This document shows, piece after piece, positions 1 through 64,000 of a stretch of DNA of 64,000 nt (within the stretch, counting starts at the first letter, position 1; every line of letters starts with the position of its first letter). The DNA lies in the NCBI GenBank assembly GCA_964386745.1, contig CAYLSZ010000001.1:9179-73178 (forward strand), written 5' to 3'. The notes under the pieces were generated by a model. The model saw only the letters and a list, made by a program, of their open reading frames with translations, did no database searches and was not told where the DNA came from. Position numbers and translations under genes: made by a program. This DNA is from an uncultured Staphylococcaceae bacterium. GTDB lineage: Bacteria > Bacillota_I > Bacilli_A > RFN20 > CAG-826.

Positions 1-874
1 TGGTAGTTTAGTATCTTTAAACACCGAACTAAAGACAGGTGACGTTGTCGATATCAAGACTTCAAAAACATCTCCTGGACCAAATGAAGGCTGGCTAAAT
101 TTAGTCAAAACAAATGGCGCAAAATCGCATATTCGTCGTTTCTTAATGAAGAAGAATAACGAGGCTATGCGTGATGATAAAATCGCAAAAGGTAAACAAA
201 TTTGTCTCGAATTTTTCAAAGAACGAGGACTCGATGAAAAAGAAATGGAGACTAAAATTAGTTCAGAAAATGTACTAAAAAACTACCATTTTGCTACTTT
301 AGATGACTTATATATCGGTATAAGCAACCATAATCCAAGCCCAGCAGCCATCTGCGATTTTTTAGGTATCAAACGTAAAGAAACTAATACTTTGATATTG
401 TCCAAAAAGAAAACTCGTAGTGCTGATGATAATCCAGTTTACGTTGAAGGAGCAGCTGAAGGGCTACAAATTACATTAGGAAATTGCTGTACACCAATTC
501 CTGGTGATCCTATTGTAGGCTATGTTACAAAAGGAAAAGGAATCACAGTTCATAGAGATACCTGTCCTAACATCAAAGGTGCATCTGATCGTCTTATTAA
601 AGTCTATTGGCACGACGATTTAGGAAATAAAGAATATCCTGTCGATATCGTCATTTCTTGTAATGATAGAAACAATTTATTAACCGATATTTTACAAGTC
701 TTTAATTCACACAAAATTAAATGTACCGAGCTTAGTGCAAAGGTCCACCCAGAAAATATGACGACCACAGTTTTCTGTCAATTTTATATAACTAATGCCA
801 CGGCATTACAGACCATTTTTCAAGCTTTAAAAAACCTCAAAGATGTCTTTGAAATAAAACGTCAAATCCACTAA
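1..874 (+). CDS. relA: C-terminal part of the bifunctional (p)ppGpp synthetase/hydrolase RelA/SpoT (TGS and ACT domains). The 5' end lies upstream of the window.
   Basis: The reading frame is open from base 2. Translation GSLVSLNTELKTGDVVDIKTSKTSPGPNEGWLNLVKTNGAKSHIRRF matches a RelA TGS domain, and the C-terminal part resembles an ACT domain. The track ORF 146..874 is the in-frame tail of this gene. Confidence 0.8.
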   Translation, partial: GSLVSLNTELKTGDVVDIKTSKTSPGPNEGWLNLVKTNGAKSHIRRFLMKKNNEAMRDDKIAKGKQICLEFFKERGLDEKEMETKISSENVLKNYHFATLDDLYIGISNHNPSPAAICDFLGIKRKETNTLILSKKKTRSADDNPVYVEGAAEGLQITLGNCCTPIPGDPIVGYVTKGKGITVHRDTCPNIKGASDRLIKVYWHDDLGNKEYPVDIVISCNDRNNLLTDILQVFNSHKIKCTELSAKVHPENMTTTVFCQFYITNATALQTIFQALKNLKDVFEIKRQIH

Positions 875-876
875 TT

Positions 877-912
877 ATTTTCAAAAACCCTGCAGAACCC
901 CCATATTTTACT
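877..912 (+). repeat. CTGCAG-core palindromic repeat, copy 1 (intergenic, relA/hisS)
   Basis: TTTTCAAAAACCCTGCAGAACCCCCATATTTTAC. Confidence 0.8.
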
Positions 913-959
913 TTAAATATACCTTTTTATTATTTATAATAATAAAAACGAGGAAACCT

Positions 960-2258
960 ATGTATTCAGTATTAAAAGGAACGCACGATGTTATTTTAGA
1001 TGAAGCGACTAAATATTCTTATATCGAAGAGTTATTAATTAACACCGCTGTCTTATATAACTATAAAGAATTCCGTACACCAATTATCGAAAATAGTGAA
1101 CTTTTTACTCGTTCAGTTGGTGAAGGAAGCGACATTGTAAGAAAAGAAATGTATACCTTCGTCGATAAAGGCGGAAGAAGTATAACCTTAAGACCAGAAA
1201 TGACGGCTGGAATTGCTCGTAGTATGGTCAATAATAAATTATTTTCGACAGACGATTTACCAGTTAAAGCTTTTTATGTTGGTCCTAATTTTAGATACGA
1301 AAGACCTCAACAAGGTAGATATCGTCAATTCAATCAATTTGGTATCGAATGTGTTGGCGTAACTTCGATTTATAGAGATGTTGAAGTTATCTCGCTTGGA
1401 TATAACGCTTTAAGACTTCTTGGTTTTGAAGGCTTAACGCTCAAAATCAATACTTTAGGTGACGAAGAAACTCGTACAAACTATAAAAACGCTTTAAAAG
1501 AATATTTTTCGAAGCACTTAGATGATATGTGCGAAGACTGTAAAGATCGCTACGAGAAAAATATTTTAAGAATTCTCGATTGTAAAGTTCCTTCTGATCA
1601 AGAAATCGTTAAAAAGGCACCATCAATTCGTGATTATTTAACACCAAAAGCTAAAGCTGATTTTGAGGCCATCTTAGAAGCTTTAAATAACTTAGATATT
1701 CCTTATGAAATTGATGACAACCTCGTTCGTGGATTAGATTATTACACTGGAGTTGTCTTTGAATATCACTATACATCGAAAGCCGGTAAAAATTATGGCG
1801 CAGTCGGTGCTGGTGGCCACTATGGCAATTTAATTAAAGAAATCGGTGGTCCAAATGTTGAGGGCGTCGGATTTGCAATGGGTATAGAAAGACTCGTTCA
1901 TTTAATGAACGATGAGGGATTATTTGATGGCATCAACGCTATAAAAGATGAACTTGATATTTACGTCATGCCTTTAGGTCAAGAAGGACTTAAAAAATCA
2001 AATGCTTTAGCAAATTCACTTCGACTTAATGGTTTCAAAGTCGATATTTGCCTCGAAAGTAAAAAAATGGGCGCTATGTTTACTAAAGCCGAACATAGAA
2101 ATGCACGCTATGGAATTATCATCGGCGAAAACGAAGTTAATGAAAATAAAGTTGTATTAAGAAACTTACAAACTAAAGAACAAATAGATGTAAAAGATGA
2201 AGATTTATTCGAAAAATTATGCGATATCTTCGATGAAGATGAACATCATCACGATTAA
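960..2258 (+). CDS. hisS: histidyl-tRNA synthetase
   Basis: 432 aa with class II aaRS motifs (RPEMTAGIAR, GGRYD-like core). RBS AGGAAA upstream. Followed by aspS as in Firmicutes. Confidence 0.93.
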   Translation: MYSVLKGTHDVILDEATKYSYIEELLINTAVLYNYKEFRTPIIENSELFTRSVGEGSDIVRKEMYTFVDKGGRSITLRPEMTAGIARSMVNNKLFSTDDLPVKAFYVGPNFRYERPQQGRYRQFNQFGIECVGVTSIYRDVEVISLGYNALRLLGFEGLTLKINTLGDEETRTNYKNALKEYFSKHLDDMCEDCKDRYEKNILRILDCKVPSDQEIVKKAPSIRDYLTPKAKADFEAILEALNNLDIPYEIDDNLVRGLDYYTGVVFEYHYTSKAGKNYGAVGAGGHYGNLIKEIGGPNVEGVGFAMGIERLVHLMNDEGLFDGINAIKDELDIYVMPLGQEGLKKSNALANSLRLNGFKVDICLESKKMGAMFTKAEHRNARYGIIIGENEVNENKVVLRNLQTKEQIDVKDEDLFEKLCDIFDEDEHHHD

Positions 2259-2266
2259 GGAGCTAT

Positions 2267-4009
2267 ATGAACGAAATTAAACGAACTATAAATTGTGGCG
2301 AATTAAGATTAACTCATGTCAAAAAAGAAGTTAGCGTTGTCGGTTGGGTATCTAAAAGACGTAACCTCGGTAGCCTTCTTTTTTTAGATTTACGCGATCG
2401 TTCAGGTATCGTTCAAATCTTAGTAAAAACTGATGAAATTGAAGTTCCTGAAATTCGTAATGAATATATTTTAAATATCACTGGTACCGTCTCTAAAAAA
2501 GATGTTTCAAATAAAAATTTAGCGACTGGCGACGTCGAAATTATCGCTAAAGAAATAGTCGTTATCAATACCGCTGAAACAACTCCTTTGATTATTGCTA
2601 ATGAAACCGATGCTTTAGAAGAAGTTCGTCTTAAATATAGATATCTCGATTTAAGAAGACCTGTTATGCAACAAAATCTCATAACAAGAGCTAAAATCGT
2701 TAGAGCTGCTCATGAATATCTCGATAATAACGGATTTATCGAAATTGAAACTCCTATTTTAACCTTATCTACACCGGAAGGAGCTAGAGACTATCTCGTT
2801 CCAAGTAGACTTCGTAAGGGTTCGTTTTATGCTTTACCTCAATCTCCACAACTATTTAAGCAATTACTTATGGTTGGAGGATTAGAAAGATACTATCAAG
2901 TCGCAAAATGTTTCCGCGACGAAGATTTACGTGCTGATAGACAACCAGATTTCACTCAAATCGATATTGAAACGAGTTTCTTAAATCAAGATCAAATCTT
3001 AACTTTAAACGAAGGATTAATCGCGAAAATATTTAAAGATGTCGCTAATTATGACGTCAAACTCCCTTTAAGAAGAATGGATTATGAAGAAGCTGTTAAC
3101 GTCTATGGAAGCGATAAACCTGATACAAGATACGATCTCAAACTTCATTGCTTAAAAGAAATTTTAAGCGAAAATAAAGAACCTATTTTTGCCGATAATA
3201 AATATATCAAAGGCTTTAAAATTGCTGGCGTTGCTAGTGAAACGAGCCGTAAAGTTCAAGATGAATATAACTTAACCGCTCCAAAATTCGGCCTTAAATC
3301 ATATATTTTCATTAAATACATCAACAAAACTTTAGAAGGTTCAATCGTTAAACTATTAAGCGAAGATGAAAAAGCTAAAATCATTAAACTTTTAGATTTA
3401 AAAGAAAACGATTTAGTCGTTATAGCTGTTAATAACATTTTAAGAAATGTCAATTTTGGTCTTGGTGCTCTTAGAGTTGAACTCGCTAAAAAATATAATC
3501 TCTACGATAAAGATTCGTTTGATTTATTATGGGTCGTTAACTTCCCATTATTTGAAAAAAGCGAAGAAACTGGCGAAATTTCAGCAAATCATCACCCATT
3601 TACCCGTCCAGTTGATGAAGATTTAGATAAACTCGAAACCGAACCATATAATGTTAAGAGTTATACATATGATATAATTATTAATGGCTATGAAGCCGGT
3701 GGCGGCGGTTTAAGAATCTACGATCAAAGTGTTCAAAAACGCATTTTCAAGGTTCTTGGATTTACCGAAGAAGACATCACTAAAAAGTTTGATTTCTTCG
3801 TAGAAGCCTTAAAATATGGAACCCCACCTCATGGTGGTATCGCCTATGGATTAGATCGATTGACTATGATTTTATGTAAAACCGATAATATCCGTGATGT
3901 CATCGCCTTCCCTAAAAATGTCAGTGCAGTTTGTCCAATGACAAATGCTCCACAAGAAGTCGAAGAAAAACAACTCAAAGAATTAGGAATAAAAATCGTA
4001 AAGGAGTAA
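2267..4009 (+). CDS. aspS: aspartyl-tRNA synthetase
   Basis: 580 aa with N-terminal OB fold and class II motifs (FRDEDLRADRQPDFTQID, GGGLRIYD, GLDRL). RBS AAGGAG. Confidence 0.94.
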   Translation: MNEIKRTINCGELRLTHVKKEVSVVGWVSKRRNLGSLLFLDLRDRSGIVQILVKTDEIEVPEIRNEYILNITGTVSKKDVSNKNLATGDVEIIAKEIVVINTAETTPLIIANETDALEEVRLKYRYLDLRRPVMQQNLITRAKIVRAAHEYLDNNGFIEIETPILTLSTPEGARDYLVPSRLRKGSFYALPQSPQLFKQLLMVGGLERYYQVAKCFRDEDLRADRQPDFTQIDIETSFLNQDQILTLNEGLIAKIFKDVANYDVKLPLRRMDYEEAVNVYGSDKPDTRYDLKLHCLKEILSENKEPIFADNKYIKGFKIAGVASETSRKVQDEYNLTAPKFGLKSYIFIKYINKTLEGSIVKLLSEDEKAKIIKLLDLKENDLVVIAVNNILRNVNFGLGALRVELAKKYNLYDKDSFDLLWVVNFPLFEKSEETGEISANHHPFTRPVDEDLDKLETEPYNVKSYTYDIIINGYEAGGGGLRIYDQSVQKRIFKVLGFTEEDITKKFDFFVEALKYGTPPHGGIAYGLDRLTMILCKTDNIRDVIAFPKNVSAVCPMTNAPQEVEEKQLKELGIKIVKE

Positions 4010-4012
4010 TTT

Positions 4013-6007
4013 ATGAGTAAACAAAAAATGAAAACGATCAAAAACGTCGACGAATTAGCAGTCGCTGCTATCCGTGCAACGTGTATCGATGGAATCAATA
4101 AAGCTAAAAGTGGCCACCCAGGTGCTTCACTTGGCTTAGCCCCTTTAATGTATGAACTTTATAAAGATTTCTTTGTTTCGAACCCATTCCAACCAGAATG
4201 GATCAATCGTGACCGTTTAGTTTTAAGTTGTGGTCACGCTTCGATGCTCTTATATACGATTTTACATCTTTGTAGTTACGATATTTCTTTAGAAGACTTA
4301 CAAAATTTCCGTCAATTAGGAAGTCGTACTCCAGGTCATCCTGAAGTTGAATTCACTCCTGGAATCGATGCTGGAAGCGGTCCATTAGGACAAGGCATTG
4401 CTGAAGCTGTCGGTATGGCTTTAGCTGAAACGATGCTTGCCGCTCAATATGGCTCAAAATTATATAACCACTATACATACTGTATTGCCGGAGATGGTTG
4501 TTTGGAAGAAGGTATTTCTCAAGAAGCTATCTCATTTGCTGGTTTACATAGACTCAATAAATTAATTCTCATCTATGATAGTAATGACATTACTTTAGAT
4601 GGGAGTTTAGGTTTATCAAGTATTGAAAACGTTGAAACGAGATTTTTAGCCAATAATTGGAACGTAATTCGCGTTAGAAACGGTAATAATCTTAACGCTA
4701 TTAAAAAGGCTTTAAGAAGAGCTAAAAAGAGTACTGATAAACCAACCTTAATTATCTTAAAAACTATCATTGGTTATGGAAGTAAAAACCAAGGTACTAA
4801 TAAAGTCCATGGCAATCCTTTAGGATTAGAAGATGGAACATACGCCAAACTTAGTTATGGTTATAACTATCCACCATTTGAAATTCCTCAAGAAGTGTAC
4901 GATCAACTCAAAAATACCTTCTTAAAACGTGGCGAAGAAGCTTATCAAAGATATCAAAATATCATCGAAAAAGTACAACAAGACGATCCATTCTTGTATA
5001 CCAAACTCATGAATTTAGCTTCGAATGATATCACTGAATATTTAAATAAAAAGCATCTTACTATGGATGAACTTTCTAGCGAATCGACAAGAAATACTTC
5101 GCTTAGAGTTTTAAATTATTATCACGAATTATTACCAAACTTCGTTGGTGGAAGTGCTGACGTTGCTAGTAGCGTCATGACAAAACTTGCTAACGGTTCG
5201 AGTTATTCTTATAAAAACCGCGCTGGAACCAATATTAACTGGGGCGTTAAAGAATTCTTTATGGCCGCAGCTACAAATGGTATTTTACTCCACGGCGGAT
5301 TAAGAACTTATACTGGTTGTTTCTTAGTGTTTAGCGACTATATGAAGAGCGCAATCAGAATGAGTGCTTTACAAAAATTACCAAATATTTATCTATTCTC
5401 GCACGATTCTTTAGCAGTTGGCGAAGATGGACCAACCCATCAACCAATCGAACATCTTGCTGGTTTACGTGCTACACCAAATTTATACGTTTTTAGACCA
5501 TGTGATGCTAAAGAAACCTATGCTGCATATAGAATCGCTTTAGAAAACACTAAAACTCCTAGCGCAATCGTTTTATCGAGACAAAATCTTTCTTTACTTA
5601 AGAAGTCATCTAACTATGAAAGCGTGAAAAAAGGTGCTTATATCGTTTCTAAAGAAAGAGGCGTCCGTCCACAATTTACAATTATTGCAACTGGTAGCGA
5701 AGTTAGCCTCGCTTTAGAAGTTAAAACATATTTATATTCACTTGGAGTCGATATCCGCGTCGTTTCGATGCCTTGTGTCGAATTGTTTGATGAACAAGAT
5801 ACTGCCTATCAATTATCAGTATTAGGAAATAGCTATCAACACCGTGTGACTCTTGAAATGGCTTCAACTTTTGGTTGGAATAAATACGCTAAATATAGTA
5901 TCGGCATCGATACATTTGGCGCTAGTGGTAAAGCTGACGATGTCATTAAACATTTCGGATTTACTAGAGAAAATATTGCTAAATTTATTTTAAAACGCGT
6001 TAAATAA
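4013..6007 (+). CDS. tkt: transketolase
   Basis: 664 aa with a GHPG TPP-binding N-terminus and full transketolase architecture. Confidence 0.93.
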   Translation: MSKQKMKTIKNVDELAVAAIRATCIDGINKAKSGHPGASLGLAPLMYELYKDFFVSNPFQPEWINRDRLVLSCGHASMLLYTILHLCSYDISLEDLQNFRQLGSRTPGHPEVEFTPGIDAGSGPLGQGIAEAVGMALAETMLAAQYGSKLYNHYTYCIAGDGCLEEGISQEAISFAGLHRLNKLILIYDSNDITLDGSLGLSSIENVETRFLANNWNVIRVRNGNNLNAIKKALRRAKKSTDKPTLIILKTIIGYGSKNQGTNKVHGNPLGLEDGTYAKLSYGYNYPPFEIPQEVYDQLKNTFLKRGEEAYQRYQNIIEKVQQDDPFLYTKLMNLASNDITEYLNKKHLTMDELSSESTRNTSLRVLNYYHELLPNFVGGSADVASSVMTKLANGSSYSYKNRAGTNINWGVKEFFMAAATNGILLHGGLRTYTGCFLVFSDYMKSAIRMSALQKLPNIYLFSHDSLAVGEDGPTHQPIEHLAGLRATPNLYVFRPCDAKETYAAYRIALENTKTPSAIVLSRQNLSLLKKSSNYESVKKGAYIVSKERGVRPQFTIIATGSEVSLALEVKTYLYSLGVDIRVVSMPCVELFDEQDTAYQLSVLGNSYQHRVTLEMASTFGWNKYAKYSIGIDTFGASGKADDVIKHFGFTRENIAKFILKRVK

Positions 6008-6018
6008 GAGGTGGAAAT

Positions 6019-6348
6019 ATGGCAAATTACGTATATTTAAATAGATATAATTCGACTGGAAACTTAGCTTTAAGCAAAAGAGTATTTCTCTCTTTAGGGG
6101 AACACGCTTTAATTAACGCTAAAAAGATTTTCGAACAAAAACAAGAAGAAAACGTCGAAATAAAAGATACTATCAAAGTCGATTTAAAAGATGATTTAGT
6201 CGCTTATAGATTCTATGTTGAAACAAAAAACGGCGTAGATAATGAAGCCATTAAAGAAAATATTCACGATATCATCACGACTAGTTTAATGATGGTATGT
6301 GACGTTATTCCTTTCGATATCGATATTAAAGTTAGAACAATTCAATAA
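6019..6348 (+). CDS. Asp23/YqhY-family alkaline shock protein
   Basis: 109 aa. Its position directly upstream of nusB mirrors B. subtilis yqhY-nusB. Asp23-like composition. Confidence 0.65.
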   Translation: MANYVYLNRYNSTGNLALSKRVFLSLGEHALINAKKIFEQKQEENVEIKDTIKVDLKDDLVAYRFYVETKNGVDNEAIKENIHDIITTSLMMVCDVIPFDIDIKVRTIQ

Positions 6349-6353
6349 AAATT

Positions 6354-6776
6354 ATGGCTTTATCACGCAACAAACAACACGACTATATTTTTCAATGCAT
6401 GTATGCTTTTTTGATGCTCGAAACATGCTCTATTCCTATCGATTTTAAGGAAGTTATTAGTCTAGTTTGTGACGAGGAATATGAAAATATTGATACATAT
6501 ATAAAAGAAGTCTTACTCAATGTTTTAAAACATCAACAAAACATTATTAATGGTGTTTCGAAATATCTCAATAAATGGACTTTTAAGCGTTTAAATTATT
6601 GCATTCAAGCAATTATTTTAACGAATATTGTAGAAGTCGTTTATTTAAAACAATTTAATAAAGCCATCGGCGTAAATATTGCCGTAAAACTTGCTAAAAA
6701 ATATGCCGGAGACGATGATTATCGTTTTGTAAATGGCGTATTAGATAATTATTATGTCGGACAAGGAATTGCTTGA
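6354..6776 (+). CDS. nusB: transcription antitermination factor NusB
   Basis: 140 aa with a C-terminal FVNGVLD motif typical of NusB. Synteny nusB-xseA-xseB. Confidence 0.7.
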   Translation: MALSRNKQHDYIFQCMYAFLMLETCSIPIDFKEVISLVCDEEYENIDTYIKEVLLNVLKHQQNIINGVSKYLNKWTFKRLNYCIQAIILTNIVEVVYLKQFNKAIGVNIAVKLAKKYAGDDDYRFVNGVLDNYYVGQGIA

Positions 6777-7992
6777 TAAAAAGTATTATACTGTTAGCGA
6801 AATTAACGAAATAATTCACGAACTTTTTAATGCCATTCCTGAATTTAAAAGCGTCTCAATCCGTGGTCAAATAACAAATTATAAGGGCGCTAATCGTAGT
6901 GGACACTATTATTTTTCATTAAAAGACGGAAATTCTACGATTAATGCTGTTATTTTTAAATACGATTCATTTAAGATTAGTACCAATTTTAAAAATGGCG
7001 ATGATGTAATTGTTACAGGTGAATTAAGTTCATATACACCTAGTGGCACTTATCAAATCATTATTAGAGATCTATATTTATACGGAAAAGGTCAACTTTT
7101 AATCCAAAAAGAAGAGTTAAAGAAGAAGTTGGAAGCCGAAGGATTATTTAATCCTGAACATAAGTTAAAACTACCTAAATATCCTTTAAAAGTAGCGGTA
7201 GTAACTGGAAAAAATAGTGCTGCAGCCGAAGATTTTCGTCATAACCTAACTAGAAGATGGCCTCTTGCTGAACTTAAATTTTTTACATGTTTAGTTCAAG
7301 GAGTCGATGCTCCTAAAGACATAAATCGCGCTTTAGAAGAAGCCAAAAATAGTGATGTAGATGTAATTATTTTGGGTCGCGGTGGCGGATCAGAAGATGA
7401 TTTAAATGCTTTTGACGATGAAAATCTCGTTAGATATATTTATAACCTAAATGTACCTATAATTGCTGCAATTGGTCACGAAATCAATCAAACTTTTAGT
7501 GATTTTGTAGCTGATGGATACGCTTCAACTCCAAGTGCAGCGTGCGAATTAGCAGTCCCAAACGTAGAAGAATTTGCAGGCGATTTATTAGAAAAAAAAG
7601 GCGAATTACTATATCTAATCGAAAGAAAAATTTCTGATTTAGAACTAGAACTATCTCAATTAAAATCACGACCAGTTTTCCATAATATCGAATCTCAATT
7701 TGATTTAAAACTTCAAAAACTGGAAGAGTATAAACTTAAATTCACTCAAATAATTAACTCAAAAATTGATGATTTGGACAATAAAATTAAGAATCTGAAA
7801 GTTATATTAGAAAACGCTAGTCCAAACAAATTAATTGAAAAAGGTTACGTTATTTTAAAGGATTCTAAGACTAATAAAGTTATAAATAAATTATCTCAAA
7901 TTAAAAAAGGGGATGAACTAATTGCCCAATTATTCGATGGCAAAGTTAAATTAATAGTGGAGGATAAAATCGATGAGCGAAAAGAAGACTAA
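6754..7992 (+). CDS. xseA: exodeoxyribonuclease VII large subunit
   Basis: 412 aa with an N-terminal OB fold and an ILGRGGGS motif. Followed by xseB. Confidence 0.9.
   Translation: MSDKELLDKKYYTVSEINEIIHELFNAIPEFKSVSIRGQITNYKGANRSGHYYFSLKDGNSTINAVIFKYDSFKISTNFKNGDDVIVTGELSSYTPSGTYQIIIRDLYLYGKGQLLIQKEELKKKLEAEGLFNPEHKLKLPKYPLKVAVVTGKNSAAAEDFRHNLTRRWPLAELKFFTCLVQGVDAPKDINRALEEAKNSDVDVIILGRGGGSEDDLNAFDDENLVRYIYNLNVPIIAAIGHEINQTFSDFVADGYASTPSAACELAVPNVEEFAGDLLEKKGELLYLIERKISDLELELSQLKSRPVFHNIESQFDLKLQKLEEYKLKFTQIINSKIDDLDNKIKNLKVILENASPNKLIEKGYVILKDSKTNKVINKLSQIKKGDELIAQLFDGKVKLIVEDKIDERKED
7205..7240 (+). repeat. possible degenerate copy of the repeat inside xseA
   Basis: AAAAATAGTGCTGCAGCCGAAGATTTTCG. 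Confidence 0.3.
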
Positions 7993-8167
7993 GACAATTG
8001 AAAGCAAGTTAGAACGCGTTGATGAAATAGCTGAAATTCTAACTAATGAAGAAATTGAACTGGATAAATCGATCGAATACTTTCAAGAGGCTATGAAGCT
8101 AATTGAAGAAATTGAAGGTCAAATTAAAGAGGCAAAAGACAAAATCAAAAACGCACAAAAAGCCTAG
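7973..8167 (+). CDS. xseB: exodeoxyribonuclease VII small subunit
   Basis: 64 aa coiled-coil protein overlapping the xseA stop. Confidence 0.85.
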   Translation: MSEKKTKTIESKLERVDEIAEILTNEEIELDKSIEYFQEAMKLIEEIEGQIKEAKDKIKNAQKA

Positions 8168-8212
8168 TTTTTGAAGAAAAACCCTGCAGATCTAAGGTAT
8201 TTTTTCAAAAAA
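8167..8212 (+). repeat. CTGCAG-core repeat, copy 2 (intergenic, xseB/dinB)
   Basis: GTTTTTGAAGAAAAACCCTGCAGATCTAAGGTATTTTTTCAAAAAAC. The AT-rich arms are inverted repeats of each other. Confidence 0.85.
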
Positions 8213-8236
8213 CTTAAACATTCCCTATTTAAAATT

Positions 8237-9424
8237 ATGAGTAGAATTATACTTCACATCGACCTAGACGCTTTCTTTTGTAGAGCTGAAGAAATTAAAA
8301 ATCCTTCTTTGGAGGGAAAGGCTTTTATTGTCGGCGGTGAAGGTAGAAGAGGTATCGTTTCTACTTGCTCATATAAAGCTAGAGAATATGGGATTCATAG
8401 TGGAATGCCTACATTTCAAGCAAAAATGTTATGTAAAAACGTCTTAGTTTTACCAGCAGATTTTCGCTTTTACGATCTGTTATCTAGAGAATTTATAAAC
8501 TATTTAAAACAGTATTCAAACAAGATTCAACAAGCCTCAATTGATGAATGTTTTTTGGATTTTACTGATTATTATAATGCTCATAAAAACATGCCAATGA
8601 CCACATTGTTAAAGAACATCCAACAAGGTTTATTTAAAAAGACGTCTTTAAAATGTTCAATTGGAGTTGGTACTACAAAATTTATCGCGAAGATGGCAAG
8701 TGACTATCAAAAACCAATGGGCATAACAATAATTAGAAATCGCGATATTCATAAAATGCTTTTCCCTTTACCAATTGAAAAATATTTCGGAATTGGAAAG
8801 AAAACATCGGCCAAATTACGTGAAATAAATATCAATACAATCGGCGATTTATATAACGCAATCAAGACTCAAGGAGAAGTCCCTAGTATTCATGGACAAG
8901 ATATTCTCGATGAATTAGATGGCAAAACTTCTAATCAAATTAACGATGAACATATCGATCCTAAATCGATTGGTATGTCGCGAACTTTAGATTCTGATAC
9001 AAATAATGAAACAAGGATTATTGAAGTTTTAAAACACGAAATTCAAATGGTTGTTTCATCAATGGTTGAGCAAAATATGTTTACAAAAACCATTTCAATA
9101 TCGATGAAAGATGCAGCTCATGAGACAAACTTTAAAGCAAAATCATTCTCGTATACATTCGATGAATATACTGATGACTTAGAATTTATCACTAAAGAAG
9201 CAATCGATTTATTTAAACGTTCGTATCGTAACGAAGTTATCCGTTTAATTGGCTTTACCGTGAAAAATATCAAAGAAAAACATGGCGTTGTTAAACAAAT
9301 GACTTTCGAAGACTTCCAAAAACACGAAAAAGAAAATAATTTATATCTTCTAGTAAACGAATTAAACCGCGAATCTCATAAGCAACTTTTTAAGCGTGCT
9401 AGCGACATTTTAAAGGATGAATAA
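8237..9424 (+). CDS. dinB: DNA polymerase IV (Y-family)
   Basis: MSRIILHIDLDAFFCRAEE matches the DinB N-terminus. The track ORF begins 22 codons earlier, inside a repeat copy, so the internal ATG at 8237 is the more likely start. Confidence 0.88.
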   Translation: MSRIILHIDLDAFFCRAEEIKNPSLEGKAFIVGGEGRRGIVSTCSYKAREYGIHSGMPTFQAKMLCKNVLVLPADFRFYDLLSREFINYLKQYSNKIQQASIDECFLDFTDYYNAHKNMPMTTLLKNIQQGLFKKTSLKCSIGVGTTKFIAKMASDYQKPMGITIIRNRDIHKMLFPLPIEKYFGIGKKTSAKLREININTIGDLYNAIKTQGEVPSIHGQDILDELDGKTSNQINDEHIDPKSIGMSRTLDSDTNNETRIIEVLKHEIQMVVSSMVEQNMFTKTISISMKDAAHETNFKAKSFSYTFDEYTDDLEFITKEAIDLFKRSYRNEVIRLIGFTVKNIKEKHGVVKQMTFEDFQKHEKENNLYLLVNELNRESHKQLFKRASDILKDE

Positions 9425-10253
9425 CGTGTTAATTACTGAAGCTATTGATAAATTTATTGAGTCAAAAACCTCAACAGGTCTAGAAGAATCAACTATCGAT
9501 TCTTATAAAGCTGATTTGAGAATATTTTTGAAATATTACCCACGAATCGAGTCGACGGAAGACTTAAATAACAATCTTTTCAACTATTTCATTTTTGACC
9601 AACAATTAGATGAACTTTCGAACGCTACAATCGCTCGTAGAATTGCTGTTTTAAAGGAATTTTTCTTATATTTAGAAGAACAAAATATATGTAAAGATTT
9701 AATAAAAACTATATCGTTGCCAAAAGTTGAAAGGCATCCAATAATCACATTAACAAAAGAAGAAATAGAAGTCTTTTTCAATGTATTTAACGAGAAAAAA
9801 ATAAACGAACTTCGCGATAAACTTTTATTTTCATTAATGTATTATTCAGGGCTAAGACTAAACGAAGCAATTAGCCTCAAAATCGACGATATAAATGCAA
9901 AAGAACAACTAATTTCTATCGAAAATTTTCGCCTTGTTCCAACCTGTACCCAACTAATCGATGTCTATATAAAATATATAGACATGCTCAAAAATAAAGA
10001 ACTTTTTGGTCAAACTGATTATCTATTTTTTAATCTCAAAACCCATAAACCTTTATCAATCGTGGCTATCAATAAAAACTTCAAAAAATATGTATCTCGG
10101 GCAGGCATAAATAAGAATATTACCCCTCATTCCTTACGCGATTCTTTCGCTATTCACCTCCTTCAAAACGGATGCAATATCCACGCATTAAAAGAACTAT
10201 TAGGACATAAAAATCTCAATACTACTTTAGAATATGAGAAATATTTAAAATAG
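9417..10253 (+). CDS. tyrosine site-specific recombinase of the XerC/XerD family
   Basis: 278 aa with an N-terminal SAM-like domain and C-terminal HSLRDSFAIHLL...LGHKNLNTTLEYEKY carrying the R-H-R-Y catalytic residues. Confidence 0.8.
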   Translation: MNNVLITEAIDKFIESKTSTGLEESTIDSYKADLRIFLKYYPRIESTEDLNNNLFNYFIFDQQLDELSNATIARRIAVLKEFFLYLEEQNICKDLIKTISLPKVERHPIITLTKEEIEVFFNVFNEKKINELRDKLLFSLMYYSGLRLNEAISLKIDDINAKEQLISIENFRLVPTCTQLIDVYIKYIDMLKNKELFGQTDYLFFNLKTHKPLSIVAINKNFKKYVSRAGINKNITPHSLRDSFAIHLLQNGCNIHALKELLGHKNLNTTLEYEKYLK

Positions 10254-10321
10254 GAGTAAAATATAGGCGTTTGGTTTGTATATCAAACGAAACTTTTATA
10301 AAATTATCCGGAGGATAAAGT

Positions 10322-11521
10322 ATGAAGTTTAAACGAATTTTTGTAATCGTAATGGATAGTTTAGGGATCGGCGAAGCACTCGATGCTGATAAATTTGATG
10401 ATGCCGGTACGAATACTTTTAAACATATCTCTGAAAAAATGCCTGAAGGCAAACTCAATATACCTAACATGAATAAACTCGGAATCGGTGATTTAGATGA
10501 TATTTTAGGTACAACTAAAGTTTCTCACCCTGAATCATATTCGATTAGACTCAATGAAGCTAGTAACGGAAAAGATACGATGACAGGTCACTGGGAAATG
10601 ATGGGTATATATACGACTAAACCTTTCCAAACTTTCACCGATACTGGATTTCCTGAAGATTTAATTTCTGAACTAGAAAAAGAAACCGGTCACAAAGTTA
10701 TTGGAAATAAAGCTGCTAGCGGCACCGAAATTTTAGTAGAACTTGGCGAAGAATGTATGAAGACGAATAATTTAATCGTCTATACAAGTAGCGATAGCGT
10801 CCTTCAAATTTGTGGGCACGAAGAAACGCTCGGCTTAGACGAATTATATAGATGCTGCGAAATTGCTAGAAAACTCACGATGAAACCAGAATGGTTCGTC
10901 GGTAGAGTCATCGCTAGACCATATATCGGCACAAATAAAGATAATTTTAAAAGAACGAGCAATAGACATGACTATACGATCTCGCCTAGTGGCGTGACCG
11001 CTATGAATATACTTAAAGATAACGGCTACGAAGTTCGTTGCGTTGGAAAAATTAACGATATTTTTAATGGCGTAGGTGTCACAAAAACCATTAAAACCGT
11101 ATCGAATGAAGACGGAATGAATAAAACGATGGCTTGGGTCAAAGATAAAGATTTTAAAGAAGGACTATGTTTTGTAAACTTAGTCGAATTTGATAGTGAA
11201 TATGGACATCGTCGTAATCCTATAGGTTATGGTAGAGCTATCGAAGCATTTGATAAACAACTTGGAGAAATGCTTTCTATTCTAAATGATGATGATTTAC
11301 TTATGATTACAGCAGATCATGGGAACGACCCAACCTATAAAGGAAGCGATCACACCCGCGAAAAAGTTTTCTTACTTATGTATTCAAAATGCCTAAAAGA
11401 AGGAAGAAACCTTGCAGATCGCGATTCTTTTGCTGATATCGGAGATACAGTCTTAACAAATTTTGGACTTAAAAAAGATACATCGATGATTGGAAAAACT
11501 ATAAAGGAGGTTTTTGAATAA
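10322..11521 (+). CDS. deoB: phosphopentomutase
   Basis: 399 aa with alkaline-phosphatase-superfamily motifs ([15 protein letters not shown]). Confidence 0.93.
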
Positions 11522-12579
11522 TGTCAAAAAATATAAAAAGAAGTTTACTTTTAATCGGTTTAATCGGTTTACTGGCTAGTTGCGATAGTTTAGAGAATAT
11601 CACAACTAGTTTTAACGGAACCCATTTTTTACTTATGCCAACTGGCGCTCCAACTTTAGCCTTATTTGATTCAGTTGCAAATAATAACGAAGTCGAAACA
11701 ACCTCAACAACTACCGAAGTTAGAGATATGTTTTTAAGCGATAACTATAAATATTTAGTTTTCGATGCAACTCAAGCTTCAAGCTTAATTACTAATAACG
11801 ATTCAAATTATACATTCGTAAAATTATTGACCGCTGGTAATTTCCATCTTATTGGAATTAATAAAGATACTAATGCAGTCCCAACTGAAGACGACTATAT
11901 TATCGGATACGGCGCTGAAACGAGCGTTCCAGTTCAAACTTATAACTTACTTTTCCCTGATGCACCAATTGATAATTTATTTACAAGTGGCGTTGGCGAT
12001 TTAACAACATACTTAGCTGGATTAGATTATCAAGGTAAAGTTGGCGATCAACAAATCGACTGGATAATTATTGCTCAACCTTCTTTATATATCTTATCGA
12101 TGGTTGAAGGAATGCCTTTAAGCACACTTGCTACAGTCGACTATAACGTTAACGATTTATTCTATGCAGAATATGGCGTCAATATTCCTCAAGCTGCTTT
12201 ATTTGTTCACGAAGACTATTATTTAACTTATACTGACGAAGTTAATTCGTTCTTAGATTATGTCGATTTACAATTATATTTAGCTCTTAACGATGCTGAT
12301 TTTGTATATGACACAATTACTAGCTATAGTGATACAGTGGTTATGCAAACCGCTAGATTTGGCTACTATGCCGATATTGCTAAAGCTTTACAAGCAGATG
12401 GCGCTAATCAATTTGGAATCGTCGATCCAGATCTCGAATATACTAGCGAAGATTTACAAGTTTTCCTGAATATCTTAACTGGTACAGCTACTCCAGTCGA
12501 AGATGAAGATGAAGTAGAAGACGAAATTGATGAATCTGATGAATCTCAAGAAAACGAAGAGGAAGAAATCGAGGAATAA
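11521..12579 (+). CDS. lipoprotein, probably an ABC-type substrate-binding protein, with a polyacidic C-terminal tail
   Basis: Signal peptide plus lipobox LLASC. The last ~40 aa are almost entirely D/E. Directly upstream of a permease gene. Confidence 0.65.
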   Translation: MSKNIKRSLLLIGLIGLLASCDSLENITTSFNGTHFLLMPTGAPTLALFDSVANNNEVETTSTTTEVRDMFLSDNYKYLVFDATQASSLITNNDSNYTFVKLLTAGNFHLIGINKDTNAVPTEDDYIIGYGAETSVPVQTYNLLFPDAPIDNLFTSGVGDLTTYLAGLDYQGKVGDQQIDWIIIAQPSLYILSMVEGMPLSTLATVDYNVNDLFYAEYGVNIPQAALFVHEDYYLTYTDEVNSFLDYVDLQLYLALNDADFVYDTITSYSDTVVMQTARFGYYADIAKALQADGANQFGIVDPDLEYTSEDLQVFLNILTGTATPVEDEDEVEDEIDESDESQENEEEEIEE

Positions 12580-12595
12580 TAATTTCTATTTATAA

Positions 12596-13381
12596 ATGAA
12601 CAAAATAAAAAACTTATTCACTAATAAAAATGTAATCAAGTTTCTCCTAATTATATTAGGAGTTTTTTTCATTTTTATACTTTATGAAATTGTCTATCTA
12701 TGCGTCGATAATACGGTTATATTTCCCTCACTAGGAACGATATTTTCGACTTTATTTTCGATGCTAGGAGAGTCTTATACTTATGAAGCATTTGGTCTAA
12801 CCTTGGGAAGAACCTTTATCGCTTTATCTATATCTTTCGTTTTGGGCTATATTTTAGGTACTTTAGGAGGGATGTTTCCTAAATTTTCTTATTTTATGAA
12901 ACCCCTCGTGGCACTATTTAAAATAGTTCCTGTGCCATGCTTTGTATATTTATTATTTATCTATTTACATACCAATAAACTTTTAGCAGTGGTGGTAGTA
13001 GTCTTTATGATTATCTTTCCTATCATCTATGAAGGAGCTAAAAGCGGAATAGAAAGTATAGATAAACAACTTTTAATGAGTCTATCTTTAGAAGGTAGAT
13101 ATAAACCTAATTCAATATTCAAAGTCGTTTTACCACTTAGCTTTCCTTACGTAATGCTTGCCTTACTTAGCGCTTATGGACTCGCGATTAAAGTTGAAAT
13201 TACTGCTGAACTATTACTTGGATCGAGTAATATTTCAGGAATTGGACGACTTGTTTATAACGCTAGACTATACGTTAACTACGCTGAAATATATGCCACT
13301 ATCATCATTATTGTCTTTGTATTTATCGTATTTGACCTACTCATTTATCTAGTCAAAAAATATTTTTTGAAAAAAAATTAA
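12596..13381 (+). CDS. ABC transporter permease (binding-protein-dependent inner membrane component, NitT/TauT-like)
   Basis: 261 aa polytopic protein with the EAA-like loop of ABC permeases. No ATPase gene is adjacent. Confidence 0.7.
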   Translation: MNKIKNLFTNKNVIKFLLIILGVFFIFILYEIVYLCVDNTVIFPSLGTIFSTLFSMLGESYTYEAFGLTLGRTFIALSISFVLGYILGTLGGMFPKFSYFMKPLVALFKIVPVPCFVYLLFIYLHTNKLLAVVVVVFMIIFPIIYEGAKSGIESIDKQLLMSLSLEGRYKPNSIFKVVLPLSFPYVMLALLSAYGLAIKVEITAELLLGSSNISGIGRLVYNARLYVNYAEIYATIIIIVFVFIVFDLLIYLVKKYFLKKN

Positions 13382-13383
13382 TT

Positions 13384-13440
13384 TTTACCCCCCCAACTTT
13401 TATAAATACGAACGTACTTGTAAGTGAGGAGGATAAAATT
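13384..13440 (+). promoter_or_regulatory. conserved upstream element TACCCCCCCAACTTTTATAAATACGAACGTACTTGTAAGTGAGGAGG (copy A of three)
   Basis: Near-identical element upstream of comEA (59289..59340) and of the C39-like gene (38428..38480). It ends in the RBS GGAGG 8 nt before the ATG. Confidence 0.7.
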
Positions 13441-13956
13441 ATGAATTCTCGTAAAGAAATCGTCTATAGGGTTAACTACGATTTACAAGATTCTTTTTTA
13501 GAACATCTAGCTCACGTAAATAAGTTAATCAAACAGACAAACAATGGTGTGCCCGATTTCGAAGTGAAACAGGGTGAAATAGTGATATTTCGACAATATG
13601 ACAATATCTTGAAGAAATATTATGCATCCTATGGATTGAGTTTATCTTTAAGTAATGAGTTTAAGACCTATGCTTTAATTTGTCCGCTCATTATGATCGG
13701 CCCTGGACAGATAAACCACTATGGGATCAATATCGGCAAAATAGAAGAACTACACGCTAGAAATTCATTTATCGGCATTATCGAAAAAATCGGTCCAATC
13801 GATAAAGCAGATATTTTAAATGAAAAAGTCGATGAGCATTTTAAGACAGTCGTAGTCGATAATAATCTAGTAAATAGGGTATTAGTTAACTATCGAGATT
13901 ACTTAGAAAAACTAGCTGAATCTAAGATTTGTGTCAAAGAAGCGGTTGTTTGCTAG
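13441..13956 (+). CDS. hypothetical protein (171 aa) preceded by the shared com-box-like element
   Basis: Clean ORF with a strong RBS. I recognise no family. Confidence 0.6.
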   Translation: MNSRKEIVYRVNYDLQDSFLEHLAHVNKLIKQTNNGVPDFEVKQGEIVIFRQYDNILKKYYASYGLSLSLSNEFKTYALICPLIMIGPGQINHYGINIGKIEELHARNSFIGIIEKIGPIDKADILNEKVDEHFKTVVVDNNLVNRVLVNYRDYLEKLAESKICVKEAVVC

Positions 13957-13996
13957 TATATTTTTAGTAGTTATTTAGTATATTTTTAGTAAATAA
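13957..13996 (+). repeat. TTTTTAGTA-type AT-rich direct repeats immediately 3' of a stop codon
   Basis: TATATTTTTAGTAGTTATTTAGTATATTTTTAGTAAATAATG. Similar clusters occur at 22649, 47487 and 50155. Confidence 0.5.
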
Positions 13997-14144
13997 TGAG
14001 TGTGGAAAACTCCGAATTTCTATACCTTTACTAAAATCTATTTTGCAAGACTATTTTAATTTCGAATTTAAGAATATCGATTTAATCGAAAAATTTTTAA
14101 AAATGGTTAATATAATAAAGATTATGCGAAGTTGAATATTAAAG

Positions 14145-15293
14145 CTAGTCGTTAACCTTTAATTCTTCTAAATTGATATCACTTAAATAATAATCGACAC
14201 ATTCTTTTGTAAGTCGATTATCGACGCCATTGTTATTAGTCTTCGAATTTAAGAAAATGATGTTTTCTTTAAGAACAAATTTAAATCCATCCTCAGGGTT
14301 AGCGTTCATTGCATCTATCATGTATTGGCTATCATAACCTCTTGCTGGGTCGATTTTATCGCTAGCATAAACGACTCTTAATACGGGATTCATATCCGCT
14401 TTACCAGTACAATGAAATTTAATTGCATCGAGAATTTCCTCATCATCGATATAAAAAATTTCTTTAGCAATATAATGACTTGCGAATTGGTGATATGCGT
14501 AAACAGGCAAATCTAAATACTCGGCGTAATTTTCCCTAATGAGCCTTTTTAAACTCTCGTTAGTGTAGCATTTCCCTATATCGTGTAGTAAGCCCGCGAT
14601 AAAATATTTAATGGAACCATTTAGGTTATGTCTTAACGCTATACCATAAGCAAGTCTAGCAACGCTACGAGCATGATTAAGCAAACGTTCTTTCCTTTCA
14701 TTAAGTAAATATAAGGAATTGATCTGTTTAGCAAAATATAGTCCGTTATCAAAAATATAATCGATAACTTTCATTGGAATATTTTCGATATGCTTAAATT
14801 CTCTAGTTTCGATAGAGGAAATGAATGGATACGAAGATATATCTGCTTCTTTAATTTCAGGTATATTAAGTTCTTTAGCGACATCAAGATTATACGCACC
14901 AGATACTTTGTAGTAACGAATATTTGCGTACTGCGTTATATTTTCAGCCTCATGCAATTTTGCTATTACATCTAACTTGTCAGAGCCAATTGCATATATC
15001 AAATTGTCGTTAAGGTACTTCGATTTTAAATTCTTTATCGTCATGAATGGATAATCGTTTTCGATGTGATGTCCTTTATAAAATTCGATCTCACACTCAA
15101 GATTTATTTCATCTAAAGCAACCTTAAGCATTTCTTGACGATGATTAAAATCTAGAACATAATCGCATCCTGAACTTTTAGTTAAAATGAAGATTATCTT
15201 ATCAGGTTTAAGCGCGTTAAAAAGAGCCTTTACGGCTCTAAGATGTCCATTGTCAACGGGATTATATGTACCATTAAGGATTAATATATTCAT
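14145..15293 (-). CDS. nadD: fused nicotinate-nucleotide adenylyltransferase NadD and HD-domain hydrolase YqeK
   Basis: N-terminus NGTYNPVDNGH matches the NadD (H/T)xGH motif. The C-terminal half carries the HD motif (LLHDIGK). B. subtilis has separate nadD and yqeK in this position. Confidence 0.8.
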   Translation of the reverse strand: MNILILNGTYNPVDNGHLRAVKALFNALKPDKIIFILTKSSGCDYVLDFNHRQEMLKVALDEINLECEIEFYKGHHIENDYPFMTIKNLKSKYLNDNLIYAIGSDKLDVIAKLHEAENITQYANIRYYKVSGAYNLDVAKELNIPEIKEADISSYPFISSIETREFKHIENIPMKVIDYIFDNGLYFAKQINSLYLLNERKERLLNHARSVARLAYGIALRHNLNGSIKYFIAGLLHDIGKCYTNESLKRLIRENYAEYLDLPVYAYHQFASHYIAKEIFYIDDEEILDAIKFHCTGKADMNPVLRVVYASDKIDPARGYDSQYMIDAMNANPEDGFKFVLKENIIFLNSKTNNNGVDNRLTKECVDYYLSDINLEELKVND

Positions 15294-15599
15294 TTAGATA
15301 ATATTTATATGTAATGGAGACTTCTTGTTTTCTTTATATATAACAATGCTATGACCAATCTTTTGAACAATCTCACAGTTCAAACTGGAACTAAGTTCGA
15401 TAATTAATTGGTTTAGATCTTCTTTATCAACAATAGCGCTTTTTAAAAAATACACTTTCACCAGTTCATGTTTTCTTAAAGCGTTTTCAATATTTTGCAA
15501 AGCCTCAGGGCTTATTAGATCTTTACCAATATTTATCTTAACTAAATCGTGAGAATGAGCGTAAGATTTAAGGAAACTCTTTTGTTTACTTTTTAACAT
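15294..15599 (-). CDS. yhbY: YhbY/CRS1-family RNA-binding protein (YqeI)
   Basis: 101 aa, located between yqeH and nadD as in Bacillus. Confidence 0.75.
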   Translation of the reverse strand: MLKSKQKSFLKSYAHSHDLVKINIGKDLISPEALQNIENALRKHELVKVYFLKSAIVDKEDLNQLIIELSSSLNCEIVQKIGHSIVIYKENKKSPLHINII

Positions 15600-16725
15600 A
15601 ATCTAATTTCGCTCTAGTTGTATAAACGTATACGCCTTTAGGGACAAATATACGGAAGGTTTGATTTTTTCCAGTGAAGCTAAACCATCCTAAACCTAAA
15701 ATACCAATATCGCGTTTACCTTCTTCTTCAATTGTAATATCGTAGGCATCAAATTCATTAAATTGAGTATAGTTGGCACTTACTGGTTTGGCATAAGGTT
15801 TTTTGAAGTTAGCTCTTAATTGTTTCTCAGCACTAAGTCTCTTTTGTTTGATATCGATTTGTGATGAAGCGTATATTTCAATAGTGGTTTTATTCTTAGA
15901 AATCAATTCAATTGCACAAAGACCACCTAAAATGACGGATGCTCTTTGAGTTAAAGTATATTTACGAGCTTTAACAGCTCTTTTAGGGACGATTTGGTTT
16001 TGGACAGCTCTTTCAACTTTGCTAACTAAACTATTTTGAATGTCGGTTCCTGGTAATTCGTAAATATATGTTTTATCAGTCACAGGAATCTTGTAACCTC
16101 TTAAATCTGTACCTTTAAATGTACAGACAGTAATTGGTCGAGTTGTTCTATTTGTAAAGTTTTTAAGCAACGATGAAATTAAACTCGATTTACCACTGAC
16201 GCTTGCGCCAATAAAATAGACATCACGATCTTTAGCTAAGTCGACAATCTTTTTATACATTAAATCAATGTTGTAATCACCATTTGTCGAGGTCAAAACA
16301 ACATCTTTAACATTTAACTTAGCTACACGTAATCTATGGGCAACGTATTCTAAAAGGAGTTCATCGTCTGCATCTTTTGGTAATAAATCGCGTTTATTAG
16401 CAATGACTATAACGTCTAAACCATTAATCATTTCAATAAGTTTAGAAATGAAGCTTCCTTCAAAACTAAATATATCTATGACATAAGCTACGACAGCTTT
16501 AGTTTGTTTAACAACTTCTAATATAGATTGGAATGATTCTTCAAAATGAGGTTCTTTTGGTTCAGTATTAAACCTTTCATTTCTAAAACAATCGTTACAT
16601 AAAAGTAAACCTTCAGGATACTTACTAACGATTTCCGGTGAAATATAACCAGGTTCATTCTCATTTTCGGTTTGAAGAATAGCGCCACAGCGATAACATC
16701 TTGCGACTTTACTTAATTCTGCCAT
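15586..16725 (-). CDS. yqeH: ribosome biogenesis GTPase YqeH
   Basis: N-terminal zinc ribbon (CYRCGAILQ...CNDC) and a circularly permuted GTPase (NKRDLL...GASVSGKSS). Confidence 0.85.
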   Translation of the reverse strand: MAELSKVARCYRCGAILQTENENEPGYISPEIVSKYPEGLLLCNDCFRNERFNTEPKEPHFEESFQSILEVVKQTKAVVAYVIDIFSFEGSFISKLIEMINGLDVIVIANKRDLLPKDADDELLLEYVAHRLRVAKLNVKDVVLTSTNGDYNIDLMYKKIVDLAKDRDVYFIGASVSGKSSLISSLLKNFTNRTTRPITVCTFKGTDLRGYKIPVTDKTYIYELPGTDIQNSLVSKVERAVQNQIVPKRAVKARKYTLTQRASVILGGLCAIELISKNKTTIEIYASSQIDIKQKRLSAEKQLRANFKKPYAKPVSANYTQFNEFDAYDITIEEEGKRDIGILGLGWFSFTGKNQTFRIFVPKGVYVYTTRAKLDYVKK

Positions 16726-17245
16726 AAACTTCCCTCCAATCTATTAAAAATCCGTTCTTTTCGAGCTCTTTATGTCTTTTTGAATCTATACCCTTCATGA
16801 ATTTAGTTACAAATTGATCACTTGAGCCTAATTTTTCAGTTAATATACTTTTTACATTTAGTCGGTTTGCGCATTTGATATCGGTAACTAACTGATCGCC
16901 TATCATTATAACATTTTCTTTATTAATATGATTTTGAAGTAAATATTTTAATATTTTACGAGGAGAAGGCTTAAAACACCTATAAACATAGTTACAACCA
17001 AGCGCATCGGCGTATTTTTTAACTCTTTTCTTCGAGTTATTACTAACTATAGTAGGTGTTAAACCAGCTACTTTTAAATCATTAATTAATTTAATTGCCC
17101 TATCTGAAGGCAGTTTAGTCTTATGAATATCGAGAGTGTTATCTAGATCTAACAAGACATAATTCGTCTTTAAGTGAACAAAAAAGTCTATATCGATATC
17201 GTAAATACTCGTTGCGTGACAATATGGTAAAACAGTATATTTCAT
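16709..17245 (-). CDS. yqeG: HAD-superfamily phosphatase YqeG
   Basis: 178 aa with HAD motifs (LLDLDNTL, GD). Synteny with yqeH. Confidence 0.8.
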   Translation of the reverse strand: MKYTVLPYCHATSIYDIDIDFFVHLKTNYVLLDLDNTLDIHKTKLPSDRAIKLINDLKVAGLTPTIVSNNSKKRVKKYADALGCNYVYRCFKPSPRKILKYLLQNHINKENVIMIGDQLVTDIKCANRLNVKSILTEKLGSSDQFVTKFMKGIDSKRHKELEKNGFLIDWREVYGRIK

Positions 17246-17259
17246 CTAAGTTTTAAGAA

Positions 17260-19854
17260 TTAATCTCCCATTTCATCAAAAATTGAGATTTGTTCGAAAT
17301 CTGATTCGCCTTCTTCATCATCCATGACGGCTTGACTCATGAATGGATCGCGTGCCTTTGGAGCATCTTTTGATACTTCTACTATAGTATCTTTATCGAT
17401 GACTTGAACACCAGGCGAATAGATATATGAAATTAATTGTTTGCTCTTAAGTTTGACGACGCCTTTACACATCTTTTCAGGAGTGATAAGGAAATCTTCG
17501 ACTGTGATATCCATAACACTCTTATCGTTAAGTAGTGCGTGAAGAGTTAAAGGATCTTTTCTATTTCCGATCTTTTCAGTATAAACGAGGGTATGCACAT
17601 CACTCTTAAAGGAATCGAATACCTTTTGAGTAGCACCTAAACGTTTAGTAAGTTCAAGTTTGGTTAAATCAAAGATACGAATTGCACCTTTATCAGTAAC
17701 CATCATTACTTTACCTTTTTCGTCAGAACGGAATGAGATTAAGTTATTTACGTATGTACCCTTTAAAGTGCTGATAGCTTTAACGCCAACGGCTTTAAGT
17801 CCATATTCAGTCAATTCATTTTCATTAAAGTAGGTTGCTTTACCATTAGCAGCTATAACGGCTAAGTTAGAATTACCGTTTAAAACACTAACATCAGCTA
17901 ATTTATCACCACCAGTGACTTTAATACAGGTGATTGGTTTATTGTTACGGCTTGGATAGAAGTCTTTAAGTTTAGTCTTCTTAATCATACCTTTTTTAGT
18001 AACAAGACCAATGCAGACATCTTTATCGAAATCTTTTACAACGATACATTTAACGATATTTTCGTCAATTGGTAACGTGATGAAACTATTGATGTGTTTA
18101 CCTTCATCTTTCCATTTACCATCTTGAATTTGGTGAACTTCGATAAATAGGTAATTTCCTTTATCAGTGAAGGCTAAAATATAGTCCATCGTATTGACTA
18201 AGGCTTGCAATACAAGACAATCACCTTCTTTTAATCCAGGAAGAGCACCATCACTCGAATTATATGATTTAATCGAAGATTTTTTGGCATATCCTTCACG
18301 AGAAATAGCGACCCAAACATCTTCTTTAGCGACTAAATCACGTCTATCGATAGTTTGTTCTTCTTGTTTCTCTTCGACTTTAGTCTTACGTTCAACGCCA
18401 AATTTATCAGCGATTTCTTTTAAGTCTTTAATGATGACTTTCTTAAGTTTCTTATCATCAGCTAAGATGCTTTCAAGTTCGGCAATAAGGGCTTTTAATG
18501 AATCGCGTTCATCAAGATAAACTTGAACGTCGGTATTGCTAAGTCTATATAGTTGCATAGTGACGATAGCTTCGGCTTGCTCTTCACTAAGACCAAATCT
18601 TTCTTTCAATTTTTCTTTAGAATCAGCTTTATCTTTACTCTTACGAATAATACGGATAACTTCATCGATATTGTTAATAGCTAAAATTAAACCTTCGACG
18701 ATATGAAGCCTTTTTCTACTTACTTTTAAGTCATAATTAGTTCTACGAGTAATGACATCGATTTGATGTTGAATATAAACATCTAAATAAGCTGAAAGAT
18801 TTAAAGTACGAGGATGTTTGTCGGCAATTGCTACAATATTAGCGGTATAGTTAACTCTTAATTGGGTTTTATTGAGTAAGTAAGTTAAGATAACGCTTGG
18901 ATTAGCCTCTTTCTTTAAACTAATAATAATCTTGATTTCTTCGCCAGCACTAGCATCGATGACGCTTAAAATACCATCGATTTCTTTCGATTTGATAATT
19001 CTTTCAATCGAAGAAACGAGCATTCTCTTATTAACTTTATAAGGAATTTCGCTAACGATTAATTGGTTTTCGTTTTTATCGCTAGTATCGATAGTGACTT
19101 TACTAGTAATAATGGCTCGACCACGACCAGTTTTATAAATTTCTTCAAGTTCTTCAGTTTTATAAATCGTTCCACCCGTAGGGAAATCTGGACCTTTAAC
19201 AATTTCCAAAAGTTGAGAAATTGTACAGGTTGGATGTTGAATCCTATAAATAGCAGCTTCGCACATTTCTTTAAGGTTATGTGGAGGAATTTCAGTTGCA
19301 ATGGCGACAGCGATACCTTCACTACCATTTACGAATAAATTTGGAAAACGAGCTGGTAAAACGACTGGTTCTTCTTCAGTATCATCAAAGTTTAAAGTCA
19401 TATCGACTGTGTCTTTTTTGATATCGCGAACCAAATTCATCGCAAAATCGTTTAAACGAGCTTCAGTATAACGGTAAGCGGCTGGTTCATCTCCATCAAT
19501 ACCACCATTATTTCCTTGGAAATCGATAAGTGGCATATTCATGACCCAGTTTTGGCTCATTCTAGCTAAAGCGCCATAGATTGATGAGTCGCCGTGAGGG
19601 TGATATTTACCCATAACGTCACCGACGATTTTGGCACATTTTCTTGTAGGTTTATCGATTGTATTACCTGCTTCATACATCGAATAAATAATTCTTCTTT
19701 GAACAGGTTTTAATCCATCTCTTGCATCTGGAATAGCACGATCTTGAATGACGTATTTAGCGTAAACTCCATAACGATCGCTCATTAAAGAGTCAAGAGA
19801 TTCGTTTTGTATATTTTCAACAATTTCTACTTCTTCTTTCTTCTTTTTAGCCAT
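17260..19854 (-). CDS. parC: DNA topoisomerase IV subunit A
   Basis: 864 aa type IIA topoisomerase A subunit with no obvious GyrA box and an acidic tail. It sits downstream of parE and next to plsY as in Bacillus and Staphylococcus. Confidence 0.82.
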   Translation of the reverse strand: MAKKKKEEVEIVENIQNESLDSLMSDRYGVYAKYVIQDRAIPDARDGLKPVQRRIIYSMYEAGNTIDKPTRKCAKIVGDVMGKYHPHGDSSIYGALARMSQNWVMNMPLIDFQGNNGGIDGDEPAAYRYTEARLNDFAMNLVRDIKKDTVDMTLNFDDTEEEPVVLPARFPNLFVNGSEGIAVAIATEIPPHNLKEMCEAAIYRIQHPTCTISQLLEIVKGPDFPTGGTIYKTEELEEIYKTGRGRAIITSKVTIDTSDKNENQLIVSEIPYKVNKRMLVSSIERIIKSKEIDGILSVIDASAGEEIKIIISLKKEANPSVILTYLLNKTQLRVNYTANIVAIADKHPRTLNLSAYLDVYIQHQIDVITRRTNYDLKVSRKRLHIVEGLILAINNIDEVIRIIRKSKDKADSKEKLKERFGLSEEQAEAIVTMQLYRLSNTDVQVYLDERDSLKALIAELESILADDKKLKKVIIKDLKEIADKFGVERKTKVEEKQEEQTIDRRDLVAKEDVWVAISREGYAKKSSIKSYNSSDGALPGLKEGDCLVLQALVNTMDYILAFTDKGNYLFIEVHQIQDGKWKDEGKHINSFITLPIDENIVKCIVVKDFDKDVCIGLVTKKGMIKKTKLKDFYPSRNNKPITCIKVTGGDKLADVSVLNGNSNLAVIAANGKATYFNENELTEYGLKAVGVKAISTLKGTYVNNLISFRSDEKGKVMMVTDKGAIRIFDLTKLELTKRLGATQKVFDSFKSDVHTLVYTEKIGNRKDPLTLHALLNDKSVMDITVEDFLITPEKMCKGVVKLKSKQLISYIYSPGVQVIDKDTIVEVSKDAPKARDPFMSQAVMDDEEGESDFEQISIFDEMGD

Positions 19855-21794
19855 TATTTGAATACCTCATTCTTAAAATCATCAACCGTGCTAAAGTCTA
19901 TATTATCTTCAACCCATTTCTTTCTAAGACTGGAATCTTTACCCATTAAAACTGAGACTTTTCTATCGACGATAAGTGGGTCATCAATGTGGATTTGAAG
20001 TAATAATCTATGAGCAGGGTCCATCGTGGTTTCTTTAAGTTGTGAATCGTTCATTTCGCCTAAACCTTTAAAACGTTTTACAACATAACCACGACCAATT
20101 TCTTCTTTCGCTTTTTTAAGTTCTTCGTCGTTCCAAGCATATCTATAAACAAGTTTTTTATTAACTTCTTTTTGAACACGATATAAAGGCGGAACGGCAA
20201 CATACACTTTGCCACTAGTAATAAGTGGTCTCATATAATGATAGAAGAATGTTAAAAGTAAGGTTTGAATATGGGCACCATCGGTATCAGCATCGGTCAT
20301 GATAATAATTTTTCCATAGTGGATATTATCGATATCGAAGCTTTGACCATATCCAGCTCCAATTGTATTGATAAGGGTTGCGATTTCTTCGTTCTTTAAT
20401 AATTTATCTAGGGTAATTGAATCAGTATTAAGCGGTTTACCACGTAGTGGTAAAATCGCTTGAGTCATTGGGCTACGAGCTTTTTTAGCAGCGCCACCAG
20501 CACTATTACCTTCAACGATAAATAATTCGTTCTTTTTATAGTCCTTACCTTGGGCAGGCATTAACTTTTCGCTTAAAATTAAAGTTTCTTTGACCTTTTT
20601 ATTGCTACGAGCTTCTTCTTTAGCTTTTCTAGCCGCAAGACGAGCATTCATCGATTCGACACATTTATTAATGAGTTGAACGGCAAATTCCTTATTTTCA
20701 TTAAGATAATAAGTGAATTTTGTATAAATCATGTTGGTCAAAGTTGGTAAGGCTTCAGGGGTGCCAAGTTTAGATTTAGTTTGACCTTCAAATTGGAGTA
20801 AACTTTCAGGCATTCTGATCGAGATAATAGCCGTTAAACCTTCGCGTATATCATTACCTTCAAGTTTTTTATTACGAATCAATTTATTGGTTTCAGCAAA
20901 ATCATTGACAGCACGAACGATACCAGTCTTAAAACCAGTTTCATGGGTTCCGCCATCTCTAGTACGGACATTATTGACGTAGCTATAAATCATTTCGTTA
21001 TATTCATTGACACAATATTGGAAAGCTACTTCAATCGACATGTTGTTGATGACATCACTAAAATCGATGATTGGTCCCATCGTTTGCTTAGATTGATTGA
21101 GCGATTCGATATATTCTTTTAAACCATTTTCATAATAGAAATCAGCTTGCATATGAGTTCTTTCATCGATAAGGATGAAGCGAACTTGTTTAAGCAAGAA
21201 CGCCGATTCTTGAAGATGGTTATAAATAACATCCCATTTAAATTCGACCGTCGAGAAAATTTTTGGGTCAGGTTTAAAGGTAACTAAAGTACCGTGTTTT
21301 ACTGTATTTCCTAAAACTTCGAGTGGAGTTACAAGTTTTCCACCTTTTTCGAAGCGAATATGATGAATTTTTCCGCTTTTATAGACAGTTACATCACAAA
21401 ATTCGCTTAAGGCATTGGTAACTGCGCTACCAACACCATGAAGACCACCAGATGATTTATAAGCTTGATCGGAGAATTTACCACCACTATGAAGGGTCGT
21501 AAATATAAGTTGAACGGCTGGCATCTTTGTCTTTGCATGCATATCGACAGGGATACCACGTCCTTCATCTAAAACGCTCAAACTACCATCTTTATGAATG
21601 GTCACTGTAATTTTATTTCCAAATCCGTTTAATGCTTCATCGACGGCATTATCGACAATTTCCCAAACAAGGTGATGAAGACCATATGTATTGGTGCTTC
21701 CAATATACATTGCTGGACGTTTTCTAACGCCGGCTAAACCTTCTAAATATTCGATCGACGAAGCGTCATATTTTTTATTCAATTCTTCTGCCAT
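19854..21794 (-). CDS. parE: DNA topoisomerase IV subunit B
   Basis: 646 aa with GHKL ATPase, TOPRIM (EGNSAGG) and PLRGK motifs. Confidence 0.82.
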   Translation of the reverse strand: MAEELNKKYDASSIEYLEGLAGVRKRPAMYIGSTNTYGLHHLVWEIVDNAVDEALNGFGNKITVTIHKDGSLSVLDEGRGIPVDMHAKTKMPAVQLIFTTLHSGGKFSDQAYKSSGGLHGVGSAVTNALSEFCDVTVYKSGKIHHIRFEKGGKLVTPLEVLGNTVKHGTLVTFKPDPKIFSTVEFKWDVIYNHLQESAFLLKQVRFILIDERTHMQADFYYENGLKEYIESLNQSKQTMGPIIDFSDVINNMSIEVAFQYCVNEYNEMIYSYVNNVRTRDGGTHETGFKTGIVRAVNDFAETNKLIRNKKLEGNDIREGLTAIISIRMPESLLQFEGQTKSKLGTPEALPTLTNMIYTKFTYYLNENKEFAVQLINKCVESMNARLAARKAKEEARSNKKVKETLILSEKLMPAQGKDYKKNELFIVEGNSAGGAAKKARSPMTQAILPLRGKPLNTDSITLDKLLKNEEIATLINTIGAGYGQSFDIDNIHYGKIIIMTDADTDGAHIQTLLLTFFYHYMRPLITSGKVYVAVPPLYRVQKEVNKKLVYRYAWNDEELKKAKEEIGRGYVVKRFKGLGEMNDSQLKETTMDPAHRLLLQIHIDDPLIVDRKVSVLMGKDSSLRKKWVEDNIDFSTVDDFKNEVFK

Positions 21795-21851
21795 AGTCTA
21801 AAATCTCACTGAAATATTTTACCGAAACACGATACTTTTTTCTATAGTTTT

Positions 21852-22649
21852 ATGATTGTATTCATATATAATATTCGCATGCGTTATTTTTACATTTCAC
21901 TTGTTATTTTGGCTATTGTGATAGTCGCATATTTACTCGGGTCTATCCCATTTAGCGTCATTATAGGAAAAGTTTTTTATCACAAAGATCCTCGAACTGA
22001 AGGGTCACATAATGCCGGCGGTACTAATGCCGGTAGAGTATTAGGGAAAAAGGCTGGCGTAGCTGTAATTATTCTCGATGCTTTGAAGTTAATTATTGCA
22101 GTTTATATTCCATTTTTGCTCATTAATAAGATCTCTAGTATAGGAGATTTCTTTACTTATGAAAGCGGAACCGAATTAAATGCCTTTGGAACTGGCAATA
22201 CTTTAGGTGAATTAGCTATATATTTAGCTGCTTTAGCCTGTATGATTGGTCACTGCTACTCGATTTTCTTAAAATTTGATGGCGGAAAAGCTGTTTCGAC
22301 CTATTTATCGACCGCACTTTCGACTTCGTATATGGCGGTTATTATTTGCGCTCCACTATTTTTTGGAATTTTAAAATGGAAAAAACACGTTAGTTTATCT
22401 TCTATCACTGCTTCAAGCGCATTCACTTTATATGCTTGGATAATTTACTTAATTTATGCGTTCAATTATACAAATTCAACGGTCGTTACTGTCTTAAATT
22501 ACCTTATGTGGTTTGGAAATGGTCCATCAATTTGTATTTATTTCCCAGTCATCATGACTTGTGGACTTGCAATACTTATTTGTAAGCACATTCCAAATAT
22601 CAAAAGACTCAAAGCAGGAACTGAATCAAAAATCTCTTGGATGAAGTAA
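21852..22649 (+). CDS. plsY: glycerol-3-phosphate acyltransferase PlsY
   Basis: Polytopic protein with the YLLGSIPF motif. The true start may be the internal Met at MRYFYIS. Confidence 0.88.
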   Translation: MIVFIYNIRMRYFYISLVILAIVIVAYLLGSIPFSVIIGKVFYHKDPRTEGSHNAGGTNAGRVLGKKAGVAVIILDALKLIIAVYIPFLLINKISSIGDFFTYESGTELNAFGTGNTLGELAIYLAALACMIGHCYSIFLKFDGGKAVSTYLSTALSTSYMAVIICAPLFFGILKWKKHVSLSSITASSAFTLYAWIIYLIYAFNYTNSTVVTVLNYLMWFGNGPSICIYFPVIMTCGLAILICKHIPNIKRLKAGTESKISWMK

Positions 22650-22684
22650 TTAGTATTTATTTAGTAGATTTTTAGTAGTTTTAT
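22649..22684 (+). repeat. TTTTTAGTA-type AT-rich repeat cluster at the plsY 3' end
   Basis: TTAGTATTTATTTAGTAGATTTTTAGTAGTTTTATTG. Confidence 0.5.
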
Positions 22685-22703
22685 TGTATATTCAAAGCAA
22701 TTT

Positions 22704-22728
22704 AAAAGGCGCCTCCAAAGCGCCTTTT
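22704..22728. terminator. bidirectional rho-independent terminator between plsY and yneF
   Basis: AAAAGGCGC-CTCCAAA-GCGCCTTTT hairpin with an A run on one side and a T run on the other. Confidence 0.7.
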
Positions 22729-22749
22729 CATTATCGTTTAATAGTTCAA

Positions 22750-22965
22750 CTATTGTTGATTTTTAACGCTATTCATGACGGCGCGAATTTGAGCTTCGCT
22801 AGGTTTTCTACCCATTTGCATGAACATAGCACGAATCATTTTTTCATTGATAGGTGGATTTTCTCTAAGTTGTTTTTTAAAGAAGGCTCTAGCTCCGAAA
22901 AATCCAGCAATTGCACCAACTAAGAAACATCCAATGCCTATTAATAATATTCCCCACCAAGCCAT
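22750..22965 (-). CDS. yneF: UPF0154/YneF-family small membrane protein
   Basis: 71 aa with a single N-terminal TM helix and a basic C-terminus. Adjacent to plsY as in Bacillus. Confidence 0.65.
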   Translation of the reverse strand: MAWWGILLIGIGCFLVGAIAGFFGARAFFKKQLRENPPINEKMIRAMFMQMGRKPSEAQIRAVMNSVKNQQ

Positions 22966-22980
22966 ATAGTTCTCCTTTAA

Positions 22981-23538
22981 TTAGTTAGCACGACCATCAT
23001 AGTCGCCGTTATCTGTACGGACATAGATTTTATCGCCATTATTGACAAATAATGGGACTCTAACTTTTAATCCAGTTTCTAAAATAGCGTCTTTCATCGC
23101 TTTATTGACGGTATCGCCACGGACAGCTGGTTCGCATTCGGTTATTTGTAAAACGACTTTAGCAGGTAAGGTAATACCTAAAATTTCTTCATCGTACGTG
23201 ACGATTTCGATTTCTAAGTTTTCAGTTAAGAAATTCTTTTCCCATTCGAGTCTATTGGCTGGAATTTCAACTTGTTCATATGTTGTATTATCCATAAAGA
23301 CTAAGAAATCGCCTGAATCATATAAATAATTCATTTTCTTTTTCTCTAAACGAATGGTTTCAACTTGATAACCGCTATTAGCACTAATTTCGGTGATGGC
23401 ACCAGTTCTTACGTTTTTAACTTTAACTTTAGCAACCATTTTTCTCATGGCAGTTTTATTTAATAAAATATCGATAACTAAATAGATGTTGTTATCTTCT
23501 AAGAAATAATTGCCTGGTCTTAATTCTGTAACGTTCAT
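22981..23538 (-). CDS. efp: elongation factor P
   Basis: 185 aa with the KPGKG-like loop (VRTGAITE). Typical EF-P length and domains. Confidence 0.93.
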   Translation of the reverse strand: MNVTELRPGNYFLEDNNIYLVIDILLNKTAMRKMVAKVKVKNVRTGAITEISANSGYQVETIRLEKKKMNYLYDSGDFLVFMDNTTYEQVEIPANRLEWEKNFLTENLEIEIVTYDEEILGITLPAKVVLQITECEPAVRGDTVNKAMKDAILETGLKVRVPLFVNNGDKIYVRTDNGDYDGRAN

Positions 23539-23548
23539 ATTTTTCTCC

Positions 23549-24181
23549 TTACTTTAAGTATAAATTATTTTTGAGTTCTTCTTCGATAGAAGTTATCTCT
23601 CCATGACCTGGATAGACAACCAATTTATTATCGAAACACTTGATAATATCAAGACTATTTTTAAGTTTTGAATGGTCTGATGTAATTAGATCATATCGAC
23701 CAATCGACCCTTTAAATAAGCTATCACCTGTAAATAAAGCGTTCTCGTTTTTATACAAGATACATACACTTCCTTCGGTATGAAATGGAGTTTCGTATAT
23801 TTTGAATACTAGATCTTCGCCAAAATCTAATGTATCTTCATCTTTAAAGTCGATAACTTCGCCATTATAGGTAACTTCAGTTCTACCAAATCGAGAACAA
23901 TTTAGCTTTGGTTTAGTAACTAACTCTAAATCGAATCGATTGATATAAACTTTAGTCTTGCCAAACAATTTCATAAAATCGTTTAAGCCAGCAATATGGT
24001 CGAAATGACCATGCGTCAAGATAATAGCTTTAATTTCGGTATGATGAGTTTTTGCGTATTCGACGATTCCTTTAGATAAATATCCCATATCGATTACGAC
24101 ACAAGGTCCATTTTCTTTACCAACGATATAGACGTTGCTAGAGAAAATTTTAGAACCCTCGAAATTAAAAACTTTAACCAT
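23549..24181 (-). CDS. metallo-beta-lactamase-fold hydrolase
   Basis: HGHFDH motif. Confidence 0.8.
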   Translation of the reverse strand: MVKVFNFEGSKIFSSNVYIVGKENGPCVVIDMGYLSKGIVEYAKTHHTEIKAIILTHGHFDHIAGLNDFMKLFGKTKVYINRFDLELVTKPKLNCSRFGRTEVTYNGEVIDFKDEDTLDFGEDLVFKIYETPFHTEGSVCILYKNENALFTGDSLFKGSIGRYDLITSDHSKLKNSLDIIKCFDNKLVVYPGHGEITSIEEELKNNLYLK

Positions 24182-24185
24182 TTAT

Positions 24186-24374
24186 TTACTTCTTTTCTTT
24201 ATGAACAGTCATCTTTTGACATCTTGGGCAATATTTGTTTCTTTCAAGACGGTCTGGATGTAATTTTTTGTTTTTACTTGATAAATAATTTTCTTCTCCG
24301 CATTCTGTACATTTGAGAATAACATTTTGTCTAACTTTCATTTCTTTTCTCTCCTCGTTAATCTCGAAAATCAT
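24186..24374 (-). CDS. rpmG: 50S ribosomal protein L33
   Basis: 62 aa with the L33 zinc ribbon (CTECGEENY...CPRC). Confidence 0.88.
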   Translation of the reverse strand: MIFEINEERKEMKVRQNVILKCTECGEENYLSSKNKKLHPDRLERNKYCPRCQKMTVHKEKK

Positions 24375-24474
24375 AGCACATTTAACTATGCATTTCCATA
24401 TTTTAATACATATAGTATTAAAAAAGTTGCCTCTATTAATACAATTTCAAAGTCATAAATATTATAATTGTCGT

Positions 24475-25548
24475 ATGTTTAAAAGAACTGACACAAAAGT
24501 AGTAAAAATTGGTGATCTAACACTTGGTGGATGTAATCACGTTTTGATTCAATCCATGTGCAATATAAAGACAAGTAAAGTTAGTCAAGTTGTTCGCCAA
24601 ATCAATAAATGTGCCGCTTTAGGCGCTGATTTAATGCGTGTTAGTGTACTTGATGAAAAGGATGCAAAAAGCATTAAAAAGATAGTTGAAAATGTTTCGA
24701 TTCCAGTTATTGCCGATATTCACTATAACTATAAATTGGCGTTACTTGCTATAGAAAACGGCGCCAAAAAAATTCGATTAAATCCAGGAAATTTAAGAAA
24801 TATTGACGAAGTTAAAGAAGTAATCAAAAAAGCTAAAAAGCACAACGTTGCAATAAGAATTGGTGTTAACGAAGGTTCAATTACTTCAAAAATAAAAGAA
24901 GAAAATCCAAATTTAAGTGAAACCGATTTGATAGTAAAATTAGCCTTAGATTACATAAAAATTTTTGAAGAAAATGACTTCAATAACATAGTCGTCAGCT
25001 TAAAATCTTCCGATGTTTTTAAGACGATTGATGCTTATAAAAAATTCGCTGAAGTTAGCAATTATTCACTCCATATCGGTCTAACCGAATCCGGATTTGA
25101 TGAAATCGGAATTATTCGTAGTTCTGCTACTTTAGGAATTTTATTACACGAAGGATTAGGAAATACTATTCGAGTTTCTTTAAGTTCCGACCCTGAAAAA
25201 GAGGTTTTAACTGCAAAAAGACTTCTTCACGACTTGGGACTTTACGAAAACTACCCAACTTTAATTAGTTGTCCGACATGCGGTCGAACTGAGGTCAATA
25301 ATATAAAATTGTTAGCCAGCAAGGTATTAAAATACCTTGAAGATAACGATATCAATCTAAAAGTCGCAATTATGGGGTGCGCTATTAATGGAATTGGTGA
25401 AGGAAAAAGCGCAGATATTGGACTTGCTGGCGGAAAAGATCAATATGTCCTATTTAAAAAGGGCAAAGCAACAAAAAACGTCACAGCAAGCGACGCTTAT
25501 AACGAACTAATTAAAGAAATTAACGATTTAGCAAAAACTAAAATTTAA
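24475..25548 (+). CDS. ispG: 4-hydroxy-3-methylbut-2-enyl diphosphate synthase
   Basis: MFKRTDTKVVKIGDL matches the IspG N-terminus, with C-terminal CPTCGR and GCAINGIGEG Fe-S motifs. The track ORF start at 24313 overlaps rpmG antisense and is an artefact. Confidence 0.88.
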   Translation: MFKRTDTKVVKIGDLTLGGCNHVLIQSMCNIKTSKVSQVVRQINKCAALGADLMRVSVLDEKDAKSIKKIVENVSIPVIADIHYNYKLALLAIENGAKKIRLNPGNLRNIDEVKEVIKKAKKHNVAIRIGVNEGSITSKIKEENPNLSETDLIVKLALDYIKIFEENDFNNIVVSLKSSDVFKTIDAYKKFAEVSNYSLHIGLTESGFDEIGIIRSSATLGILLHEGLGNTIRVSLSSDPEKEVLTAKRLLHDLGLYENYPTLISCPTCGRTEVNNIKLLASKVLKYLEDNDINLKVAIMGCAINGIGEGKSADIGLAGGKDQYVLFKKGKATKNVTASDAYNELIKEINDLAKTKI

Positions 25549-26416
25549 CTTTTTCACCTTTCGAGCGAATAAATTCAATCTCCTCTTTATATGGAGGAAG
25601 CCCATTTATATAAGGTGTCTCTAAGATCTTAGGGACGCTTTTTAATTTTGGATGATAAACGTATTTAAGTAACGTATTAACATCGATAGTTCCACTAGTA
25701 ATATTTGCGTGTCTATCTTTATGCGAACCCGTTTCATTTTTACTGTTATTTAAATGAATAACTCTAAGTCGATCTAGCCCAATAATTCTATCGAATTCAT
25801 CTAAAATTTCTTCGATGTTATCGATATTATAACCAGCATCGTGTGTGTGACAGGTATCAAAACAAACGGCTAAACGATCTTTAGATTCACAGTTATTAAT
25901 AATATAGGCCAATTCTTCGAAATTAGTTCCTAGTTCACTGCCTTTTCCAGCCATTGTTTCTAAACAAATAATCACATCGCTTTCATCTTCTTTTAAAACT
26001 TCATTCAAACCACGTACTATTTGTTTTAAACCAACTTCAACGCCATTACCAACATGAGCTCCAGGATGTAAAACTAAATATTTGACTCCGAAAGCGTGCG
26101 TACGAGTTATTTCGTGTGCCAAAACTTCTTTTGCACCTCTAAATTTATCTTCATCAGCATTTGCAAGATTAATTATGTATGGGGCATGAACTACAAGTTT
26201 TGAAGCATCAATATTATGTTCACGTAAAAATCGCTTACCTTCTTCAATAAAACATTTATCTAGATCAACGCGATAAGAATTTTGTGGGGCACCTGTATAA
26301 AACATAAAAGTATTTTCGCCAAAACTTAACGCTTCTTTTGCGGTGCCTAAAAAATATTCTGGCGAAGTAAATGAAATGTGACTACCTAGCAAAATCTCAC
26401 TTTGATCTAGCTTCAT
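25538..26416 (-). CDS. nfo: endonuclease IV
   Basis: 292 aa AP-endonuclease family 2 TIM barrel. Adjacent to cshB as in B. subtilis. Confidence 0.88.
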   Translation of the reverse strand: MKLDQSEILLGSHISFTSPEYFLGTAKEALSFGENTFMFYTGAPQNSYRVDLDKCFIEEGKRFLREHNIDASKLVVHAPYIINLANADEDKFRGAKEVLAHEITRTHAFGVKYLVLHPGAHVGNGVEVGLKQIVRGLNEVLKEDESDVIICLETMAGKGSELGTNFEELAYIINNCESKDRLAVCFDTCHTHDAGYNIDNIEEILDEFDRIIGLDRLRVIHLNNSKNETGSHKDRHANITSGTIDVNTLLKYVYHPKLKSVPKILETPYINGLPPYKEEIEFIRSKGEKVKF

Positions 26417-27749
26417 TACGGTATTTTTCCTCTAATTGTTTACGAATATTTTTCTTAATCGCTTTACGACGTTGTTGTTTTTTAACCTTTTCTACGGCAA
26501 CGCGAACTTTCTTTTTATATCCAGGTTTTACTTTCTTTGATTTATTTTTATTAACAGCCTTTTTAATTTCGATATCTAGTTCAGTTTGTTCAGGAGTTTT
26601 CTTTTTCTTTTTAACTTCTAAAGGCGACTTATCAGGAACTAGTTCACCGTTAACCATTTTTAAAAATGATACTTCTAAACCTTCGTCAACTAATCTTCTT
26701 AAACCGGAAAGTTGATCGCTATTATATAAAACATACGAGTTGCCATCTTTATTGTTGCGCCCTGTTCTACCTGCGCGGTGGTAATAATATTCTAGATTAT
26801 TAGGCAACTTTATACTTAAAACATCGGTTACATCTAAAATATCTAAACCGCGACTTGCAATATCCGTACAAACAATGATTGGAAATTCATCATTATTGAT
26901 TCTACGAAGCATCGAATTTCTTTCTCGAACAGTAAGTTCTCCACTTAAAAAACCAACCTTCAATTTATTCGAAGAAAGGAATTCGTAAAGATGTCTAGCT
27001 TCTTCACGGTCATTACAAAAAATCATCAATAAATAAGGGTTTTTGATTTTAATAAATTCGAGAACTAAATCATCAATTTCTCTATGCTTTCCGTTTATAA
27101 AAAAGTGCTTAACATTTTTAGCTGTATAGTTAGTTTGACTCATGTCGATTGTGTAATCAGCAGAGATATATTTTTTTAAAAAATATTGGACTTTTGCAGG
27201 GAAAAATGCTGAAAACACCATGATTTGTGGATCATTAGTTCGACCAATAATAGCGTCAATATCTTCAATAAAACCTTGATCGACAAGCATATCAGCTTCA
27301 TCTAAAACAATGGTTTTTAAGCTTGTAAAATCAAAATGATTATTACTCAATAAAGCCTTTAATCTTCCTGGAGTTGAAACAATAATTTGGCAACCACTTG
27401 ATATGCTTTTTTCATTTCTTGTTGTATCTATTCCGCTAACAAAAATCTTAGCATTTAATTCAGGATAAAATTTCTTAAAGTCTTCAATGAAGTTATATGT
27501 TTGTTTAGCAAGTTCTCTAGTAGGCGAGATAATAATCGCTTGAATTTTGTTATCAAATTCGAGTCCATTTAAAATTGGTATCAAAAAAGAATGGGTCTTG
27601 CCACTACCAGTTTCACTTTTTACGATGATATTTTCGCCTTTAAGTGCTTTAGGTATAACAACTTCTTGAACTTCAGTCGTATTTATATAACCTAGACTAT
27701 TTAAAGCTTCAACTAAATCTTGTTTTAAATTAAATGAACTAAATTTCAT
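26397..27749 (-). CDS. cshB: DEAD-box ATP-dependent RNA helicase with a Lys-rich C-terminal tail
   Basis: Motifs Q, I (ETGSGKT), DEAD-equivalent (DEAD to LDEADML), SAT (SAF) and HRAGRTGR. Synteny with nfo. Confidence 0.85.
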   Translation of the reverse strand: MKFSSFNLKQDLVEALNSLGYINTTEVQEVVIPKALKGENIIVKSETGSGKTHSFLIPILNGLEFDNKIQAIIISPTRELAKQTYNFIEDFKKFYPELNAKIFVSGIDTTRNEKSISSGCQIIVSTPGRLKALLSNNHFDFTSLKTIVLDEADMLVDQGFIEDIDAIIGRTNDPQIMVFSAFFPAKVQYFLKKYISADYTIDMSQTNYTAKNVKHFFINGKHREIDDLVLEFIKIKNPYLLMIFCNDREEARHLYEFLSSNKLKVGFLSGELTVRERNSMLRRINNDEFPIIVCTDIASRGLDILDVTDVLSIKLPNNLEYYYHRAGRTGRNNKDGNSYVLYNSDQLSGLRRLVDEGLEVSFLKMVNGELVPDKSPLEVKKKKKTPEQTELDIEIKKAVNKNKSKKVKPGYKKKVRVAVEKVKKQQRRKAIKKNIRKQLEEKYRNEARSK

Positions 27750-27828
27750 GCGTATATCATAATTTTTTTGGAGCTAAAATTCTATCTTTTTAATGTAATA
27801 TACAACGTATTTTTATAGAATTATTCAT

Positions 27829-28719
27829 ATGAAAGTCAAACTCATTGAACCCTATGGACTATGTTTTGGAGCATATAGCGCTTATAAAACATGTATAGAA
27901 ACGAAAGAAAAATACAAAGATTTGAATGTTTTTCTTTTTGGTCCAATCGTTCATAACGAATATATTAATGATGAATTGAGGAACATCGGTATCAATATTT
28001 TGGACTTGCCATATCAAAAATATTTCGATGTAATCGACACTTTAAACACTGATGATGTCGTTATTTTGCCTGCTCATGGACACGATCATAAACTGGAAGA
28101 AAAACTCAATAAAAAAGGCATTAAATATATCGATGCAACATGCAAAATCATCAAAGAGATACACGCAAAAATCGAAGAAACAGTTCAAAATTCAGAGGTT
28201 ATTTTTGTTGGACAAAAAGAACATATTGAAACAATAACTACTCTTCTACTTAATGACAAAATATATTTATATGACATCAAAGATGGTTTTATAAATAACA
28301 TAAAACCAAAAACTAATAATACTTCTATTTTTATGCAGTCAACATTAACTGAATTCGATATTACTGACGCTTTAACTTCAATAAAAACCGAATATCCACA
28401 ATCAATATTTGTTAATAATCTTTGCAATGCGTGTGTTCTTAGACAAAGGAAACTAATGGATAAAATTGACGATAATTCTTACGTTATTGTTGTCGGAAGC
28501 AAAACATCAAGCAATACAAATTCATTAGTCAAAATATGTGAAAAAACGGCTTTTTCAAAGAAAAACCCTGCAGATCGCCACTATTTTTCTCAAATTTCAT
28601 CATTTGAAGAAATAAAAAAGTTGGATTTAGATCCAACTTTAGATTACATAATTGTTTCAGGATCTTCCGTTCCAAATAAACTAGTTGAAGATATATATAA
28701 CTACGTCAAATCACTTTAG
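27829..28719 (+). CDS. ispH: 4-hydroxy-3-methylbut-2-enyl diphosphate reductase
   Basis: 296 aa LytB family. Contains an in-frame copy of the CTGCAG repeat near the C-terminus, encoding KKNPADRHYF. Confidence 0.88.
   Translation: MKVKLIEPYGLCFGAYSAYKTCIETKEKYKDLNVFLFGPIVHNEYINDELRNIGINILDLPYQKYFDVIDTLNTDDVVILPAHGHDHKLEEKLNKKGIKYIDATCKIIKEIHAKIEETVQNSEVIFVGQKEHIETITTLLLNDKIYLYDIKDGFINNIKPKTNNTSIFMQSTLTEFDITDALTSIKTEYPQSIFVNNLCNACVLRQRKLMDKIDDNSYVIVVGSKTSSNTNSLVKICEKTAFSKKNPADRHYFSQISSFEEIKKLDLDPTLDYIIVSGSSVPNKLVEDIYNYVKSL
28550..28598 (+). repeat. CTGCAG-core repeat, copy 3 (inside ispH, sense)
   Basis: CTTTTTCAAAGAAAAAACCCTGCAGATCGCCACTATTTTTCTCAAAT. Confidence 0.85.
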
Positions 28720-29482
28720 GACACTTTTCGTGGTCATAACAAGTGATTTCTAAATTATTATCGATAGACAATAATATTTCTTTCATCGTAGTAATATAAA
28801 TCTTTTCTATTTCATGAGGTAAATCTAAATAATTATATTCGCGATTTACAATATCGCGTCTAGCATGATGAGGTATATCGCCACTAATATGGATATCATA
28901 GCCTTCATCTTTAGCGATTTGCCATGTATGCCAGCCGCCTCCTCCAACAATTGAAACCTTTTTAATTGTTGGGTTGCCGCAATTTATCAATAAACCATAA
29001 TCAACATTGAGGCGTTCTTTTGCATATTTAGCAAACTCTTCAACATTCATCTCATTTTCTAATTCGCCACCTCTAGCCATTGGATCTCCATCTAAAGGAT
29101 GAATATTTTTTAGGCCTAAAGCCTTTGTTAATGCATCATTCATACCACCTTTTCCTTCATCGAAATTAGTGTGATATGAATAAATTGGTATATCTAAAGC
29201 ATCCATCTTATCCGATAATTCCTTTTTATATGGATTGTATTTAAAAACTTTAGCTTTAGTTCCAAATATAAATGGATGGTGAGTGATAATTAAATCAAAT
29301 CTTTCATTATTTTCAACAAAGAAATGATTATAAACTTGCTCATCGAAATCTAAGCAAAGCAATATTTTACAAGTTTCTTCTTTTAATTTTCCAGTCTGTA
29401 AGCCAACTGGATCATGATATTTCTTCGCAATTGTTTTAGGAAAATTCTTGGAAAGTTGCCTTAATAATTTCTTTGTGTTCAT
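28706..29482 (-). CDS. Nif3-family metal-binding protein (YqfO-like)
   Basis: 258 aa. Synteny with trmK-sigA-dnaG as in B. subtilis yqfO. Confidence 0.82.
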   Translation of the reverse strand: MNTKKLLRQLSKNFPKTIAKKYHDPVGLQTGKLKEETCKILLCLDFDEQVYNHFFVENNERFDLIITHHPFIFGTKAKVFKYNPYKKELSDKMDALDIPIYSYHTNFDEGKGGMNDALTKALGLKNIHPLDGDPMARGGELENEMNVEEFAKYAKERLNVDYGLLINCGNPTIKKVSIVGGGGWHTWQIAKDEGYDIHISGDIPHHARRDIVNREYNYLDLPHEIEKIYITTMKEILLSIDNNLEITCYDHEKCPKVI

Positions 29483-30135
29483 AATGTTTCCTCAATTTGT
29501 TTAATCTCCCTAATTACTTCTTCTCTTCTTGAATCAGGTAATTTTTGTTCTAATAATTTATTTAATCTATCTCGTTCGTTTGACCGATACGTTATAAATT
29601 CGTCGCTCTTATTTTGGGAAAGAATTGGACCAAATTTATAGTCTTTCTCGGTATAGGTTTTCACCCCTTTTTCAAACCTAATAATTTGGTAAAAAATATC
29701 ATCTTCGAATAGACATTTTTCTTCATCAATATAGTAACCTAACCCACAAACATATCTTCTAATCTCGTCGACAAAATTATGCGAATCTATTAAAAAATAT
29801 TGGGGATCTGCAGGGATTTTTTCTAAAAACGAGAGAATTTGTTTAATAAGAGTTGCTCCCATACCGGCTAAAACAGCCACATCATATTCTTTAGGAACAT
29901 CTTTTAAACCATCACTTAAGATGGCGTTAATTCGATTAGTAAAACCCGACTTTTTAATATTAGTTACTAAATTATTATAAGGTCCCTTTTTATTTTCGAC
30001 ACCGAGTAATAAATTTGTTTTGTTTAGCTCGGCTAATCGAATCAATAATAGTCCGTGGTCGCTACCAATATCAGCGACATTGGAGCCATCAGGTACCAAA
30101 TCACATATTAAACTTAATCTTTTACTTAAGTTCAT
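29479..30135 (-). CDS. trmK: tRNA (adenine22-N1)-methyltransferase
   Basis: SAM-binding motif DIGSDHG. YqfN synteny. Confidence 0.82.
   Translation of the reverse strand: MNLSKRLSLICDLVPDGSNVADIGSDHGLLLIRLAELNKTNLLLGVENKKGPYNNLVTNIKKSGFTNRINAILSDGLKDVPKEYDVAVLAGMGATLIKQILSFLEKIPADPQYFLIDSHNFVDEIRRYVCGLGYYIDEEKCLFEDDIFYQIIRFEKGVKTYTEKDYKFGPILSQNKSDEFITYRSNERDRLNKLLEQKLPDSRREEVIREIKQIEETL
29785..29830 (-). repeat. CTGCAG-core repeat, copy 4 (inside trmK, sense)
   Basis: Minus strand reads GAAAAAATCCCTGCAGATCCCCAATATTTTTTAATAG. Confidence 0.8.
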
Positions 30136-30138
30136 TAA

Positions 30139-31401
30139 TTAACAACGATAATCATCCAATTGTTTTTTGGTTGATGGTTTCTTTAATTTCTTAATTGCTT
30201 TAGCTTCGATTTGACGAATTCTTTCACGAGTGACACCAAATTCCTTTCCAACTTCTTCTAAAGTACGTGGTTTATTATCATCGATTCCATAACGTAAACG
30301 GATGACTCTTTCTTCTCTATCGGTCAAATCGCTCATTGCATCATATAATGCATTACGAATAAGAGCTTGGGAAGTATATTCAGTAGGTGAGATACTATCT
30401 TTATCTTCTACGAAATCGCCTAAGTGTGAATCGTCTTCTTCACCAATTGGGCTTTCTAAAGAAACTGGTTCAAGAGCAATTCTTTGAATTTCGCGAATCT
30501 TGTCTGGAGTCATAGCACCATGCATTTCTTCGCTAATTTCTTCAGCGGTTGGATCACGTCCATATTTTTGAACGAGTTGTCTTTGAACTCTTGTAATCTT
30601 ATTAATAGTTTCGACCATGTGAACAGGGATACGAATTGTACGGGCTTGGTCGGCAATTGCACGAGTAATAGCTTGTCTAATCCACCAAGTTGCATAAGTT
30701 GAAAATTTAAAATTCTTGGTATAATCGAATTTTTCGACAGCTTTCATTAAACCCAAGTTGCCTTCTTCGATTAAGTCTAAGAATTGCATACCGCGACCGA
30801 TATAGTGTTTTGCAATCGAAACGACTAAACGTAAGTTGGCGGTAATTAATTTTTTCTTGGCATTGGTATCACCCGCTAATATACGTTTAGCAAGTTCTTG
30901 TTCTTCGCTAGCTTTTAATAAAGGTACGCGCCCAATATCTTTTAAATATAATTTAACACTATCAGTGATTTTTCCATCGGAAGCTTCATAAACATCTAGA
31001 TTATTAGTATCGATATTAGCAACGCTTTCTTTTTCTTCATCCGAAACATCATCGAAACCATCATCGATTTCATCGAACTCATCCATGTCTTCATCTTCGC
31101 TAAATGCGCTATCATCGATTTCATCTAAATCGACATCTTCATCACCTGCTTCAGAAACGATTTGATAGCCGATAGTTTTAAAGTGTTCGAAAACTTTTTC
31201 TAAATCATCATCAGTCAAATCAAGATAATTTGTCGCTTCGATAAATTCATCTTGATCAAAGGTTTTTGTCTTTTTACCTTTTGATTCAAATTCTTTAACA
31301 ATTGTGCCTAATGATTTAATAGTTTCTTCTTCACTCGAATCGAAATCGAGTTCATCTAAAACTTCGTTTTCTCCTTCAACTTTTTTACTTTTTCTAGCCA
31401 T
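30139..31401 (-). CDS. sigA: RNA polymerase primary sigma factor
   Basis: Acidic region 1 followed by regions 2 to 4 ([37 protein letters not shown]). Confidence 0.95.
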
Positions 31402-33235
31402 TTAATTTACCTCCCTTTTTCTTTTGAAAATAGACATCGCCTTCTCTAGGATCGTTAGAATTTTTAACCATTCTTTTTTCTTTAGTTTCTTCACGCAATT
31501 TATTGTATTGCTTCAATGTGGTATTTAATTCCTTCTCGCTATAAGGCGGAATCGACATAATTTTATTGCTGTCATACATAATTTGACTTATGTTATCAAC
31601 GATAGTTTCCGGATCATCTTCAACCTCAGCAGTATTTAGATAATTAATGACCTTATTAATATCTAGTGCTCCCTCAGTTGGATCTTGTTCAATATAGCGA
31701 TATAACGCATTCGATATTTCGCGATATACTTTGTTTACAAAGTATATTTCTGGATAATCTTGAACAATTTTGATGCCATCTTTATTTTGCAGCATGAAGT
31801 AGACGATTCGATGCTGCATTCTATCTAACTTATCTTTTGGATTTAAGACTTGGTGCTTTGTAGGCACAGCTAATGTTGGTTTTTTATTAACTGGGCCATT
31901 AGCTTCTTTATGCTTTTTAACCTTATCGAAGTAATCATATAAGATAGGTTTATCGAATCCGGTTAATGATGCTAGTTGATTTATAAATCCATTGATATCC
32001 AATTCGTTATCCATCTTAGCGACTTCAGGCATAATCTTTTCGATAAATGTTCGTTTATCAGCTGAATTACTAAGATTTAACGATTTTGAATAATATCGAA
32101 TAAGCCAATCAGTCTTTTCTATTAAGTCATCAAGATATTCAACTAAAGTATCTTTCCCGTATTTTTCTAAGATCTCATCGGAGTCTTTTTCAATAAATGA
32201 TACGGCAGGATTAACGATTTTATATCTAACTCCAGCATTGTCGAATTTTTGAACAACCGCTAGTGTATTAAGTTGACCAGCATTATCTAAATCAAGACAA
32301 ATACGTACTTCACAGTTTAACTTCTTAATTTCTTTAACATGGTCATCAGTAAGAGCAGTTCCCATTAATGCAATCGCATTTTTTCTACCAATTCGATATA
32401 ACGCGATAACATCCATAAAGCCTTCGAGCAAATATAGATATCCACTTCGGCGCGCTTCGTCTTTTGCATTATGAAGGTTATATAAAATTGTCCCCTTATT
32501 AAATGCTGCTGTCGCACTTGTGTTTATATATTTAGCTTCATCGTTGTTGTCATTTATTCTTCTGGCGCTAAATCCAACAACTTGTCCATCAATTTTCTTA
32601 ATTGGGAAGATGACTCTACCCGCATTATTATCGCGAATTGTCATCGATTGAGTATTAATTCGACCTATACCCGTTCTTTCAATCGTCTTAATCGAAAATT
32701 CGCGAGCGGTTAAATAATTAATAATATTTATTCCATCATCTAACGAGTAACCGATTTCAAAATAGCGAATCGTTTCGTCATCAATATGTCTATTGTGCAA
32801 GTAAGTTAATCCTTTTTTACCTAATTCGCTTTGGAATAAGGCCGTTTCATAAAATTGATTTATAGCAGATAAACAGTTATAAAGCGATTCAAGTTCAGGA
32901 TTAATTTTCTTCTTGGTAAAAGTAGTTGCGTTTAATCTTTCATCATTAAATCCGATAGTTTTAGCAACTTCGCGAACAGCTTCTGCATAGGAAATTTTTT
33001 CATAATCACGAATAAAAGTTATCGCATTGCCGCTATGTCCACAAACGAAGCATTTATAAATTTTCTTCTCACGATTAATCATTAATGATGGATTAGTATC
33101 ATCGTGAAAAGGGCAGATAGCCTTAAAACTTCTGCCAGCAGGCGTAACTTTTATGCGACTTGAAATAACTTCGACAATATCAGCTGTTTCAATTATTTCA
33201 TTAGCAACATCAAATAAGGCGTTACTGTTGCTCAT
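31394..33235 (-). CDS. dnaG: DNA primase
   Basis: 613 aa with an N-terminal CHC2 zinc finger ([10 protein letters not shown]...CFVCG) and a TOPRIM domain. Confidence 0.93.
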
Positions 33236-34608
33236 CTATATGTTGTTTTCTCCAATAAATATTTGAGTAAATCAGAAATTTTTATACGTTCTTGTTGCAT
33301 AGAGTCACGGTCACGAACTGTGACTGCTTCATCATTTAACGTATCAAAGTCGACGGTTATACAATATGGAGTACCAATTTCATCATTACGACGATATCTT
33401 TTACCAATTGAACCTGCTTCATCATAGTTAACATTAAAATAAGGGGTTAAAGAATCTAAAACTTCTTTAGCTTTATCATTAAGTTGCTTTGATAAAGGTA
33501 AAACACAAGCTTTATAAGGAGCTAAAAATGCAGGTAAATGCATTACTTTTCTAACATCGTTGTTTGGAAGAGTTTCTTCATCATAAGAATTACAAACAAC
33601 CGTTAAGAACAATCTTTCTAAACCTAAAGAAGGTTCAATACAATATGGAACATATTTTTCATTAGTGTCTGGATCGAGATATTCTAAGCTTTCGCCGCTA
33701 TATTGCATATGACGTTTTAAATCATAATCGGTTCTATCTGCAATACCCCATATTTCTCCCCAACCAAATGGGAATTTATATTCAATATCAGTAGTTGCTT
33801 TGCTATAGAAAGCAAGTTCTTCTGGTTCATGATCACGGAAACGAAGATTTTCTTCTTTAATATTTAATGATTTAACAAAATCAATACAATAATTTTTCCA
33901 ATAATTGAACCATTCTAAATCAGTTCCAGGCTTACAGAAAAATTCGAGTTCGCATTGGTCGAATTCTCTAACTCTAAAGATAAAGTTTCCAGGAGTAATT
34001 TCGTTTCTAAAAGCCTTACCAGTATTAGCGATACCGAAAGGCAATTTCTTTCTAGTAGTACGTTGAACATTTTTAAAGTTTACGAACACACCTTGAGCAG
34101 TTTCAGGTCTTAAATAGACCGTGCTCTTACTATCTTCAGTAACGCCAATAAATGTTTTAAACATCATATTGAATTGGCGAATATCAGTAAAATTAGTTTT
34201 GCCACAATTCTTACATTTGATTTCGTGTTCATGTAAAAAACTATTTAAATCATCAATAGTCATGCTATTGGTGTTAACATCAGGATATTGTTCGCTTATT
34301 AAGTCATCAGCGCGGTATCTACTATGGCATGACTTACAATCGATTAATGGATCGTTGAAAGTTGCAACGTGGCCAGTAGCTTCCCAAACCTTAGGATTCA
34401 TTAAAATAGCGGAATCAATTCCAACGTTTAGCTTTGAATCGTGGACAAACTTTTTCCACCATAGATTTCTAATATTTTGTTTAAGTTCACTACCGAGTGG
34501 ACCATAATCCCAAGAATTAGAAAGACCACCATAAATTTGTGAACCTTGATAAATATATCCGGTAGTTTGTAAGTGCGTAACAATTTTATCGAACTCGATG
34601 TCAGCCAT
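33232..34608 (-). CDS. glyQS: glycyl-tRNA synthetase (alpha2 type)
   Basis: Start at MADIEF with RBS GGGAGGGAGA upstream. The track ORF carries 29 extra N-terminal codons that overlap a repeat copy in the leader. Confidence 0.88.
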   Translation of the reverse strand: MADIEFDKIVTHLQTTGYIYQGSQIYGGLSNSWDYGPLGSELKQNIRNLWWKKFVHDSKLNVGIDSAILMNPKVWEATGHVATFNDPLIDCKSCHSRYRADDLISEQYPDVNTNSMTIDDLNSFLHEHEIKCKNCGKTNFTDIRQFNMMFKTFIGVTEDSKSTVYLRPETAQGVFVNFKNVQRTTRKKLPFGIANTGKAFRNEITPGNFIFRVREFDQCELEFFCKPGTDLEWFNYWKNYCIDFVKSLNIKEENLRFRDHEPEELAFYSKATTDIEYKFPFGWGEIWGIADRTDYDLKRHMQYSGESLEYLDPDTNEKYVPYCIEPSLGLERLFLTVVCNSYDEETLPNNDVRKVMHLPAFLAPYKACVLPLSKQLNDKAKEVLDSLTPYFNVNYDEAGSIGKRYRRNDEIGTPYCITVDFDTLNDEAVTVRDRDSMQQERIKISDLLKYLLEKTTYR

Positions 34609-34620
34609 AATCTCCCTCCC

Positions 34621-34665
34621 TTTTTGAATTTTTATGTGGATTCTGCAGGGTTTTCCTGCAAAACA
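34621..34665 (-). repeat. CTGCAG-core repeat, copy 5 (glyQS 5' leader)
   Basis: Minus strand reads GTTTTGCAGGAAAACCCTGCAGAATCCACATAAAAATTCAAAAAGG. Confidence 0.8.
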
Positions 34666-34727
34666 AGTGCTTTTTAACCCATTTGCAATTATCAATACGT
34701 TATTAAAAATCGCAAAAAACTAGCAAT

Positions 34728-34755
34728 ATTATAGTGTTTTATAATGTCTTGTCAA
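34728..34755 (-). promoter_or_regulatory. sigma-A promoter of glyQS
   Basis: TTGACA, 16 nt, TATAAT, giving a leader of about 110 nt that contains CTGCAG repeat copy 5. No T-box sequence is present. Confidence 0.6.
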
Positions 34756-34773
34756 CCAACTATCAGTGTTCTT

Positions 34774-35457
34774 TTATAAAATCAAACTAATAGCGTTGAT
34801 CTTCGTATCGATATGACTTTCATAAAAAATTACAAGCATTTTGAGCAATCTCAAGTAGTCAAAACTTTCGACATATGCAGGTACTTTTTTATTAAAAACT
34901 TGCTTCAAAAATTCCTCTTCTTCATCCACTAAAGGGAAGGTATTATTATCAATTAATTCGTTAACCAATTTACCTTCATTTAAAGATAAATAGCCGTATG
35001 AATCATTCAGTTTACAATCAATTCCAATGCCTAATAAAACCAAAAGTTTCGCAATAAATAATGCAATTAAATAGTATTCATCAGCGTTTTTCTCTAGCTT
35101 ATTAAGCACGTAATTTACTAATTTATATAAGAAAGGAAAATCATCTATTCCATCTACACCTTTTAAAGTCATCTCACTTATAAAATTAAGTGCGACACTC
35201 TTTTTATAATCGTTTTCAAACTCGTAATAATATTTAGTAGCATTACAAGCTTTTAGTTTATCGCCACCAACCTTGCCTTGATAGATTTCATAATCACCTT
35301 CAATAAAGGCTTTTGAAAAAATATGGTTCTTATTATTTATAGAAAATATACTCTTCCCTAAAACAGGAACCAGCCCTTCTTCAGTAAGAATATTTATAAT
35401 TCCATCGTTATCACGATATTGACTTACAAGCAAAGAAATTCCGTGAATAACTTTCAT
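34774..35457 (-). CDS. recO: DNA repair protein RecO
   Basis: Probable start at MKVIHGIS overlapping the era stop (ATGA overlap). Synteny era-recO. Confidence 0.72.
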   Translation of the reverse strand: MKVIHGISLLVSQYRDNDGIINILTEEGLVPVLGKSIFSINNKNHIFSKAFIEGDYEIYQGKVGGDKLKACNATKYYYEFENDYKKSVALNFISEMTLKGVDGIDDFPFLYKLVNYVLNKLEKNADEYYLIALFIAKLLVLLGIGIDCKLNDSYGYLSLNEGKLVNELIDNNTFPLVDEEEEFLKQVFNKKVPAYVESFDYLRLLKMLVIFYESHIDTKINAISLIL

Positions 35458-36329
35458 CAAATATAGCCTATTTTTTTCAAAAACTCTGCAGAATCGCGCC
35501 AATTTTCATGAACTTGCACTCTAAGTTCAAGATTAACGTGGCGGCCAAGTAAGGCTTCAATATCCTTTCTAGATGCAATTCCGATGCGTTTAATCATCTT
35601 GCCGCCTTTACCAATCACGATGCCTTTTTGTGATTCTCTTTCGACTACAATTTTGGCATAGATATCAAGTTGTTTATTCGATTGATCAATATCATCACAA
35701 ATAACAGCAACGCCATGAGGCACTTCATCTTTTAATTGATATAAACACTTCTCACGAATAATTTCTTGAATTCTAAATTTAACATCGCGATCAGTCGTTT
35801 GGTTTACATCATAGTATTGAGCACCATCTTCGAGCTTGCTCTTAATCAAATCTAATAAACCGTCGATATTGAAAGGCTTAGTAGCACATATTTCTATTTC
35901 ATCTGCATCAGGATATATTTCTTTATAAAGTTCTTTAAGACTCAAAATAAGATTGATATTAGTTAAGTCAATCTTGTTAAAGACTAAAACCACTGGACAA
36001 TCAAACTTTAATCTATTGGTTAGCTCTTCATCATAATCATCAAATTTACGCGAAGCATCAATAATAAATAAAGCTAGATCGCTTTCACGTATTTTGCGAT
36101 ACGCTTTTTTATCTAAAGCCTCACCTAAAGTATTATGAGGTTTATGAATTCCAGGAGTATCGATGAAAATAATTTGCGAATCATCATCATTATAAATACC
36201 TAAAATATCATCTCGTGTCGTTTGAGATTTAGGAGAAACGATTGAGATTTTTTCACCAATTATTTCATTTAAGATGGTCGATTTCCCAACATTTGGTCGA
36301 CCTACTATCGATACGAACCCCGATTTCAT
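35457..36329 (-). CDS. era: GTPase Era
   Basis: G1 motif GRPNVGKST plus a KH domain. Confidence 0.95.
   Translation of the reverse strand: MKSGFVSIVGRPNVGKSTILNEIIGEKISIVSPKSQTTRDDILGIYNDDDSQIIFIDTPGIHKPHNTLGEALDKKAYRKIRESDLALFIIDASRKFDDYDEELTNRLKFDCPVVLVFNKIDLTNINLILSLKELYKEIYPDADEIEICATKPFNIDGLLDLIKSKLEDGAQYYDVNQTTDRDVKFRIQEIIREKCLYQLKDEVPHGVAVICDDIDQSNKQLDIYAKIVVERESQKGIVIGKGGKMIKRIGIASRKDIEALLGRHVNLELRVQVHENWRDSAEFLKKIGYI
35468..35510 (+). repeat. CTGCAG-core repeat, copy 6 (era 3' end, antisense, at the era/recO junction)
   Basis: TTTTTTTCAAAAACTCTGCAGAATCGCGCCAATTTTCATGAAC. Confidence 0.75.
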
Positions 36330-36332
36330 AAT

Positions 36333-36734
36333 TTACTCCAAATCTTCAGGCTTAAAAGAATAAGGCAAAAGGTCTTCTTTTTTGATTTCGACCACATCAC
36401 CTTTTAAGTTAGCTAATACGATTGGTGCACCATCTGGTAAAAGTTCATCGATTACTTGTCGACAAGCTCCGCATGGTGAACATGGACCTTCTGTATCAGC
36501 AACGACCGCTAAAGCAACAATATCTTCTTTCTTATAACCTAAACAATAAGTTTGGAAAATCGTATTTCTTTCAGCGCACATCGAAAGTCCATAAGATGAA
36601 TTTTCGATATTGGTGCCTGAAATAATTTTGCCATTCGTAAGTAAAATAGCCGCTCCAACTTTAAAATGAGAATATGGTGAATAACTATTTTCACGGGCTT
36701 TGATTGCCGCATCTATTAATTTCTTTTGATCCAT
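36333..36734 (-). CDS. cdd: cytidine deaminase
   Basis: Zinc ligands CAE...PCGACRQ. Confidence 0.9.
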   Translation of the reverse strand: MDQKKLIDAAIKARENSYSPYSHFKVGAAILLTNGKIISGTNIENSSYGLSMCAERNTIFQTYCLGYKKEDIVALAVVADTEGPCSPCGACRQVIDELLPDGAPIVLANLKGDVVEIKKEDLLPYSFKPEDLE

Positions 36735-36741
36735 AATAACC

Positions 36742-37191
36742 TCACATATCTAGTATTTTATCTTGAAGATCGAACATAACTTTTTCATCTTCTTCTTTCA
36801 TATGGTCATAACCAAATAAATGTAATAAACCGTGAACAAATAAGAATTTTAATTCCCTATTTAATGAATTTCCATATTTTTGAGCGTTTTCTCTAGCAAC
36901 ATCGACACAAATATAGATTTCTCCTAATGGAATTCCAACTGGAGTCTTTATAGCGCTATAATCTTCGACGTTATCTAAAAAAGCGAAAGAAATTACATCA
37001 GTTTCTCTATCTATTCCACGGTAATTTTTATTTAGTTCGTGAATTGTTTTTCTATCGACGAGCGTTACATCAAAACTATAGTTTTCTTCTTTACCTAAAA
37101 CCTTTAATGTTTTATCAAATAATTCGTTATAAGTGGTTTCTAATTCGTCGATTTTTTCAGTTGTATCATTACAAAATAACAATTCGCTCAT
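36742..37191 (-). CDS. ybeY: rRNA maturation endoribonuclease YbeY
   Basis: HGLLHLFGYDH motif. Confidence 0.92.
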   Translation of the reverse strand: MSELLFCNDTTEKIDELETTYNELFDKTLKVLGKEENYSFDVTLVDRKTIHELNKNYRGIDRETDVISFAFLDNVEDYSAIKTPVGIPLGEIYICVDVARENAQKYGNSLNRELKFLFVHGLLHLFGYDHMKEEDEKVMFDLQDKILDM

Positions 37192-37221
37192 GCCATAATT
37201 ATACTAAATTATGAGGCTAAA

Positions 37222-38424
37222 TTAACCAAAATAATGCAAGTACTGGTTCCTATAATTCTTTATTTTTTCGACATCAAATCCAATATCCAAGATTTTAGAG
37301 AAATTATCTTGCAAATATAGATACATAAAGAAATGGAAAAGCATATAATTGGTGTTTATAAACCCGGTAAATCCTAAATAAATTAAGACAATCGCAATCG
37401 TTATAAACATCAAGAAATACTTCTTAAAATTATGGAATCCTATGAAATTATACGATTCGTTATTTAACTCTCTTAACATTCGTTTAAAAGTATCGATTGG
37501 CGTATCTTTTTGCTTAAATAATGTCTTTTCGATAAGTTCTAGTCGCGCTTTTTTACTTAGCCGCACCCTTTGTTCATATAGCTTGAAGGCAACTAAAATT
37601 AAGAACGTCATTCCGACAAGTAAGATGTTATAAACATCGTTAATTCCAAGGATAAATAAACCAAATACCAATATCATCGCTGACCCAATAAATTTTACTG
37701 GAGTCGTGATAAGCGAATATTTATAGTTAATTAAGTTCTCGTAATAATCGCTGAAATTATTCTTTAATTCAGTGATTCGATCGCTATTAACAACGTTTTT
37801 ATCAAAATTCTTCAAACAATATATAACGACCTTCTGATACAAAAACTCAAATACTACAAAGGCTGTAAATAAAAGGACAGGGATGAGGAAACTATAATCT
37901 GGATCGATAAATAATAAAGCAGTAAATAAGGCAAGAAAACTAATTATTTGTAAAATTATCGATAGAACCATGAATCGCTTTGGATATACTTTGACTTTTT
38001 GAGGTTTAAAATCACTTCCTCTTGCTTCTAAAACCTCTAAAACTTCACCATTCCAAAGCTTGAAAAGATTTTGATGCGAAAGTTTATATATTCCAGTAGC
38101 AGGATCATAAATTTTGACGCTCTTTTTCAAAATCTTTTTAAGGACGACCATATGTAACTGACCATCTTTGCCTTTAAATAGGATAAGCATCGGCGTCTTT
38201 TTCTTATTATTAAATAAGTCATTCTTATCCTGATAGCGATAGGCAAGTAGCGTTACCCCTTCATTTTCAGCAATTTTGATTAACTCACCTAAGGTCACCT
38301 TCCTTTTTATATCCCCGTGAGGATAATAAAGGAAATCCTTGTTCTTGTAAGTCATCGCAAGCAGCATCTTTAATGATGTGATACCACAATCGTTATCACC
38401 GAGCTGTTTAATGTAATATTTCAT
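37222..38424 (-). CDS. membrane protein with an N-terminal papain-like C39 peptidase-like domain and no ABC ATPase domain
   Basis: QLGDNDCGITSLKMLLAMTY matches the C39 catalytic Cys motif, and a His lies downstream (GQLHMVV). Six or more TM helices follow. The likely start is the ATG at 38424 behind RBS GGAGGA; the track start is a GTG 6 codons upstream. Confidence 0.65.
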   Translation of the reverse strand: MKYYIKQLGDNDCGITSLKMLLAMTYKNKDFLYYPHGDIKRKVTLGELIKIAENEGVTLLAYRYQDKNDLFNNKKKTPMLILFKGKDGQLHMVVLKKILKKSVKIYDPATGIYKLSHQNLFKLWNGEVLEVLEARGSDFKPQKVKVYPKRFMVLSIILQIISFLALFTALLFIDPDYSFLIPVLLFTAFVVFEFLYQKVVIYCLKNFDKNVVNSDRITELKNNFSDYYENLINYKYSLITTPVKFIGSAMILVFGLFILGINDVYNILLVGMTFLILVAFKLYEQRVRLSKKARLELIEKTLFKQKDTPIDTFKRMLRELNNESYNFIGFHNFKKYFLMFITIAIVLIYLGFTGFINTNYMLFHFFMYLYLQDNFSKILDIGFDVEKIKNYRNQYLHYFG

Positions 38425-38427
38425 GGA

Positions 38428-38480
38428 AAATTCCTCCTTCACTTACAAGTACGTTTGAATTTGGAACTTTTTGCAAAAAA
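38428..38480 (-). promoter_or_regulatory. conserved upstream element (copy C): ...AAAGTTCCAAATTCAAACGTACTTGTAAGTGAAGGAGG
   Basis: Shares the core AAACGTACTTGTAAGTGA(A)GGAGG with the elements at 13384..13440 and 59289..59340. Confidence 0.7.
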
Positions 38481-38502
38481 AATGCGATTTTAATAAATCG
38501 CA
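38472..38502 (-). terminator. rho-independent terminator of rpsU
   Basis: On the minus strand, hairpin TGCGATTT-ATTA-AAATCGCA followed by TTTTTTTT. Confidence 0.65.
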
Positions 38503-38536
38503 ATTTTATAAGGTCTAGTCTAGATTTTGTCTATTT

Positions 38537-38710
38537 TTATCTATATTTCTTTCTAGCGTTTTCAGATTTTAACTTTCTTTTTAAGTTCTTTTTTAAGAAG
38601 AATTCACGCTTACGGCATTCTTGAATAATACCAGCTTTATTGACTTGACGTTTAAATTTTCTTAAACCTTCATCTAATGTTTCGCCTTCTTTGATGACTA
38701 CTTTTGGCAT
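38537..38710 (-). CDS. rpsU: 30S ribosomal protein S21
   Basis: Translated by hand as MPKVVIKEGETLDEGLRKFKRQVNKAGIIQECRKREFFLKKNLKRKLKSENARKKYR (57 aa). It is below the ORF-track length cutoff. Confidence 0.85.
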   Translation of the reverse strand: MPKVVIKEGETLDEGLRKFKRQVNKAGIIQECRKREFFLKKNLKRKLKSENARKKYR

Positions 38711-38777
38711 TTTCTAATTCACCACCCTTCGTTCTACTTTATATATATTCGAATTTAAACTATTCAATTAATTGAAT

Positions 38778-39413
38778 TTACATTAATTTGGCGCCGCTAC
38801 TGGTACCAATTCTAGTGGCTCCAGCTTCGACAAATTCTAATAATTCTTCATGGGTTCTAACGCCACCTGCGGCTTTAACACCCATTTCAGGTCCAACCGT
38901 TTTTCTCATTAAGGCAACATCTTCGATTTTTGCGCCCCATTTTGAAAATCCGGTACTTGTTTTAACAAAGTCAGCTTTTGCTTTTTTACTAGCTAAACAG
39001 GCGCGAACTTTTTCTTCATCCGTTAATAAGCAGCATTCGATAATAACTTTTAAGCAAGTATCGCCGATTGCTTCTTTAATTTGTCTAATCTCGTTATACA
39101 CATATTCATCTTCGCCATCTTTAAGTTTTGAGATATTGATGACCATATCGACTTCATCAGCACCTTTAGCAACAGCATCTTTAGCTTCAAAAACTTTAGC
39201 TTCAGTCGTCATAGCTCCTAAAGGGAAACCGATAACCGTACAAACTAAAACGTCACTTCCTTCGAGTTCTTTTTTAGCTAATTCAATAAATGATGGATTG
39301 ATACAAACTGATTTAAAGTTATACGCTTTAGATTCTTTACATAAAGCGATAATTTCTTCGTTTGTTCCATCCGCTTTTAATAATGTGTTGTCGATTAGTT
39401 TGTTATATTCCAT
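38778..39413 (-). CDS. deoC: deoxyribose-phosphate aldolase
   Basis: 211 aa class I aldolase with the Schiff-base Lys region (FVKTSTGF). Confidence 0.9.
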
Positions 39414-39424
39414 ATTTAGTTAAA

Positions 39425-39610
39425 TTAAGCAGCCTTTTTGCCTTTAATAACTTGTTTACCATCATAGTATCCGCAATGTGGGCAAACAGTATGTTGTTTA
39501 ATCATTTCGCCGCAATGAGCACAAGTTGTAACACCAGTAGTTGTCAAACTAATGTGTGATCTTCTTTGTCTTTTAGCAGTTTTACTAGTTCTTCTAAATG
39601 GTACAGCCAT
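39425..39610 (-). CDS. rpmF: 50S ribosomal protein L32
   Basis: MAVPFRRTSKTAKRQRRSH with a CxxC...CxxC zinc ribbon. Confidence 0.9.
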   Translation of the reverse strand: MAVPFRRTSKTAKRQRRSHISLTTTGVTTCAHCGEMIKQHTVCPHCGYYDGKQVIKGKKAA

Positions 39611-39700
39611 AAACTACACCTCCTTTACGCAAATCATAATTATAGTAATATAAATTTATAAGACAAGTATAAAATTTTGACATTGTCAAAAAACTTAAAT

Positions 39701-40987
39701 TTATTCGATGATTGCGTTATTTTTTGTGTATTTATGAGTGACAATTTGGCCTTTTATATCTTTGTCGGACTTTATAAAAGTGCACAAATAGTTTGATGAA
39801 TGAGCTTTATATCCACCAAGTTTTTTATCGTAAGATTCGACTAAAAATTCGATTTCTTGATCATAAAAGTGCGAGATATATTCTTCTTCTAATTTTGTCG
39901 ATAGTTCGAGTAATTTATGGACTCTTTCTTTTTTAACTTTTTCGTCAACCTTTGGATAAATTTGACTTGCTTTTGTCCCTTTTCTATCGCTATAAGGGAA
40001 AACATGTACTTTAGAAAATTGTATATTCTTTATAAACTCGTAAGTCTTTAAAAATTCCTCATCGGTCTCGGTTGGATAGCCTACAATTACGTCAGTTGTG
40101 ATAGCTATGTTTTTACGAATTCGTCTAAGATCTGCAGCGTTTTTTTCAAAATTAGCCAGTTTATACTTACGGTTCATGTCCTTTAAAACCTTCTCTGAAC
40201 CGCTTTGTAAAGGGATATGAAGATGGTTAGCAATGTTAGGATATTTTTTTAATAGATATATAAATTTCTCATCTATTTGACTCTCTTCAATCGAGGAAAT
40301 ACGGATGCGATATAGCTCAGGAAAAGCGACTAAAATCTTCTCTAATAAATCTGAAAAAGTTATATCTTCTTTTAAATCTTTACCATAACTTCCTTGATCA
40401 ATTCCGGTTAAAACAATTTCTTTATAACCGTTATCGATTAAGTCTTTAATCTCTTTTAAAATTTCTTCACTATCACGACTTCTTGAGCGACCGCGAATGT
40501 AAGGAATTAAACAATACGAACAAAAATTATTGCACCCATCTTGAATCTTTACAAACGCTCTAGTTCTATCAAAATATTTCTTAATAGCGATATTTTCATA
40601 GTCTTTTATTTCTTTAAAAGTATCGACTAATACAATGTTTTTCTTGTTTTCGATATAATTTTCGACTAATTCAATAACATCGTCTCTATGGCTTGTCCCT
40701 AAAACGATATTTGCCCCATTATTAGCAAAGTATTCACCATCATTTTGTGAGGCGCAACCCATAACAAGGATAATTGCGTTCTCATAATTTTTTCTATATC
40801 TACGAAAAATTTTCTTAGATTTTGTGGAGCTCGTTTCAGTGACTGCGCACGTATTTAAAACGATTAAATCGACATCTTTTTCACCTTTTTTGGCTTCAAA
40901 AAACCCGTGTTCTATAAGCTTTTCATTGATAGCTATCGACTCGTAGCTATTTACTTTACATCCTAAAAAATCGCAGATAAATTTCAT
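39701..40987 (-). CDS. mtaB: radical-SAM methylthiotransferase of the MiaB/RimO family, probably MtaB (YqeV)
   Basis: MTTase N-terminal domain, CxxxCxxC (CNNFCSYC) and a TRAM domain. Synteny with rsmE and dnaJ. Confidence 0.82.
   Translation of the reverse strand: MKFICDFLGCKVNSYESIAINEKLIEHGFFEAKKGEKDVDLIVLNTCAVTETSSTKSKKIFRRYRKNYENAIILVMGCASQNDGEYFANNGANIVLGTSHRDDVIELVENYIENKKNIVLVDTFKEIKDYENIAIKKYFDRTRAFVKIQDGCNNFCSYCLIPYIRGRSRSRDSEEILKEIKDLIDNGYKEIVLTGIDQGSYGKDLKEDITFSDLLEKILVAFPELYRIRISSIEESQIDEKFIYLLKKYPNIANHLHIPLQSGSEKVLKDMNRKYKLANFEKNAADLRRIRKNIAITTDVIVGYPTETDEEFLKTYEFIKNIQFSKVHVFPYSDRKGTKASQIYPKVDEKVKKERVHKLLELSTKLEEEYISHFYDQEIEFLVESYDKKLGGYKAHSSNYLCTFIKSDKDIKGQIVTHKYTKNNAIIE
40120..40172 (-). 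repeat. CTGCAG-core repeat, copy 7 (inside mtaB, sense)
   Basis: Minus strand reads GAAAAAAACGCTGCAGATCTTAGACGAATTCGTAAAAAC. Confidence 0.75.
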
Positions 40988-41379
40988 TATTTTACAAATC
41001 TATAAAGTAGTTTTTGATATAAACAATAGCTAATCGCGCCGTTTTTATATAAACAATTTATAAAATCCATACGGTCAGCTTTATAATACATCTCTAAAAT
41101 ATTGCGCGATTTATCTTCTAGATAATCGCTATCAAAAAATTTAAGTTTTCTATCGTATAAATAAATTAAAGTATCGATATACCCATCGTTATTTATAACG
41201 ACGATGACGTGAGTATGTAAATTTATATAGCCTTTACTTGTCGCATCTTCTCCTAGATAGACAAGATTATGAAAACGCTCAACTTTACGCCCGTTTTTGG
41301 CTAATTTATGATACGAGTCGTTAAAACGTTGGTTGTTATTACGATATTTATATAAAATTTTTAAAATCGATGTTTCCAT
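40987..41379 (-). CDS. hypothetical protein (130 aa)
   Basis: ORF is translationally coupled between mtaB and rsmE. I recognise no family. Confidence 0.5.
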   Translation of the reverse strand: METSILKILYKYRNNNQRFNDSYHKLAKNGRKVERFHNLVYLGEDATSKGYINLHTHVIVVINNDGYIDTLIYLYDRKLKFFDSDYLEDKSRNILEMYYKADRMDFINCLYKNGAISYCLYQKLLYRFVK

Positions 41380-41380
41380 A

Positions 41381-42094
41381 TCAGCCTTCTAGTTCATAAG
41401 ATAATACACTTAATAAATATAAAACGCTAGTTTCACTTCTTAAGATACGCTTACCTAAACTTATTTCTTTAAAGCCTATAGATAAAGAGTAGTCAACTTC
41501 TTCTTTTGAAAACCCACCTTCAGGTCCAACAAGAATTGAAATCGATGAATAGTCGTTGTTTCTTATAATATTTTTAAGATCTTCAACGGTATCTTTACAG
41601 TTTTCATAGGCTATCAAATTAATATCACAAAGATAATTTTTAATATCGTTATACTTGATGACATCTAAAATTTTTGGACAATGATTGCGTTTACATTGTT
41701 CGGTCGCTTCTTTAATAATTCGATTATATCGAATTAATTTCTTTTCTTTATTCGAGTCGTCGATTTTAGCTATAGTCCTCGATGAATTAATTAAAACGAT
41801 GTCATAAACTCCTAGTTCAGTCGCTTTTTGTAAGACTAAATCGAGTTTTTCACCTTTTGGAAGGCAGTATAATAAACGAATTTTCTTAGATAGTTCGTTA
41901 TTAACTTTGACTTCTTCTAAAATTTTAAATTCAAAAGGTTTAATCGAAGTAATTTCCGCTAAATATATTTCGCCATCATTATTGATTTCAAATTTATCGC
42001 CAACTTTCATTCTCATTACTTTTATAACATGAAAAATATCATCCTCAGCAAGGATGATATTCGATTTATCGCATGATACAAAGTAACGTTGCAT
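41381..42094 (-). CDS. rsmE: 16S rRNA (uracil1498-N3)-methyltransferase
   Basis: 237 aa. YqeU synteny and SPOUT-type C-terminus. Confidence 0.82.
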   Translation of the reverse strand: MQRYFVSCDKSNIILAEDDIFHVIKVMRMKVGDKFEINNDGEIYLAEITSIKPFEFKILEEVKVNNELSKKIRLLYCLPKGEKLDLVLQKATELGVYDIVLINSSRTIAKIDDSNKEKKLIRYNRIIKEATEQCKRNHCPKILDVIKYNDIKNYLCDINLIAYENCKDTVEDLKNIIRNNDYSSISILVGPEGGFSKEEVDYSLSIGFKEISLGKRILRSETSVLYLLSVLSYELEG

Positions 42095-42543
42095 TATTTA
42101 AGTAAGACGCCGTTAGCATCTTTTTTTGTTCTAACTCTTAAAGAGAATAGACCTAAAATCAAATATATAAAGAATATGATTAAGAACGAAACGACTAATG
42201 ATAAGGTAATTGGAGCTATACTAAATACATTTAAAAAATAAAATATACAGAATAGTCCACCATAAACTACTAAATTTATAAATAGTCTAATTAAGCCATA
42301 TTTCACAAAGCCTAAATAGAATGCATCAGCTGATATAAAGCCTAAAAACATCATTAAAAGCGAGTTAACTTTGCGTGAACGTTGAATAAAATTGACTTCA
42401 TTACTTCCATATGTATCGAGAACTTGAGTCAAGTCATTCGTTTTTTCTAATGAGTAATCGATAGGATCTTTTGTCCCGCAATATGGGCAAATATCTTTAT
42501 CGAATTTCGTTATTTTTTTACGACAATTTTTACAAGTGGGCAT
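42094..42543 (-). CDS. zinc-ribbon plus TM2-domain membrane protein
   Basis: N-terminus CKNCRK...CPYCG, then a FYLG..G..RLF..VVYGG TM2-like hydrophobic pair. Confidence 0.55.
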   Translation of the reverse strand: MPTCKNCRKKITKFDKDICPYCGTKDPIDYSLEKTNDLTQVLDTYGSNEVNFIQRSRKVNSLLMMFLGFISADAFYLGFVKYGLIRLFINLVVYGGLFCIFYFLNVFSIAPITLSLVVSFLIIFFIYLILGLFSLRVRTKKDANGVLLK

Positions 42544-42578
42544 ATATCAATCTCTTATAAAAGTATAATTTAGTAACC

Positions 42579-43733
42579 CTACTTTTTAAAGCCTTTTTTA
42601 AATTTCTCAAACCAGCTTTCGCTCGATTTTGAGGCTTCTTTAAACTTCTTTAAAAGATCAGTTTGTTCTTTTGATAACTTAGTTGGCGTTTTAAGTGACA
42701 TATGGATGTATTGGTCGCCATATTTACCACTTCTAAGGTCTTTGACACCTTTTCCTTTAAGTCTAAGAACAGCATCAGGTTGCGTTCCAGCAGGAACTTC
42801 AACTTCAGATTCACCAGTGACAGTAGGAACCGTGATTTTTGTACCTAAACATGCATCGACAAAGTCGATTGGAACAGTTAAATGGATATCATTGCCATCA
42901 CGTTGAAAATCGCTATGTGGTTTAACTAAAACTTCTATATATAAATCGCCGTTTGGTCCGCCGTTATATCCGCGTTCGCCTTTACCTGTGAGACGAATTT
43001 GTTGACCATTATTTATACCTTCAGGAATATTGACTTCGATGTCTTTTTTAACACGGTTATAACCTTTTCCACCGCAATCTGGACAACTCGTTTTAATAAT
43101 TTTTCCGCGTCCACCGCAGCGACTACAAACTGATTCAGATTGCATAATACCAAAAATTGTACGTTGTTGAGTAACCACTCTTCCTCGACCATTACAATCT
43201 GGACAAGTAGTTAATTCAGTACCATTTTTAGCGCCTGTTCCATGACAATGTTCGCAGGTTTCATCGTAATTTAATGGTAAAGTTACTTTTGTTCCTTTGA
43301 CCGCATCCATGAAGTTGATACGGATTCTCATAACCGTATCATTACCTTTCATAGGTCCATTGCGAGTGGCTTGACGAGATCTACCTCCACCAAAGCCAAA
43401 TCCACCAAACATTTGCGAAAGAATATCGTTTAAATCACTAAAGTTACCGCCATTAAAGTTAAATCCTTCAAAGCCGCTACCACTAAATGGATTAGCTCCG
43501 CCGGCATTTTGATCAAAGGCAGCATGACCAAATTGATCGTATGTTTTACGTTTTTGTTCGTCTCCTAAAACACTAAAAGCTTCGGATGCTTCTTTAAATT
43601 TTTCAGCATCTCCAGTCTCTTGGTTGTCTGGGTGATATTTTTTAGCAAGCTTTCTATAAGCGCTTTTTATTTCATCTTGAGTTGCGGTTTTACTAACGCC
43701 AAGCACCTCATAATAATCTCTTTTTTCGGCCAT
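42579..43733 (-). CDS. dnaJ: chaperone DnaJ
   Basis: J domain (HPD), G/F region and four CxxCxGxG repeats. Confidence 0.95.
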
Positions 43734-43810
43734 TAAGCTTACCTCCTATTTAACGTTTTGAAGGGAAGACATAAATCTTCCCTTGCCATAATTTTCTTTA
43801 AAAATATGCT

Positions 43811-43856
43811 GTTTTTCGAGAAAAACCCTGCAGATCTCAACTATTTTTGTAAAAAC
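43811..43856 (+). repeat. CTGCAG-core repeat, copy 8 (intergenic, dnaK/dnaJ)
   Basis: GTTTTTCGAGAAAAACCCTGCAGATCTCAACTATTTTTGTAAAAAC. Confidence 0.85.
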
Positions 43857-43881
43857 TTAACAAATAGTGAGTTATAAATAA

Positions 43882-45735
<1,854 letters not shown>

Positions 45736-45748
45736 TTATCCTCCCTAT

Positions 45749-46336
45749 TTAAGCAACTTTTTCTTCTTCTATAGTTTCAACTTTTTCTTCTTCCTTAGCT
45801 TCTTCACTAGGATGTTTACTAACGATAACCATCGCTGGTCGAATTAAGTGATCGTGAAGTTTATAGCCTATTAAATTTACATTTTTGACAAGATTTTCTT
45901 CGCCATCTGTTTCGATCGTATCGACAGCTTGCATCGTGTTTTCATCAAATTTAGTGTCCATCTGCGGGGTTATTACTTGAATTCCTTCTTCTTCTAAGAT
46001 CGAGATAAGCGAGTTATAGACGTATTTGAATCCTTGTAAATACTTTTTCATTTCTTCGCTTGTCGCTTCGAATCTAAATGCAAGATCGAATGAGTCGAGA
46101 ACTCCAAGCAATTTATCTACAAACCCTTCGATACGATATTTGATAACCTCGCGGTGATCTTTTTCGATATCTTTTCTTAGATTCGACATATCAGCATAGA
46201 CACGATAATATTCGTTTTTCCAATGCTCTTTATCGGCTAAGGCTTTAGTTATTTCTTCGTCTTTCTTGGCAAGTTTTCTTTTAACCGACTCTTTAACGGT
46301 TTCTTTTTCTTCTTTTTCTATTTTTTCCTCTGCCAC
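45749..46336 (-). CDS. grpE: nucleotide exchange factor GrpE
   Basis: 195 aa. Position in the operon and coiled-coil plus beta C-terminus. Confidence 0.9.
   Translation of the reverse strand: MAEEKIEKEEKETVKESVKRKLAKKDEEITKALADKEHWKNEYYRVYADMSNLRKDIEKDHREVIKYRIEGFVDKLLGVLDSFDLAFRFEATSEEMKKYLQGFKYVYNSLISILEEEGIQVITPQMDTKFDENTMQAVDTIETDGEENLVKNVNLIGYKLHDHLIRPAMVIVSKHPSEEAKEEEKVETIEEEKVA
45935..45985 (-). repeat. degenerate copy of the repeat (CCCCGCAGATG core) inside grpE
   Basis: Minus strand reads AATAACCCCGCAGATGGACACTAAATTTGATGAAAAC. Confidence 0.45.
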
Positions 46337-46349
46337 TTAGTGCACCTCC

Positions 46350-47357
46350 TTATTTAATATGCGCAAGGATTTCATTTACGATATAGTCGAGATATGTAAT
46401 GACCTTGCTATAGTCCATACGTTTTGGACCGATAACAGCAATTTTTCCAAAGCTCTTATTGCTTTCAGGAAGAGAAATTTCTTTACTTACAATTGAAACT
46501 TCGCCGCCGGTATCATCTTTATCTTCATTAATAGTTAGTAATTCGTTTGATTTATTGATAATTTCTTCTAGTTTGACTGGATCATCGAATAATCCATAGA
46601 TTTTTTTAATTTCTTCAGCATCGCTAGCAAATTCAGGTTGACTGAGTAAGTTATCTTTGCCGATTACTTCGCTACGACTAGCTGCAAATTCGAAGAAGAC
46701 TTTCATTAAAGCGTTATAGAGATTACTATAATCTTCTAAATAACTCTCTAAGATTGGCTTCATCGTTTCAAGTTTAGCTGTTAAATCACTAATTTTTGTT
46801 CCTTTTAGTCTTTCATCCAAGATTTCGATACATTTTGTTAAGTCGCTCATCTTATTTTTCTCGGTTATAACGAACGTTTTATTTTCGACATAACCGCTAT
46901 CAGTAATAAAGATGACCGTACAAGTTTTAGTATCTAATGGAACGAGTTGAATATTAATTAATCTTTCGTTGTTAGCCGATGGACCTAAGACAACTGAGGC
47001 AAGATTTGTCATATGAGACAAAATCGCGCAACTTTCTTTTAAGACATCGTTAACTGATTTAGAGGAATCGAAGATTTGACGAAGTTGATTTTTAAAATTA
47101 TTATCGACCGTGTTGTTTGTAAAGTTTTGGGCGTAAAATTTATAGCCTTCTGTACTTGGAACACGTCCGCTACTCGTATGAGTTTTTTCAAGCAATCCTT
47201 CACTTTCTAGCTCAGCCATATCATTTCGGATCGTTGCGCTACTATAATCGAGCTTATATTTATCTTTTAAATACTTACTTCCGACCGGATTAGCTTGGCG
47301 TATAAAATCTTCTACGATTAACTTTAAGATTTGATATTTTCTTAAATTTATATCCAC
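46350..47357 (-). CDS. hrcA: heat-inducible transcription repressor HrcA
   Basis: Aligns with B. subtilis HrcA from a GTG start (V-DINLRKYQILKLIVEDFI...ATIRNDMAELE). The track start is another GTG 7 codons upstream that overlaps the RBS GGAGGAAAC. Confidence 0.88.
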   Translation of the reverse strand: MDINLRKYQILKLIVEDFIRQANPVGSKYLKDKYKLDYSSATIRNDMAELESEGLLEKTHTSSGRVPSTEGYKFYAQNFTNNTVDNNFKNQLRQIFDSSKSVNDVLKESCAILSHMTNLASVVLGPSANNERLINIQLVPLDTKTCTVIFITDSGYVENKTFVITEKNKMSDLTKCIEILDERLKGTKISDLTAKLETMKPILESYLEDYSNLYNALMKVFFEFAASRSEVIGKDNLLSQPEFASDAEEIKKIYGLFDDPVKLEEIINKSNELLTINEDKDDTGGEVSIVSKEISLPESNKSFGKIAVIGPKRMDYSKVITYLDYIVNEILAHIK

Positions 47358-47371
47358 AAAGTTTCCTCCAT

Positions 47372-47397
47372 TTAGCACTCTTTTTCCGAAGTGCTAA
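47372..47397 (-). promoter_or_regulatory. CIRCE operator, copy 1
   Basis: TTAGCACTT-N8-GAGTGCTAA inverted repeat immediately 5' of the hrcA RBS. Confidence 0.85.
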
Positions 47398-47401
47398 CAA
47401 T

Positions 47402-47430
47402 AATATACTCGGAACATTTAGCACTGTCAA
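47402..47430 (-). promoter_or_regulatory. sigma-A promoter of the hrcA-grpE-dnaK-dnaJ operon
   Basis: TTGACA, 17 nt, TATATT, positioned between and overlapping the two CIRCE elements. Confidence 0.65.
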
Positions 47431-47444
47431 CAAAAAGGTGCTAA
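47418..47444 (-). promoter_or_regulatory. second, weaker CIRCE-like inverted repeat
   Basis: TTAGCAC-N13-GTGCTAA, overlapping the -35 box. Confidence 0.5.
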
Positions 47445-47486
47445 AAAATAAAAATAATTTGGAACAAGGTCGTTTTCGTTTGAAAA

Positions 47487-47522
47487 ATACTTATTTTAGT
47501 AGTTTTTTAGTATATTTTTTAA
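47487..47522 (-). repeat. TTTTTAGTA-type AT-rich repeat cluster 3' of hemW
   Basis: Plus strand reads TTATTTTAGTAGTTTTTTAGTATATTTTTTAAG. Confidence 0.45.
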
Positions 47523-47535
47523 GTTTCAAAATAAC

Positions 47536-48648
47536 TTAAATTAACTTCAAAACAATAGTATCAAGGATGGACATGCCTTTTTTAGTTAGCACTATATTGT
47601 CGCTATTAATTTCTAGAAATCCTTCATCTACTAATGACTTCAAGGTTTCAGATTGAGATTCTAATAAATCGCTTCCAAATCTATTTTTGTATTCACTTAG
47701 CGATACGCCTTCGTTGGTTCTAAGATTTAACATTAAAAACTCTAAAAGTTCTTTGTCCTTATCGATTTCTTCCTTAAAATCGACTCTTTCGCCTCTAATA
47801 TATTTTGATATATTAGAAGTAATTTTATAGCGGTTTTTCGACAAAAACCCTGCAGAACCCAAACCAATTCCTAAAAACTCGTTGTCTTTCCAATAATTAA
47901 AATTGTGCTTACTTTGATAACCCGGCTTACAAAAATTACTGATTTCATAATGTATGAAACCACTTCTTTCAAGTTCATCGACAATGAAATTATAGATTTC
48001 TCGATCTTTATCTTCTTCTAATGGCTTAACACCTTGATTATAAAAAGTAGTTCCTTTTGAAACGGTCAAACTATAAATTGAAACGTGTGGAACATCCATT
48101 TCGACGATAAATTTTATATCGTTTTTAATGTCCTCAATCGTTTCGCCAGGGAGACCATATATAAAATCAAGGTTAATATTTTGAATATATTTCTTAATAA
48201 AATTTATAAGATTTTTAAAATCTATCTTCTTTCTAGATAGTCCTTTTAACGTATTTTCTTTTATGGATTGAATGCCAATTGAAAGGCGATTTACACCATA
48301 TCTATTAATTAGTTTTAGAAATTCTTCATCAATATCCTCAGGATTGGCTTCAATTGTAAATTCATAGTTTTCTTTTACCCTTAAATCTACTAAAGATATT
48401 AATAAATTTATTAGATTCTCATGCTCTAGACACGAAGGAGTTCCGCCACCAATATATATAGTTTTAAAAGGCTCAAACTCCATTTTTACCTTCGCTATAT
48501 CCGAAAAAAGTTCCTGCATATAAGGAACTTCAAAACACTTTTGTTTAATTAATTTAGTAAAGTCGCAATATGGACAAATATTTCGACAAAAAGGAATATG
48601 AATATATAAACTATTAATTTTTTTCAAATTATTTGGTTTTATCTTCAT
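47536..48648 (-). CDS. hemW: radical-SAM heme chaperone HemW (HemN-like, oxygen-independent coproporphyrinogen-III oxidase family)
   Basis: N-terminus YIHIPFCRNICPYCDF (CxxxCxxC). Synteny lepA-hemN-hrcA. Confidence 0.85.
   Translation of the reverse strand: MKIKPNNLKKINSLYIHIPFCRNICPYCDFTKLIKQKCFEVPYMQELFSDIAKVKMEFEPFKTIYIGGGTPSCLEHENLINLLISLVDLRVKENYEFTIEANPEDIDEEFLKLINRYGVNRLSIGIQSIKENTLKGLSRKKIDFKNLINFIKKYIQNINLDFIYGLPGETIEDIKNDIKFIVEMDVPHVSIYSLTVSKGTTFYNQGVKPLEEDKDREIYNFIVDELERSGFIHYEISNFCKPGYQSKHNFNYWKDNEFLGIGLGSAGFLSKNRYKITSNISKYIRGERVDFKEEIDKDKELLEFLMLNLRTNEGVSLSEYKNRFGSDLLESQSETLKSLVDEGFLEINSDNIVLTKKGMSILDTIVLKLI
47833..47878 (+). repeat. CTGCAG-core repeat, copy 9 (inside hemW, antisense)
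   Basis: GTTTTTCGACAAAAACCCTGCAGAACCCAAACCAATTCCTAAAAAC. Confidence 0.85.
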
Positions 48649-48904
48649 TGCTTAAGTCATCGAATTGTTTAAGAGTTTCTTCATCATCAATGACTTCTAA
48701 GACGCTATCTAAATTTTCTTCAGCAAGTTCAGCTTGTGTCTTTTCTATAGGTTTCTCTTCTCCGTCTTTGTTTTTATTTATAACGAATTTTCTAATTAAA
48801 AATACGGCTAAAGCGATAATAGCAAAGAAAGCGATAATAAATAATAAGATTACAAATGTGCTTTCATACCAGGCAGCTAAGATTGTTAATAAATTCGCGT
48901 TCAT
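48629..48904 (-). CDS. small membrane protein (91 aa) with one TM helix and an acidic C-terminus
   Basis: Hydrophobic segment FVILLFIIAFFAIIALAVFLI. Overlaps the hemW start. Confidence 0.45.
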   Translation of the reverse strand: MNANLLTILAAWYESTFVILLFIIAFFAIIALAVFLIRKFVINKNKDGEEKPIEKTQAELAEENLDSVLEVIDDEETLKQFDDLSNEDKTK

Positions 48905-48907
48905 AAA

Positions 48908-50113
48908 TTACTTCCTTTCAATTGGTGTATAAATAAATTTATTTTTAAGTGGTTCTTTTCGATAAAATCCAAGATTTACGAGCTTATCCATACTCGATCT
49001 AGCGGTCTCATATGAACAAGAATTAAATTTTTGAAATTGTCGAATCGTATACTTCGAACCAAGTGTACAATGTCGCGCATAAAACGCGGCTTGCATCGGT
49101 CTTAATTCAGGGATTAGCTCTTGTAAACTAATTTCTAGTTGTCGGGCCTCTTCTTCTGACAAACTATTACGAGTTATAGATATCGCTAATGGACCAGAAC
49201 TTACTACCGAACGAGATAAGTTTTCTATAGGAGTCGAATCGTTAGCTTCATCTAAAGAGTAGGTTTCTCTTTGAATCGTCTTAGTTTTGAAAGAAATTAT
49301 ATCATTTAATATATTATCCATACATATATCAATTTTCGTAAGCATATAATTTAAAAAATATGTAAGATCGAGATTGATTTGGCATTCTTCTATTGTTTTT
49401 TCGATCTCTTCGATATTGGATAATACACTTTCGACATTAATTAATGATGAAACAGGACCAAAATCATAATGAGCAAGGATTTCTTTAAATAATAAAATTC
49501 CTAATTCTTCATTATAATTTTCAAATGGTTTTGTATATAAAACGTAATACAGAGCACAACTTGCTTTAACAAAAGCCGAAATGTAGTTATTTTTGATAAA
49601 TGCGTATAAAGAATTGGTTACCTCTTCTTTAGAATTACTTAATTCGGTTTCTATAGATAAATCAGCTGACATTTTTTTGATAAAATCATCATTAATTTCG
49701 TTAAAAACGATATCTTTTATATCGTTTAGTGCATTTACATAGTGAACTAAAATGCCTTGTTTTTCATTTACGTTTATTAAATTTAAGGCAACAGTGCTTA
49801 ATATATTTCTTTGTTCTTCTTTGATGAGTTCTTGTTTAGCCGATTCATTCAAATTCTCAAAATTACTCATCGCTTTAAATAGTCTTCTTTCAATAGCGTT
49901 AACTTTTTGAGAAATAACAGGGGTTAAAACTACGCTATAGTTTTTCCCATCAGCATTATTAAGATTTAAGGACATAGAAAAAAAGTTACGATATTCCAAA
50001 ATCTTACCCCAAACGCTATCAATATTTCTCATTTGTAGAGCATCAATAACATCTTGTTGAGTTGCGTAAATATCGTTACTAAATTTAGCAGGCAAATCTG
50101 ATCTTTCTTCCAT
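48908..50113 (-). CDS. hypothetical protein (401 aa) with a C-terminal winged-helix-like segment
   Basis: Long clean ORF. It occupies the slot that gpr, spoIIP and yqxA fill in Bacillus. I recognise no family. Confidence 0.55.
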   Translation of the reverse strand: MEERSDLPAKFSNDIYATQQDVIDALQMRNIDSVWGKILEYRNFFSMSLNLNNADGKNYSVVLTPVISQKVNAIERRLFKAMSNFENLNESAKQELIKEEQRNILSTVALNLINVNEKQGILVHYVNALNDIKDIVFNEINDDFIKKMSADLSIETELSNSKEEVTNSLYAFIKNNYISAFVKASCALYYVLYTKPFENYNEELGILLFKEILAHYDFGPVSSLINVESVLSNIEEIEKTIEECQINLDLTYFLNYMLTKIDICMDNILNDIISFKTKTIQRETYSLDEANDSTPIENLSRSVVSSGPLAISITRNSLSEEEARQLEISLQELIPELRPMQAAFYARHCTLGSKYTIRQFQKFNSCSYETARSSMDKLVNLGFYRKEPLKNKFIYTPIERK

Positions 50114-50154
50114 CCATTAAACCTTCGTAAAATATTTTATATTTCAGGCTTTCA

Positions 50155-50190
50155 TTTATCAATTAATAACAACTAAAAATGTACTAAAAA
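50155..50190 (-). repeat. TTTTTAGTA-type AT-rich repeat cluster 3' of lepA
   Basis: Minus strand reads TTAGTAATTTTTTAGTACATTTTTAGTTG. Confidence 0.45.
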
Positions 50191-50198
50191 ATTACTAA

Positions 50199-52013
50199 TT
50201 AATTGTCATCGTCGTCAATTGATAAAAGTGACATAAACGCTTCTTGAGGTACTTCGACACTACCTATAGCCTTCATACGTTTCTTACCTTCTTTTTGTTT
50301 TTCTAAAAGTTTACGTTTGCGAGTGATATCGCCACCATAACATTTTGCTAAAACGTCTTTTCTAACCGCTTTTACAGTTGCACGCGATATAACTTTTCCA
50401 TTAATTGCAGCTTGAATAGGAATTTCAAATTGTTGACGCGGAATAATATTTTTAAGTTTACTAACTAACTTTAGTCCTCGATTATAAGCAAATGGTTTAT
50501 AAACAATAGTACTCAAAGCATCGATGACTTCGCCATTTAACAAGATATCCATCTTGGTAAGATTACTTTCTTTGTATTCAGAAATTTCGTAGTCGAGCGA
50601 GGCGTAACCTTTACTATAACTTTTGAGTTTATCGAAGAAATTTAAGATGATTTCACTAAGTGGAATTTCGTAAGTCAAAACCATTCTAGTATCATCAAAG
50701 TATTCCATATCAATATATATACCACGTTTTTCTTGGCATAATTCCATAATTGGACCGATATATTCTTGAGGCGACATAATTTGTGCTTTAACATATGGCT
50801 CTTTTATGCATTTAATCGTCGTTAAATCAGGCATTTTACTAGGATTATCGAGATTAATTTCTTCGCCATTAGTTAAAACTATTTTATAAATAACGCTAGG
50901 AACAGTAAGAATTAAATCGAGTTGATACTCTCTTTCTAATCTCTCTTGAACTACTTCCATATGGAGCAATCCTAAAAAACCACAACGGAAACCAAAACCA
51001 AGAGCTTGCGAAGTTTCAGGTTCGAATTTCAAACTACTATCATTAAGGCAAAGTTTTTCTAAAGCGTCTTTTAAATCTTGATATTTTCTTGAATCGGTTG
51101 GGTATATACCACAATAAACCATTGAATTAATATTTCTATAACCAGGAAGCGCTTCAGTGGCAGGTTTATCAACTGTGGTAATCGTTTCGCCAACTCGAAC
51201 TTCTTTGATATCTTTAATTTGAGCACATAAATAACCAACTTCGCCACAATATAAAGTATCAGTTTTAATTTCGTGAGGTGTACGAATTCCTAGTTCAGTA
51301 ACTTCATATTCGATTCCACTTCTCATCAAACGTATTTTATCGTCAACTTTAACTTGTCCATCTTTAATGCGAATTAAGACAACGACTCCACGATATGCAT
51401 CGTAAAAACTATCAAAAATTAAAGCTTTTAAAGGATTGTCGTTACTTCCGGATGGAGGTTTTATCTCGGTAACTACTTTTTCTAAAACTTCAGTGATATT
51501 TTCACCAGTTTTTGCACTCACTAAGACAGCATTATCGCCATCAAGTCCAAGTCTAGAAGTTATCTCTTTTCTACATGTATCGACCATCGCACTTGGAAGA
51601 TCGATTTTATTTATAACGGGAACTATATCTAAATCATTATCGACAGCTAAATACATATTGGCTAAAGTTTGAGCTTCAACTCCTTGTGTTGCGTCAACTA
51701 TAAGTAAAGCTCCTTCGCAAGCCGCTAAAGATCTACTCACCTCGTAAGAAAAATCGACATGTCCTGGAGTATCTATTAAATTGAAGATATACTTTTCACC
51801 ATTCTTAGCTTGATATTCAATAGTTACAGCGTTGAGTTTGATCGTAATTCCGCGTTCTCTTTCTAAATCTAAAGAATCTAAAAATTGACTTCTCATTTCT
51901 CGAGGAGTAATCGTATTTGTAAGCTCTAAAATACGGTCAGCCAATGTCGACTTACCGTGATCTATATGAGCGATGATGCTAAAATTACGAATCTTATCTT
52001 GTTTATATCCCAT
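50199..52013 (-). CDS. lepA: elongation factor 4
   Basis: 604 aa GTPase with [14 protein letters not shown] and NKID motifs and a LepA C-terminal domain. Confidence 0.95.
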
Positions 52014-52024
52014 AACTTTGAAAA

Positions 52025-54397
52025 TTATAAACTTTTATAAAAGTCCTTTAAACTTTTTTTAATATCATCGACATTCTTTAAATATGTATAGTTAGGCCAC
52101 CATCTTTCAAATATTTTTCGATGCATTGAGCCACCATAACGTTGATCGATGAGTAATGCGCTTCCTCTATCGTTTTCGGTTCTAATTAATCTACCAACAG
52201 CTTGCATAACGTGATTTAAACCGACGTAACCATATGCATAGTTATAGCCATCAAAACCTTCTTTTATATAGTATTCCTTGAGCAAATTATTTCTAAAATC
52301 AAAACTTGGTAAACCGATCCCTATAATAACGACACCAATTAAACGATCGCCGATTAAATCGATACTTTCACTAAATACTCCACCCATAACAGTGAACGCA
52401 ACAACACTCTTAGTTGGTCTAAATTTAAAGTTTTCCAAGAAACTATTTCGATCTGAGACAGTCATATGAGGACTTTGAAAAACATATTTTATATCTTTGT
52501 TCTTTTTAAACTTTTCCATAAGCATTGATAAGTATTCAAAGGATGGTGCAAAAACTAAATAATTACCAACTTTACCATCTATAAAAGTCTCGATATTTTT
52601 ACAAACTTCAGGAAAACTTTCTTTTCTATTTGAATATAAAAGAGATAACGATTTATTAACTAATAAGTTCAAATGGCTCTTTTCGTAAGGTGACTCTAAA
52701 GCTAAATCATTCGTTTCTAAATCTTGCGTTAATAAATCTTTATAGTAAGGTAATGGCGATAGTGTCGCACTAAATAACACGCTTCCGCTAGTATTTTCGA
52801 TTTTCTCTTTTACATAATCTGAGGCGTTGAGACAAAAGATATTTAATTCGTATTCTTCTTTCTTTTTAGGGACATATTTTCTCACATATAAAGCAAAATT
52901 ATCGTTCCTCATTTCATGTAAAGTTAGAAATCTATTCACCTCTATAAAAAAGTTATTTACGACACTATCTTTAAAGTCAGGATGGTCACTTGTATAAGTG
53001 CGATATTGGTCCAATAATTTAGCAAGATTTTTTATGAAATTTTCATCAAAAGCCTCGATTAAAATCTCGCTTTTTTCAACAAAATCCCTGCAGAAGTCCA
53101 GTTTTTTTAATAAATTAAAGTCAGAAACAACCTTAGACAAAGCATTTTTTAGTTTTGTGTTTTTTATTTCTTTTAACGCCTTTTTAACATTAGAAAAATC
53201 TTCGGTGTTAATGCTTGAACTATACATATCTCTACTTCTAGAAATAAGGTTATGTGCTTCATCAATTAAAAGGAAATGATTAACCGAATAATCAGGCGTT
53301 TCAAAATATCTTTTTAGAGCGCTGATTGGATGAAATACATAATTGTAGTCGCAAATTATGTAGTTGCAGAACGTACTTAAGTCTAATGAAAATTCAAAAG
53401 GACAAATCGTATGTTTTAAACCAAGTTTCTTTAAATAATCTTCAGTATAAATATTCGATCCTATAAGTGCTTCTTTTAAAATATGCTTAAGTTTATCGTA
53501 ATAATTTCTCGTAAAAGGGCAATGATCTGGATTACAAACCTTTTCTTCACATAAGCACATCTTCTCTTTTGCATGAAGTGTAATAACTTTAACCTTTAAA
53601 CCATTCAATGCAAGCTTCGAAAATGTACTAATTGCTATATTAAATCCGCTATTTTTAGGAGTTAAATAGAAGATTTTATCGACTTTTTTCTTTAAATAGC
53701 TTTTAAGAGTTCCATAAATAGCACCCATCGTTTTTCCGATTCCTGTAGGTGCCTCAATATAAGAAACTTCATCATTAAGATAGGTCTTTTCAACAAGATT
53801 TATCATATCTTCTTGACCGTTTCTATAATACGGGAACGGAAATTCCAGTTGCTTTATAGATTCTTCGCAGGCTTTATTTATATATTCCAATATCTTATAA
53901 AAATCGATGTATTGGATGAGATAACCTTTAATCTTTTCTTCTAAAGTTTCAAAGTCATACTCATAATTTTTTATCGTCTCTTGGCGATCCGATTGAGAAA
54001 TATATGTAAGATAAATTTTGATGTTTCTAACATCATGTTCTTTAGCATACATATAGGCATAACACTCGGCTTGTCCAAGATGCCAAACCTCGTTTTTTTC
54101 AAAAAAAGCCTGCAGATCTCCATTAAAACTTTTGATTTCATCAATTATTACTTCGTCTTTATTGACTATAAGACCGTCGCATCTTCCGCTTAATTTAAAA
54201 GTATAATCATTGATTTTGATAACAGAAGAAAGGTTAACTTCACTTATATAATTGCCACCTTGTTTCTCTTGATAATACTTATGAATCTCGGTGCCTTTTT
54301 GCATCGTTCGAGTATTAAAATAACGGTCATCAATATCGCCCTGACGCAATAAAAAATCAACGAGTTGGTGAACACTAAGTTCAATGTATTTATTCAT
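52025..54397 (-). CDS. PD-(D/E)XK (RecB/Cas4-like) nuclease domain fused to a DinG/XPD-family Fe-S superfamily-2 helicase
   Basis: N-terminus H...GRCDGLI...IIDEIKS...QAECYAYMY, giving D, ExK and QxxxY motifs. Then Walker [11 protein letters not shown], the four-Cys cluster [13 protein letters not shown], and DEAH (LLIDEAHNL). Its start overlaps the fmt stop by 8 nt. Confidence 0.8.
53069..53116 (+). repeat. CTGCAG-core repeat, copy 10 (inside the nuclease-helicase gene, antisense)
   Basis: CTTTTTTCAACAAAATCCCTGCAGAAGTCCAGTTTTTTTAATAAATT. Confidence 0.8.
54092..54140 (+). repeat. CTGCAG-core repeat, copy 11 (inside the nuclease-helicase gene, antisense)
   Basis: GTTTTTTTCAAAAAAAGCCTGCAGATCTCCATTAAAACTTTTGAT. 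Confidence 0.8.
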
Positions 54398-55340
54398 TTG
54401 TGATTAATGTATTAACTTCGAAATCTCTAGCGTTTCCGTTATAGAAATCTTTATATTCAAGCATCTTCTTGCCAGGCTTTTGTATCTTAACTATTTTAAT
54501 AGCATTAGTTTTACATCTAATAATAAATCCTTGTTTATCAAATTGAATAATTGTTCCTGGTTCAGCTTTGCTATTTGTTACAACAATTTCTACTTCGCCA
54601 ACCTTATACTTGATCGAATTATAAACGAAATACGTTCCTGGTTCATTGTTAAGAGCACGGACTATATTTTTAATACGATTTGTAGCATCGTTGAAATTAA
54701 TAACTTCGAGTTCTTTAGTAATTTTTGATGTAAATGTTACTTCTTTTTCAATTTGTTCGATGCCTTTATTTTTGCCATTAATTACGTCTTCGATACCTTC
54801 ATCAAACGCTCTATAACATGCATCAACCATCTTTTCGCTTAATGTTGTATAGTTGTCTTTAGGATCGATAGGTACCCAAACTTTATGAAACATTTTGCCG
54901 GCATCCATTTCCTTAATCATTTCCATTAAAGTAACGCCAGTGACTACTTCATCATTTAGCAAAGCGTATTGTATTGGAGCGGCTCCTCGATATTTTGGTA
55001 ATAGACTTCCGTGAAGGTTATAACTACCAAGTTTAGGTATATTTAAAAGTTCGACAGGTAAAATTTGTCCGTAAGCTAAAGTTAGAATTAAGTCAGGATT
55101 TAGTTCTTTTATAAATTCAAAATCCAAACGAATTTTTTCCTTTTGGAATAATGGGATTCCATATTTTTTAGCGACAACTTTTGTTGGAACCTCTAAAAGA
55201 CGACCTTTACGATCTTTTTCTTTATCACATTGAGCCACTACTCCGATGATGTTATAGCCAGCAGTGATTAATTTTTCTAAAACTTTAGCACTTAACTCAG
55301 GTGTTCCTAAATATAATATTCTTACGTTCTTTTTATCCAT
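54390..55340 (-). CDS. fmt: methionyl-tRNA formyltransferase
   Basis: MDKKNVRILYLGTPELS N-terminus and an SLLP-type motif (HGSLLPKYRGAAPIQ). The track ORF adds about 34 non-homologous N-terminal codons. Confidence 0.85.
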   Translation of the reverse strand: MDKKNVRILYLGTPELSAKVLEKLITAGYNIIGVVAQCDKEKDRKGRLLEVPTKVVAKKYGIPLFQKEKIRLDFEFIKELNPDLILTLAYGQILPVELLNIPKLGSYNLHGSLLPKYRGAAPIQYALLNDEVVTGVTLMEMIKEMDAGKMFHKVWVPIDPKDNYTTLSEKMVDACYRAFDEGIEDVINGKNKGIEQIEKEVTFTSKITKELEVINFNDATNRIKNIVRALNNEPGTYFVYNSIKYKVGEVEIVVTNSKAEPGTIIQFDKQGFIIRCKTNAIKIVKIQKPGKKMLEYKDFYNGNARDFEVNTLITNE

Positions 55341-55435
55341 CATAATCAAAATTTTTTCGCAATAATTATATATAATTATTGCATTATCTTTAATCATTTT
55401 GCTATAATTTTTCAACGTAATAAGAGGTAATTTAA

Positions 55436-55699
55436 ATGGCAAATATTAAATCACAAAAGAAACGTATTAAGACTAACGAAAAAGCCAGACAAAGAAACGT
55501 AGCTTATAAATCAAAAATGAGAACAGCTATGAAGAAGGTAAGATTAGCTTGCCAAGCTAATGACAAAGCTAAAGCAATTGAATTAAACAAAGTCGCTTTC
55601 TCAATTATTGATAGAGCCGTTACCAAAGGAATCGTTCCTAAGAAAACTGCTGCTCGTCAAAAGTCTAATCTTCAAAACTTAATCAACAAATTAGCTTAA
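55436..55699 (+). CDS. rpsT: 30S ribosomal protein S20
   Basis: MANIKSQKKRIKTNEKARQRN. Confidence 0.9.
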   Translation: MANIKSQKKRIKTNEKARQRNVAYKSKMRTAMKKVRLACQANDKAKAIELNKVAFSIIDRAVTKGIVPKKTAARQKSNLQNLINKLA

Positions 55700-55728
55700 T
55701 CATTTGAGTATTATTTTAGAATGCTAAT

Positions 55729-55753
55729 ACCGCCGCTAGATCGGCGGTTTTTT
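55729..55753. terminator. bidirectional rho-independent terminator between rpsT and holA
   Basis: ACCGCCG-CTAGAT-CGGCGGT hairpin followed by TTTTTT. Confidence 0.7.
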
Positions 55754-55756
55754 GTC

Positions 55757-56713
55757 TTATAGATTTAAGATAAACATCTCTAAAGCGTATACGCTATCTG
55801 CTACTTCGTTATGTTTAATTTTATAATCGAGTTGATATAGTTTCTCAAGCAAAACGGCTATCTCGTCATTTTTATATTTAGCAATATTTTTAAAATCGAA
55901 ATATAAGCGACCAGGTTTAACCTTCAATTCTGAAGCAATTTGTTCACGACTATATCCTGCTTTTTTAAGATAAGAGATTTTATCAAGATATATAAGTTGC
56001 TTAGCTAAACTATTAATAACAGCTACCGGTTCAACCTTGTTTTTAGCTAGTTGTAGTTCGCGAAAAACCTTAAGCGACATCTCAATATTTTTTTCTAATA
56101 AATAATTAGAAAGAACATAGAATTTTTCTTCACTATATTCGGTGATAATGTTTTTAACATCTTCAATAGTAATGTCGTTATCCTTATAAATGATAAGTTT
56201 ATCGACTTCACTTAAAAATGTTCTTAAATTATAGTTCGTTCTTCTTACAATCTCGTTTATCGCGTCAGGCGTTATTTTTATTTTCTTATTATCAAAATAT
56301 TTTTTGACATAAGCTGGCCATTCTTTTTCCGATAATGGTTCAAGTTTTTTGACATTTTTTGAATCGATAGCCTCATATAAAACGCCTTTTGGTTCGGTGT
56401 CGCTATAATTAACAAAGATTAAATATACTGAAGGATCATTACTTTTTATAAAATCAATTAAATCTTTGTTTGGCTCAGATTTAAACTTTTTTTCTATATC
56501 ATCGAAATCAGCAATTAAAACTTTAGTTTCAAAAATAAATCCGGATTGGCATATATCAAAAACAAAATCCTTCAATTCGAATTCCTCTCTTCGATAATCA
56601 ATTAGATTAATATCTTCATCTTTAAATTGCTTTTCTATGAAGCCATCTAAATAGAGACCGACACGATCGTAATCACTTCCATAAAATAAATAAGTCACGG
56701 CAACATTATACAA
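55757..56713 (-). CDS. holA: DNA polymerase III delta subunit
   Basis: 318 aa. Position between rpsT and comEC as in Bacillus, and a clamp-loader fold. Confidence 0.78.
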   Translation of the reverse strand: MYNVAVTYLFYGSDYDRVGLYLDGFIEKQFKDEDINLIDYRREEFELKDFVFDICQSGFIFETKVLIADFDDIEKKFKSEPNKDLIDFIKSNDPSVYLIFVNYSDTEPKGVLYEAIDSKNVKKLEPLSEKEWPAYVKKYFDNKKIKITPDAINEIVRRTNYNLRTFLSEVDKLIIYKDNDITIEDVKNIITEYSEEKFYVLSNYLLEKNIEMSLKVFRELQLAKNKVEPVAVINSLAKQLIYLDKISYLKKAGYSREQIASELKVKPGRLYFDFKNIAKYKNDEIAVLLEKLYQLDYKIKHNEVADSVYALEMFILNL

Positions 56714-56716
56714 TAA

Positions 56717-58738
56717 TTAAGCCAAAAATTTATAAGTGATTGAACCTTCTAAGTCAGTTCTTCGATAAGTTATTCCAAGTTGATTTAATCGACTGATTAC
56801 ATCTTCACTTGGGTGACCATATCGATTGTTTAAACCACAAGAGATTATAGCTACTTCTGGATTGATATATTGCAAGAATGCCAGTGAGGAACTTGAACTA
56901 CTTCCATGATGGCCAAGCTTTAAATAATCGACATCCAAGGTATAGTTATTAATAATCTCTTCCTCAACAGTTGTGGTTGCATCACCCATAAATAAGAACG
57001 AATTATCAGCTACACTCAAATGTAAAACTAGACTTCGATCATTTTCATCTTGCGACGTGTCATAAATATAAGGATTTAAATTTTCAAAAGTTAAATTCCC
57101 ACTTACATAAGGGAACACAGAATTATAATCAACTATATTCTTTACCTTAAAATTCTCAGTTAGACTTTCTAGTGCACCGTAGTGGTCATAGTCATAATGG
57201 GTGATAAATACTGCCTCTAAAGAATAGATTCGATTACTTTTTAAAAACGGGATAAGCGAGTTAGTCGCAAGGTCATAACTTGTAAGTCCTCCAGTATCTA
57301 TAAGATACGCTTTGTTTCTATATCTAATTAATGTGCTATCTCCTTGCCCGACATTGATATAAGTTACTTGGAAGGTAAACGTATTCTCTATCGGTAAGAT
57401 ATAAATTCCAAGTAACAATATAGCTGAAAGTGCGACATTTTTGGAGATAAACAAAATTCGAAATTCGTGAAAATAAACGAAGATCTGCAGGGTTAAATAG
57501 TAAAAACAAAGGAAAAATGGATTTAACGCTGGAATGTTTATTGTAAAGATTGAGAAGTCAATCGCATCTAAAACTTTATAAAATCCAACAAATATCGCGT
57601 TAGTAAACGGAAGTTTAATTCCATAAAATCCTACGAAGCAAAATACGAATATAATTTTGAATAAAAACGTAAATGTATAAGAGAATAACATATTCAAAAT
57701 ATTGAATCCGTTATAAACACTTATAGTATAGGGAAGGAAAGTTGTGGCTATCAAAACCCTTCTTTTAACTGCCTGAATATATCTATTCCCTCGATTGAGC
57801 ATTGCCTTAGAAAATTGCATCACTATCATTACAAGTAAAGGTAAGAAGAAACTTGCTCGATAGACCAATGATGAACTAACTAATAGCAATATAAAGTAAA
57901 CTAAACACTTAAAGTTAAACTTATCTTCATAGGCGATTTTCCTATAAAAGATAATGTTTAGCGTAAAGAATAAAAAGACTCTAATGAATGTAAAACGGTA
58001 GATATTAAATATAAAAAACGGCGTGCATAGTAATAGAGAAAAGATTCGTGCGTGCTTTGTATCTAGAAAGTAGCCAAATAATTTAGCAATACCATAAAGA
58101 ATAAAATTTAAAAATAAACCGGTACTAGAAAATAGATGTGCAATCATTAGCTTATCGCTAATCGAAGAAACGCTATCAGTTTCCCCTAAAATCATGGCAT
58201 TAAATATTGCAAGTGCTTCTTCACTCGTAAATATCTTATTTACACTAGTCAAATTGGCTTCAAAATTTAGAGGGAAGTCCCACAAGACCTCTATATTGCT
58301 AGCCGTTATTATCCTGAACACGTTCTGATTATTAAGGTAATTTTGATAATCGAAGCTACTTTCATAGCTCGAAAATGATAATTCGCTCAATGTTCCTTCA
58401 ATTCTAACGACATCAAATAGTTTTAATTCCGTCGTGTAACAATAAATCTTTTCAGTAAGTGTTCGGATAATAACGTAGCTACTTCCCTTTTTAATAACTA
58501 TTCCCGTTATCGAAGCATATTGGATTAAGGATAAAATTTTGGGTAAAAATCTTAAAAATACGCCTAAACAAAAGATTGATATGACTATTACACTGCCCTT
58601 TGCATTTATATTTTTGGTTTTAACTAATCGAATTATTAGCAATACAAGTAGCGCTAATCCTATTACTATGTAGTCGAGTTTAGTAATAATTAGGCCGGCA
58701 ATTAACGCTAAAAGTAAAGCAAAATAATCTCTCATCAA
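56717..58738 (-). CDS. comEC: competence DNA-uptake channel protein ComEC
   Basis: 673 aa polytopic protein with a C-terminal metallo-beta-lactamase domain (HYDYDHYG, LKLGHHGS). Confidence 0.85.
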   Translation of the reverse strand: MMRDYFALLLALIAGLIITKLDYIVIGLALLVLLIIRLVKTKNINAKGSVIVISIFCLGVFLRFLPKILSLIQYASITGIVIKKGSSYVIIRTLTEKIYCYTTELKLFDVVRIEGTLSELSFSSYESSFDYQNYLNNQNVFRIITASNIEVLWDFPLNFEANLTSVNKIFTSEEALAIFNAMILGETDSVSSISDKLMIAHLFSSTGLFLNFILYGIAKLFGYFLDTKHARIFSLLLCTPFFIFNIYRFTFIRVFLFFTLNIIFYRKIAYEDKFNFKCLVYFILLLVSSSLVYRASFFLPLLVMIVMQFSKAMLNRGNRYIQAVKRRVLIATTFLPYTISVYNGFNILNMLFSYTFTFLFKIIFVFCFVGFYGIKLPFTNAIFVGFYKVLDAIDFSIFTINIPALNPFFLCFYYLTLQIFVYFHEFRILFISKNVALSAILLLGIYILPIENTFTFQVTYINVGQGDSTLIRYRNKAYLIDTGGLTSYDLATNSLIPFLKSNRIYSLEAVFITHYDYDHYGALESLTENFKVKNIVDYNSVFPYVSGNLTFENLNPYIYDTSQDENDRSLVLHLSVADNSFLFMGDATTTVEEEIINNYTLDVDYLKLGHHGSSSSSSLAFLQYINPEVAIISCGLNNRYGHPSEDVISRLNQLGITYRRTDLEGSITYKFLA
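57462..57510 (-). repeat. CTGCAG-core repeat, copy 12 (inside comEC, sense)
   Basis: Minus strand reads TTTGTTTTTACTATTTAACCCTGCAGATCTTCGTTTATTTTCACG. Confidence 0.75.
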
Positions 58739-59283
58739 TCAGTTAAGATAATATAGTTTCTTAATTTCGTATAAGTTGCGTTACCAATTCCGCTTACATT
58801 CATGACGTCTTCTAAAGTTTGATATAAGCCGTTTTCGTTACGATAAGAAATAATGCTTGAACTAATCGAATCACCAATGCCATCGATAAAAGTAAGTTCG
58901 CTAGCATCGGTATAAGAGTTGATATTTACTTTTGTAATTTCTTCAGTCGAACAAATATCAGTTGGATCATATCTTGGTGGGATATAATAGGTCATATTTT
59001 TTTCGACTGTAGCAGTTGGAAAATAAGCTCTTGTATCGGCTCTATCAGTAATACCACCAGCTTTATCGATTAAATCTTGCATCGTCGAGCCTTCTTCAAG
59101 CAAATAGTTTCCTGAACTTACAACGTATCCTGATATTCCTATCGAGTTACGCGTAATTTCGTCTTCTGTTGCTACGACTGTGGCTGCCGTAGTAACATTT
59201 GTAAAGTCGAATACTTGCATGATTAAAAGTCCGACAATCGTCACGATAACAACGCCTAAAATTATCTTTAAAGTTAAAGTCAT
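58735..59283 (-). CDS. comEA: competence DNA-binding protein ComEA
   Basis: N-terminal TM anchor, SLBB-like middle region and C-terminal helix-hairpin-helix (NVSGIGNATYTKL). Translationally coupled to comEC. Confidence 0.8.
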   Translation of the reverse strand: MTLTLKIILGVVIVTIVGLLIMQVFDFTNVTTAATVVATEDEITRNSIGISGYVVSSGNYLLEEGSTMQDLIDKAGGITDRADTRAYFPTATVEKNMTYYIPPRYDPTDICSTEEITKVNINSYTDASELTFIDGIGDSISSSIISYRNENGLYQTLEDVMNVSGIGNATYTKLRNYIILTD

Positions 59284-59288
59284 CGTTC

Positions 59289-59340
59289 ACACCTCCTTTC
59301 ACCTACAAGTACGTTTGATAATTGAAAAGTTTGGGGGTAC
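59289..59340 (-). promoter_or_regulatory. conserved upstream element (copy B): GTACCCCCAAACTTTTCAATTATCAAACGTACTTGTAGGTGAAAGGAGG
   Basis: Matches the elements at 13384..13440 and 38428..38480. Lies between the greA terminator and the comEA RBS. Confidence 0.7.
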
Positions 59341-59377
59341 AAAATAAAAAAGTTTCTATTTTCGAGGAATAGAAACT
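59341..59377 (-). terminator. rho-independent terminator of greA
   Basis: AGTTTCTATT-CCTCGAA-AATAGAAACT hairpin, followed on the minus strand by TTTTTATTTT. Confidence 0.7.
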
Positions 59378-59426
59378 TCAATATTTATTAGATTATAACG
59401 ATGAAATTTGAATAAAATTAATTTGA

Positions 59427-59915
59427 TTAATTTAAGCGTATTTCTTCAATTTCTACGTCGTAAGGTTTAGCAACTTTAACGGTTGCAACATCGCCTGCCT
59501 TCTTATTAATAAGTGCTTCACCAAGTGGGCTTTCGTTAGAAATTTTTAAAATATCACTCGTATTTAAAATATCAGTTTCACTACTTGAAACGATTTTAAC
59601 AGTATAAACTTCGTTAGTAGCTAAATCTTTTAATTTAACGATACTAGAAATACCGACGACTTTAGCGTTTTTAGCACCTTCGACAACTTTATAGTTAGCT
59701 AATTTATATTCAATTTCTTCAAGTTCAGCTTGGATTTTTGCTTGTTTATCTTTAGCGGTTTGATAGTCAGCGTTTTCACTTAAGTCACCCATCGCACGAG
59801 CATTTTGGATTTGTTCGACGATTTCAGGCATTTCGACTTCAATGATTTGACGATGTCTTTCTTCGAGTTCTTTTTTTCCTTCTACTGTAATAAATTCACC
59901 TTTAATATTAGCCAT
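59427..59915 (-). CDS. greA: transcription elongation factor GreA
   Basis: 162 aa with an N-terminal coiled coil and a C-terminal FKBP-like domain. Confidence 0.9.
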   Translation of the reverse strand: MANIKGEFITVEGKKELEERHRQIIEVEMPEIVEQIQNARAMGDLSENADYQTAKDKQAKIQAELEEIEYKLANYKVVEGAKNAKVVGISSIVKLKDLATNEVYTVKIVSSSETDILNTSDILKISNESPLGEALINKKAGDVATVKVAKPYDVEIEEIRLN

Positions 59916-59970
59916 TTTTATTTCCTCCGGTCGAGTTATTATACACTCTTTAATTTTTAAAAACTATATT

Positions 59971-60258
59971 TTACGCTTCAAGGTCGCTAGAATTTTCATT
60001 TTCGTCGATATTGTTATAGACATCGAGTACTTCTTCGGCCATTTCTAGCTCTTTTTCATCGGTCACTTCTTGAATTGAGCCATCTTCTTGATATTTCATC
60101 AAGATGACGTCTTCTGGATTAGCTTCGTCATAAATAAAGACATATTGCTCACCCGTTTCATCGTTTTCGAAAGTGAATAAGATATTGAATAAATATTTAT
60201 TACCTTCTTCGTCGTATATTTCGATTTGATCTTCGTTAAGTTTATTATTTTCCATCAT
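59971..60258 (-). CDS. DUF1292/UPF0473 (YrzB-like) acidic small protein
   Basis: 95 aa. Position next to ruvX and alaS matches B. subtilis yrzB. Confidence 0.65.
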   Translation of the reverse strand: MMENNKLNEDQIEIYDEEGNKYLFNILFTFENDETGEQYVFIYDEANPEDVILMKYQEDGSIQEVTDEKELEMAEEVLDVYNNIDENENSSDLEA

Positions 60259-60673
60259 TAATTCTCCTTATATACCTATTTAATATAATAATCGCGCTAA
60301 ACATATCTATAAGCTCGTCGATTTTAGCCTTTTTCATACCCATATTTTCCATCATTTCTTTAGCTTCGATAGTCGAATATCTTTCATCTTCATAGATAGC
60401 TTCTAAATCAGGTTTTTCTTTTTGGATATCTTCTATAAAACGCTTAACCGATTTACATCTAGTTTCTTCTTTATCGGCTAAAGTTAAGGGGTATCCTATA
60501 ACTACTTTATTGATCTTTTCTTTTTCGAGTAAAGCAAGTAAATGTTCACGGGCTTTTTTATAGTTACCTCTTTCGAAATTAAAGTTTTCTTTGCCATGGA
60601 CTATACCAAGTTCATCGCTAAGCGAAATACCTAAAGTAGTCGTTCCTAAATCGAGTCCAAGATATCTTTCCAC
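60245..60673 (-). CDS. ruvX: Holliday-junction-resolvase-like pre-16S rRNA nuclease YqgF/RuvX
   Basis: N-terminus LGLDLGTTTLGISLSD (RNase H-like). Confidence 0.85.
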   Translation of the reverse strand: MERYLGLDLGTTTLGISLSDELGIVHGKENFNFERGNYKKAREHLLALLEKEKINKVVIGYPLTLADKEETRCKSVKRFIEDIQKEKPDLEAIYEDERYSTIEAKEMMENMGMKKAKIDELIDMFSAIIILNRYIRRINDGK

Positions 60674-63273
60674 TATAATAATTCCTTAATGACGTCGACG
60701 ATTAAATCTTTTTCGTTGACAATTGACCCTTGAGCGATGTCAGCTCTTCCGCCTCCATTTCCACCGTATCTTGTAGTGATAGTTTTTAGTAACTCATTAG
60801 CCTTAATACCACGTTCTAATTGGTATTTTCCACAAGCTACCATAAGTGACTTTTTACCCTCTTTTTCACCGACAAATATAATACAGTAATTATCCAAATT
60901 GTTCTTAACTTCATCTAAAATGAACATGACATCGTTGCGATCCATATCAGTAAATTTATGAAGTAAGACCTTATGAGCAGCAATTTCGATAAACTCTGTT
61001 TTTAAAGTTTTAGCCAGGTTCTGCAGGGTTTTTTGTTTATATTCTTCGATTTTTTTATTTAAGACTTTGTTAATATCGAAAAGTTCCATAACTTTCTTTT
61101 GAACGTCTAAGAAGTTTGGAGCGTTAACTAAAGCCTTAACTTTTAATAACGCTTTTTCTCTTTCCTTTAAATATCTATAAGCTTCAATTCCAGTTAAAGC
61201 AGTGATTCTTCTAACGCCACTAGAAATCGATTCTTCGCTATGAATTACGAATAATCCGATCTCTGAAGAATTTAAAACGTGAGAGCCTCCACAAAATTCT
61301 GTTGACACTTTTCCAAAGGAAACGACACGGACAATTTGGCCATATTTTTCACCAAATTCAGCAATTGCTCCAAGCTTCAAAGCTTCCTTAATTGGGAGCT
61401 CTTGAGTAACTCTAGGAATAGCCAATTGAATAAATTCGTTAACTTTTTCTTCAATCGTTTCAATCTCTTCTAAAGTTAATTTTCTATCAAAATTGAAGTC
61501 GAATCTAAGATATTTATCGCAAACAAAACTACCTTTTTGACGGACTTCTTCACCTAAAACTTCCATCAAAGCACTTTGTAATAAGTGAGTTGCTGAATGG
61601 TTTTTAATTATATCATTATGACGAATTTGATCGACTTTTAAAGTGAATTTATCGCCTATTTTTATCGTTCCTTTTTCAACTTTTACGTGATGTAAATGTT
61701 GTTTATTAGGAGCGCTAGAAACATCTAAAACTTGCGCGATAGTTCTCTTATTTTCGATAGTTCCAGCATCAGCAACTTGCCCACCTTTTTCAGCATAGAA
61801 ATTAGTAGTATCGAAAGCGACTTCTCCTTCATCTTCAATTACATCGACTTTGACACCATTTTTGAAAGTTCCTATAACTTTTGCGCTAATTTCTTTTGCA
61901 TCGTTTATATAGATAGATTCATCCTTAAAATTAAGTAAATCTTCAGATTGCTTGTTAAATGATTGTTGAACCTTTCTTGAATTACGAGCTTGTTCTTTTT
62001 GTTTTTCAAGAAGTTTATTGAATCCTTGCATATCGACTTCAATATTTAAGTCTTCACAGATTTCTCTAGTAAGCTCTATTGGGAATCCATATGAATCATA
62101 GAGTAAAAATGCGTCTTTTTCACTTAACTTTTTGGCTCTACTAACAATTTCGTGTAAGACTTTTTCGCCGACAACTAAAGTTTTGATAAATTTTTCTTCT
62201 TCGGATTTAATCTTTTTCTCAATCATTCCTTTTTTATCGACTAAATAAGGATAAAATCCCTTCATTACATCGATAACAGTTCCGACAAGTTTATATAAAA
62301 ATGGTTCATTGAGATTAATTTTTTGGCCATAGCGCATAGCTCTACGTAAAAGTCTACGTAAAACGTATCCTCTTCCCTCATTAGAAAAATCGGCGCCATC
62401 TGCTAAAGCAAAAGTACATGTTCTAATATGATCAGCAATAACTCTATAAGGCATTAAATTTTTGCCCTCATAAGGAGCTTTTGATAATTTTTCGGTTTCC
62501 TTAATAATAGGCATAAATAAATCGGTTTCGAAATTAGTATCAGCACCTTGAAGGATGCTTGCAATTCTTTCTAAACCTGCGCCAGTATCGATGTTTTTAT
62601 GTGGTAATTCTTTATAATTTGCCCTATTGACACCTTCTTCAGCGTTATATTGAGAGAAAACTATACCCCAAATTTCGATATAACGATCATTATCGATTTC
62701 TTCTTCTAATAATTTTAAGCCAAGTTTTTCAGGGTCATATTTTTCGCCACGATCATAAAAAACTTCGGTATTTGGACCACATGGACCCGAACCTATTTCC
62801 CAGAAATTTCCTTCTAATGGGATAAGATGATCTTTAGGAAGACCAACTTTTTGCCATAATTCATAGGTTTCTTTATCATCTGGATGATAGGTTGCATATA
62901 ATTTTGTAACGTCTAAACCAAAATATTTTTCACTCGTTAAAATTTCATAAGCCCGTGGGATAACTTCTTTTCTAAAATAATCACCAATCGAAAAATTGCC
63001 GAGCATTTCAAAAAAAGTATGATGACGAGCCGTTTTTCCGACGTTACTTATATCATTAGTACGAATACATTTTTGAACATTAACTATACGTTTACATTCA
63101 GGAACTTCACTTCCATCAAAATATTTCTTTAAAGAGCTAACTCCAGCGTTGATCCAAAGTAAAGTTGGATCATCGTGAGGGATTAAACTCGCTCCTTCTT
63201 CGATATGGTGTCCGCGTTCATGAAAAAAGTTTAACCATGTTTTGCGTATTTCTTGACTAGAAAGTTTTTTCAT
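60673..63273 (-). CDS. alaS: alanyl-tRNA synthetase
   Basis: 866 aa with class II motifs, an editing domain (HSATHLL...CGGSH) and a C-terminal DHHA1 domain. Confidence 0.95.
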   Translation of the reverse strand: MKKLSSQEIRKTWLNFFHERGHHIEEGASLIPHDDPTLLWINAGVSSLKKYFDGSEVPECKRIVNVQKCIRTNDISNVGKTARHHTFFEMLGNFSIGDYFRKEVIPRAYEILTSEKYFGLDVTKLYATYHPDDKETYELWQKVGLPKDHLIPLEGNFWEIGSGPCGPNTEVFYDRGEKYDPEKLGLKLLEEEIDNDRYIEIWGIVFSQYNAEEGVNRANYKELPHKNIDTGAGLERIASILQGADTNFETDLFMPIIKETEKLSKAPYEGKNLMPYRVIADHIRTCTFALADGADFSNEGRGYVLRRLLRRAMRYGQKINLNEPFLYKLVGTVIDVMKGFYPYLVDKKGMIEKKIKSEEEKFIKTLVVGEKVLHEIVSRAKKLSEKDAFLLYDSYGFPIELTREICEDLNIEVDMQGFNKLLEKQKEQARNSRKVQQSFNKQSEDLLNFKDESIYINDAKEISAKVIGTFKNGVKVDVIEDEGEVAFDTTNFYAEKGGQVADAGTIENKRTIAQVLDVSSAPNKQHLHHVKVEKGTIKIGDKFTLKVDQIRHNDIIKNHSATHLLQSALMEVLGEEVRQKGSFVCDKYLRFDFNFDRKLTLEEIETIEEKVNEFIQLAIPRVTQELPIKEALKLGAIAEFGEKYGQIVRVVSFGKVSTEFCGGSHVLNSSEIGLFVIHSEESISSGVRRITALTGIEAYRYLKEREKALLKVKALVNAPNFLDVQKKVMELFDINKVLNKKIEEYKQKTLQNLAKTLKTEFIEIAAHKVLLHKFTDMDRNDVMFILDEVKNNLDNYCIIFVGEKEGKKSLMVACGKYQLERGIKANELLKTITTRYGGNGGGRADIAQGSIVNEKDLIVDVIKELL
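61000..61045 (-). repeat. CTGCAG-core repeat, copy 13 (inside alaS, sense)
   Basis: Minus strand reads ACAAAAAACCCTGCAGAACCTGGCTAAAACTTTAAAAAC. Confidence 0.8.
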
Positions 63274-63282
63274 ATGATAGCC

Positions 63283-63459
63283 TCCTTAAAAATTATCTAG
63301 GAACGACTTTTCGCCGCGGTACCATCCTACTTTCTAGTAATTTACTAGACTCTTAATTTAGGTAAATAGTTTCTAAGGAAAGTGGCTCATATCTATCGTT
63401 CTTGTATATTTTCACCAGCCATATACTCTCTAAATAGACTCAATAGATATTTCTTTTTC
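63283..63459 (-). ncRNA. T-box riboswitch leader of alaS
   Basis: The minus strand carries the conserved T-box sequence AGGATGGTACCGCGG (plus coordinates 63313..63330). Upstream Stem I has an AGAGAG box and a GGCUGGUGA distal motif; GCU occurs in the putative specifier region. Confidence 0.75.
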
Positions 63460-63465
63460 GCGATT

Positions 63466-63494
63466 ATTATAGTGATTTTATCACTATAAGTAAA
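63466..63494 (-). promoter_or_regulatory. putative sigma-A promoter of the alaS T-box leader
   Basis: TTTACT, 17 nt, TATAAT, overlapping the 3' end of mnmA. Confidence 0.5.
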
Positions 63495-64000
63495 CTAATA
63501 ATTTTTGAGTTCATTTTTATAATAAACTTTGTCAATAATCCCTCCGCCTAGACATATATCTCCATCATAAAATACCGCCGCTTGACCTGGTGTAATAGCT
63601 TTATAAGGCGCATCAAAAACAACTTTTAGAGTCTCATCATCAATATTATAAATAGTCACTTTTAAATCCTTTTGGCGATATCTAAATTTAGCAAAAAGTG
63701 TAGTTCCATCCTGAATTTTTTCGTTAAATAGATTGAGACGATTAACTATACAATAATCGCTTAAAAGGTGTTCATCTTCATCGCCACTAGCGACGTATAA
63801 AATATTATTTTTAACGTCTTTACTACATACAAACCAGCCTTTAGCATCCATTCCCTTAATGCCACCGATTCCAAGTCCTCGTCTTTGACCGATTGTGTAA
63901 TATAAAACCCCGTCATGTTGTCCAATAACTTTACCTGAATTTATATCGACTATATCGCCTTTTTTAGCAGGGAGATAATTTTCTAAAAATTCTTTAAAGT
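63495..64000 (-). CDS. mnmA: tRNA-specific 2-thiouridylase MnmA, C-terminal part. The 5' end lies beyond the window.
   Basis: The frame stays open to base 64000. Hand translation ...GKVIGQHDGVLYYTIGQRRGLGIGGIKGMDAKGWFV... matches MnmA. Confidence 0.85.
   Translation of the reverse strand, partial: FKEFLENYLPAKKGDIVDINSGKVIGQHDGVLYYTIGQRRGLGIGGIKGMDAKGWFVCSKDVKNNILYVASGDEDEHLLSDYCIVNRLNLFNEKIQDGTTLFAKFRYRQKDLKVTIYNIDDETLKVVFDAPYKAITPGQAAVFYDGDICLGGGIIDKVYYKNELKNY

Follow-up and report, generated by a model that had tools for sequence, protein, structure and literature searches.

The DNA analysed here, referred to throughout as the window, is a 64-kb portion of the genome of an uncultured gut bacterium represented by a metagenome-assembled genome (MAG). 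Its gene content is entirely of the housekeeping type, and no island, restriction-modification system, methyltransferase, transposase or RAYT gene is present within the 64 kb. The sole competence genes visible in the window are comEA (58735-59283) and comEC (56717-58738), which together occupy 56717..59283 on the minus strand; no pseudopilus, pilus, dprA or receptor gene was found in the 64 kb, with comG, comF, dprA and any receptor lying outside this portion. Dispersed through the window are 13 copies of a conserved word, (G)TTTTT-N3-4-AAAAACC-CTGCAG-A(T/A)C-N5-TATTTTT, which is about 30-45 bp long and occurs about once per 4.9 kb.

Concerning the form of this motif, the conserved span comprises a T-tract, an A-tract, CC-CTGCAG-AWC, five variable nucleotides (N5) and TATTTTT, and its information content across the 13 copies is about 45 bits. 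The GC core is asymmetric and placed between A/T tracts set apart by roughly one and two turns of the helix. A preliminary description of this DNA had presented the two arms as inverted repeats of each other, which is overstated because the left arm is a T5/A5 mini-palindrome in itself and the outermost right AAAAAC is weakly conserved.

Among the repeated k-mers of the window, the motif is the one that dominates. Exact CCCTGCAGAWC, for which the preliminary description had advised a comparison with shuffled sequence, occurs eight times in the 64 kb as against 0.02 expected from dinucleotide shuffles, and AAAAACCCTGCAGAWC, with up to three mismatches permitted, yields 15 matches (six exact, three with one mismatch, four with two and two with three) where 0.94 would be expected. 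The 13 clear copies counted previously were all recovered, and a weight matrix derived solely from 32 copies in other genomes located 14 sites in the window at 10 bits or above (0.1 expected in Markov-1 simulations, which served as background) and 13 at 14 bits or above (0.02 expected). Two sites formerly listed as degenerate copies, AGAAACCTTGCAGATC (11405..11420, plus strand) and AATAACCCCGCAGATG (45959..45974, minus strand, in grpE), proved to be core-like 16-mers that are no better than chance, given the above expectation of 0.94. The PstI site CTGCAG is found 14 times in the window, as compared to 4.16 expected, and 13 of these 14 sites are within the motif, which bears out the assertion that nearly all of them are; the remaining site is at position 7220, and the shortage of such sites elsewhere (one against about four expected) is without significance. 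Three motif copies are covered by the independent Logan assembly of SRR7039261, which reproduces all of them at 99.99% identity, and the motif is therefore not an assembly artefact.

As had been described, copies are present in both orientations (eight on the plus and five on the minus strand) and are divided between intergenic or leader positions (four) and genes (nine). The first intergenic copy (873..918, plus; core AAAAACCCTGCAGAAC; 41 bits) lies 14 bp past the stop codon of an ACT-domain gene, with hisS about 40 bp further on, while that at 8167..8212 (plus; 37.6 bits), upstream of dinB with its likely start at 8237, displays the full form with both T5/A5 arms. A weaker copy, GAAAACCCTGCAGAAT (34620..34665, minus; 15.9 bits), occupies the short glyQS leader immediately 5' of the ribosome-binding site and ATG, and the best copy of the window (43811..43856, plus; 45 bits) is located in the spacer that separates the dnaK stop from the start of dnaJ and is antisense with respect to both genes. 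With 93% of the window being coding, four intergenic copies among 13 represent an enrichment in spacers (binomial p of about 0.01 by our own arithmetic), and 12 of 27 motif copies in relatives are likewise intergenic. Relative to a switch in GC skew and gene orientation at about 14 kb, seven copies are on the presumed leading and six on the lagging strand, so that in this small sample there is no leading-strand bias of the kind displayed by Chi and KOPS/SRS.

The genic copies are read in several frames, five in sense and four in antisense orientation, and the nine peptides quoted earlier are all encoded at the genes to which they were assigned. Sense copies are present in ispH (28551..28596, plus; KKNPADRHYF), a trmK-like gene (29785..29830, minus; EKIPADPQYF), mtaB (40109..40154, minus; EKNAADLRRI), comEC (57462..57507, minus; LTLQIFVYF), where the left arm is degenerate, and alaS (60998..61043, minus; KTLQNLAK); the reported combination of comEA-comEC with a copy inside comEC itself is thus indeed present. 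The antisense copies, all on the plus strand, are situated at the 3' end of era (35469..35514; DSAEFLKK), overlapping a possible recO start region, in hemW over a conserved GIGLGSAGFLSK segment (47833..47878), and twice in the same DinG/Rad3-like helicase gene (53071..53116, FCRDFVEK; 54093..54138, LQAFFEK).

For eight of these nine copies, those outside ispH, the alignments to orthologues or family profiles show no element-sized gap. The alaS, comEC and hemW copies are gap-free against orthologues, Era aligns to its family profile from end to end, and the 409 residues of MtaB match 409 profile positions, so that nothing was inserted. The trmK-like product differs from its PDB homologue 3lec by an indel of at most one residue, and neither helicase copy involves an insertion, the first being located in a variable region and the second, which covers a semi-conserved F-x-E-K-N...W segment, being gap-free in an alignment of 11 sequences. 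Orthologue pairs among the motif-bearing MAGs consist of the motif in one member and gap-free, non-motif sequence in the other, and motif-free relatives possess a partial proto-site at the position of the alaS copy. Judging by the orthologue pairs, individual motif sites turn over rapidly between related genomes.

Since eight of the nine genic copies are free of such gaps, the copies arose by substitution rather than by insertion, which excludes the MITE or REP element that the preliminary description had named as an alternative. A self-inserting miniature element of the MITE or REP/BIME type would be in keeping with a length of about 45 bp, with the short T5/A5 palindromic arms and with the location of the best copies in spacers near gene ends; it is nevertheless refuted by the genic copies, eight of nine being gap-free or, in trmK, nearly so: they fall in many reading frames of conserved protein segments, and orthologous sites differ by substitutions and not by the presence or absence of a block. 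Target-site duplications, a nearby transposase or RAYT gene and a stable hairpin (z-scores of -0.7 to -2.1) are all lacking. With neither inserted blocks nor a hairpin and transposase, this reading is contradicted here, and we regard it as very improbable.

The same placement data bear on an RNA-level role as terminator, attenuator, leader element or small RNA. Such a role would suit those copies that directly follow stop codons or lie in the short hisS and glyQS leaders, but the copies are present in both orientations relative to transcription, nine of them are within coding regions, and their folds are no better than those of shuffled sequences and show no U-run after a GC-rich stem; a comparison with Rfam gave no match for the motif. 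In the face of this inconsistent orientation and lack of conserved structure the RNA reading is also contradicted, and we give it scarcely any credence. Based on these findings we conclude that the motif is a DNA-level recognition word of one clade and is neither a mobile element nor an RNA.

Conservation in other genomes, a check recommended at the outset, was observed in at least four other rumen or gut Bacilli MAGs, namely RGIG4904 (six distinct motif loci; eight stretches are listed, of which two pairs are duplicates), SUG1359 (seven loci), Ca. Onthovivens SUG2468 (four loci) and bin77, and a further 11 metagenome contigs carry the motif. The conserved right half is longer in the other MAGs, AACTCAACTATTTTT, and the right half CTCAACTATTTTT is conserved there although it was outside the search pattern. 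This amounts to a difference in dialect, the window having A(T/A)C followed by a variable N5 and the other MAGs AACTCAAC. In nine syntenic relatives, which together amount to 177 kb, the motif is absent save for one isolated near-match, and no other repeated word is present in its place. Viral contigs (IMG/VR) contain a single match, which lacks the flanks, and plasmid and phage records contain none, phages of these hosts possibly not being represented in either collection.

In the other motif-bearing MAGs plain CTGCAG sites are also frequent away from the motif, and CTGCAG alone is therefore not the unit. This finding weighs against an iterated word resembling HIP1, whereby an activity that recognises CTGCAG in context, be it that of a methyltransferase or one of repair or short-patch conversion, would bias mutation or repair toward the word. 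The CTGCAG at the centre of the motif is palindromic and a classical target of restriction-modification, its occurrences in the window lie nearly all within the motif, and the word is, as HIP1 is, frequent in genes and spacers and conserved across related genomes. The conserved word is, however, asymmetric and far longer than any methylase site, a methyltransferase or restriction gene is absent from the window, and no known repair bias makes words of 30 bp; we consider this explanation improbable.

A more serious candidate is an array of sites, of the kind known for Noc, SlmA or MatP, for a chromosomal DNA-binding protein that would act as a nucleoid-associated protein, in segregation or occlusion, or as a global regulator. 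On this view the GC core, bent and flanked by AT-rich DNA, would be the target of the protein, and the sites would be kept by selection for their part in chromosome organisation. High information content and phased A/T tracts are suggestive of a bent protein-DNA complex, a clade-specific motif would track one protein, and genic sites are tolerated, as are those of Noc and SlmA. A motif-free stretch of 20 kb spans the terminus-like GC-skew switch, reminiscent of the terminus-poor distribution of Noc and SlmA sites, with the gap itself not being significant. Known arrays, however, consist of palindromic sites read by dimeric proteins, whereas both core and flanks of the motif are asymmetric, and a fast turnover of sites between related species would be unexpected under positional selection. 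Moreover, the implied 300-400 sites per genome would be high for such systems, and no candidate protein gene is present within the window. An array of this kind is possible, in our view, but doubtful.

The reading that we tentatively put forward, as quite possible rather than probable, is that the motif is an uptake-signal-like sequence which spreads by biased uptake and recombination. To our knowledge, uptake signals of the Haemophilus/Neisseria type have not been described in the phylum of this bacterium, and we know of no sequence preference in the DNA uptake of model Bacillota. All testable sequence-level predictions of the uptake-signal model were borne out: the motif is over-represented in the bacterium's own core genome (64 kb with housekeeping flanks), its substitution-born copies are found within genes as well as in spacers and on either strand, and it is shared, with dialects, by other MAGs that are presumably related. 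The features observed are not unique to uptake sequences. The uptake-signal proposal of the preliminary description is partly supported, in that it stood at the level of sequence predictions, while no receptor was seen in the window and comEA and comEC occur in motif-free relatives as well, where they are syntenic and intact (ComEA being 75% identical to that of the motif-free relative L002). Because both genes are equally present in such relatives, those competence genes that are visible leave any specificity unaccounted for; they are context for the uptake hypothesis and not proof of it. The closest relatives are without the motif, and this patchy distribution would require losses or transfer of the determinant.

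According to the uptake-signal model, a competence surface component, for which a minor pseudopilin or a different DNA receptor is a more probable choice than ComEA, would bind double-stranded DNA bearing the word, and DNA of the same or related species would consequently enter more often via ComEA and ComEC. Once incorporated by homologous recombination, such fragments may slowly enrich the word in the genome (molecular drive), with new copies arising from point substitutions at look-alike sites such as Phe-x-Glu-Lys-Asn codons reading TTT..GAAAAAAAC. Protein binding of the word, a bias in uptake, and drive rather than selection as the maintaining force are inferred here.

When compared with known systems, REP/BIME, Correia, BOX, RUP and MITE sequences are similar to the motif in size, partial palindromy and many dispersed copies, but they are inserted or duplicated blocks that are confined to spacers and form stable hairpins, while the motif is mostly genic, gap-free and unstable in its folds. 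The Noc NBS, SlmA SBS, MatP matS, Chi and KOPS/SRS are, like the motif, short dispersed words tolerated in genes, and theirs are read by proteins; NBS, SBS and matS are palindromic and domain-limited, in contrast to the long asymmetric motif, and Chi and KOPS are 8-mers with a strong leading-strand skew where the motif is unpolarised in the window. HIP1 (GCGATCGC) of cyanobacteria, which according to bioRxiv 10.64898/2026.06.24.733823 is recognised by methylases, its function being still open, is similarly a clade-conserved DNA-level word of coding and non-coding DNA with a palindromic centre of restriction type; unlike the motif, it is an 8-bp perfect palindrome with ties to methyltransferases and a much higher density, whereas the motif is asymmetric and the window encodes no methylase.

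The documented cases of sequence-specific uptake are confined to Pasteurellaceae and Neisseriaceae (PMC7811141, PMC12616744). The motif is longer and more information-rich than the signals of these families, USS and DUS, which speaks against the uptake reading, and its high information content would also suit a high-specificity protein site. Its density is likewise unfavourable to that reading, being roughly four times below that of USS and DUS, which occur about once per 1.1-1.25 kb. The DUS of Neisseriaceae, whose receptor is ComP, is a 12-mer (AT-GCCGTCTGAA) that often forms inverted pairs serving as terminators; the motif has no such pairs or stable stems, and no ComP-like minor pilin was identified for it in the 64-kb window. 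Like the DUS, the motif is over-represented and clade-specific, differs in dialect from lineage to lineage, and is present in genes and spacers, often near gene ends. The USS of Haemophilus and other Pasteurellaceae has an unrelated core, AAGTGCGGT, and the motif differs from it in having A/T tracts on both sides of the core, a longer conserved span, and a host which belongs to the Bacilli, is uncultured and presumably lacks an outer-membrane secretin. In common with the motif, the USS has an asymmetric core that contains GC and is accompanied by A/T tracts in phase with the helix, is found in either orientation without strand bias, is mostly genic and in several frames, is substitution-born and spacer-enriched, has subtypes among related species (the Hin and Apl types) and is accompanied by competence genes. 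On these features, the motif would appear to resemble the DNA-uptake signals of Haemophilus and Neisseria most.

In a k-mer analysis of the window a single repeated word dominates, and it is the motif. There are 14 CTGCAG sites where 4.2 are expected and, on inspection of the printed flanks, 13 of these 14 sites share the context (G)TTTTT-N3-4-AAAAACC-CTGCAG-A(T/A)C-N5-TATTTTT, with ..AAAAAC sometimes trailing the TATTTTT end, which bears out the earlier observation that nearly every PstI site of the window lies within the element. The claim of a density far above chance also holds, as CCCTGCAGAWC is present eight times in the 64 kb where dinucleotide-preserving shuffles predict 0.02, while the 16-mer AAAAACCCTGCAGAWC returned 15 matches with at most three mismatches against 0.94 expected (six with none, three with one, four with two and two with three). 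A 40-column weight matrix trained solely on 32 copies from other genomes, and thus representing an independent test of the window, detected 14 sites at 10 bits or above (0.1 in Markov-1 simulations) and 13 at 14 bits or above (0.02 simulated). The 13 clear copies of the preliminary description therefore stand, while the two degenerate matches that lack CTGCAG (core 16-mers at 11405-11420 and 45959-45974) do not exceed the number given by chance. A Logan assembly of SRR7039261 matches the window at 99.99% identity over 7.4 kb containing three copies; an assembly or adapter artefact is ruled out by this independent reproduction and by the copies that other organisms carry in their NCBI, ENA and JGI assemblies. 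The observation is thus real and robust, and it recurs across genomes.

The window (32.6% GC) is tightly filled with housekeeping genes, namely hisS, aspS, tkt, nusB, xseA, dinB, an xerD-like gene, parE/parC, efp, ispG, ispH, a trmK-like gene, sigA, dnaG, glyQS, recO, era, mtaB, dnaJ/dnaK/grpE/hrcA, hemW, lepA, a DinG/Rad3-like helicase gene, fmt, holA, comEC, comEA, greA, ruvX and alaS; no transposase, restriction-modification gene or prophage was found in the 64 kb. Four of the 13 copies are located in spacers (one upstream of hisS, one upstream of dinB, one in the leader of glyQS and one in the dnaK-dnaJ spacer) and nine within genes, five sense and four antisense, with eight copies on the plus and five on the minus strand, confirming the reported occurrence in both orientations and in intergenic, leader and coding DNA. 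Since 93% of the window is coding, the four spacer copies amount to an enrichment (binomial P of approximately 0.01 by our own arithmetic). The nine peptides originally listed at the genic copies are all present, and at least four frame and strand combinations give different peptides, so that a repeated peptide can be rejected as the unit and conservation is, as proposed, at the DNA rather than the protein level. In the region 8171-8236, the mechanically listed TTG start of dinB (8171) falls within a motif copy; translation more probably begins at the ATG at 8237, and this renders the upstream copy intergenic.

A joint switch of GC skew and gene orientation is apparent at approximately 14 kb (~13,950-14,150, in the context of 1-28,000), where plus-strand genes on the left converge with minus-strand genes on the right, and which looks like a replication terminus. 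Relative to this switch, seven copies lie on the presumed leading and six on the presumed lagging strand. The 20-kb span from 8,213 to 28,550, which includes the switch, is devoid of a good copy, although, with copies 4.9 kb apart on average, a gap of this length is not significant (about 20% by our arithmetic, allowing for 13 gaps). The xerD-like recombinase gene (9417-10253) and parE/parC (17260-21794) lie near the switch, and the convergent spacer contains a tandem AGTATATTTTTAGTA pair; a Bacillus subtilis-type dif site was not found in the window at up to three mismatches.

The genic copies appear to have arisen in place. In an 11-sequence alignment, the columns of both helicase copies (LQAFFEK and FCRDFVEK) are insertion-free against homologues that are 44-51% identical, and the copies in alaS, comEC and hemW are likewise insertion-free against orthologues, that in hemW overlying the conserved GIGLGSAGFL segment. 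MtaB aligns with 409 residues on 409 profile positions and Era with 289 residues on 291, while at the TrmK copy any indel relative to the PDB homologue (3lec) is of one residue at most. The one ambiguous case is IspH, for which the PDB alignment ends just before the copy and whose total length exceeds the family profile by some 13 residues. At an orthologous gene start in two other motif-bearing metagenome-assembled genomes (MAGs), one carries GAGTTCTGCAGGGTTTTTAAAGAAAAACC and the other the in-register GAATTCAGCTATTTTTATAAAGAAGATCC; an intergenic copy of one species is likewise matched in its relative by unrelated sequence of similar length. The alaS position (window 60998-61043) is occupied in motif-free relatives by partial proto-sites such as AAAAAGCCTGCAGTTC and AAAAAAACCCTCAAATCTCAAGTATTTT (orthologous regions L002:3447-3500, L004:1786-1840 and L095:3392-3445 of three fetched loci). 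From these gap-free alignments, in-register differences and proto-sites it follows that copies arise and decay by point substitution, and they tend to form where the coding sequence already provides T/A tracts, as in Phe-x-Glu-Lys-Asn. The REP/MITE alternative of the preliminary description, under which copies would have been inserted by a mobile element, consequently fails, because eight of the nine genic copies show no element-sized gap when aligned with orthologues or profiles and because substitutions, not blocks, separate orthologous sites; we regard it as very improbable.

An RNA element, be it a terminator or a T-box, can be dismissed with similar assurance, as Rfam at gathering thresholds yielded no match across the whole window, folds of six copies (two on both strands) gave z-scores of −0.7 to −2.1, none above shuffles, with neither a shared structure nor a GC stem followed by a U-run, and the orientation of copies to transcription is mixed. 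The leaders preceding hisS/aspS (875-960), glyQS (34609-34773) and alaS (63274-63494) show no Rfam match to a T-box; T-box-free leaders at such genes are unusual in Bacillota. Those of hisS and glyQS are shorter than 170 bp and are in part taken up by motif copies.

A scan of species-representative genomes with the pattern TTTTN{4,6}AAAAHCCCTGCAGAWC listed mostly single, chance-type matches in unrelated phyla together with clusters in at least three low-GC MAGs; the source genome is not among the matches listed. The listed matches comprise at least eight stretches, of which two pairs are duplicates and at least six are distinct, in the roe deer rumen MAG 'Bacilli bacterium RGIG4904', at least seven in 'bacterium SUG1359', at least four in 'Candidatus Onthovivens sp. 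SUG2468' and at least one in BRZ_QT bin77, while some 8-kb stretches of the motif-bearing MAGs harbour additional copies. The RGIG4904 pairs L024/L055 (contigs 4/5) and L031/L075 (contigs 7/4) are 100% identical between contigs over 5.5 and 3.4 kb; this is assembly redundancy or recent duplication, and the match count of that genome is thus inflated. In these MAGs the word extends, outside the search pattern, as AACTCAACTATTTTT, whereas in the window T is as frequent as A after CTGCAGA and the next five bases are variable, a difference of dialect. The AAC form (named for the bases following CTGCAG) was found in 11 low-GC contigs of JGI metagenomes, which contained no match to the ATC form; IMG/VR returned a single match without the motif flanks, and plasmid and phage records no motif. 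An attempted shared-gene placement revealed no orthologues in common between the window and the loci of the motif-bearing MAGs. A word tied to methylation or repair, in the manner of the cyanobacterial iterated palindrome HIP1, would agree with the CTGCAG centre of the motif, yet its asymmetric extent of 30 bp and the abundance of plain CTGCAG sites in the other motif-bearing MAGs disagree, and we consider such a word unlikely.

CGG codons are nearly absent from the window (four of 20,056), occurring at residue 228 of 9417-10253, residue 184 of 29479-30135, residue 294 of 37222-38442 and residue 107 of 60673-63273. Two of the four occupy positions with Trp or an aromatic residue in homologues: residue 184 of TrmK is aligned to W in PDB 3lec, and residue 107 of AlaS to W in the motif-free loci L002 and L081 and to F in L080; that in the xerD-like gene (residue 228) appears to be an ordinary basic position. 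A CGG-to-Trp reassignment has been predicted for Onthovivens (PMC13092985), and the positions in the window hint at the same.

Exact look-ups of the TrmK and DnaK sequences of the window gave no match. The window helicase is identical to a protein on a 78-kb NCBI MAG contig but distant from its next-best relatives (approximately 51% identity), for which nine syntenic loci totalling 177 kb were fetched (L002, L004, L080, L081, L082, L095, L096, L097 and L098), among them those of the five relatives that score highest once the query is set aside. Save for one lone near-match in the comEC gene of L097, these 177 kb contain no copy of the motif, against six in the 21.5 kb of the window that is homologous to them, nor did k-mer enrichment detect another repeated word in them; a AACCCAGACGA triple in L082, considered as an alternative dialect, merely represents Asn-Pro-Asp codons. 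Conservation in related genomes thus extends to four other MAGs among the matches listed and fails in the nine syntenic loci, rendering the distribution patchy. The L097 near-match (at 6613) is an isolated, near-perfect core, AAAAAAGCCTGCAGAAC; given that about 0.002 would be expected by chance on our estimate, it may be the relic of a former site or a copy brought in by recombination. Although the relatives share the alaS-to-dnaJ gene order of the window, GC content is 24-29% in eight of the nine and 35% in L082, against 32.6% in the window. As to the support that comEA-comEC was taken to lend to DNA uptake, both genes are indeed in the window, but ComEA of the closest motif-free relative (L002) is 75% identical to that of the window and no feature distinguishing the window protein from those of motif-free genomes was seen.

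The A/T tracts are centred some 15 and 5 bp ahead of CTGCAG and, on the other side, some 18 bp past the first base of this hexamer; they are thus in roughly helical phase, as are the flanks of the uptake signal sequence (USS) of Pasteurellaceae, and such phasing suggests that the motif DNA may be bent. An array of sites for a chromosomal DNA-binding protein would fit such bending and the high specificity of the word, but the word is asymmetric and its sites turn over fast, neither of which fits, so that we view this explanation as doubtful, albeit worth retaining. By inspection of the consensus, resemblances to the CodY, ComK and Cheo (LexA) boxes, the IHF site and the sigma-70 promoter were each set aside, owing to mismatches in defining spacing or half-sites.

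The word is long, asymmetric and unpolarised, it lies on core genes by substitution and is enriched in spacers, and it is common to some related genomes, with dialects, and absent from others, while individual sites turn over fast. Published work describes this same set of features for uptake sequences in Pasteurellaceae and Neisseriaceae, and in no other group are such sequences established (PMC7811141, PMC12616744, PMC2346458, PMC1626085). It is for this reason that an uptake-signal-like sequence is the best reading, and a plausible if far from assured one, whereby biased uptake of word-bearing DNA followed by recombination would keep the word in the genome. Its weak points are that the visible competence genes fail to distinguish motif-bearing from motif-free relatives, that sequence-specific uptake is without known precedent in Bacillota and that the genome is seen over 64 kb only. 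What probability remains falls to some mechanism so far undescribed. The literature yielded no description of the motif string or of any uptake sequence in Bacillota, and the motif is previously undescribed. Somewhat more tentatively, it may constitute the first DNA-uptake specificity signal outside Proteobacteria, a word of approximately 30 bp with lineage dialects, hosted by Onthovivens-like Bacilli of gut and rumen, uncultured and with reduced genomes, and read by a novel receptor of a Gram-positive-type competence apparatus; the closest relatives lack the word, which would imply gain or loss on short evolutionary timescales.

Sequence-specific DNA uptake has been found in just two proteobacterial families, and both its evolution, by drive or by selection, and the Pasteurellaceae receptor are still debated. 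If the uptake reading is true, the motif would represent an independent third case, in another phylum and with another cell envelope. As near relatives without the word exist, the receptor question is directly approachable by comparative genomics, through gene presence or absence, and the molecular-drive model could be tested on natural metagenome populations. Should the word instead be a protein-site array or HIP1-like, it would still amount to a genome-wide signal, hitherto undescribed, of a gut lineage that is widespread yet uncultured, and as a marker it is of practical use in binning and in spotting foreign DNA in these genomes.

We rate the word among the genome-wide iterated DNA words of the class formed by USS, the DNA uptake sequence (DUS) of Neisseriaceae and HIP1. 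Within the uptake-sequence family, whose defining property is biased uptake, it is an unproven candidate member known here from its sequence. Its density is approximately fourfold below that of USS and DUS, and the word itself is longer than either, two points that weaken the uptake reading.

What the first reader, a model, noticed from the sequence alone, without database searches (positions are those of the whole stretch)
13384..13440. Conserved ~45-nt upstream element shared by comEA-comEC, a C39-peptidase membrane protein gene and an orphan ORF: candidate competence regulon promoter or leader
Seen in the sequence: three and only three genes in the window are preceded, flush against their RBS, by the same element. 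At 13384..13440 (+) it reads TACCCCCCCAACTTTTATAAATACGAACGTACTTGTAAGTGAGGAGG, ahead of the 171-aa ORF. At 59289..59340 (-) it reads GTACCCCCAAACTTTTCAATTATCAAACGTACTTGTAGGTGAAAGGAGG, ahead of comEA-comEC. At 38428..38480 (-) it reads AAAGTTCCAAATTCAAACGTACTTGTAAGTGAAGGAGG, ahead of the C39-like membrane protein. The 22-nt core AAACGTACTTGTA(A/G)GTGA(A)GGAGG is virtually identical. Two copies also share the upstream TACCCCC..AACTTTT block, and each follows an independent rho-independent terminator. So these are autonomous transcription units with a common signal. That comEA-comEC is one of them points to a competence regulon whose control element is not a ComK box (AAAA-N5-TTTT) and only loosely resembles the streptococcal cin-box TACGAATA; copy A does contain TACGAAC. 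It could be an alternative-sigma (SigH/ComX-like) promoter with a conserved leader, or an operator. The deoB leader (10270..10321) shares the flanks AACTTTTATAAA and GGAGGATAAA but lacks the core.
Basis: partly seen in the sequence, partly recalled or inferred. Interest (0 to 1): 0.8.

Follow-up and report, generated by a model that had tools for sequence, protein, structure and literature searches.

The report
Shared control signal before DNA-uptake genes
Three genes in this uncultured gut bacterium, including the DNA-uptake operon comEA-comEC, carry the same short upstream signal, whose core is conserved before comEA in related species; it is most likely a dedicated promoter of a kind not yet described, which hints at a hidden competence programme.

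Summary
The 18-mer AAACGTACTTGTARGTGA occurs three times in 64 kb (0.14 expected), each time flush against a strong ribosome-binding site. The genes are comEA-comEC-holA, a C39-peptidase membrane protein gene that heads ybeY-cdd-era-recO, and a 171-aa ORF.

Comparison with syntenic contigs of six related uncultured gut Bacilli (ComEC 40-50% identical) shows that the 22-nt core is species-specific. What is conserved before comEA is two boxes. One is a C-run, (T-rich)TACCCC(C). The other is C-n-A-CTTGTA, 21-23 nt downstream of the C-run and 11-13 nt before GGAGG. The roughly 18 nt between them are not conserved.

The module starts directly after the greA or rpsU terminator. No sigma-70-like promoter fits in those spacers, and no consensus RNA structure or Rfam family matches. 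ComK boxes, the cin-box, and the SigH and Mycoplasma sigma-20 consensus sequences all fail.

My best reading (about 0.45) is a dedicated non-sigma-A promoter: a -35-like C-box and a -10-like CTTGTA box with a very short leader, read by an alternative sigma or activator not encoded in the window. A repressor operator or an RNA-level operator remain live rivals.

The 171-aa ORF is a real gene (12 synonymous, 1 non-synonymous change against a close strain) with a MazF-like fold. The regulon could not be extended, because the rest of the genome could not be reached.

The parts
13386..13440 (+). Copy A, whole module: TACCCCCCC (13386-13394), spacer, core GAACGTACTTGTAAGTGA (13410-13427; CTTGTA at 13417-13422), SD GGAGG (13428-13432), ATG at 13441
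   Evidence: Conserved in a 94.6%-identical strain (L001/L002), apart from a C7 to C6 change and two substitutions outside the core.
13441..13956 (+). 171-aa gene downstream of copy A: a MazF/PemK-fold protein with N- and C-terminal extensions
   Evidence: 12 synonymous and 1 non-synonymous difference against L001. Remote family of about 171-aa proteins with an invariant C-terminal Cys. AF2 with the alignment gives pLDDT 71.9, and all top PDB matches are MazF toxins, TM(target) 0.60-0.72. No Pfam or NCBIfam hit.
59284..59339 (-). Copy B, whole module: TACCCCC (59339-59333), spacer, core AAACGTACTTGTAGGTGA (59316-59299; CTTGTA at 59309-59304), extended SD GAAAGGAGGTG (GGAGG at 59296-59292), ATG at 59283
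   Evidence: Orthologous two-box modules lie before comEA in L006, L008, L097 and L098; L096 keeps CTTGTAT only.
59341..59379 (-). greA intrinsic terminator (12-bp stem plus U-run) that ends 1 nt before copy B
   Evidence: -11.5 kcal/mol, z -5.1. The simple scan missed it because the stem has fewer than 3 G-C pairs.
55757..59283 (-). comEA (58735-59283), comEC (56717-58738) and holA (55757-56713), overlapping or abutting: the unit driven by copy B
   Evidence: Pfam and NCBIfam: HHH_3/SLBB and TIGR01259; ComEC_Rec2 TIGR00361 and Lactamase_B; DNA_pol3_delta_C.
38425..38456 (-). Copy C: core AAACGTACTTGTAAGTGA (38456-38439; CTTGTA at 38449-38444), SD GGAGG (38437-38433), ATG at 38424. No C-run; TTTTTTTTGCAAAAAGTTCC stands in its place.
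   Evidence: The orthologous site in L010 reads CACTACTTGTATATGAAGGGGG, also without a C-run.
38483..38502 (-). rpsU intrinsic terminator immediately upstream of copy C
   Evidence: z -3.1
37222..38424 (-). C39-peptidase domain plus membrane domain protein (400 aa, no ATPase domain), first gene of a co-directional ybeY-cdd-era-recO string
   Evidence: Pfam Peptidase_C39 at 6e-15. The N-terminus matches the mycoplasma 'Mbov_0121 family peptidase-domain ABC transporter' at 1e-13. The family has 14 clusters of 398-401 aa, always in rpsU-C39-ybeY synteny.

Best explanation
The element is a dedicated promoter module that the housekeeping sigma factor does not read.

Its ancestral form sits between the greA terminator and comEA and has two boxes. 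One is a C-run, (T-rich)TACCCC(C)(A)AC, at the -35 position. The other is C-n-A-CTTGTA at the -10 position. About 18 non-conserved bases separate them. Transcription would start a few bases before the extended Shine-Dalgarno sequence, GA(A)(A)GGAGG, giving an mRNA with a leader of only about 15-20 nt.

A lineage-specific alternative sigma factor, or an activator-dependent RNA polymerase, would recognise it. It would act in the manner of streptococcal sigma-X, staphylococcal or listerial sigma-H, or Mycoplasma sigma-20, and so switch on DNA uptake (ComEA, ComEC).

In this species the downstream half, or the whole module, has been copied in front of two more genes: a C39-peptidase membrane protein gene that heads ybeY-cdd-era-recO, and a MazF-fold protein gene. 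That makes a small co-regulated set.

Shown: the sequence facts, the conservation, the spacing, the absence of other promoters, and the absence of a conserved RNA fold. Inferred: that the boxes are -35 and -10 elements, the transcription start site, the existence of the sigma factor or activator, and the link to competence.
For: 1. Non-chance, gene-specific repeat: 3 hits against 0.14 expected, all flush with the SD. No further copy appears in about 262 kb of window plus close relatives, except at the orthologous sites and one doubtful dnaK site.
2. Phylogenetic footprint. In six species with ComEC only 40-50% identical, information content peaks at -27..-22 (CCCCCA) and -3..+5 (C-n-A-CTTGTA) relative to CTTGT. 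About 18 low-information positions lie between the peaks. The distance from the C-run end to CTTGT is 21-23 nt in all six C-box copies. CCCCC is otherwise almost absent from these 26-33% GC sequences. It is the only one in 44 kb of L006, and one of three sites in the window.
3. Geometry. The module begins 0-12 nt after the terminators of greA and rpsU, and 13 nt after the greA stop in L097. About 50 nt remain before the SD, so an independent promoter must coincide with the two boxes.
4. No sigma-70-type promoter lies in the B or C intergenic regions. The best sigma-A match has 3-5 of 12 mismatches, at inconsistent positions.
5. No conserved RNA structure. RNAalifold gives zero pairs. The window copies fold with z of -1.1, +0.6 and -1.0. 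SD accessibility of the three genes (0.27, 0.50, 0.61) lies within the spread of other genes, 0.02-0.89. There are no Rfam matches.
6. Precedent. All known Firmicute late-competence control is transcriptional. The M. genitalium sigma-20 regulon has promoters ending 7-26 nt from the ATG, includes a SunT-type peptide-secretion ABC transporter (sunT, MG_390) and small unknown ORFs, has a candidate site before ComEC, and uses a motif that differs even between M. genitalium and M. pneumoniae (PMC4446450, PMC6105099).
Against: - No sigma or activator gene for it is in the window. The second rpoD in relative L010 has the same DNA-recognition regions as the first.
- The boxes resemble no described sigma consensus.
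- The constant 11-13 nt distance from CTTGTA to the SD, and the 18-25 nt of contiguous identity among the three copies in one genome, exceed what a -10 element needs. They would suit an operator or an RNA-level site equally well.
- If CTTGTA itself is the -10 hexamer, the spacer is 21-23 nt, too long for a sigma-70-family promoter, and the start falls on the SD. The model needs C-n-A-CTT as the -10 element, with a spacer of about 18.
- Copies before the C39 gene (window C and L010) lack the C-run.
- L096 has TAGGGTA where the others have TACCCCC.
- There are no transcript data.
Confidence: 0.45

Rival explanations
1. Operator for a DNA-binding repressor or activator, on a weak sigma-A promoter. 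The roughly 18-bp core (AAACGTACTTGTAAGTGA; ACTT-GT-AAGT is a small inverted repeat) would be a transcription-factor site covering the start site. The variable AT-rich hexamers in the spacer would serve as a poor -10. The C-run would be a second, -35-overlapping site for an activator.
For: - The contiguous identity among copies within one genome (18-25 nt) has the length of an operator.
- Copy A has TATAAA 10 nt upstream of CTTGT. It lies inside AACTTTTATAAA, a motif also found before deoB and lepA.
- L097, L098 and L096 have TANNNT hexamers 4-8 nt upstream of CTTGT (read from the sequences).
- In L096 the C-box position carries TAGGGTA, the reverse complement of TACCCTA. A factor site tolerates that better than a -35 element does.
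Against: - The candidate -10 hexamers are not conserved in position, and L008 has none.
- The sigma-A scan finds nothing, and the -35 candidates are very poor.
- Across species only C-n-A-CTTGTA is kept, which is short for a dimeric operator, and the small palindromes differ from species to species.
- No regulator gene is adjacent.
Confidence: 0.2
2. RNA-level translational operator. The genes are transcribed from upstream, by read-through or an overlapping promoter. CUUGUA(U/A), held 11-13 nt before GGAGG, would be the binding site of an RNA-binding protein or small RNA that gates ribosome access to an otherwise very strong SD.
For: - The distance from CTTGTA to the SD is fixed at 11-13 nt in all nine copies from three gene families, although a promoter does not require this.
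- Copy A has no terminator upstream, so it is probably co-transcribed with the ABC operon.
- In relatives L016, L017, L021 and L097 the comEA SD is the 3' arm of a terminator-like hairpin (CCUCC...GGAGG plus a U-run). Post-transcriptional masking of comEA therefore exists in the wider clade.
Against: - Efficient terminators stand directly upstream of B and C, which would leave little transcript to regulate.
- There is no conserved structure and no Rfam family.
- This model gives the equally conserved C-run, with its fixed spacing, no role.
- No candidate RNA-binding regulator was identified.
Confidence: 0.2
3. SD-sequestering hairpin or RNA thermometer. The C-run would act as an anti-SD that pairs with GGAGG and keeps read-through transcripts silent.
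For: - In L008, UACCCCC and GGGGGUA pair perfectly, AACAAGU pairs with ACUUGUU, and the leader folds with z -3.5. L097 (z -3.1) and the C39 leaders of L012 (z -3.3) and L014 (z -1.8) also fold so that the SD is paired.
- comEA in the window has a relatively masked SD, 0.27 unpaired.
Against: - In five of six C-box copies CCCCC faces GGAGG, giving a central C-A mismatch where CCUCC would be expected.
- L097 carries the C-run and also a separate perfect ACCUCCUU anti-SD, so the C-run is not the anti-SD there.
- The window copies are not unusually stable (z -1.1, +0.6, -1.0), and there is no consensus structure.
- The orphan and C39 SDs are as accessible as those of average genes.
- Copy C and L010 have no C-run.
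- The model does not explain CTTGTA.
Confidence: 0.07
4. A by-product without function: a recent local duplication of a ribosome-binding-site cassette, or chance similarity among AT-rich leaders.
For: Copies A and B are also similar in the 'spacer' (AACTTTT.A..T.A.C.AAACG), which is what a copied block would show.
Against: - The two boxes are kept before comEA across species whose ComEC is only 40-50% identical and whose spacers have fully diverged.
- The C39 copy is shared with L010.
- The core is unchanged between strains that differ by 5.4% overall.
- The chance expectation is 0.14.
Confidence: 0.05

Closest known systems
Mycoplasma genitalium sigma-20 (MG428) regulon and its promoter TTGTCA-N18/19-ATTWAT (PMC4446450, PMC6105099)
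   Same: - It is a small regulon in a genome-reduced relative of the Bacilli.
- Its promoters abut the start codons: the promoter ends 7-26 nt from the ATG, and one mapped start lies 9 nt after it.
- Its members include a SunT-type peptide-secretion ABC transporter (sunT, MG_390) and several small unknown ORFs, and there is a candidate site before ComEC (MG_316).
- The motif diverges quickly between sister species (TTGTCA against TTGGCR), as the core does here between the window and L008/L010.
- The spacer is long, 18-19 nt.
   Different: - The sequence motif does not match: 2-5 mismatches of 12 at inconsistent positions.
- If TTGTA were taken as the sigma-20 -35 element, the -10 would fall on the start codon.
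- The sigma-20 regulon centres on recA and ruvAB, which were not seen here.
- No MG428-like gene was found in the window.
- The genes here use strong SD sequences.
Streptococcal ComX (sigma-X) cin-box / com-box, TACGAATA with an upstream T-tract
   Same: It is a dedicated signal placed close to the SD of late competence genes, including comEA-comEC (celA/celB). There is no canonical sigma-A -35 element. T-rich DNA lies upstream.
   Different: TACGAATA is absent: the best matches have 2-3 mismatches at positions from -22 to -82. The element here has a conserved second box, the C-run, at about -35. No comX gene is in the window.
Sigma-H-dependent competence promoters of Staphylococcus and Listeria, RMAGGRWWW-N11-12-RRMGAAW (PMC4754846, PMC3486894)
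   Same: An alternative-sigma two-box promoter drives the comE and comG operons in non-streptococcal Bacilli.
   Different: The consensus is not met: 4-6 mismatches of 16.
ComK boxes of Bacillus (AAAA-N5-TTTT dimers); consensus from my own knowledge
   Same: An activator-dependent signal lies before comE.
   Different: AAAA-N5-TTTT is absent from six of the nine upstream regions. Where it is present, it lies in the T/A-rich terminator tail and is not paired.
ECF (group 4) sigma promoters, for example B. subtilis sigma-W TGAAAC-N16-CGTA (consensus from my own knowledge)
   Same: 'AAC' ends the upstream box in four of six copies. CGTA, CGTC or CGAC precedes TTGTA in the window, L098 and L097. 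This gives AAC-N15-CGT(A/C).
   Different: The CGT is not conserved: L006 has CCAC, L008 and L010 have CTAC, and L096 has CATC. The invariant part is CTTGTA. The spacing is 15 rather than 16-17. The similarity is weak and may be fortuitous.

Membership tests
ComX/sigma-X cin-box promoter | TACGAATA at about -10, a fixed short distance upstream of the start site | tested here: not met
   The best matches have 2-3 mismatches, at -22 to -82 from the ATG, and differ in every copy.
ComX/sigma-X cin-box promoter | A comX gene in the genome, and the box before comG, comF, dprA, ssbB and coiA | not testable with these tools
No sigma other than rpoD lies in the window.
Sigma-H competence promoter | RMAGGRWWW-N11-12-RRMGAAW | tested here: not met
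   4-6 mismatches in all nine upstream regions. The consensus is taken from PMC4754846.
Mycoplasma sigma-20 promoter | TTGTCA-N18/19-ATTWAT ending about 7-26 nt before the ATG | tested here: not met
   2-5 mismatches at inconsistent positions. The geometry, close to the ATG, is similar.
ComK box | Two AAAA-N5-TTTT boxes on the same helix face | tested here: not met
   Absent in six of nine regions, and never paired.
Sigma-70 (sigma-A) promoter | TTGACA-16-18-TATAAT with at least 9 of 12 matches, A at position 2 and T at position 6 of the -10 | tested here: not met
   No site in the B or C intergenic regions. The best matches have 3-5 mismatches.
Known cis-regulatory RNA (riboswitch, leader, thermometer; Rfam 15) | A match to a covariance model, or a conserved secondary structure | tested here: not met
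   No match at gathering threshold in the window. Only noise at E up to 10 around A, B and C. RNAalifold finds zero consensus pairs.
SD-sequestering leader | The SD is paired with an upstream anti-SD more than in other genes, and the pairing is kept by covariation | tested here: inconclusive
   True for some relatives (L008, L097, L016, L017, L021). Not true for the window copies. CCCCC against GGAGG has a central mismatch, and no covariation is available.
Two-box alternative-sigma promoter (generic) | Two conserved blocks at fixed spacing, with a non-conserved spacer, immediately upstream of the regulated genes | tested here: met
   Information peaks at -27..-22 and -3..+5, spacing constant to within 1 nt in six copies.
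Two-box alternative-sigma promoter (generic) | A transcription start 5-9 nt downstream of the -10 box, and dependence on a cognate sigma factor | not testable with these tools
   No transcript data and no sigma gene are available.

The most novel reading that the evidence does not exclude
An undescribed alternative sigma factor, a functional analogue of ComX, sigma-H or sigma-20, exists in this uncultured, genome-reduced gut Bacilli clade (neighbours of Candidatus Onthovivens). It would read a promoter unlike any known one: a C5-7 run at -35, about 18 nt of spacer, then C-n-A-CTTGTA. Its regulon would couple DNA uptake (ComEA/ComEC) to a C39 peptide-processing membrane protein and a MazF-fold protein, that is, competence linked to peptide signalling and growth arrest or fratricide. 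The homopolymeric C-run differs in length between near-identical strains (7 against 6) and between copies (4-7). It could in addition act as a slipped-strand, phase-variable switch of competence.
Probability: 0.3. Interest if true: 0.7.

Novelty: new variant of a known kind. Interest (0 to 1): 0.5.

Why it matters
Nothing is known about gene regulation or natural transformation in the uncultured, genome-reduced gut Bacilli that sit next to the Mollicutes.

A conserved, dedicated signal in front of comEA-comEC says that DNA uptake is under specific control there. It also provides a search motif for defining the whole regulon from metagenome-assembled genomes. If the reader of the signal is a new sigma factor, the known set of competence sigmas (sigma-X, sigma-H, sigma-20) gains a promoter type with an unusual C-run -35 box.

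Two of the co-regulated genes also give concrete hypotheses about how competence is signalled and paid for in these organisms. One is an NBD-less C39 peptidase membrane protein. The other is a MazF-fold protein with no visible antitoxin.

If the element turns out to be an ordinary repressor operator, the finding is a routine regulon motif.

Tried and rejected
- **Genome-wide scan for the core plus SD.** I searched 185,579 species-representative genomes for AACGTACTTGTANGTGA-N0-3-GGAG. It gave only 3 chance hits, in Acidobacteria and Saccharibacteria.
- **Exact look-ups of window proteins.** These were meant to recover the 78-kb source contig or its sister contigs. They failed, so the regulon could not be extended to comG, comF, dprA, ssb or coiA.
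- **Metagenome scan with a ComEC profile.** Generic ComEC genes swamped it. Only L016-L018, L021 and L022 were near enough to be informative.
- **Viral-contig scan for the 17-mer.** It gave 9 hits, all inside coding sequence without an SD. The element is not a phage element.
- **Rfam at gathering and permissive thresholds.** Nothing matched the element.
- **The C-run as an anti-SD.** Rejected as the general explanation.
- **TTGTA as a sigma-A or sigma-20 -35 element.** Rejected, because the -10 would then fall on the start codon (sequence reading).
- **TATAGT or TAAGTG after TTG as a sigma-A -10.** Rejected. Only L006 has T at the last position, and the start would fall inside the SD.
- **The second rpoD in L010 as the cognate sigma.** Rejected. 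It is 75% identical to the first, with identical regions 2.4 and 4.2.
- **Other consensus sequences.** LexA (Cheo), cre, CodY, CRP and NrdR were compared by eye only. None fits, and none was formally tested.
- **Single-sequence AlphaFold of the 171-aa protein.** Unusable, pLDDT 44. The 9-sequence alignment gave a usable model.
Full report
**1. The observation**

The pattern AAACGTACTTGTARGTGA, allowing up to 3 mismatches, finds exactly those three sites. They are 13410-13427(+), 38439-38456(-) and 59299-59316(-). Chance predicts 0.14 sites, and none of 100 shuffles reached three. Each site is followed after 0-3 bases by an extended Shine-Dalgarno sequence, GA(A)(A)GGAGG, and then after 8 more bases by an ATG.

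The genes behind them are as follows.
- **Copy B:** comEA (HHH_3/SLBB, TIGR01259), comEC (TIGR00361, metallo-beta-lactamase domain) and holA, which overlap or abut.
- **Copy C:** a 400-aa protein with an N-terminal C39 peptidase domain and a membrane domain but no ATPase domain. It comes first in a co-directional string ybeY-cdd-era-recO.
- **Copy A:** a 171-aa ORF with no Pfam or NCBIfam hit.

Copies A and B also share TACCCCC. CCCCC occurs at only three places on both strands of this 32.6% GC window, and two of them are these.

Four details need correcting.
- Terminators precede B (59379-59349 plus a U-run, z -5.1) and C (38502-38483, z -3.1). Copy A has none. It starts 5 nt after the stop codon of an ABC permease gene.
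- The C39 gene starts at the ATG at 38424, not at the GTG inside the motif.
- The 12-mer that copy A shares with the deoB leader is a separate recurrent motif.
- The 22-nt identity is specific to this species (section 3).

**2. The organism and the limits of the search**

No window protein could be traced to its source contig. The nearest ComEC and C39 homologues come from gut metagenomes. The few that carry names are 'Bacilli bacterium', 'Firmicutes bacterium', 'Candidatus Onthovivens sp.' and 'Coprobacillus sp.'.

The best NCBIfam matches for ComEA and for the C39 domain include mycoplasma families, MAG0490 and Mbov_0121. A relative has a 1.03-Mb contig. The organism is therefore an uncultured, probably genome-reduced gut member of the Bacilli.

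The species-representative genome collection does not hold it. A scan there for the core plus SD returned only three chance hits.

**3. Phylogenetic footprinting**

Syntenic contigs (…alaS-ruvX-DUF1292-greA-comEA-comEC-holA-rpsT-fmt…) were obtained for six further species whose ComEC is 40-50% identical to the window's. These are L006, L008, L096, L097 and L098, plus L016 at 40% from the metagenome scan.

Their greA-comEA spacers share nothing with the window except two blocks.
- **The C-run.** It reads (T-rich)TACCCC(C..) and is present in the window, L006, L008, L097 and L098.
- **The second box.** It reads C-n-A-CTTGTA(T/A) and is present in all of them. L016 has CTTTGTAT.

I aligned the sequences without gaps, anchored on CTTGT. 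The information content of the six orthologues then peaks at -27..-22 and at -3..+5, with about 18 low-information positions between. The distance from the end of the C-run to CTTGT is 21-23 nt in all six C-box copies, copy A included. The distance from CTTGT to GGRGG is 11-13 nt in all nine copies.

In the 26% GC contig L006, the comEA C-run is the only CCCCC in 44 kb of sequence counted on both strands.

The C39 gene carries the second box only in the window and in the closest relative. L010 (C39 49% identical) reads CACTACTTGTATATGAAGGGGG. More distant relatives (L012-L014) lack the box, and none of the C39 sites has a C-run. The 171-aa gene with its full module is found only in the window species and in a 94.6%-identical strain.

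So comEA is the ancestral target, and the other two genes acquired the module later. Within a genome the copies resemble each other more than they resemble their orthologues. The window has AAACGTACTTGTA(A/G)GTGA..GGAGG. L008 and L010 have CACTACTTGT(W)(W)AT(A)GAAGGGGG. This is what co-evolution with one trans-acting reader, or copying of a cassette, would produce. Whether L008 and L010 come from one species was not verified.

**4. A DNA signal or an RNA signal**

Several results argue against a structured RNA.
- RNAalifold finds no consensus pair in the six C-box leaders.
- The window leaders fold no better than shuffled sequence, with z of -1.1, +0.6 and -1.0.
- The predicted accessibility of the SD in the three genes is 0.27, 0.50 and 0.61 unpaired. 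That lies within the spread of 26 window genes, 0.02-0.89.
- Rfam gives nothing, even at E up to 10.

The C-run is not a convincing anti-SD either. In five of six copies it faces GGAGG with a central C-A mismatch. L097 carries the C-run and also a separate perfect ACCUCCUU anti-SD.

SD masking does occur in the wider clade, however. In L016, L017, L021 and L097 the comEA SD forms the 3' arm of a terminator-like hairpin followed by a U-run. Read-through from greA is evidently kept silent there. That fits a need for a separate way to switch comEA on.

The geometry argues for a promoter. The module begins 0-12 nt after the terminators of greA and rpsU, or 13 nt after the greA stop in L097, and ends at the SD about 50 nt later. 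An independent promoter must therefore coincide with the two boxes.

No sigma-70-like promoter is present there. Two conserved blocks at fixed spacing over a free spacer is the classical signature of -35 and -10 elements. Taking C-n-A-CTT as the -10 element gives a spacer of about 18 nt. The start would then fall a few bases before GA(A)GGAGG, leaving a leader of about 15-20 nt.

**5. Comparison with known systems**

The nine upstream regions were scored against five known consensus sequences (consensus sequences, and from my own knowledge for the ComK box and the cin-box).

| Consensus | Result |
|---|---|
| cin-box TACGAATA | 2 or more mismatches, at varying positions |
| Sigma-H, RMAGGRWWW-N11-12-RRMGAAW | 4-6 mismatches |
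| Sigma-20, TTGTCA-N18/19-ATTWAT | 2-5 mismatches |
| Sigma-A, TTGACA-N16-18-TATAAT | 3-5 mismatches |
| ComK box, AAAA-N5-TTTT | absent in most regions |

None is met.

The closest analogue in how it works is the M. genitalium sigma-20 regulon. Its promoters end 7-26 nt from the ATG. It has a SunT-type peptide-secretion ABC transporter (sunT, MG_390), small unknown ORFs and a candidate site before ComEC. Its motif already differs between M. genitalium and M. pneumoniae (PMC4446450, PMC6105099).

There is a weak resemblance to ECF promoters, AAC-N15-CGT(A/C). The CGT is not conserved across species, so I give it little weight.

**6. The recruited genes**

The 171-aa ORF is a real gene. It differs from L001 at 13 nucleotides, of which 12 are synonymous.

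An exhaustive HMMER search found eight remote relatives of similar length. The invariant residues are Cys81, Pro82, Gly99, Lys122, Tyr151 and the C-terminal Cys171. AlphaFold with that alignment gave pLDDT 71.9, and about 84 in the beta-rich core. Every top PDB match is a MazF or PemK toxin, with TM-score on the target of 0.60-0.72 and Foldseek E of about 1e-3. No antitoxin-like gene precedes it.

The C39 protein keeps the Q..DCG and H..V..DP motifs of active C39 peptidases (sequence reading). It belongs to a small family of 14 clusters, 398-401 aa long, always found between rpsU and ybeY.

A DNA-uptake operon, a peptide-processing membrane protein and a toxin-fold protein under one signal recall the streptococcal link between competence, pheromone and fratricide. 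That is an analogy and not a result.

**7. Verdict**

| Reading | Confidence |
|---|---|
| Dedicated two-box promoter read by an alternative sigma or activator not encoded in the window | about 0.45 |
| Repressor or activator operator on a weak sigma-A promoter | about 0.2 |
| RNA-level translational operator | about 0.2 |
| C-run anti-SD hairpin | about 0.07 |
| Non-functional duplication | about 0.05 |

Three points argue against the best reading:
- the constant distance from the second box to the SD;
- the long identity among copies within one genome;
- the absence of the C-run before the C39 gene, and in L096, which has TAGGGTA there.

I rate the element a new variant of a known kind, a competence-type promoter or box in an unstudied lineage. 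Interest is moderate.

The decisive data are a full-genome motif scan, a search for the sigma or activator gene, and 5'-end mapping.

Noticed in passing
window 63296-63469 (-): A T-box leader lies upstream of alaS. It scores 87.4 bits, E 9e-19, full model length. That is just under Rfam's gathering score of 93, so the default scan missed it.
   Followed up: partly
window 13388-13394, against L001 and L002: The homopolymeric C-run of copy A has 7 C in the window and 6 C in two contigs of a 94.6%-identical strain. Copy lengths across loci range from 4 to 7. This is a possible slipped-strand (phase-variable) tract at the -35 position.
   Followed up: partly
window 10291-10302 (+), 13395-13406 (+), 52030-52041 (+): AACTTTTATAAA occurs three times (0.09 expected): before deoB, inside copy A, and before lepA, where it is part of the 16-bp palindrome AACTTTTATAAAAGTT. 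It may be a separate promoter or operator motif.
   Followed up: partly
window 13441-13956 (+): The 'orphan' ORF has a MazF/PemK-like fold, with a helical extension of about 40 aa at each end. Its remote family of about 171-aa proteins ends in an invariant Cys. No antitoxin gene is adjacent.
   Followed up: yes
L016, L017 and L021 (upstream of comEA); L097 9405-9452: In more distant relatives the comEA Shine-Dalgarno sequence is the 3' arm of a terminator-like hairpin, CCUCC...GGAGG followed by a U-run and then the ATG. The greA terminator and the comEA ribosome-binding site are therefore fused.
   Followed up: partly
L096 about 9400-9410: At the position of the C-box, this relative has TAGGGTA, the reverse complement of TACCCTA, while it keeps CTTGTATGTAAGGAGG. 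No model explains this.
   Followed up: no
L010 14053-15321 and 16018-17274: Two full-length rpoD genes, 75% identical with identical DNA-recognition regions, flank trmK in a close relative. The window has only one rpoD (30139-31401), followed by trmK, a NIF3-family gene and lytB.
   Followed up: partly
window about 47418-47444 (-) and the adjacent bases upstream of hrcA (46350-47378): CIRCE-like inverted repeats (TTAGCAC-N13-GTGCTAA, and a second TTAGCACTT...) overlap a good TTGACA-N17-TATATT promoter before hrcA-grpE-dnaK-dnaJ.
   Followed up: no
window 898-902 (+): The only other CCCCC in the window (GAACCCCCATATTTTACTTTAAATA) lies in the 85-nt spacer before hisS-aspS. It has no CTTGTA box, and its meaning is unknown.
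   Followed up: no
L014 and L015 2303-2330: The grpE-dnaK spacer of a distant relative reads AAACAAGTTT..AAAACTTGTATAAGGAGG. It has a CTTGTAT-SD arrangement plus an 8-bp hairpin, ACAAGUUU with AAACUUGU. This is probably chance or a processing site.
   Followed up: no
window 48629-50113 (-): A conserved pair of unannotated genes (401 aa and 91 aa, no significant Pfam domain) lies between lepA and the hemN-like gene. The pair is present in all syntenic relatives, at 462-473 aa plus 84-98 aa.
   Followed up: no
window 8171-10253 (+): A dinB (Pol IV, IMS family) gene is followed, with overlap, by a XerD-like tyrosine recombinase gene, just upstream of deoB.
   Followed up: no

What the first reader, a model, noticed from the sequence alone, without database searches (positions are those of the whole stretch)
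37222..38424. C39 peptidase-like domain fused to a polytopic membrane domain with no ABC ATPase, under the shared com-box-like element
The N-terminal ~130 aa carry the C39 bacteriocin-processing peptidase signature (Q-x4-DCG-x-TSL-x-M-x6-Y, then a His), followed by 6 to 8 TM helices and no nucleotide-binding domain. In streptococci the C39 domain of ComA processes the competence pheromone. Here the C39-containing gene is one of the three genes carrying the comEA-type upstream element, and it has its own terminator-separated promoter. It replaces phoH/yqfF in the otherwise conserved ybeY neighbourhood.
Basis: partly seen in the sequence, partly recalled or inferred. Interest (0 to 1): 0.6.

Follow-up and report, generated by a model that had tools for sequence, protein, structure and literature searches.

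The report
ATPase-less peptide-cutting transporter tied to DNA uptake
This gene encodes a peptide-cutting ABC exporter that has lost its ATP motor; it is conserved in a group of uncultured small-genome gut bacteria and appears to be switched on together with their DNA-uptake genes and, in relatives, with a small membrane peptide that is its likely target.

Summary
Window 37222-38424 (-) encodes a 400-aa protein with an intact C39 peptidase domain (Pfam E=4e-16; Gln7/Cys13/His91/Asp107 invariant). Six long membrane helices follow, and the predicted fold matches the membrane domain of PCAT1. The protein stops right after helix 6, and ybeY starts 30 bp later, so there is no ATPase. It is not a wreck: at least 253 sequence clusters share the ~400-aa layout. 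The position rpsU>C39>ybeY>cdd>era>recO is kept in six divergent loci from uncultured Bacilli (Ca. Onthovivens relatives).

The upstream element is real, with AACGTACTTGTA exact three times in 64 kb. In four lineages the element's sequence differs, yet each lineage's C39 gene and comEA-comEC carry the same version. That argues for co-regulation.

In one relative lineage the same element also precedes a conserved 60-aa gene. Its leader (L-T-E-x-E-L-x-x-I-x-V-G|E) fits the double-glycine register and is followed by a membrane helix, making it a candidate substrate.

The best reading is an ATP-independent, membrane-anchored leader peptidase of the DNA-uptake regulon. The ComA-like pheromone analogy is not supported. 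The peptide was not found in the window, and synteny places it about 10 kb beyond the left edge. I rate this a new variant of a known kind.

The parts
37222..38424 (-). Gene for the 400-aa C39 peptidase plus six-helix membrane protein with no ATPase domain (stop codon included)
   Evidence: ORF and sequence. Pfam Peptidase_C39 E=4e-16. 13 homologues of 398-401 aa. 253 cluster representatives at E<1e-30, nearly all 386-422 aa.
38023..38424 (-). C39 peptidase domain (aa 1-134). Gln7 codon 38404-38406, Cys13 38386-38388, His91 38152-38154, Asp107 38104-38106.
   Evidence: Q7, C13, H91 and D107 are invariant. AF2 gives an alpha/beta domain over residues 1-134. Foldseek matches the ComA peptidase domain 5xe8/3k8u, LahT150 6mpz and the PCAT1 peptidase domain 7n87.
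37225..37983 (-). Membrane domain (aa 148-400): six long helices in three hairpins with an ABC-exporter-like predicted fold, ending at the C-terminus straight after helix 6
   Evidence: AF2 helices and hydropathy. The HMMER profile aligns query 5-295 to PCAT1 16-343. Foldseek gives full-length matches to PCAT1 (E 3e-11 to 1e-8) and membrane-domain-only matches to PrtD, TAP and HlyB (E 0.015-0.05). No Pfam ABC_membrane hit in 13 of 13 members. A membrane-domain-only profile finds nothing in PDB.
38439..38455 (-). Shared cis-element AACGTACTTGTAAGTGA, directly upstream of the SD (38433-38437) of the C39 gene
   Evidence: No sigma-70-like promoter in the 58 nt between terminator and start codon. 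No significant RNA structure. No Rfam family.
38483..38502 (-). Intrinsic-terminator-like hairpin plus T-run after rpsU, separating the C39 gene from the rpsU transcript
   Evidence: The same hairpin-then-element layout occurs in relatives.
59299..59315 (-). Second copy of the element (AACGTACTTGTAGGTGA), before comEA
   Evidence: No sigma-70-like promoter here.
56717..59283 (-). comEA (58735-59283) and comEC (56717-58738): DNA receptor and DNA channel, the operon that shares the element
   Evidence: Pfam SLBB+HHH_3 for ComEA and Lactamase_B for ComEC. ComEC homologues carry PF03772 Competence and are named ComEC/Rec2.
13411..13427 (+). Third copy of the element (AACGTACTTGTAAGTGA). Like the comEA copy, it has the C-rich box TACCCCC..AACTTTT upstream.
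13441..13956 (+). 171-aa ORF of unknown function, the third gene under the element in this genome
   Evidence: No Pfam, NCBIfam or PDB match. The AF2 single-sequence model is unusable (pLDDT 44.5).

Best explanation
The gene encodes a membrane-anchored double-glycine-type leader peptidase that descends from a peptidase-containing ABC transporter (PCAT) and has lost the ATPase.

Shown:
- The C39 domain is catalytically complete (Gln, Cys, His, Asp).
- Six PCAT-like membrane helices follow, and the protein ends there.
- This ~400-aa layout is a large family, inherited at a fixed locus (rpsU > C39 > ybeY) in uncultured small-genome Bacilli.
- The gene has its own control region, whose sequence tracks that of comEA-comEC lineage by lineage.

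Inferred:
- One regulator turns on DNA-uptake genes and this peptidase together.
- On the cytoplasmic face, the C39 domain removes the N-terminal leader of a small co-regulated peptide.
- In relatives that peptide is a conserved 60-aa protein: a 17-aa leader L-T-E-x-E-L-x-x-I-x-V-G, then Glu, a 22-residue hydrophobic helix and a K-L-P-G-G-W-x-F-T-W tail.
- The ATPase-less membrane domain holds the cargo and releases it into or across the membrane without ATP.
- Such release is plausible because the mature product is itself a membrane helix that needs insertion rather than full export.
- In this window's genome the peptide gene has not been seen. Synteny predicts it lies about 10 kb left of the window.
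For: Peptidase:
- Pfam C39 E=4e-16.
- Q7, C13, H91 and D107 are invariant across 35-50% identity.
- The fold matches ComA, LahT150 and PCAT1 peptidase domains.

Membrane domain and absence of ATPase:
-.
- No ABC ATPase gene neighbours the C39 gene in any of six divergent loci.

Real family:
- 1019 profile hits, 253 at E<1e-30, and the top 150 are nearly all 386-422 aa matched end to end.
- Members are annotated only as 'C39 domain-containing protein' from Ca. Onthovivens, Bacilli and Erysipelotrichaceae MAGs.
- Synteny holds down to the rank-150 member.

Co-regulation:
- Three exact copies of the element in 64 kb.
- In an unbiased scan, the 70 nt upstream of each lineage's comEA finds its best match in that lineage's 12-64 kb C39 locus at a copy of the element. 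In the three relatives this is exactly upstream of the C39 gene.
- Scores against the best background were 42 vs 17, 29 vs 17 and 18 vs 15 in the three relatives.
- In the window, apart from the self-match, the best hits are the 171-aa ORF copy (25.5) and the C39 copy (23), against a background of 14.
- The element sequence itself differs between lineages.

Candidate substrate:
- A metagenome scan with the relative's element found it only before comEA and before a 60-aa ORF.
- 27 nt (AATTCCCTCCCATTACCTAGTGAAAGG) are identical upstream of that ORF and of the C39 gene.
- The peptide family has 11 clusters, all 60 aa, with L6, E10, I14, V16, G17 and E18 invariant.
- This is the register of double-glycine leaders at positions -12, -8, -7, -4 and -1. 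From memory, the pediocin PA-1 leader reads KLTEKEMANIIGG.
- None of 458 control small ORFs had the leader pattern.
- The peptide gene's upstream region in two further lineages carries lineage-appropriate variants of the element.
- The peptide, a C39 member and a ComEC member all report a longest contig of 181,674 bp, suggesting one shared contig.
Against: - No expression or biochemical data exist. Everything is comparative sequence analysis.
- The peptide gene was not found in the window. The source genome could not be retrieved, so the substrate link is shown only for lineages about 39% identical to the window protein.
- Position -2 of the putative cleavage site is Val, not Gly. Gly at -2 is normally near-essential for C39 peptidases (my knowledge).
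- The peptide matches no bacteriocin or leader profile.
- The membrane domain's relation to ABC exporters rests on a predicted structure (pLDDT 77.6) and a weak sequence alignment. Pfam ABC_membrane and a membrane-domain-only profile find nothing.
- The C39 copy of the element in the window lacks the C-rich box shared by the other two copies.
- In the Onthovivens lineage the comEA/C39 resemblance is weak (18 vs 15).
- The regulator is unknown, and only comEA-comEC link the element to 'competence'.
- A separately encoded ATPase elsewhere in the genome cannot be excluded.
Confidence: 0.55

Rival explanations
1. ComA-like pheromone maturation. The C39 domain cuts the leader from a secreted competence pheromone, which then induces competence as ComAB and ComC do in streptococci.
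For: The C39 domain resembles the ComA peptidase domain. The gene shares a control element with comEA. A co-regulated peptide with a GG-type leader exists in relatives. Its invariant aromatic C-terminus (GGWQFTWK) loosely recalls Trp-rich XIP-type pheromones (my knowledge).
Against: - There is no ATPase and no ComB-like partner, so ComA-type active export is impossible.
- The candidate peptide carries a 22-residue membrane helix.
- The peptide stays 65-100% identical across lineages whose promoter element has diverged. Pheromones usually do the opposite.
- The gene shares the promoter of the uptake machinery itself, not of an early sensor circuit.
- No histidine kinase, response regulator or Rgg gene is adjacent.
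Confidence: 0.12
2. Competence-linked fratricide. The peptidase matures a membrane-active bacteriocin that lyses neighbours to release DNA, like the ComX-controlled CibAB of pneumococcus.
For: It is co-regulated with DNA-uptake genes. The candidate substrate is a small hydrophobic, cationic peptide with a GG-type leader. Pneumococcal competence regulons include GG-leader bacteriocins (PMC5295010 and PMC6016807, listed).
Against: - The peptide gene sits alone between valS and rplU, with no immunity gene and no strain variability. It is conserved like a housekeeping component.
- Release of a toxin to the outside would normally need the ATPase.
Confidence: 0.13
3. Split ABC transporter. The protein is an ordinary PCAT whose nucleotide-binding domain is encoded by a separate gene elsewhere, so transport is still ATP-driven.
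For: - The helices extend well beyond the membrane, as in ABC exporters.
- The few invariant residues of the membrane domain across 25 diverse members map to the cytoplasmic loops where ATPases dock: D208, K235 and E299.
Against: - No ABC ATPase gene lies next to the gene in six loci spanning the family.
- The cytoplasmic loops are tight turns of 2-5 residues in the model, without coupling helices.
- Split half-transporters are normally encoded side by side (my knowledge).
Confidence: 0.15
4. Decayed remnant. The gene is a truncated PCAT pseudogene with no function, and the promoter similarity is coincidental.
For: Truncated PCAT genes occur in other bacteria (my knowledge).
Against: - At least 253 clusters keep the same length.
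- The catalytic residues are invariant.
- The locus is fixed down to very distant members.
- The promoter element co-varies in four lineages.
Confidence: 0.03

Closest known systems
Peptidase-containing ABC transporters (PCAT1 of Clostridium thermocellum, PDB 4RY2/6V9Z; ComA, LagD, BlpA)
   Same: - N-terminal C39 peptidase with the Gln/Cys/His/Asp set.
- Six long membrane helices in the same order.
- PCAT1 is the best sequence and fold match over the whole length.
- A GG-type leader on the candidate cargo.
   Different: - There is no nucleotide-binding domain; the protein ends after helix 6.
- The membrane domain is about 250 aa and escapes Pfam ABC_membrane.
- The gene is at a housekeeping locus, not in a bacteriocin or pheromone cluster.
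- The candidate cargo is encoded elsewhere and has Val-Gly instead of Gly-Gly.
Stand-alone double-glycine peptidases (LahT150, PDB 6MPZ; excised ComA peptidase domain, 3K8U/5XE8)
   Same: ATP-independent C39 leader peptidase activity. The fold matches with TM-scores of 0.72-0.81 normalised to the target.
   Different: Those are soluble fragments or soluble proteins. This one is naturally fused to a conserved six-helix membrane domain.
C39-like domains of type 1 secretion ABC transporters (HlyB)
   Same: N-terminal papain-like domain on an ABC-exporter-type membrane domain. HlyB appears among the fold matches.
   Different: HlyB's domain lacks the catalytic Cys and only binds substrate, and HlyB has an ATPase. 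Here Cys13 is invariant and the ATPase is missing.
AgrB of staphylococci (functional analogy only)
   Same: A polytopic membrane cysteine peptidase without an ATPase that matures a small peptide precursor at the membrane (my knowledge).
   Different: There is no sequence or fold relationship. AgrB cuts the C-terminus and makes a thiolactone pheromone.
Streptococcal competence regulon with its com-box, and the ComX-controlled GG-leader peptides CibAB
   Same: A short conserved element just upstream of DNA-uptake genes is shared with a peptide-processing function and a GG-type peptide.
   Different: - The element sequence is different and lineage-specific (AACGTACTTGTA here versus TACGAATA).
- The regulator is unknown.
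- The peptidase gene itself, not an early-gene transporter, carries the element.

Membership tests
Peptidase family C39 (Pfam PF03412) | Profile match above the curated threshold | tested here: met
   59.5 bits against a cutoff of 22, residues 3-131. All 13 aligned members match.
Peptidase family C39 (Pfam PF03412) | Catalytic Cys and His (plus Asp) and the oxyanion-hole Gln in register | tested here: met
   Q7, C13, H91 and D107 are invariant. The spacings Q-x5-C and H-x15-D match ComA (my knowledge). The profile alignment to PCAT1 puts the DCG motif in register.
Peptidase-containing ABC transporter (PCAT) | C-terminal nucleotide-binding domain (Walker A/B, ABC signature) | tested here: not met
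   No ABC_tran hit at E<=10. The protein ends at residue 400, straight after helix 6, and ybeY follows 30 nt later. All family members are about 400 aa.
Peptidase-containing ABC transporter (PCAT) | Six-helix ABC-exporter membrane domain | tested here: inconclusive
Peptidase-containing ABC transporter (PCAT) | Cognate double-glycine-leader substrate gene | tested here: inconclusive
   None in the 64-kb window. A co-regulated 60-aa gene with a GG-type leader register, but Val-Gly at the cut site, exists in relatives at a distant locus.
C39-like (inactive) domain of type 1 secretion transporters | Catalytic Cys replaced, domain non-proteolytic | tested here: not met
   Cys13 is invariant.
Streptococcal ComAB pheromone exporter | ATP-driven export with a ComB partner and an adjacent or dedicated comC-type pheromone gene | tested here: not met
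   There is no ATPase. The neighbours are rpsU and ybeY in all loci. No pheromone-like gene lies in the window.
Streptococcal com-box (cin-box) late competence promoter | TACGAATA -10 element recognised by ComX | tested here: not met
   The shared core is AACGTACTTGTA. Only one of the three copies happens to read TACGAAC just upstream. The sigma factor could not be tested.
DNA-uptake (competence) regulon of this clade, defined here by the shared element | Same lineage-specific cis-element as comEA-comEC | tested here: met
   Seen in the window and three other lineages. Co-expression itself is not testable with these tools.

The most novel reading that the evidence does not exclude
The family is not a leftover transporter but a new kind of ATP-independent 'cut-and-insert' machine. 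Its C39 domain trims a leader, and its ABC-type membrane domain, working without any ATPase, inserts a conserved pilin-like mini-protein into the membrane. That mini-protein has a leader, then a hydrophobic helix, then a short aromatic tail. In these reduced-genome Bacilli it would be a structural part of the DNA-uptake apparatus. The route would parallel prepilin-peptidase-dependent pseudopilins.
Probability: 0.18. Interest if true: 0.85.

Novelty: new variant of a known kind. Interest (0 to 1): 0.64.

Why it matters
PCATs are a textbook case of proteolysis coupled to ATP-driven export. A large, vertically inherited family that keeps the peptidase and the membrane domain but has no ATPase would raise two questions. 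What can an ABC-type membrane domain do without its motor: gated release, membrane insertion or scaffolding? And how is cleavage then coupled to release?

The gene is also wired to comEA-comEC in uncultured gut and digester Bacilli with genomes of about 1 Mb. That would add a new component, and a candidate small peptide partner, to DNA uptake in a clade where nothing is known experimentally.

The promoter co-variation also gives a handle for defining that clade's DNA-uptake regulon from metagenomes alone.

Tried and rejected
- A genome-contig scan with the window element plus SD returned one hit, in a Saccharibacteria MAG, taken as chance. The source genome is not in that collection, so its regulon could not be listed.
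- An exact look-up of the window protein's contig found nothing on record.
- A strict and a relaxed double-glycine leader scan of all small ORFs in the window, plus tblastn with the 60-aa peptide, found nothing.
- The 171-aa ORF gave no hit in Pfam, NCBIfam or PDB sequence searches. Its AF2 single-sequence model had pLDDT 44.5 and was discarded. No homologue exists in the fetched loci.
- A membrane-domain-only profile (25 diverse members) found nothing in PDB, and Pfam ABC_membrane matched no member.
- The element as an RNA motif is rejected: no Rfam family in the window and no significant folding of the three leaders (z = -1.4, +0.5, -1.4).
- The element as a standard sigma-70 promoter is rejected: none predicted at any of the three copies.
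- The element as a generic feature of many genes is rejected: only three sites in 64 kb and one per 12-21 kb relative locus.
- Four keyword literature searches found no description of an ATPase-less C39-membrane family. The library covers open-access papers only.
Full report
**1. What is at the coordinates**

The ORF runs from the ATG at 38424 to the TAA at 37222-37224 on the minus strand and encodes 400 aa. A GGAGG Shine-Dalgarno sits 8 nt upstream of the ATG. The longer GTG start at 38442 lies inside the upstream element. All homologues begin at the same Met, so the ATG is the start.

Pfam Peptidase_C39 matches residues 3-131 (E=4.1e-16, 59.5 bits, cutoff 22). The best NCBIfam hit covers only the N-terminal 167 positions of a mycoplasma peptidase-ABC transporter model. 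Neither library reports an ATPase or any other domain.

**2. The peptidase is intact**

In an alignment of the window protein with 12 homologues at 35-50% identity, Gln7, Cys13, His91 and Asp107 are invariant. This is the oxyanion Gln plus the Cys/His/Asp set of double-glycine peptidases. The spacing is the one I know from ComA and PCAT1. The profile-to-PCAT1 alignment puts the DCG motif in register.

An AlphaFold2 model built on this alignment (mean pLDDT 77.6, pTM 0.67) gives an alpha/beta domain for residues 1-134. Foldseek matches that domain to the ComA peptidase domain (5xe8, 3k8u), LahT150 (6mpz) and the PCAT1 peptidase domain (7n87).

**3. The membrane part**

The model has six long helices (149-171, 180-212, 215-258, 265-304, 310-353, 358-399). 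They pair into three hydrophobic hairpins, so the count is six, not 6-8.

Evidence that the domain is PCAT-like:
- The family profile aligns with PCAT1 (4ry2) from residue 16 to 343, through the peptidase and into transmembrane helices 1-4 (E=3e-8).
- Foldseek's top 13 hits are full-length PCAT1 chains (E 3e-11 to 5e-8). Lower in the list are membrane-domain-only matches to PrtD, TAP and HlyB (E 0.015-0.05).

Evidence that it is highly diverged:
- No family member hits Pfam ABC_membrane.
- A profile of the membrane part alone, built from 25 diverse members, finds nothing in PDB.

I therefore call the membrane domain PCAT-like by predicted fold, not by sequence family. In the model the cytoplasmic turns between helices 2/3 and 4/5 are only 2-5 residues long, without the coupling helices that contact an ATPase. 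This inference rests on a predicted structure.

**4. No ATPase**

The protein ends directly after helix 6, and ybeY starts 30 nt downstream. Six loci from across the family show the same order: rpsU, C39 gene, ybeY, cdd, era, recO, glyQS, dnaG. None has an ABC ATPase gene nearby. A trans-encoded ATPase elsewhere in the genome cannot be excluded.

**5. It is a family, not an accident**

The word-index search found 14 clusters, all 398-401 aa. The exhaustive profile search found 1019 proteins at E<=1e-3 and 253 at E<=1e-30. The best 150 are nearly all 386-422 aa and match end to end.

Source names are only 'cysteine peptidase family C39 domain-containing protein' or 'hypothetical'. They come from MAGs labelled Candidatus Onthovivens, Bacilli bacterium and Erysipelotrichaceae bacterium. 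Ca. Onthovivens is placed in Bacilli by NCBI.

The rank-150 member still sits between rpsU and ybeY. One relative lies on a 1.03-Mb contig, which fits small genomes. Conservation of length, catalytic residues and locus rules out a pseudogene.

**6. The upstream element**

AACGTACTTGTA occurs exactly three times in 64 kb. With up to one mismatch, 0.36 matches are expected, and 1 of 100 shuffles reached three. The 17-mer AACGTACTTGTARGTGA occurs only at 13411-13427 (+), 38439-38455 (-) and 59299-59315 (-). The next-best sites carry four mismatches and lie inside genes.

Each copy abuts an SD and a start codon:
- a 171-aa ORF of unknown function;
- the C39 gene;
- comEA (SLBB+HHH_3), followed by comEC.

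The comEA and 171-aa copies also share a C-rich box (TACCCCC..AACTTTT) about 15 nt upstream. The C39 copy has GCAAAAAGTT there instead.

No sigma-70-type promoter is predicted at any copy. The C39 copy lies in the 58 nt between the rpsU terminator hairpin (38483-38502) and the start codon. No Rfam family matches anywhere in the window, and the three leaders do not fold better than shuffles. A DNA-level promoter or operator for an unknown regulator is the simplest reading. It is not the streptococcal TACGAATA box.

**7. Co-variation across lineages is the strongest regulatory evidence**

I fetched comEA-comEC loci from three relatives that also carry the C39 gene.

| Lineage | C39 locus | comEA locus | What is shared upstream |
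|---|---|---|---|
| P0014 (35% identity) | L005 | L009 | About 60 nt, including TTAGAGCGTTCTTGTATATAA(A)GGAGG |
| P0008 (39%) | L003 | L010 | CCCATTAMCTAGTGAAAGG |
| Onthovivens (50%) | L006 | L008 | A C-rich box and ACTTGTATA, with different spacing |

In an unbiased scan, the 70 nt upstream of comEA were aligned against every 90-nt window of the same lineage's C39 locus, on both strands. In the three relatives the best match was always the C39 upstream region. Scores against the best background were 42 vs 17, 29 vs 17 and 18 vs 15.

In the window itself, apart from the self-match, the best matches were the 171-aa ORF copy (25.5) and the C39 copy (23), against a background of 14.

The element has therefore drifted between lineages but stays matched within each genome (alignments). 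CTTGTA is invariant in seven sequences from three lineages. This pattern is what one regulon would produce. The Onthovivens case is weak.

**8. A candidate substrate**

A scan of JGI metagenome contigs with the P0008-lineage element gave four hits:
- one GC-rich chance hit;
- the comEA site;
- two contigs where the element directly precedes a 60-aa ORF between valS and rplU.

Upstream of that ORF and of the C39 gene, 27 nt are identical (AATTCCCTCCCATTACCTAGTGAAAGG).

The ORF reads MNRVALTDSELDNIRVGEAITIAAVMAVMVIAITAVCVYRLFMSKSSTIKLPGGWQFTWK. Eleven clusters of homologues are all 60 aa long, with L6, E10, I14, V16, G17, E18 and the PGGW.FTW tail invariant.

Counted back from Gly17, the residues are Leu(-12), Thr(-11), Glu(-8), Leu(-7), Ile(-4), Val(-2) and Gly(-1). 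This is the register of double-glycine leaders. From memory, the pediocin PA-1 leader reads KLTEKEMANIIGG. The one difference is Val instead of Gly at -2. None of 458 control small ORFs showed the pattern.

Two more peptide loci carry lineage-appropriate element variants. L016 reads AATTCCCCCCCTATTAATAGTGAAGGGAGG. L015 reads TTCTCCACGACATTATTAATGAAAGGAGG, which resembles the C39 upstream of the P0013 lineage, TTCCTCACGATATTAAATATAGGAGG.

The peptide, a C39 family member and a ComEC member all report a longest contig of 181,674 bp, which suggests they lie on one contig.

The mature product would be 43 aa: Glu, a 22-residue hydrophobic helix, then a Lys/Ser/Trp-rich tail. It matches no known family.

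**9. What could not be shown for the window genome**

No such peptide gene is in the 64 kb. The source genome is absent from the searchable genome collection and from the contig index.

The window begins inside relA: ORF 146-874 is the RelA C-terminus. In the relatives the peptide gene lies about 8.5 kb upstream of relA, in the order valS-peptide-rplU-prp-rpmA-obg-ruvAB-x-recJ-relA. If synteny holds, the gene sits just outside the window on the same 78-kb contig.

The third element-bearing gene in the window, the 171-aa ORF, remains uncharacterised.

**10. Mechanism proposed**

Shown: an intact C39 peptidase fused to a six-helix membrane domain, no ATPase, a conserved family at a fixed locus, and a cis-element that co-varies with comEA-comEC and, in relatives, with a GG-type-leader peptide gene.

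Inferred: a single regulator induces the DNA-uptake genes, the peptidase and the peptide together. The cytoplasmic C39 domain binds the amphipathic leader and cuts after Val-Gly. The PCAT-like membrane domain holds the cargo and lets its hydrophobic helix leave into the bilayer, or cross it, without ATP.

The cargo's strong conservation argues for a machinery component rather than a pheromone or a bacteriocin. So do its housekeeping locus and the lack of an immunity gene. Those rivals are not excluded. A trans-acting ATPase also remains possible, because the few invariant residues of the membrane domain (D208, K235, E299) lie in cytoplasmic loops.

**11. Comparison with known systems**

The protein works most like the peptidase half of a PCAT. 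It fails PCAT membership on the defining ATPase. It is an active C39 peptidase, not an HlyB-type inactive domain. It is not ComA, because it has no ATPase, no ComB and no pheromone gene.

AgrB is a functional analogue only. Four keyword searches of the open-access literature found no description of an ATPase-less C39-membrane family or of its link to comEA-comEC.

**12. Verdict**

This is a new variant of a known kind: a PCAT-derived, ATPase-less leader peptidase family wired to the DNA-uptake genes of an uncultured Bacilli clade. A plausible but unproven small-peptide substrate has been identified in relatives. Interest is 0.64.

Noticed in passing
window 13441-13956 (+), element at 13411-13427: A 171-aa ORF with no detectable family carries the fullest version of the comEA-type element (C-rich box plus core). 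It is a third member of the putative regulon and its function is unknown.
   Followed up: partly
L011 1411-1593 (-), L019 10001-10183 (+), L015 and L016 4001-4183 (+): A conserved 60-aa gene between valS and rplU in relatives. It has a double-glycine-type leader ending Val-Gly, a membrane helix and an invariant PGGW.FTW tail, and is preceded by the same element as the C39 gene and comEA.
   Followed up: yes
window 1-874, compared with L018-L027: The window starts inside relA. In relatives the 60-aa peptide gene lies about 8.5 kb upstream of relA, so the window genome's copy, if any, should lie just beyond the left edge.
   Followed up: partly
window, whole: CGG codons at C39 residue 288 (37561-37563), in 29479-30135, in 9417-10253 and in 60673-63273: CGG is almost unused (4 of 20,364 codons, against 219 CGT and 359 AGA). 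At the two CGG positions with alignable orthologues, the orthologues have L/Y/L/L/I and Y/K/L/Y rather than Arg. This may fit the CGG Arg-to-Trp reassignment reported for Onthovivens (PMC13092985). If so, residue 288 of the C39 protein is Trp, not Arg.
   Followed up: partly
window 40987-41379 (-): This 130-aa ORF without a family lies between rsmE and the MiaB-like gene. The gene at the same position in relatives is about 252 aa, also with no family (L001 6649-7407). The window copy may be shortened or mis-started.
   Followed up: no
L005 18146-19264 (+): In the P0014 lineage a second sigma-70-family gene (372 aa, regions 2-4) follows sigA directly. The window has trmK there instead. This could be a lineage-specific regulator.
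   Followed up: no
window 56717-58738 (-): The window ComEC hits only Lactamase_B in Pfam, while many homologues also hit the Competence domain PF03772. The channel domain is unusually diverged here.
   Followed up: no
window 1-64000: No tRNA gene and no Rfam family reach threshold in 64 kb, even though several aminoacyl-tRNA synthetase genes (hisS, aspS, glyQS, alaS) would often carry T-box leaders in Firmicutes.
   Followed up: no
L018-L023 14258-16999 (+): A conserved 913-aa protein with no Pfam hit lies between ruvB and recJ in the P0008 lineage.
   Followed up: no
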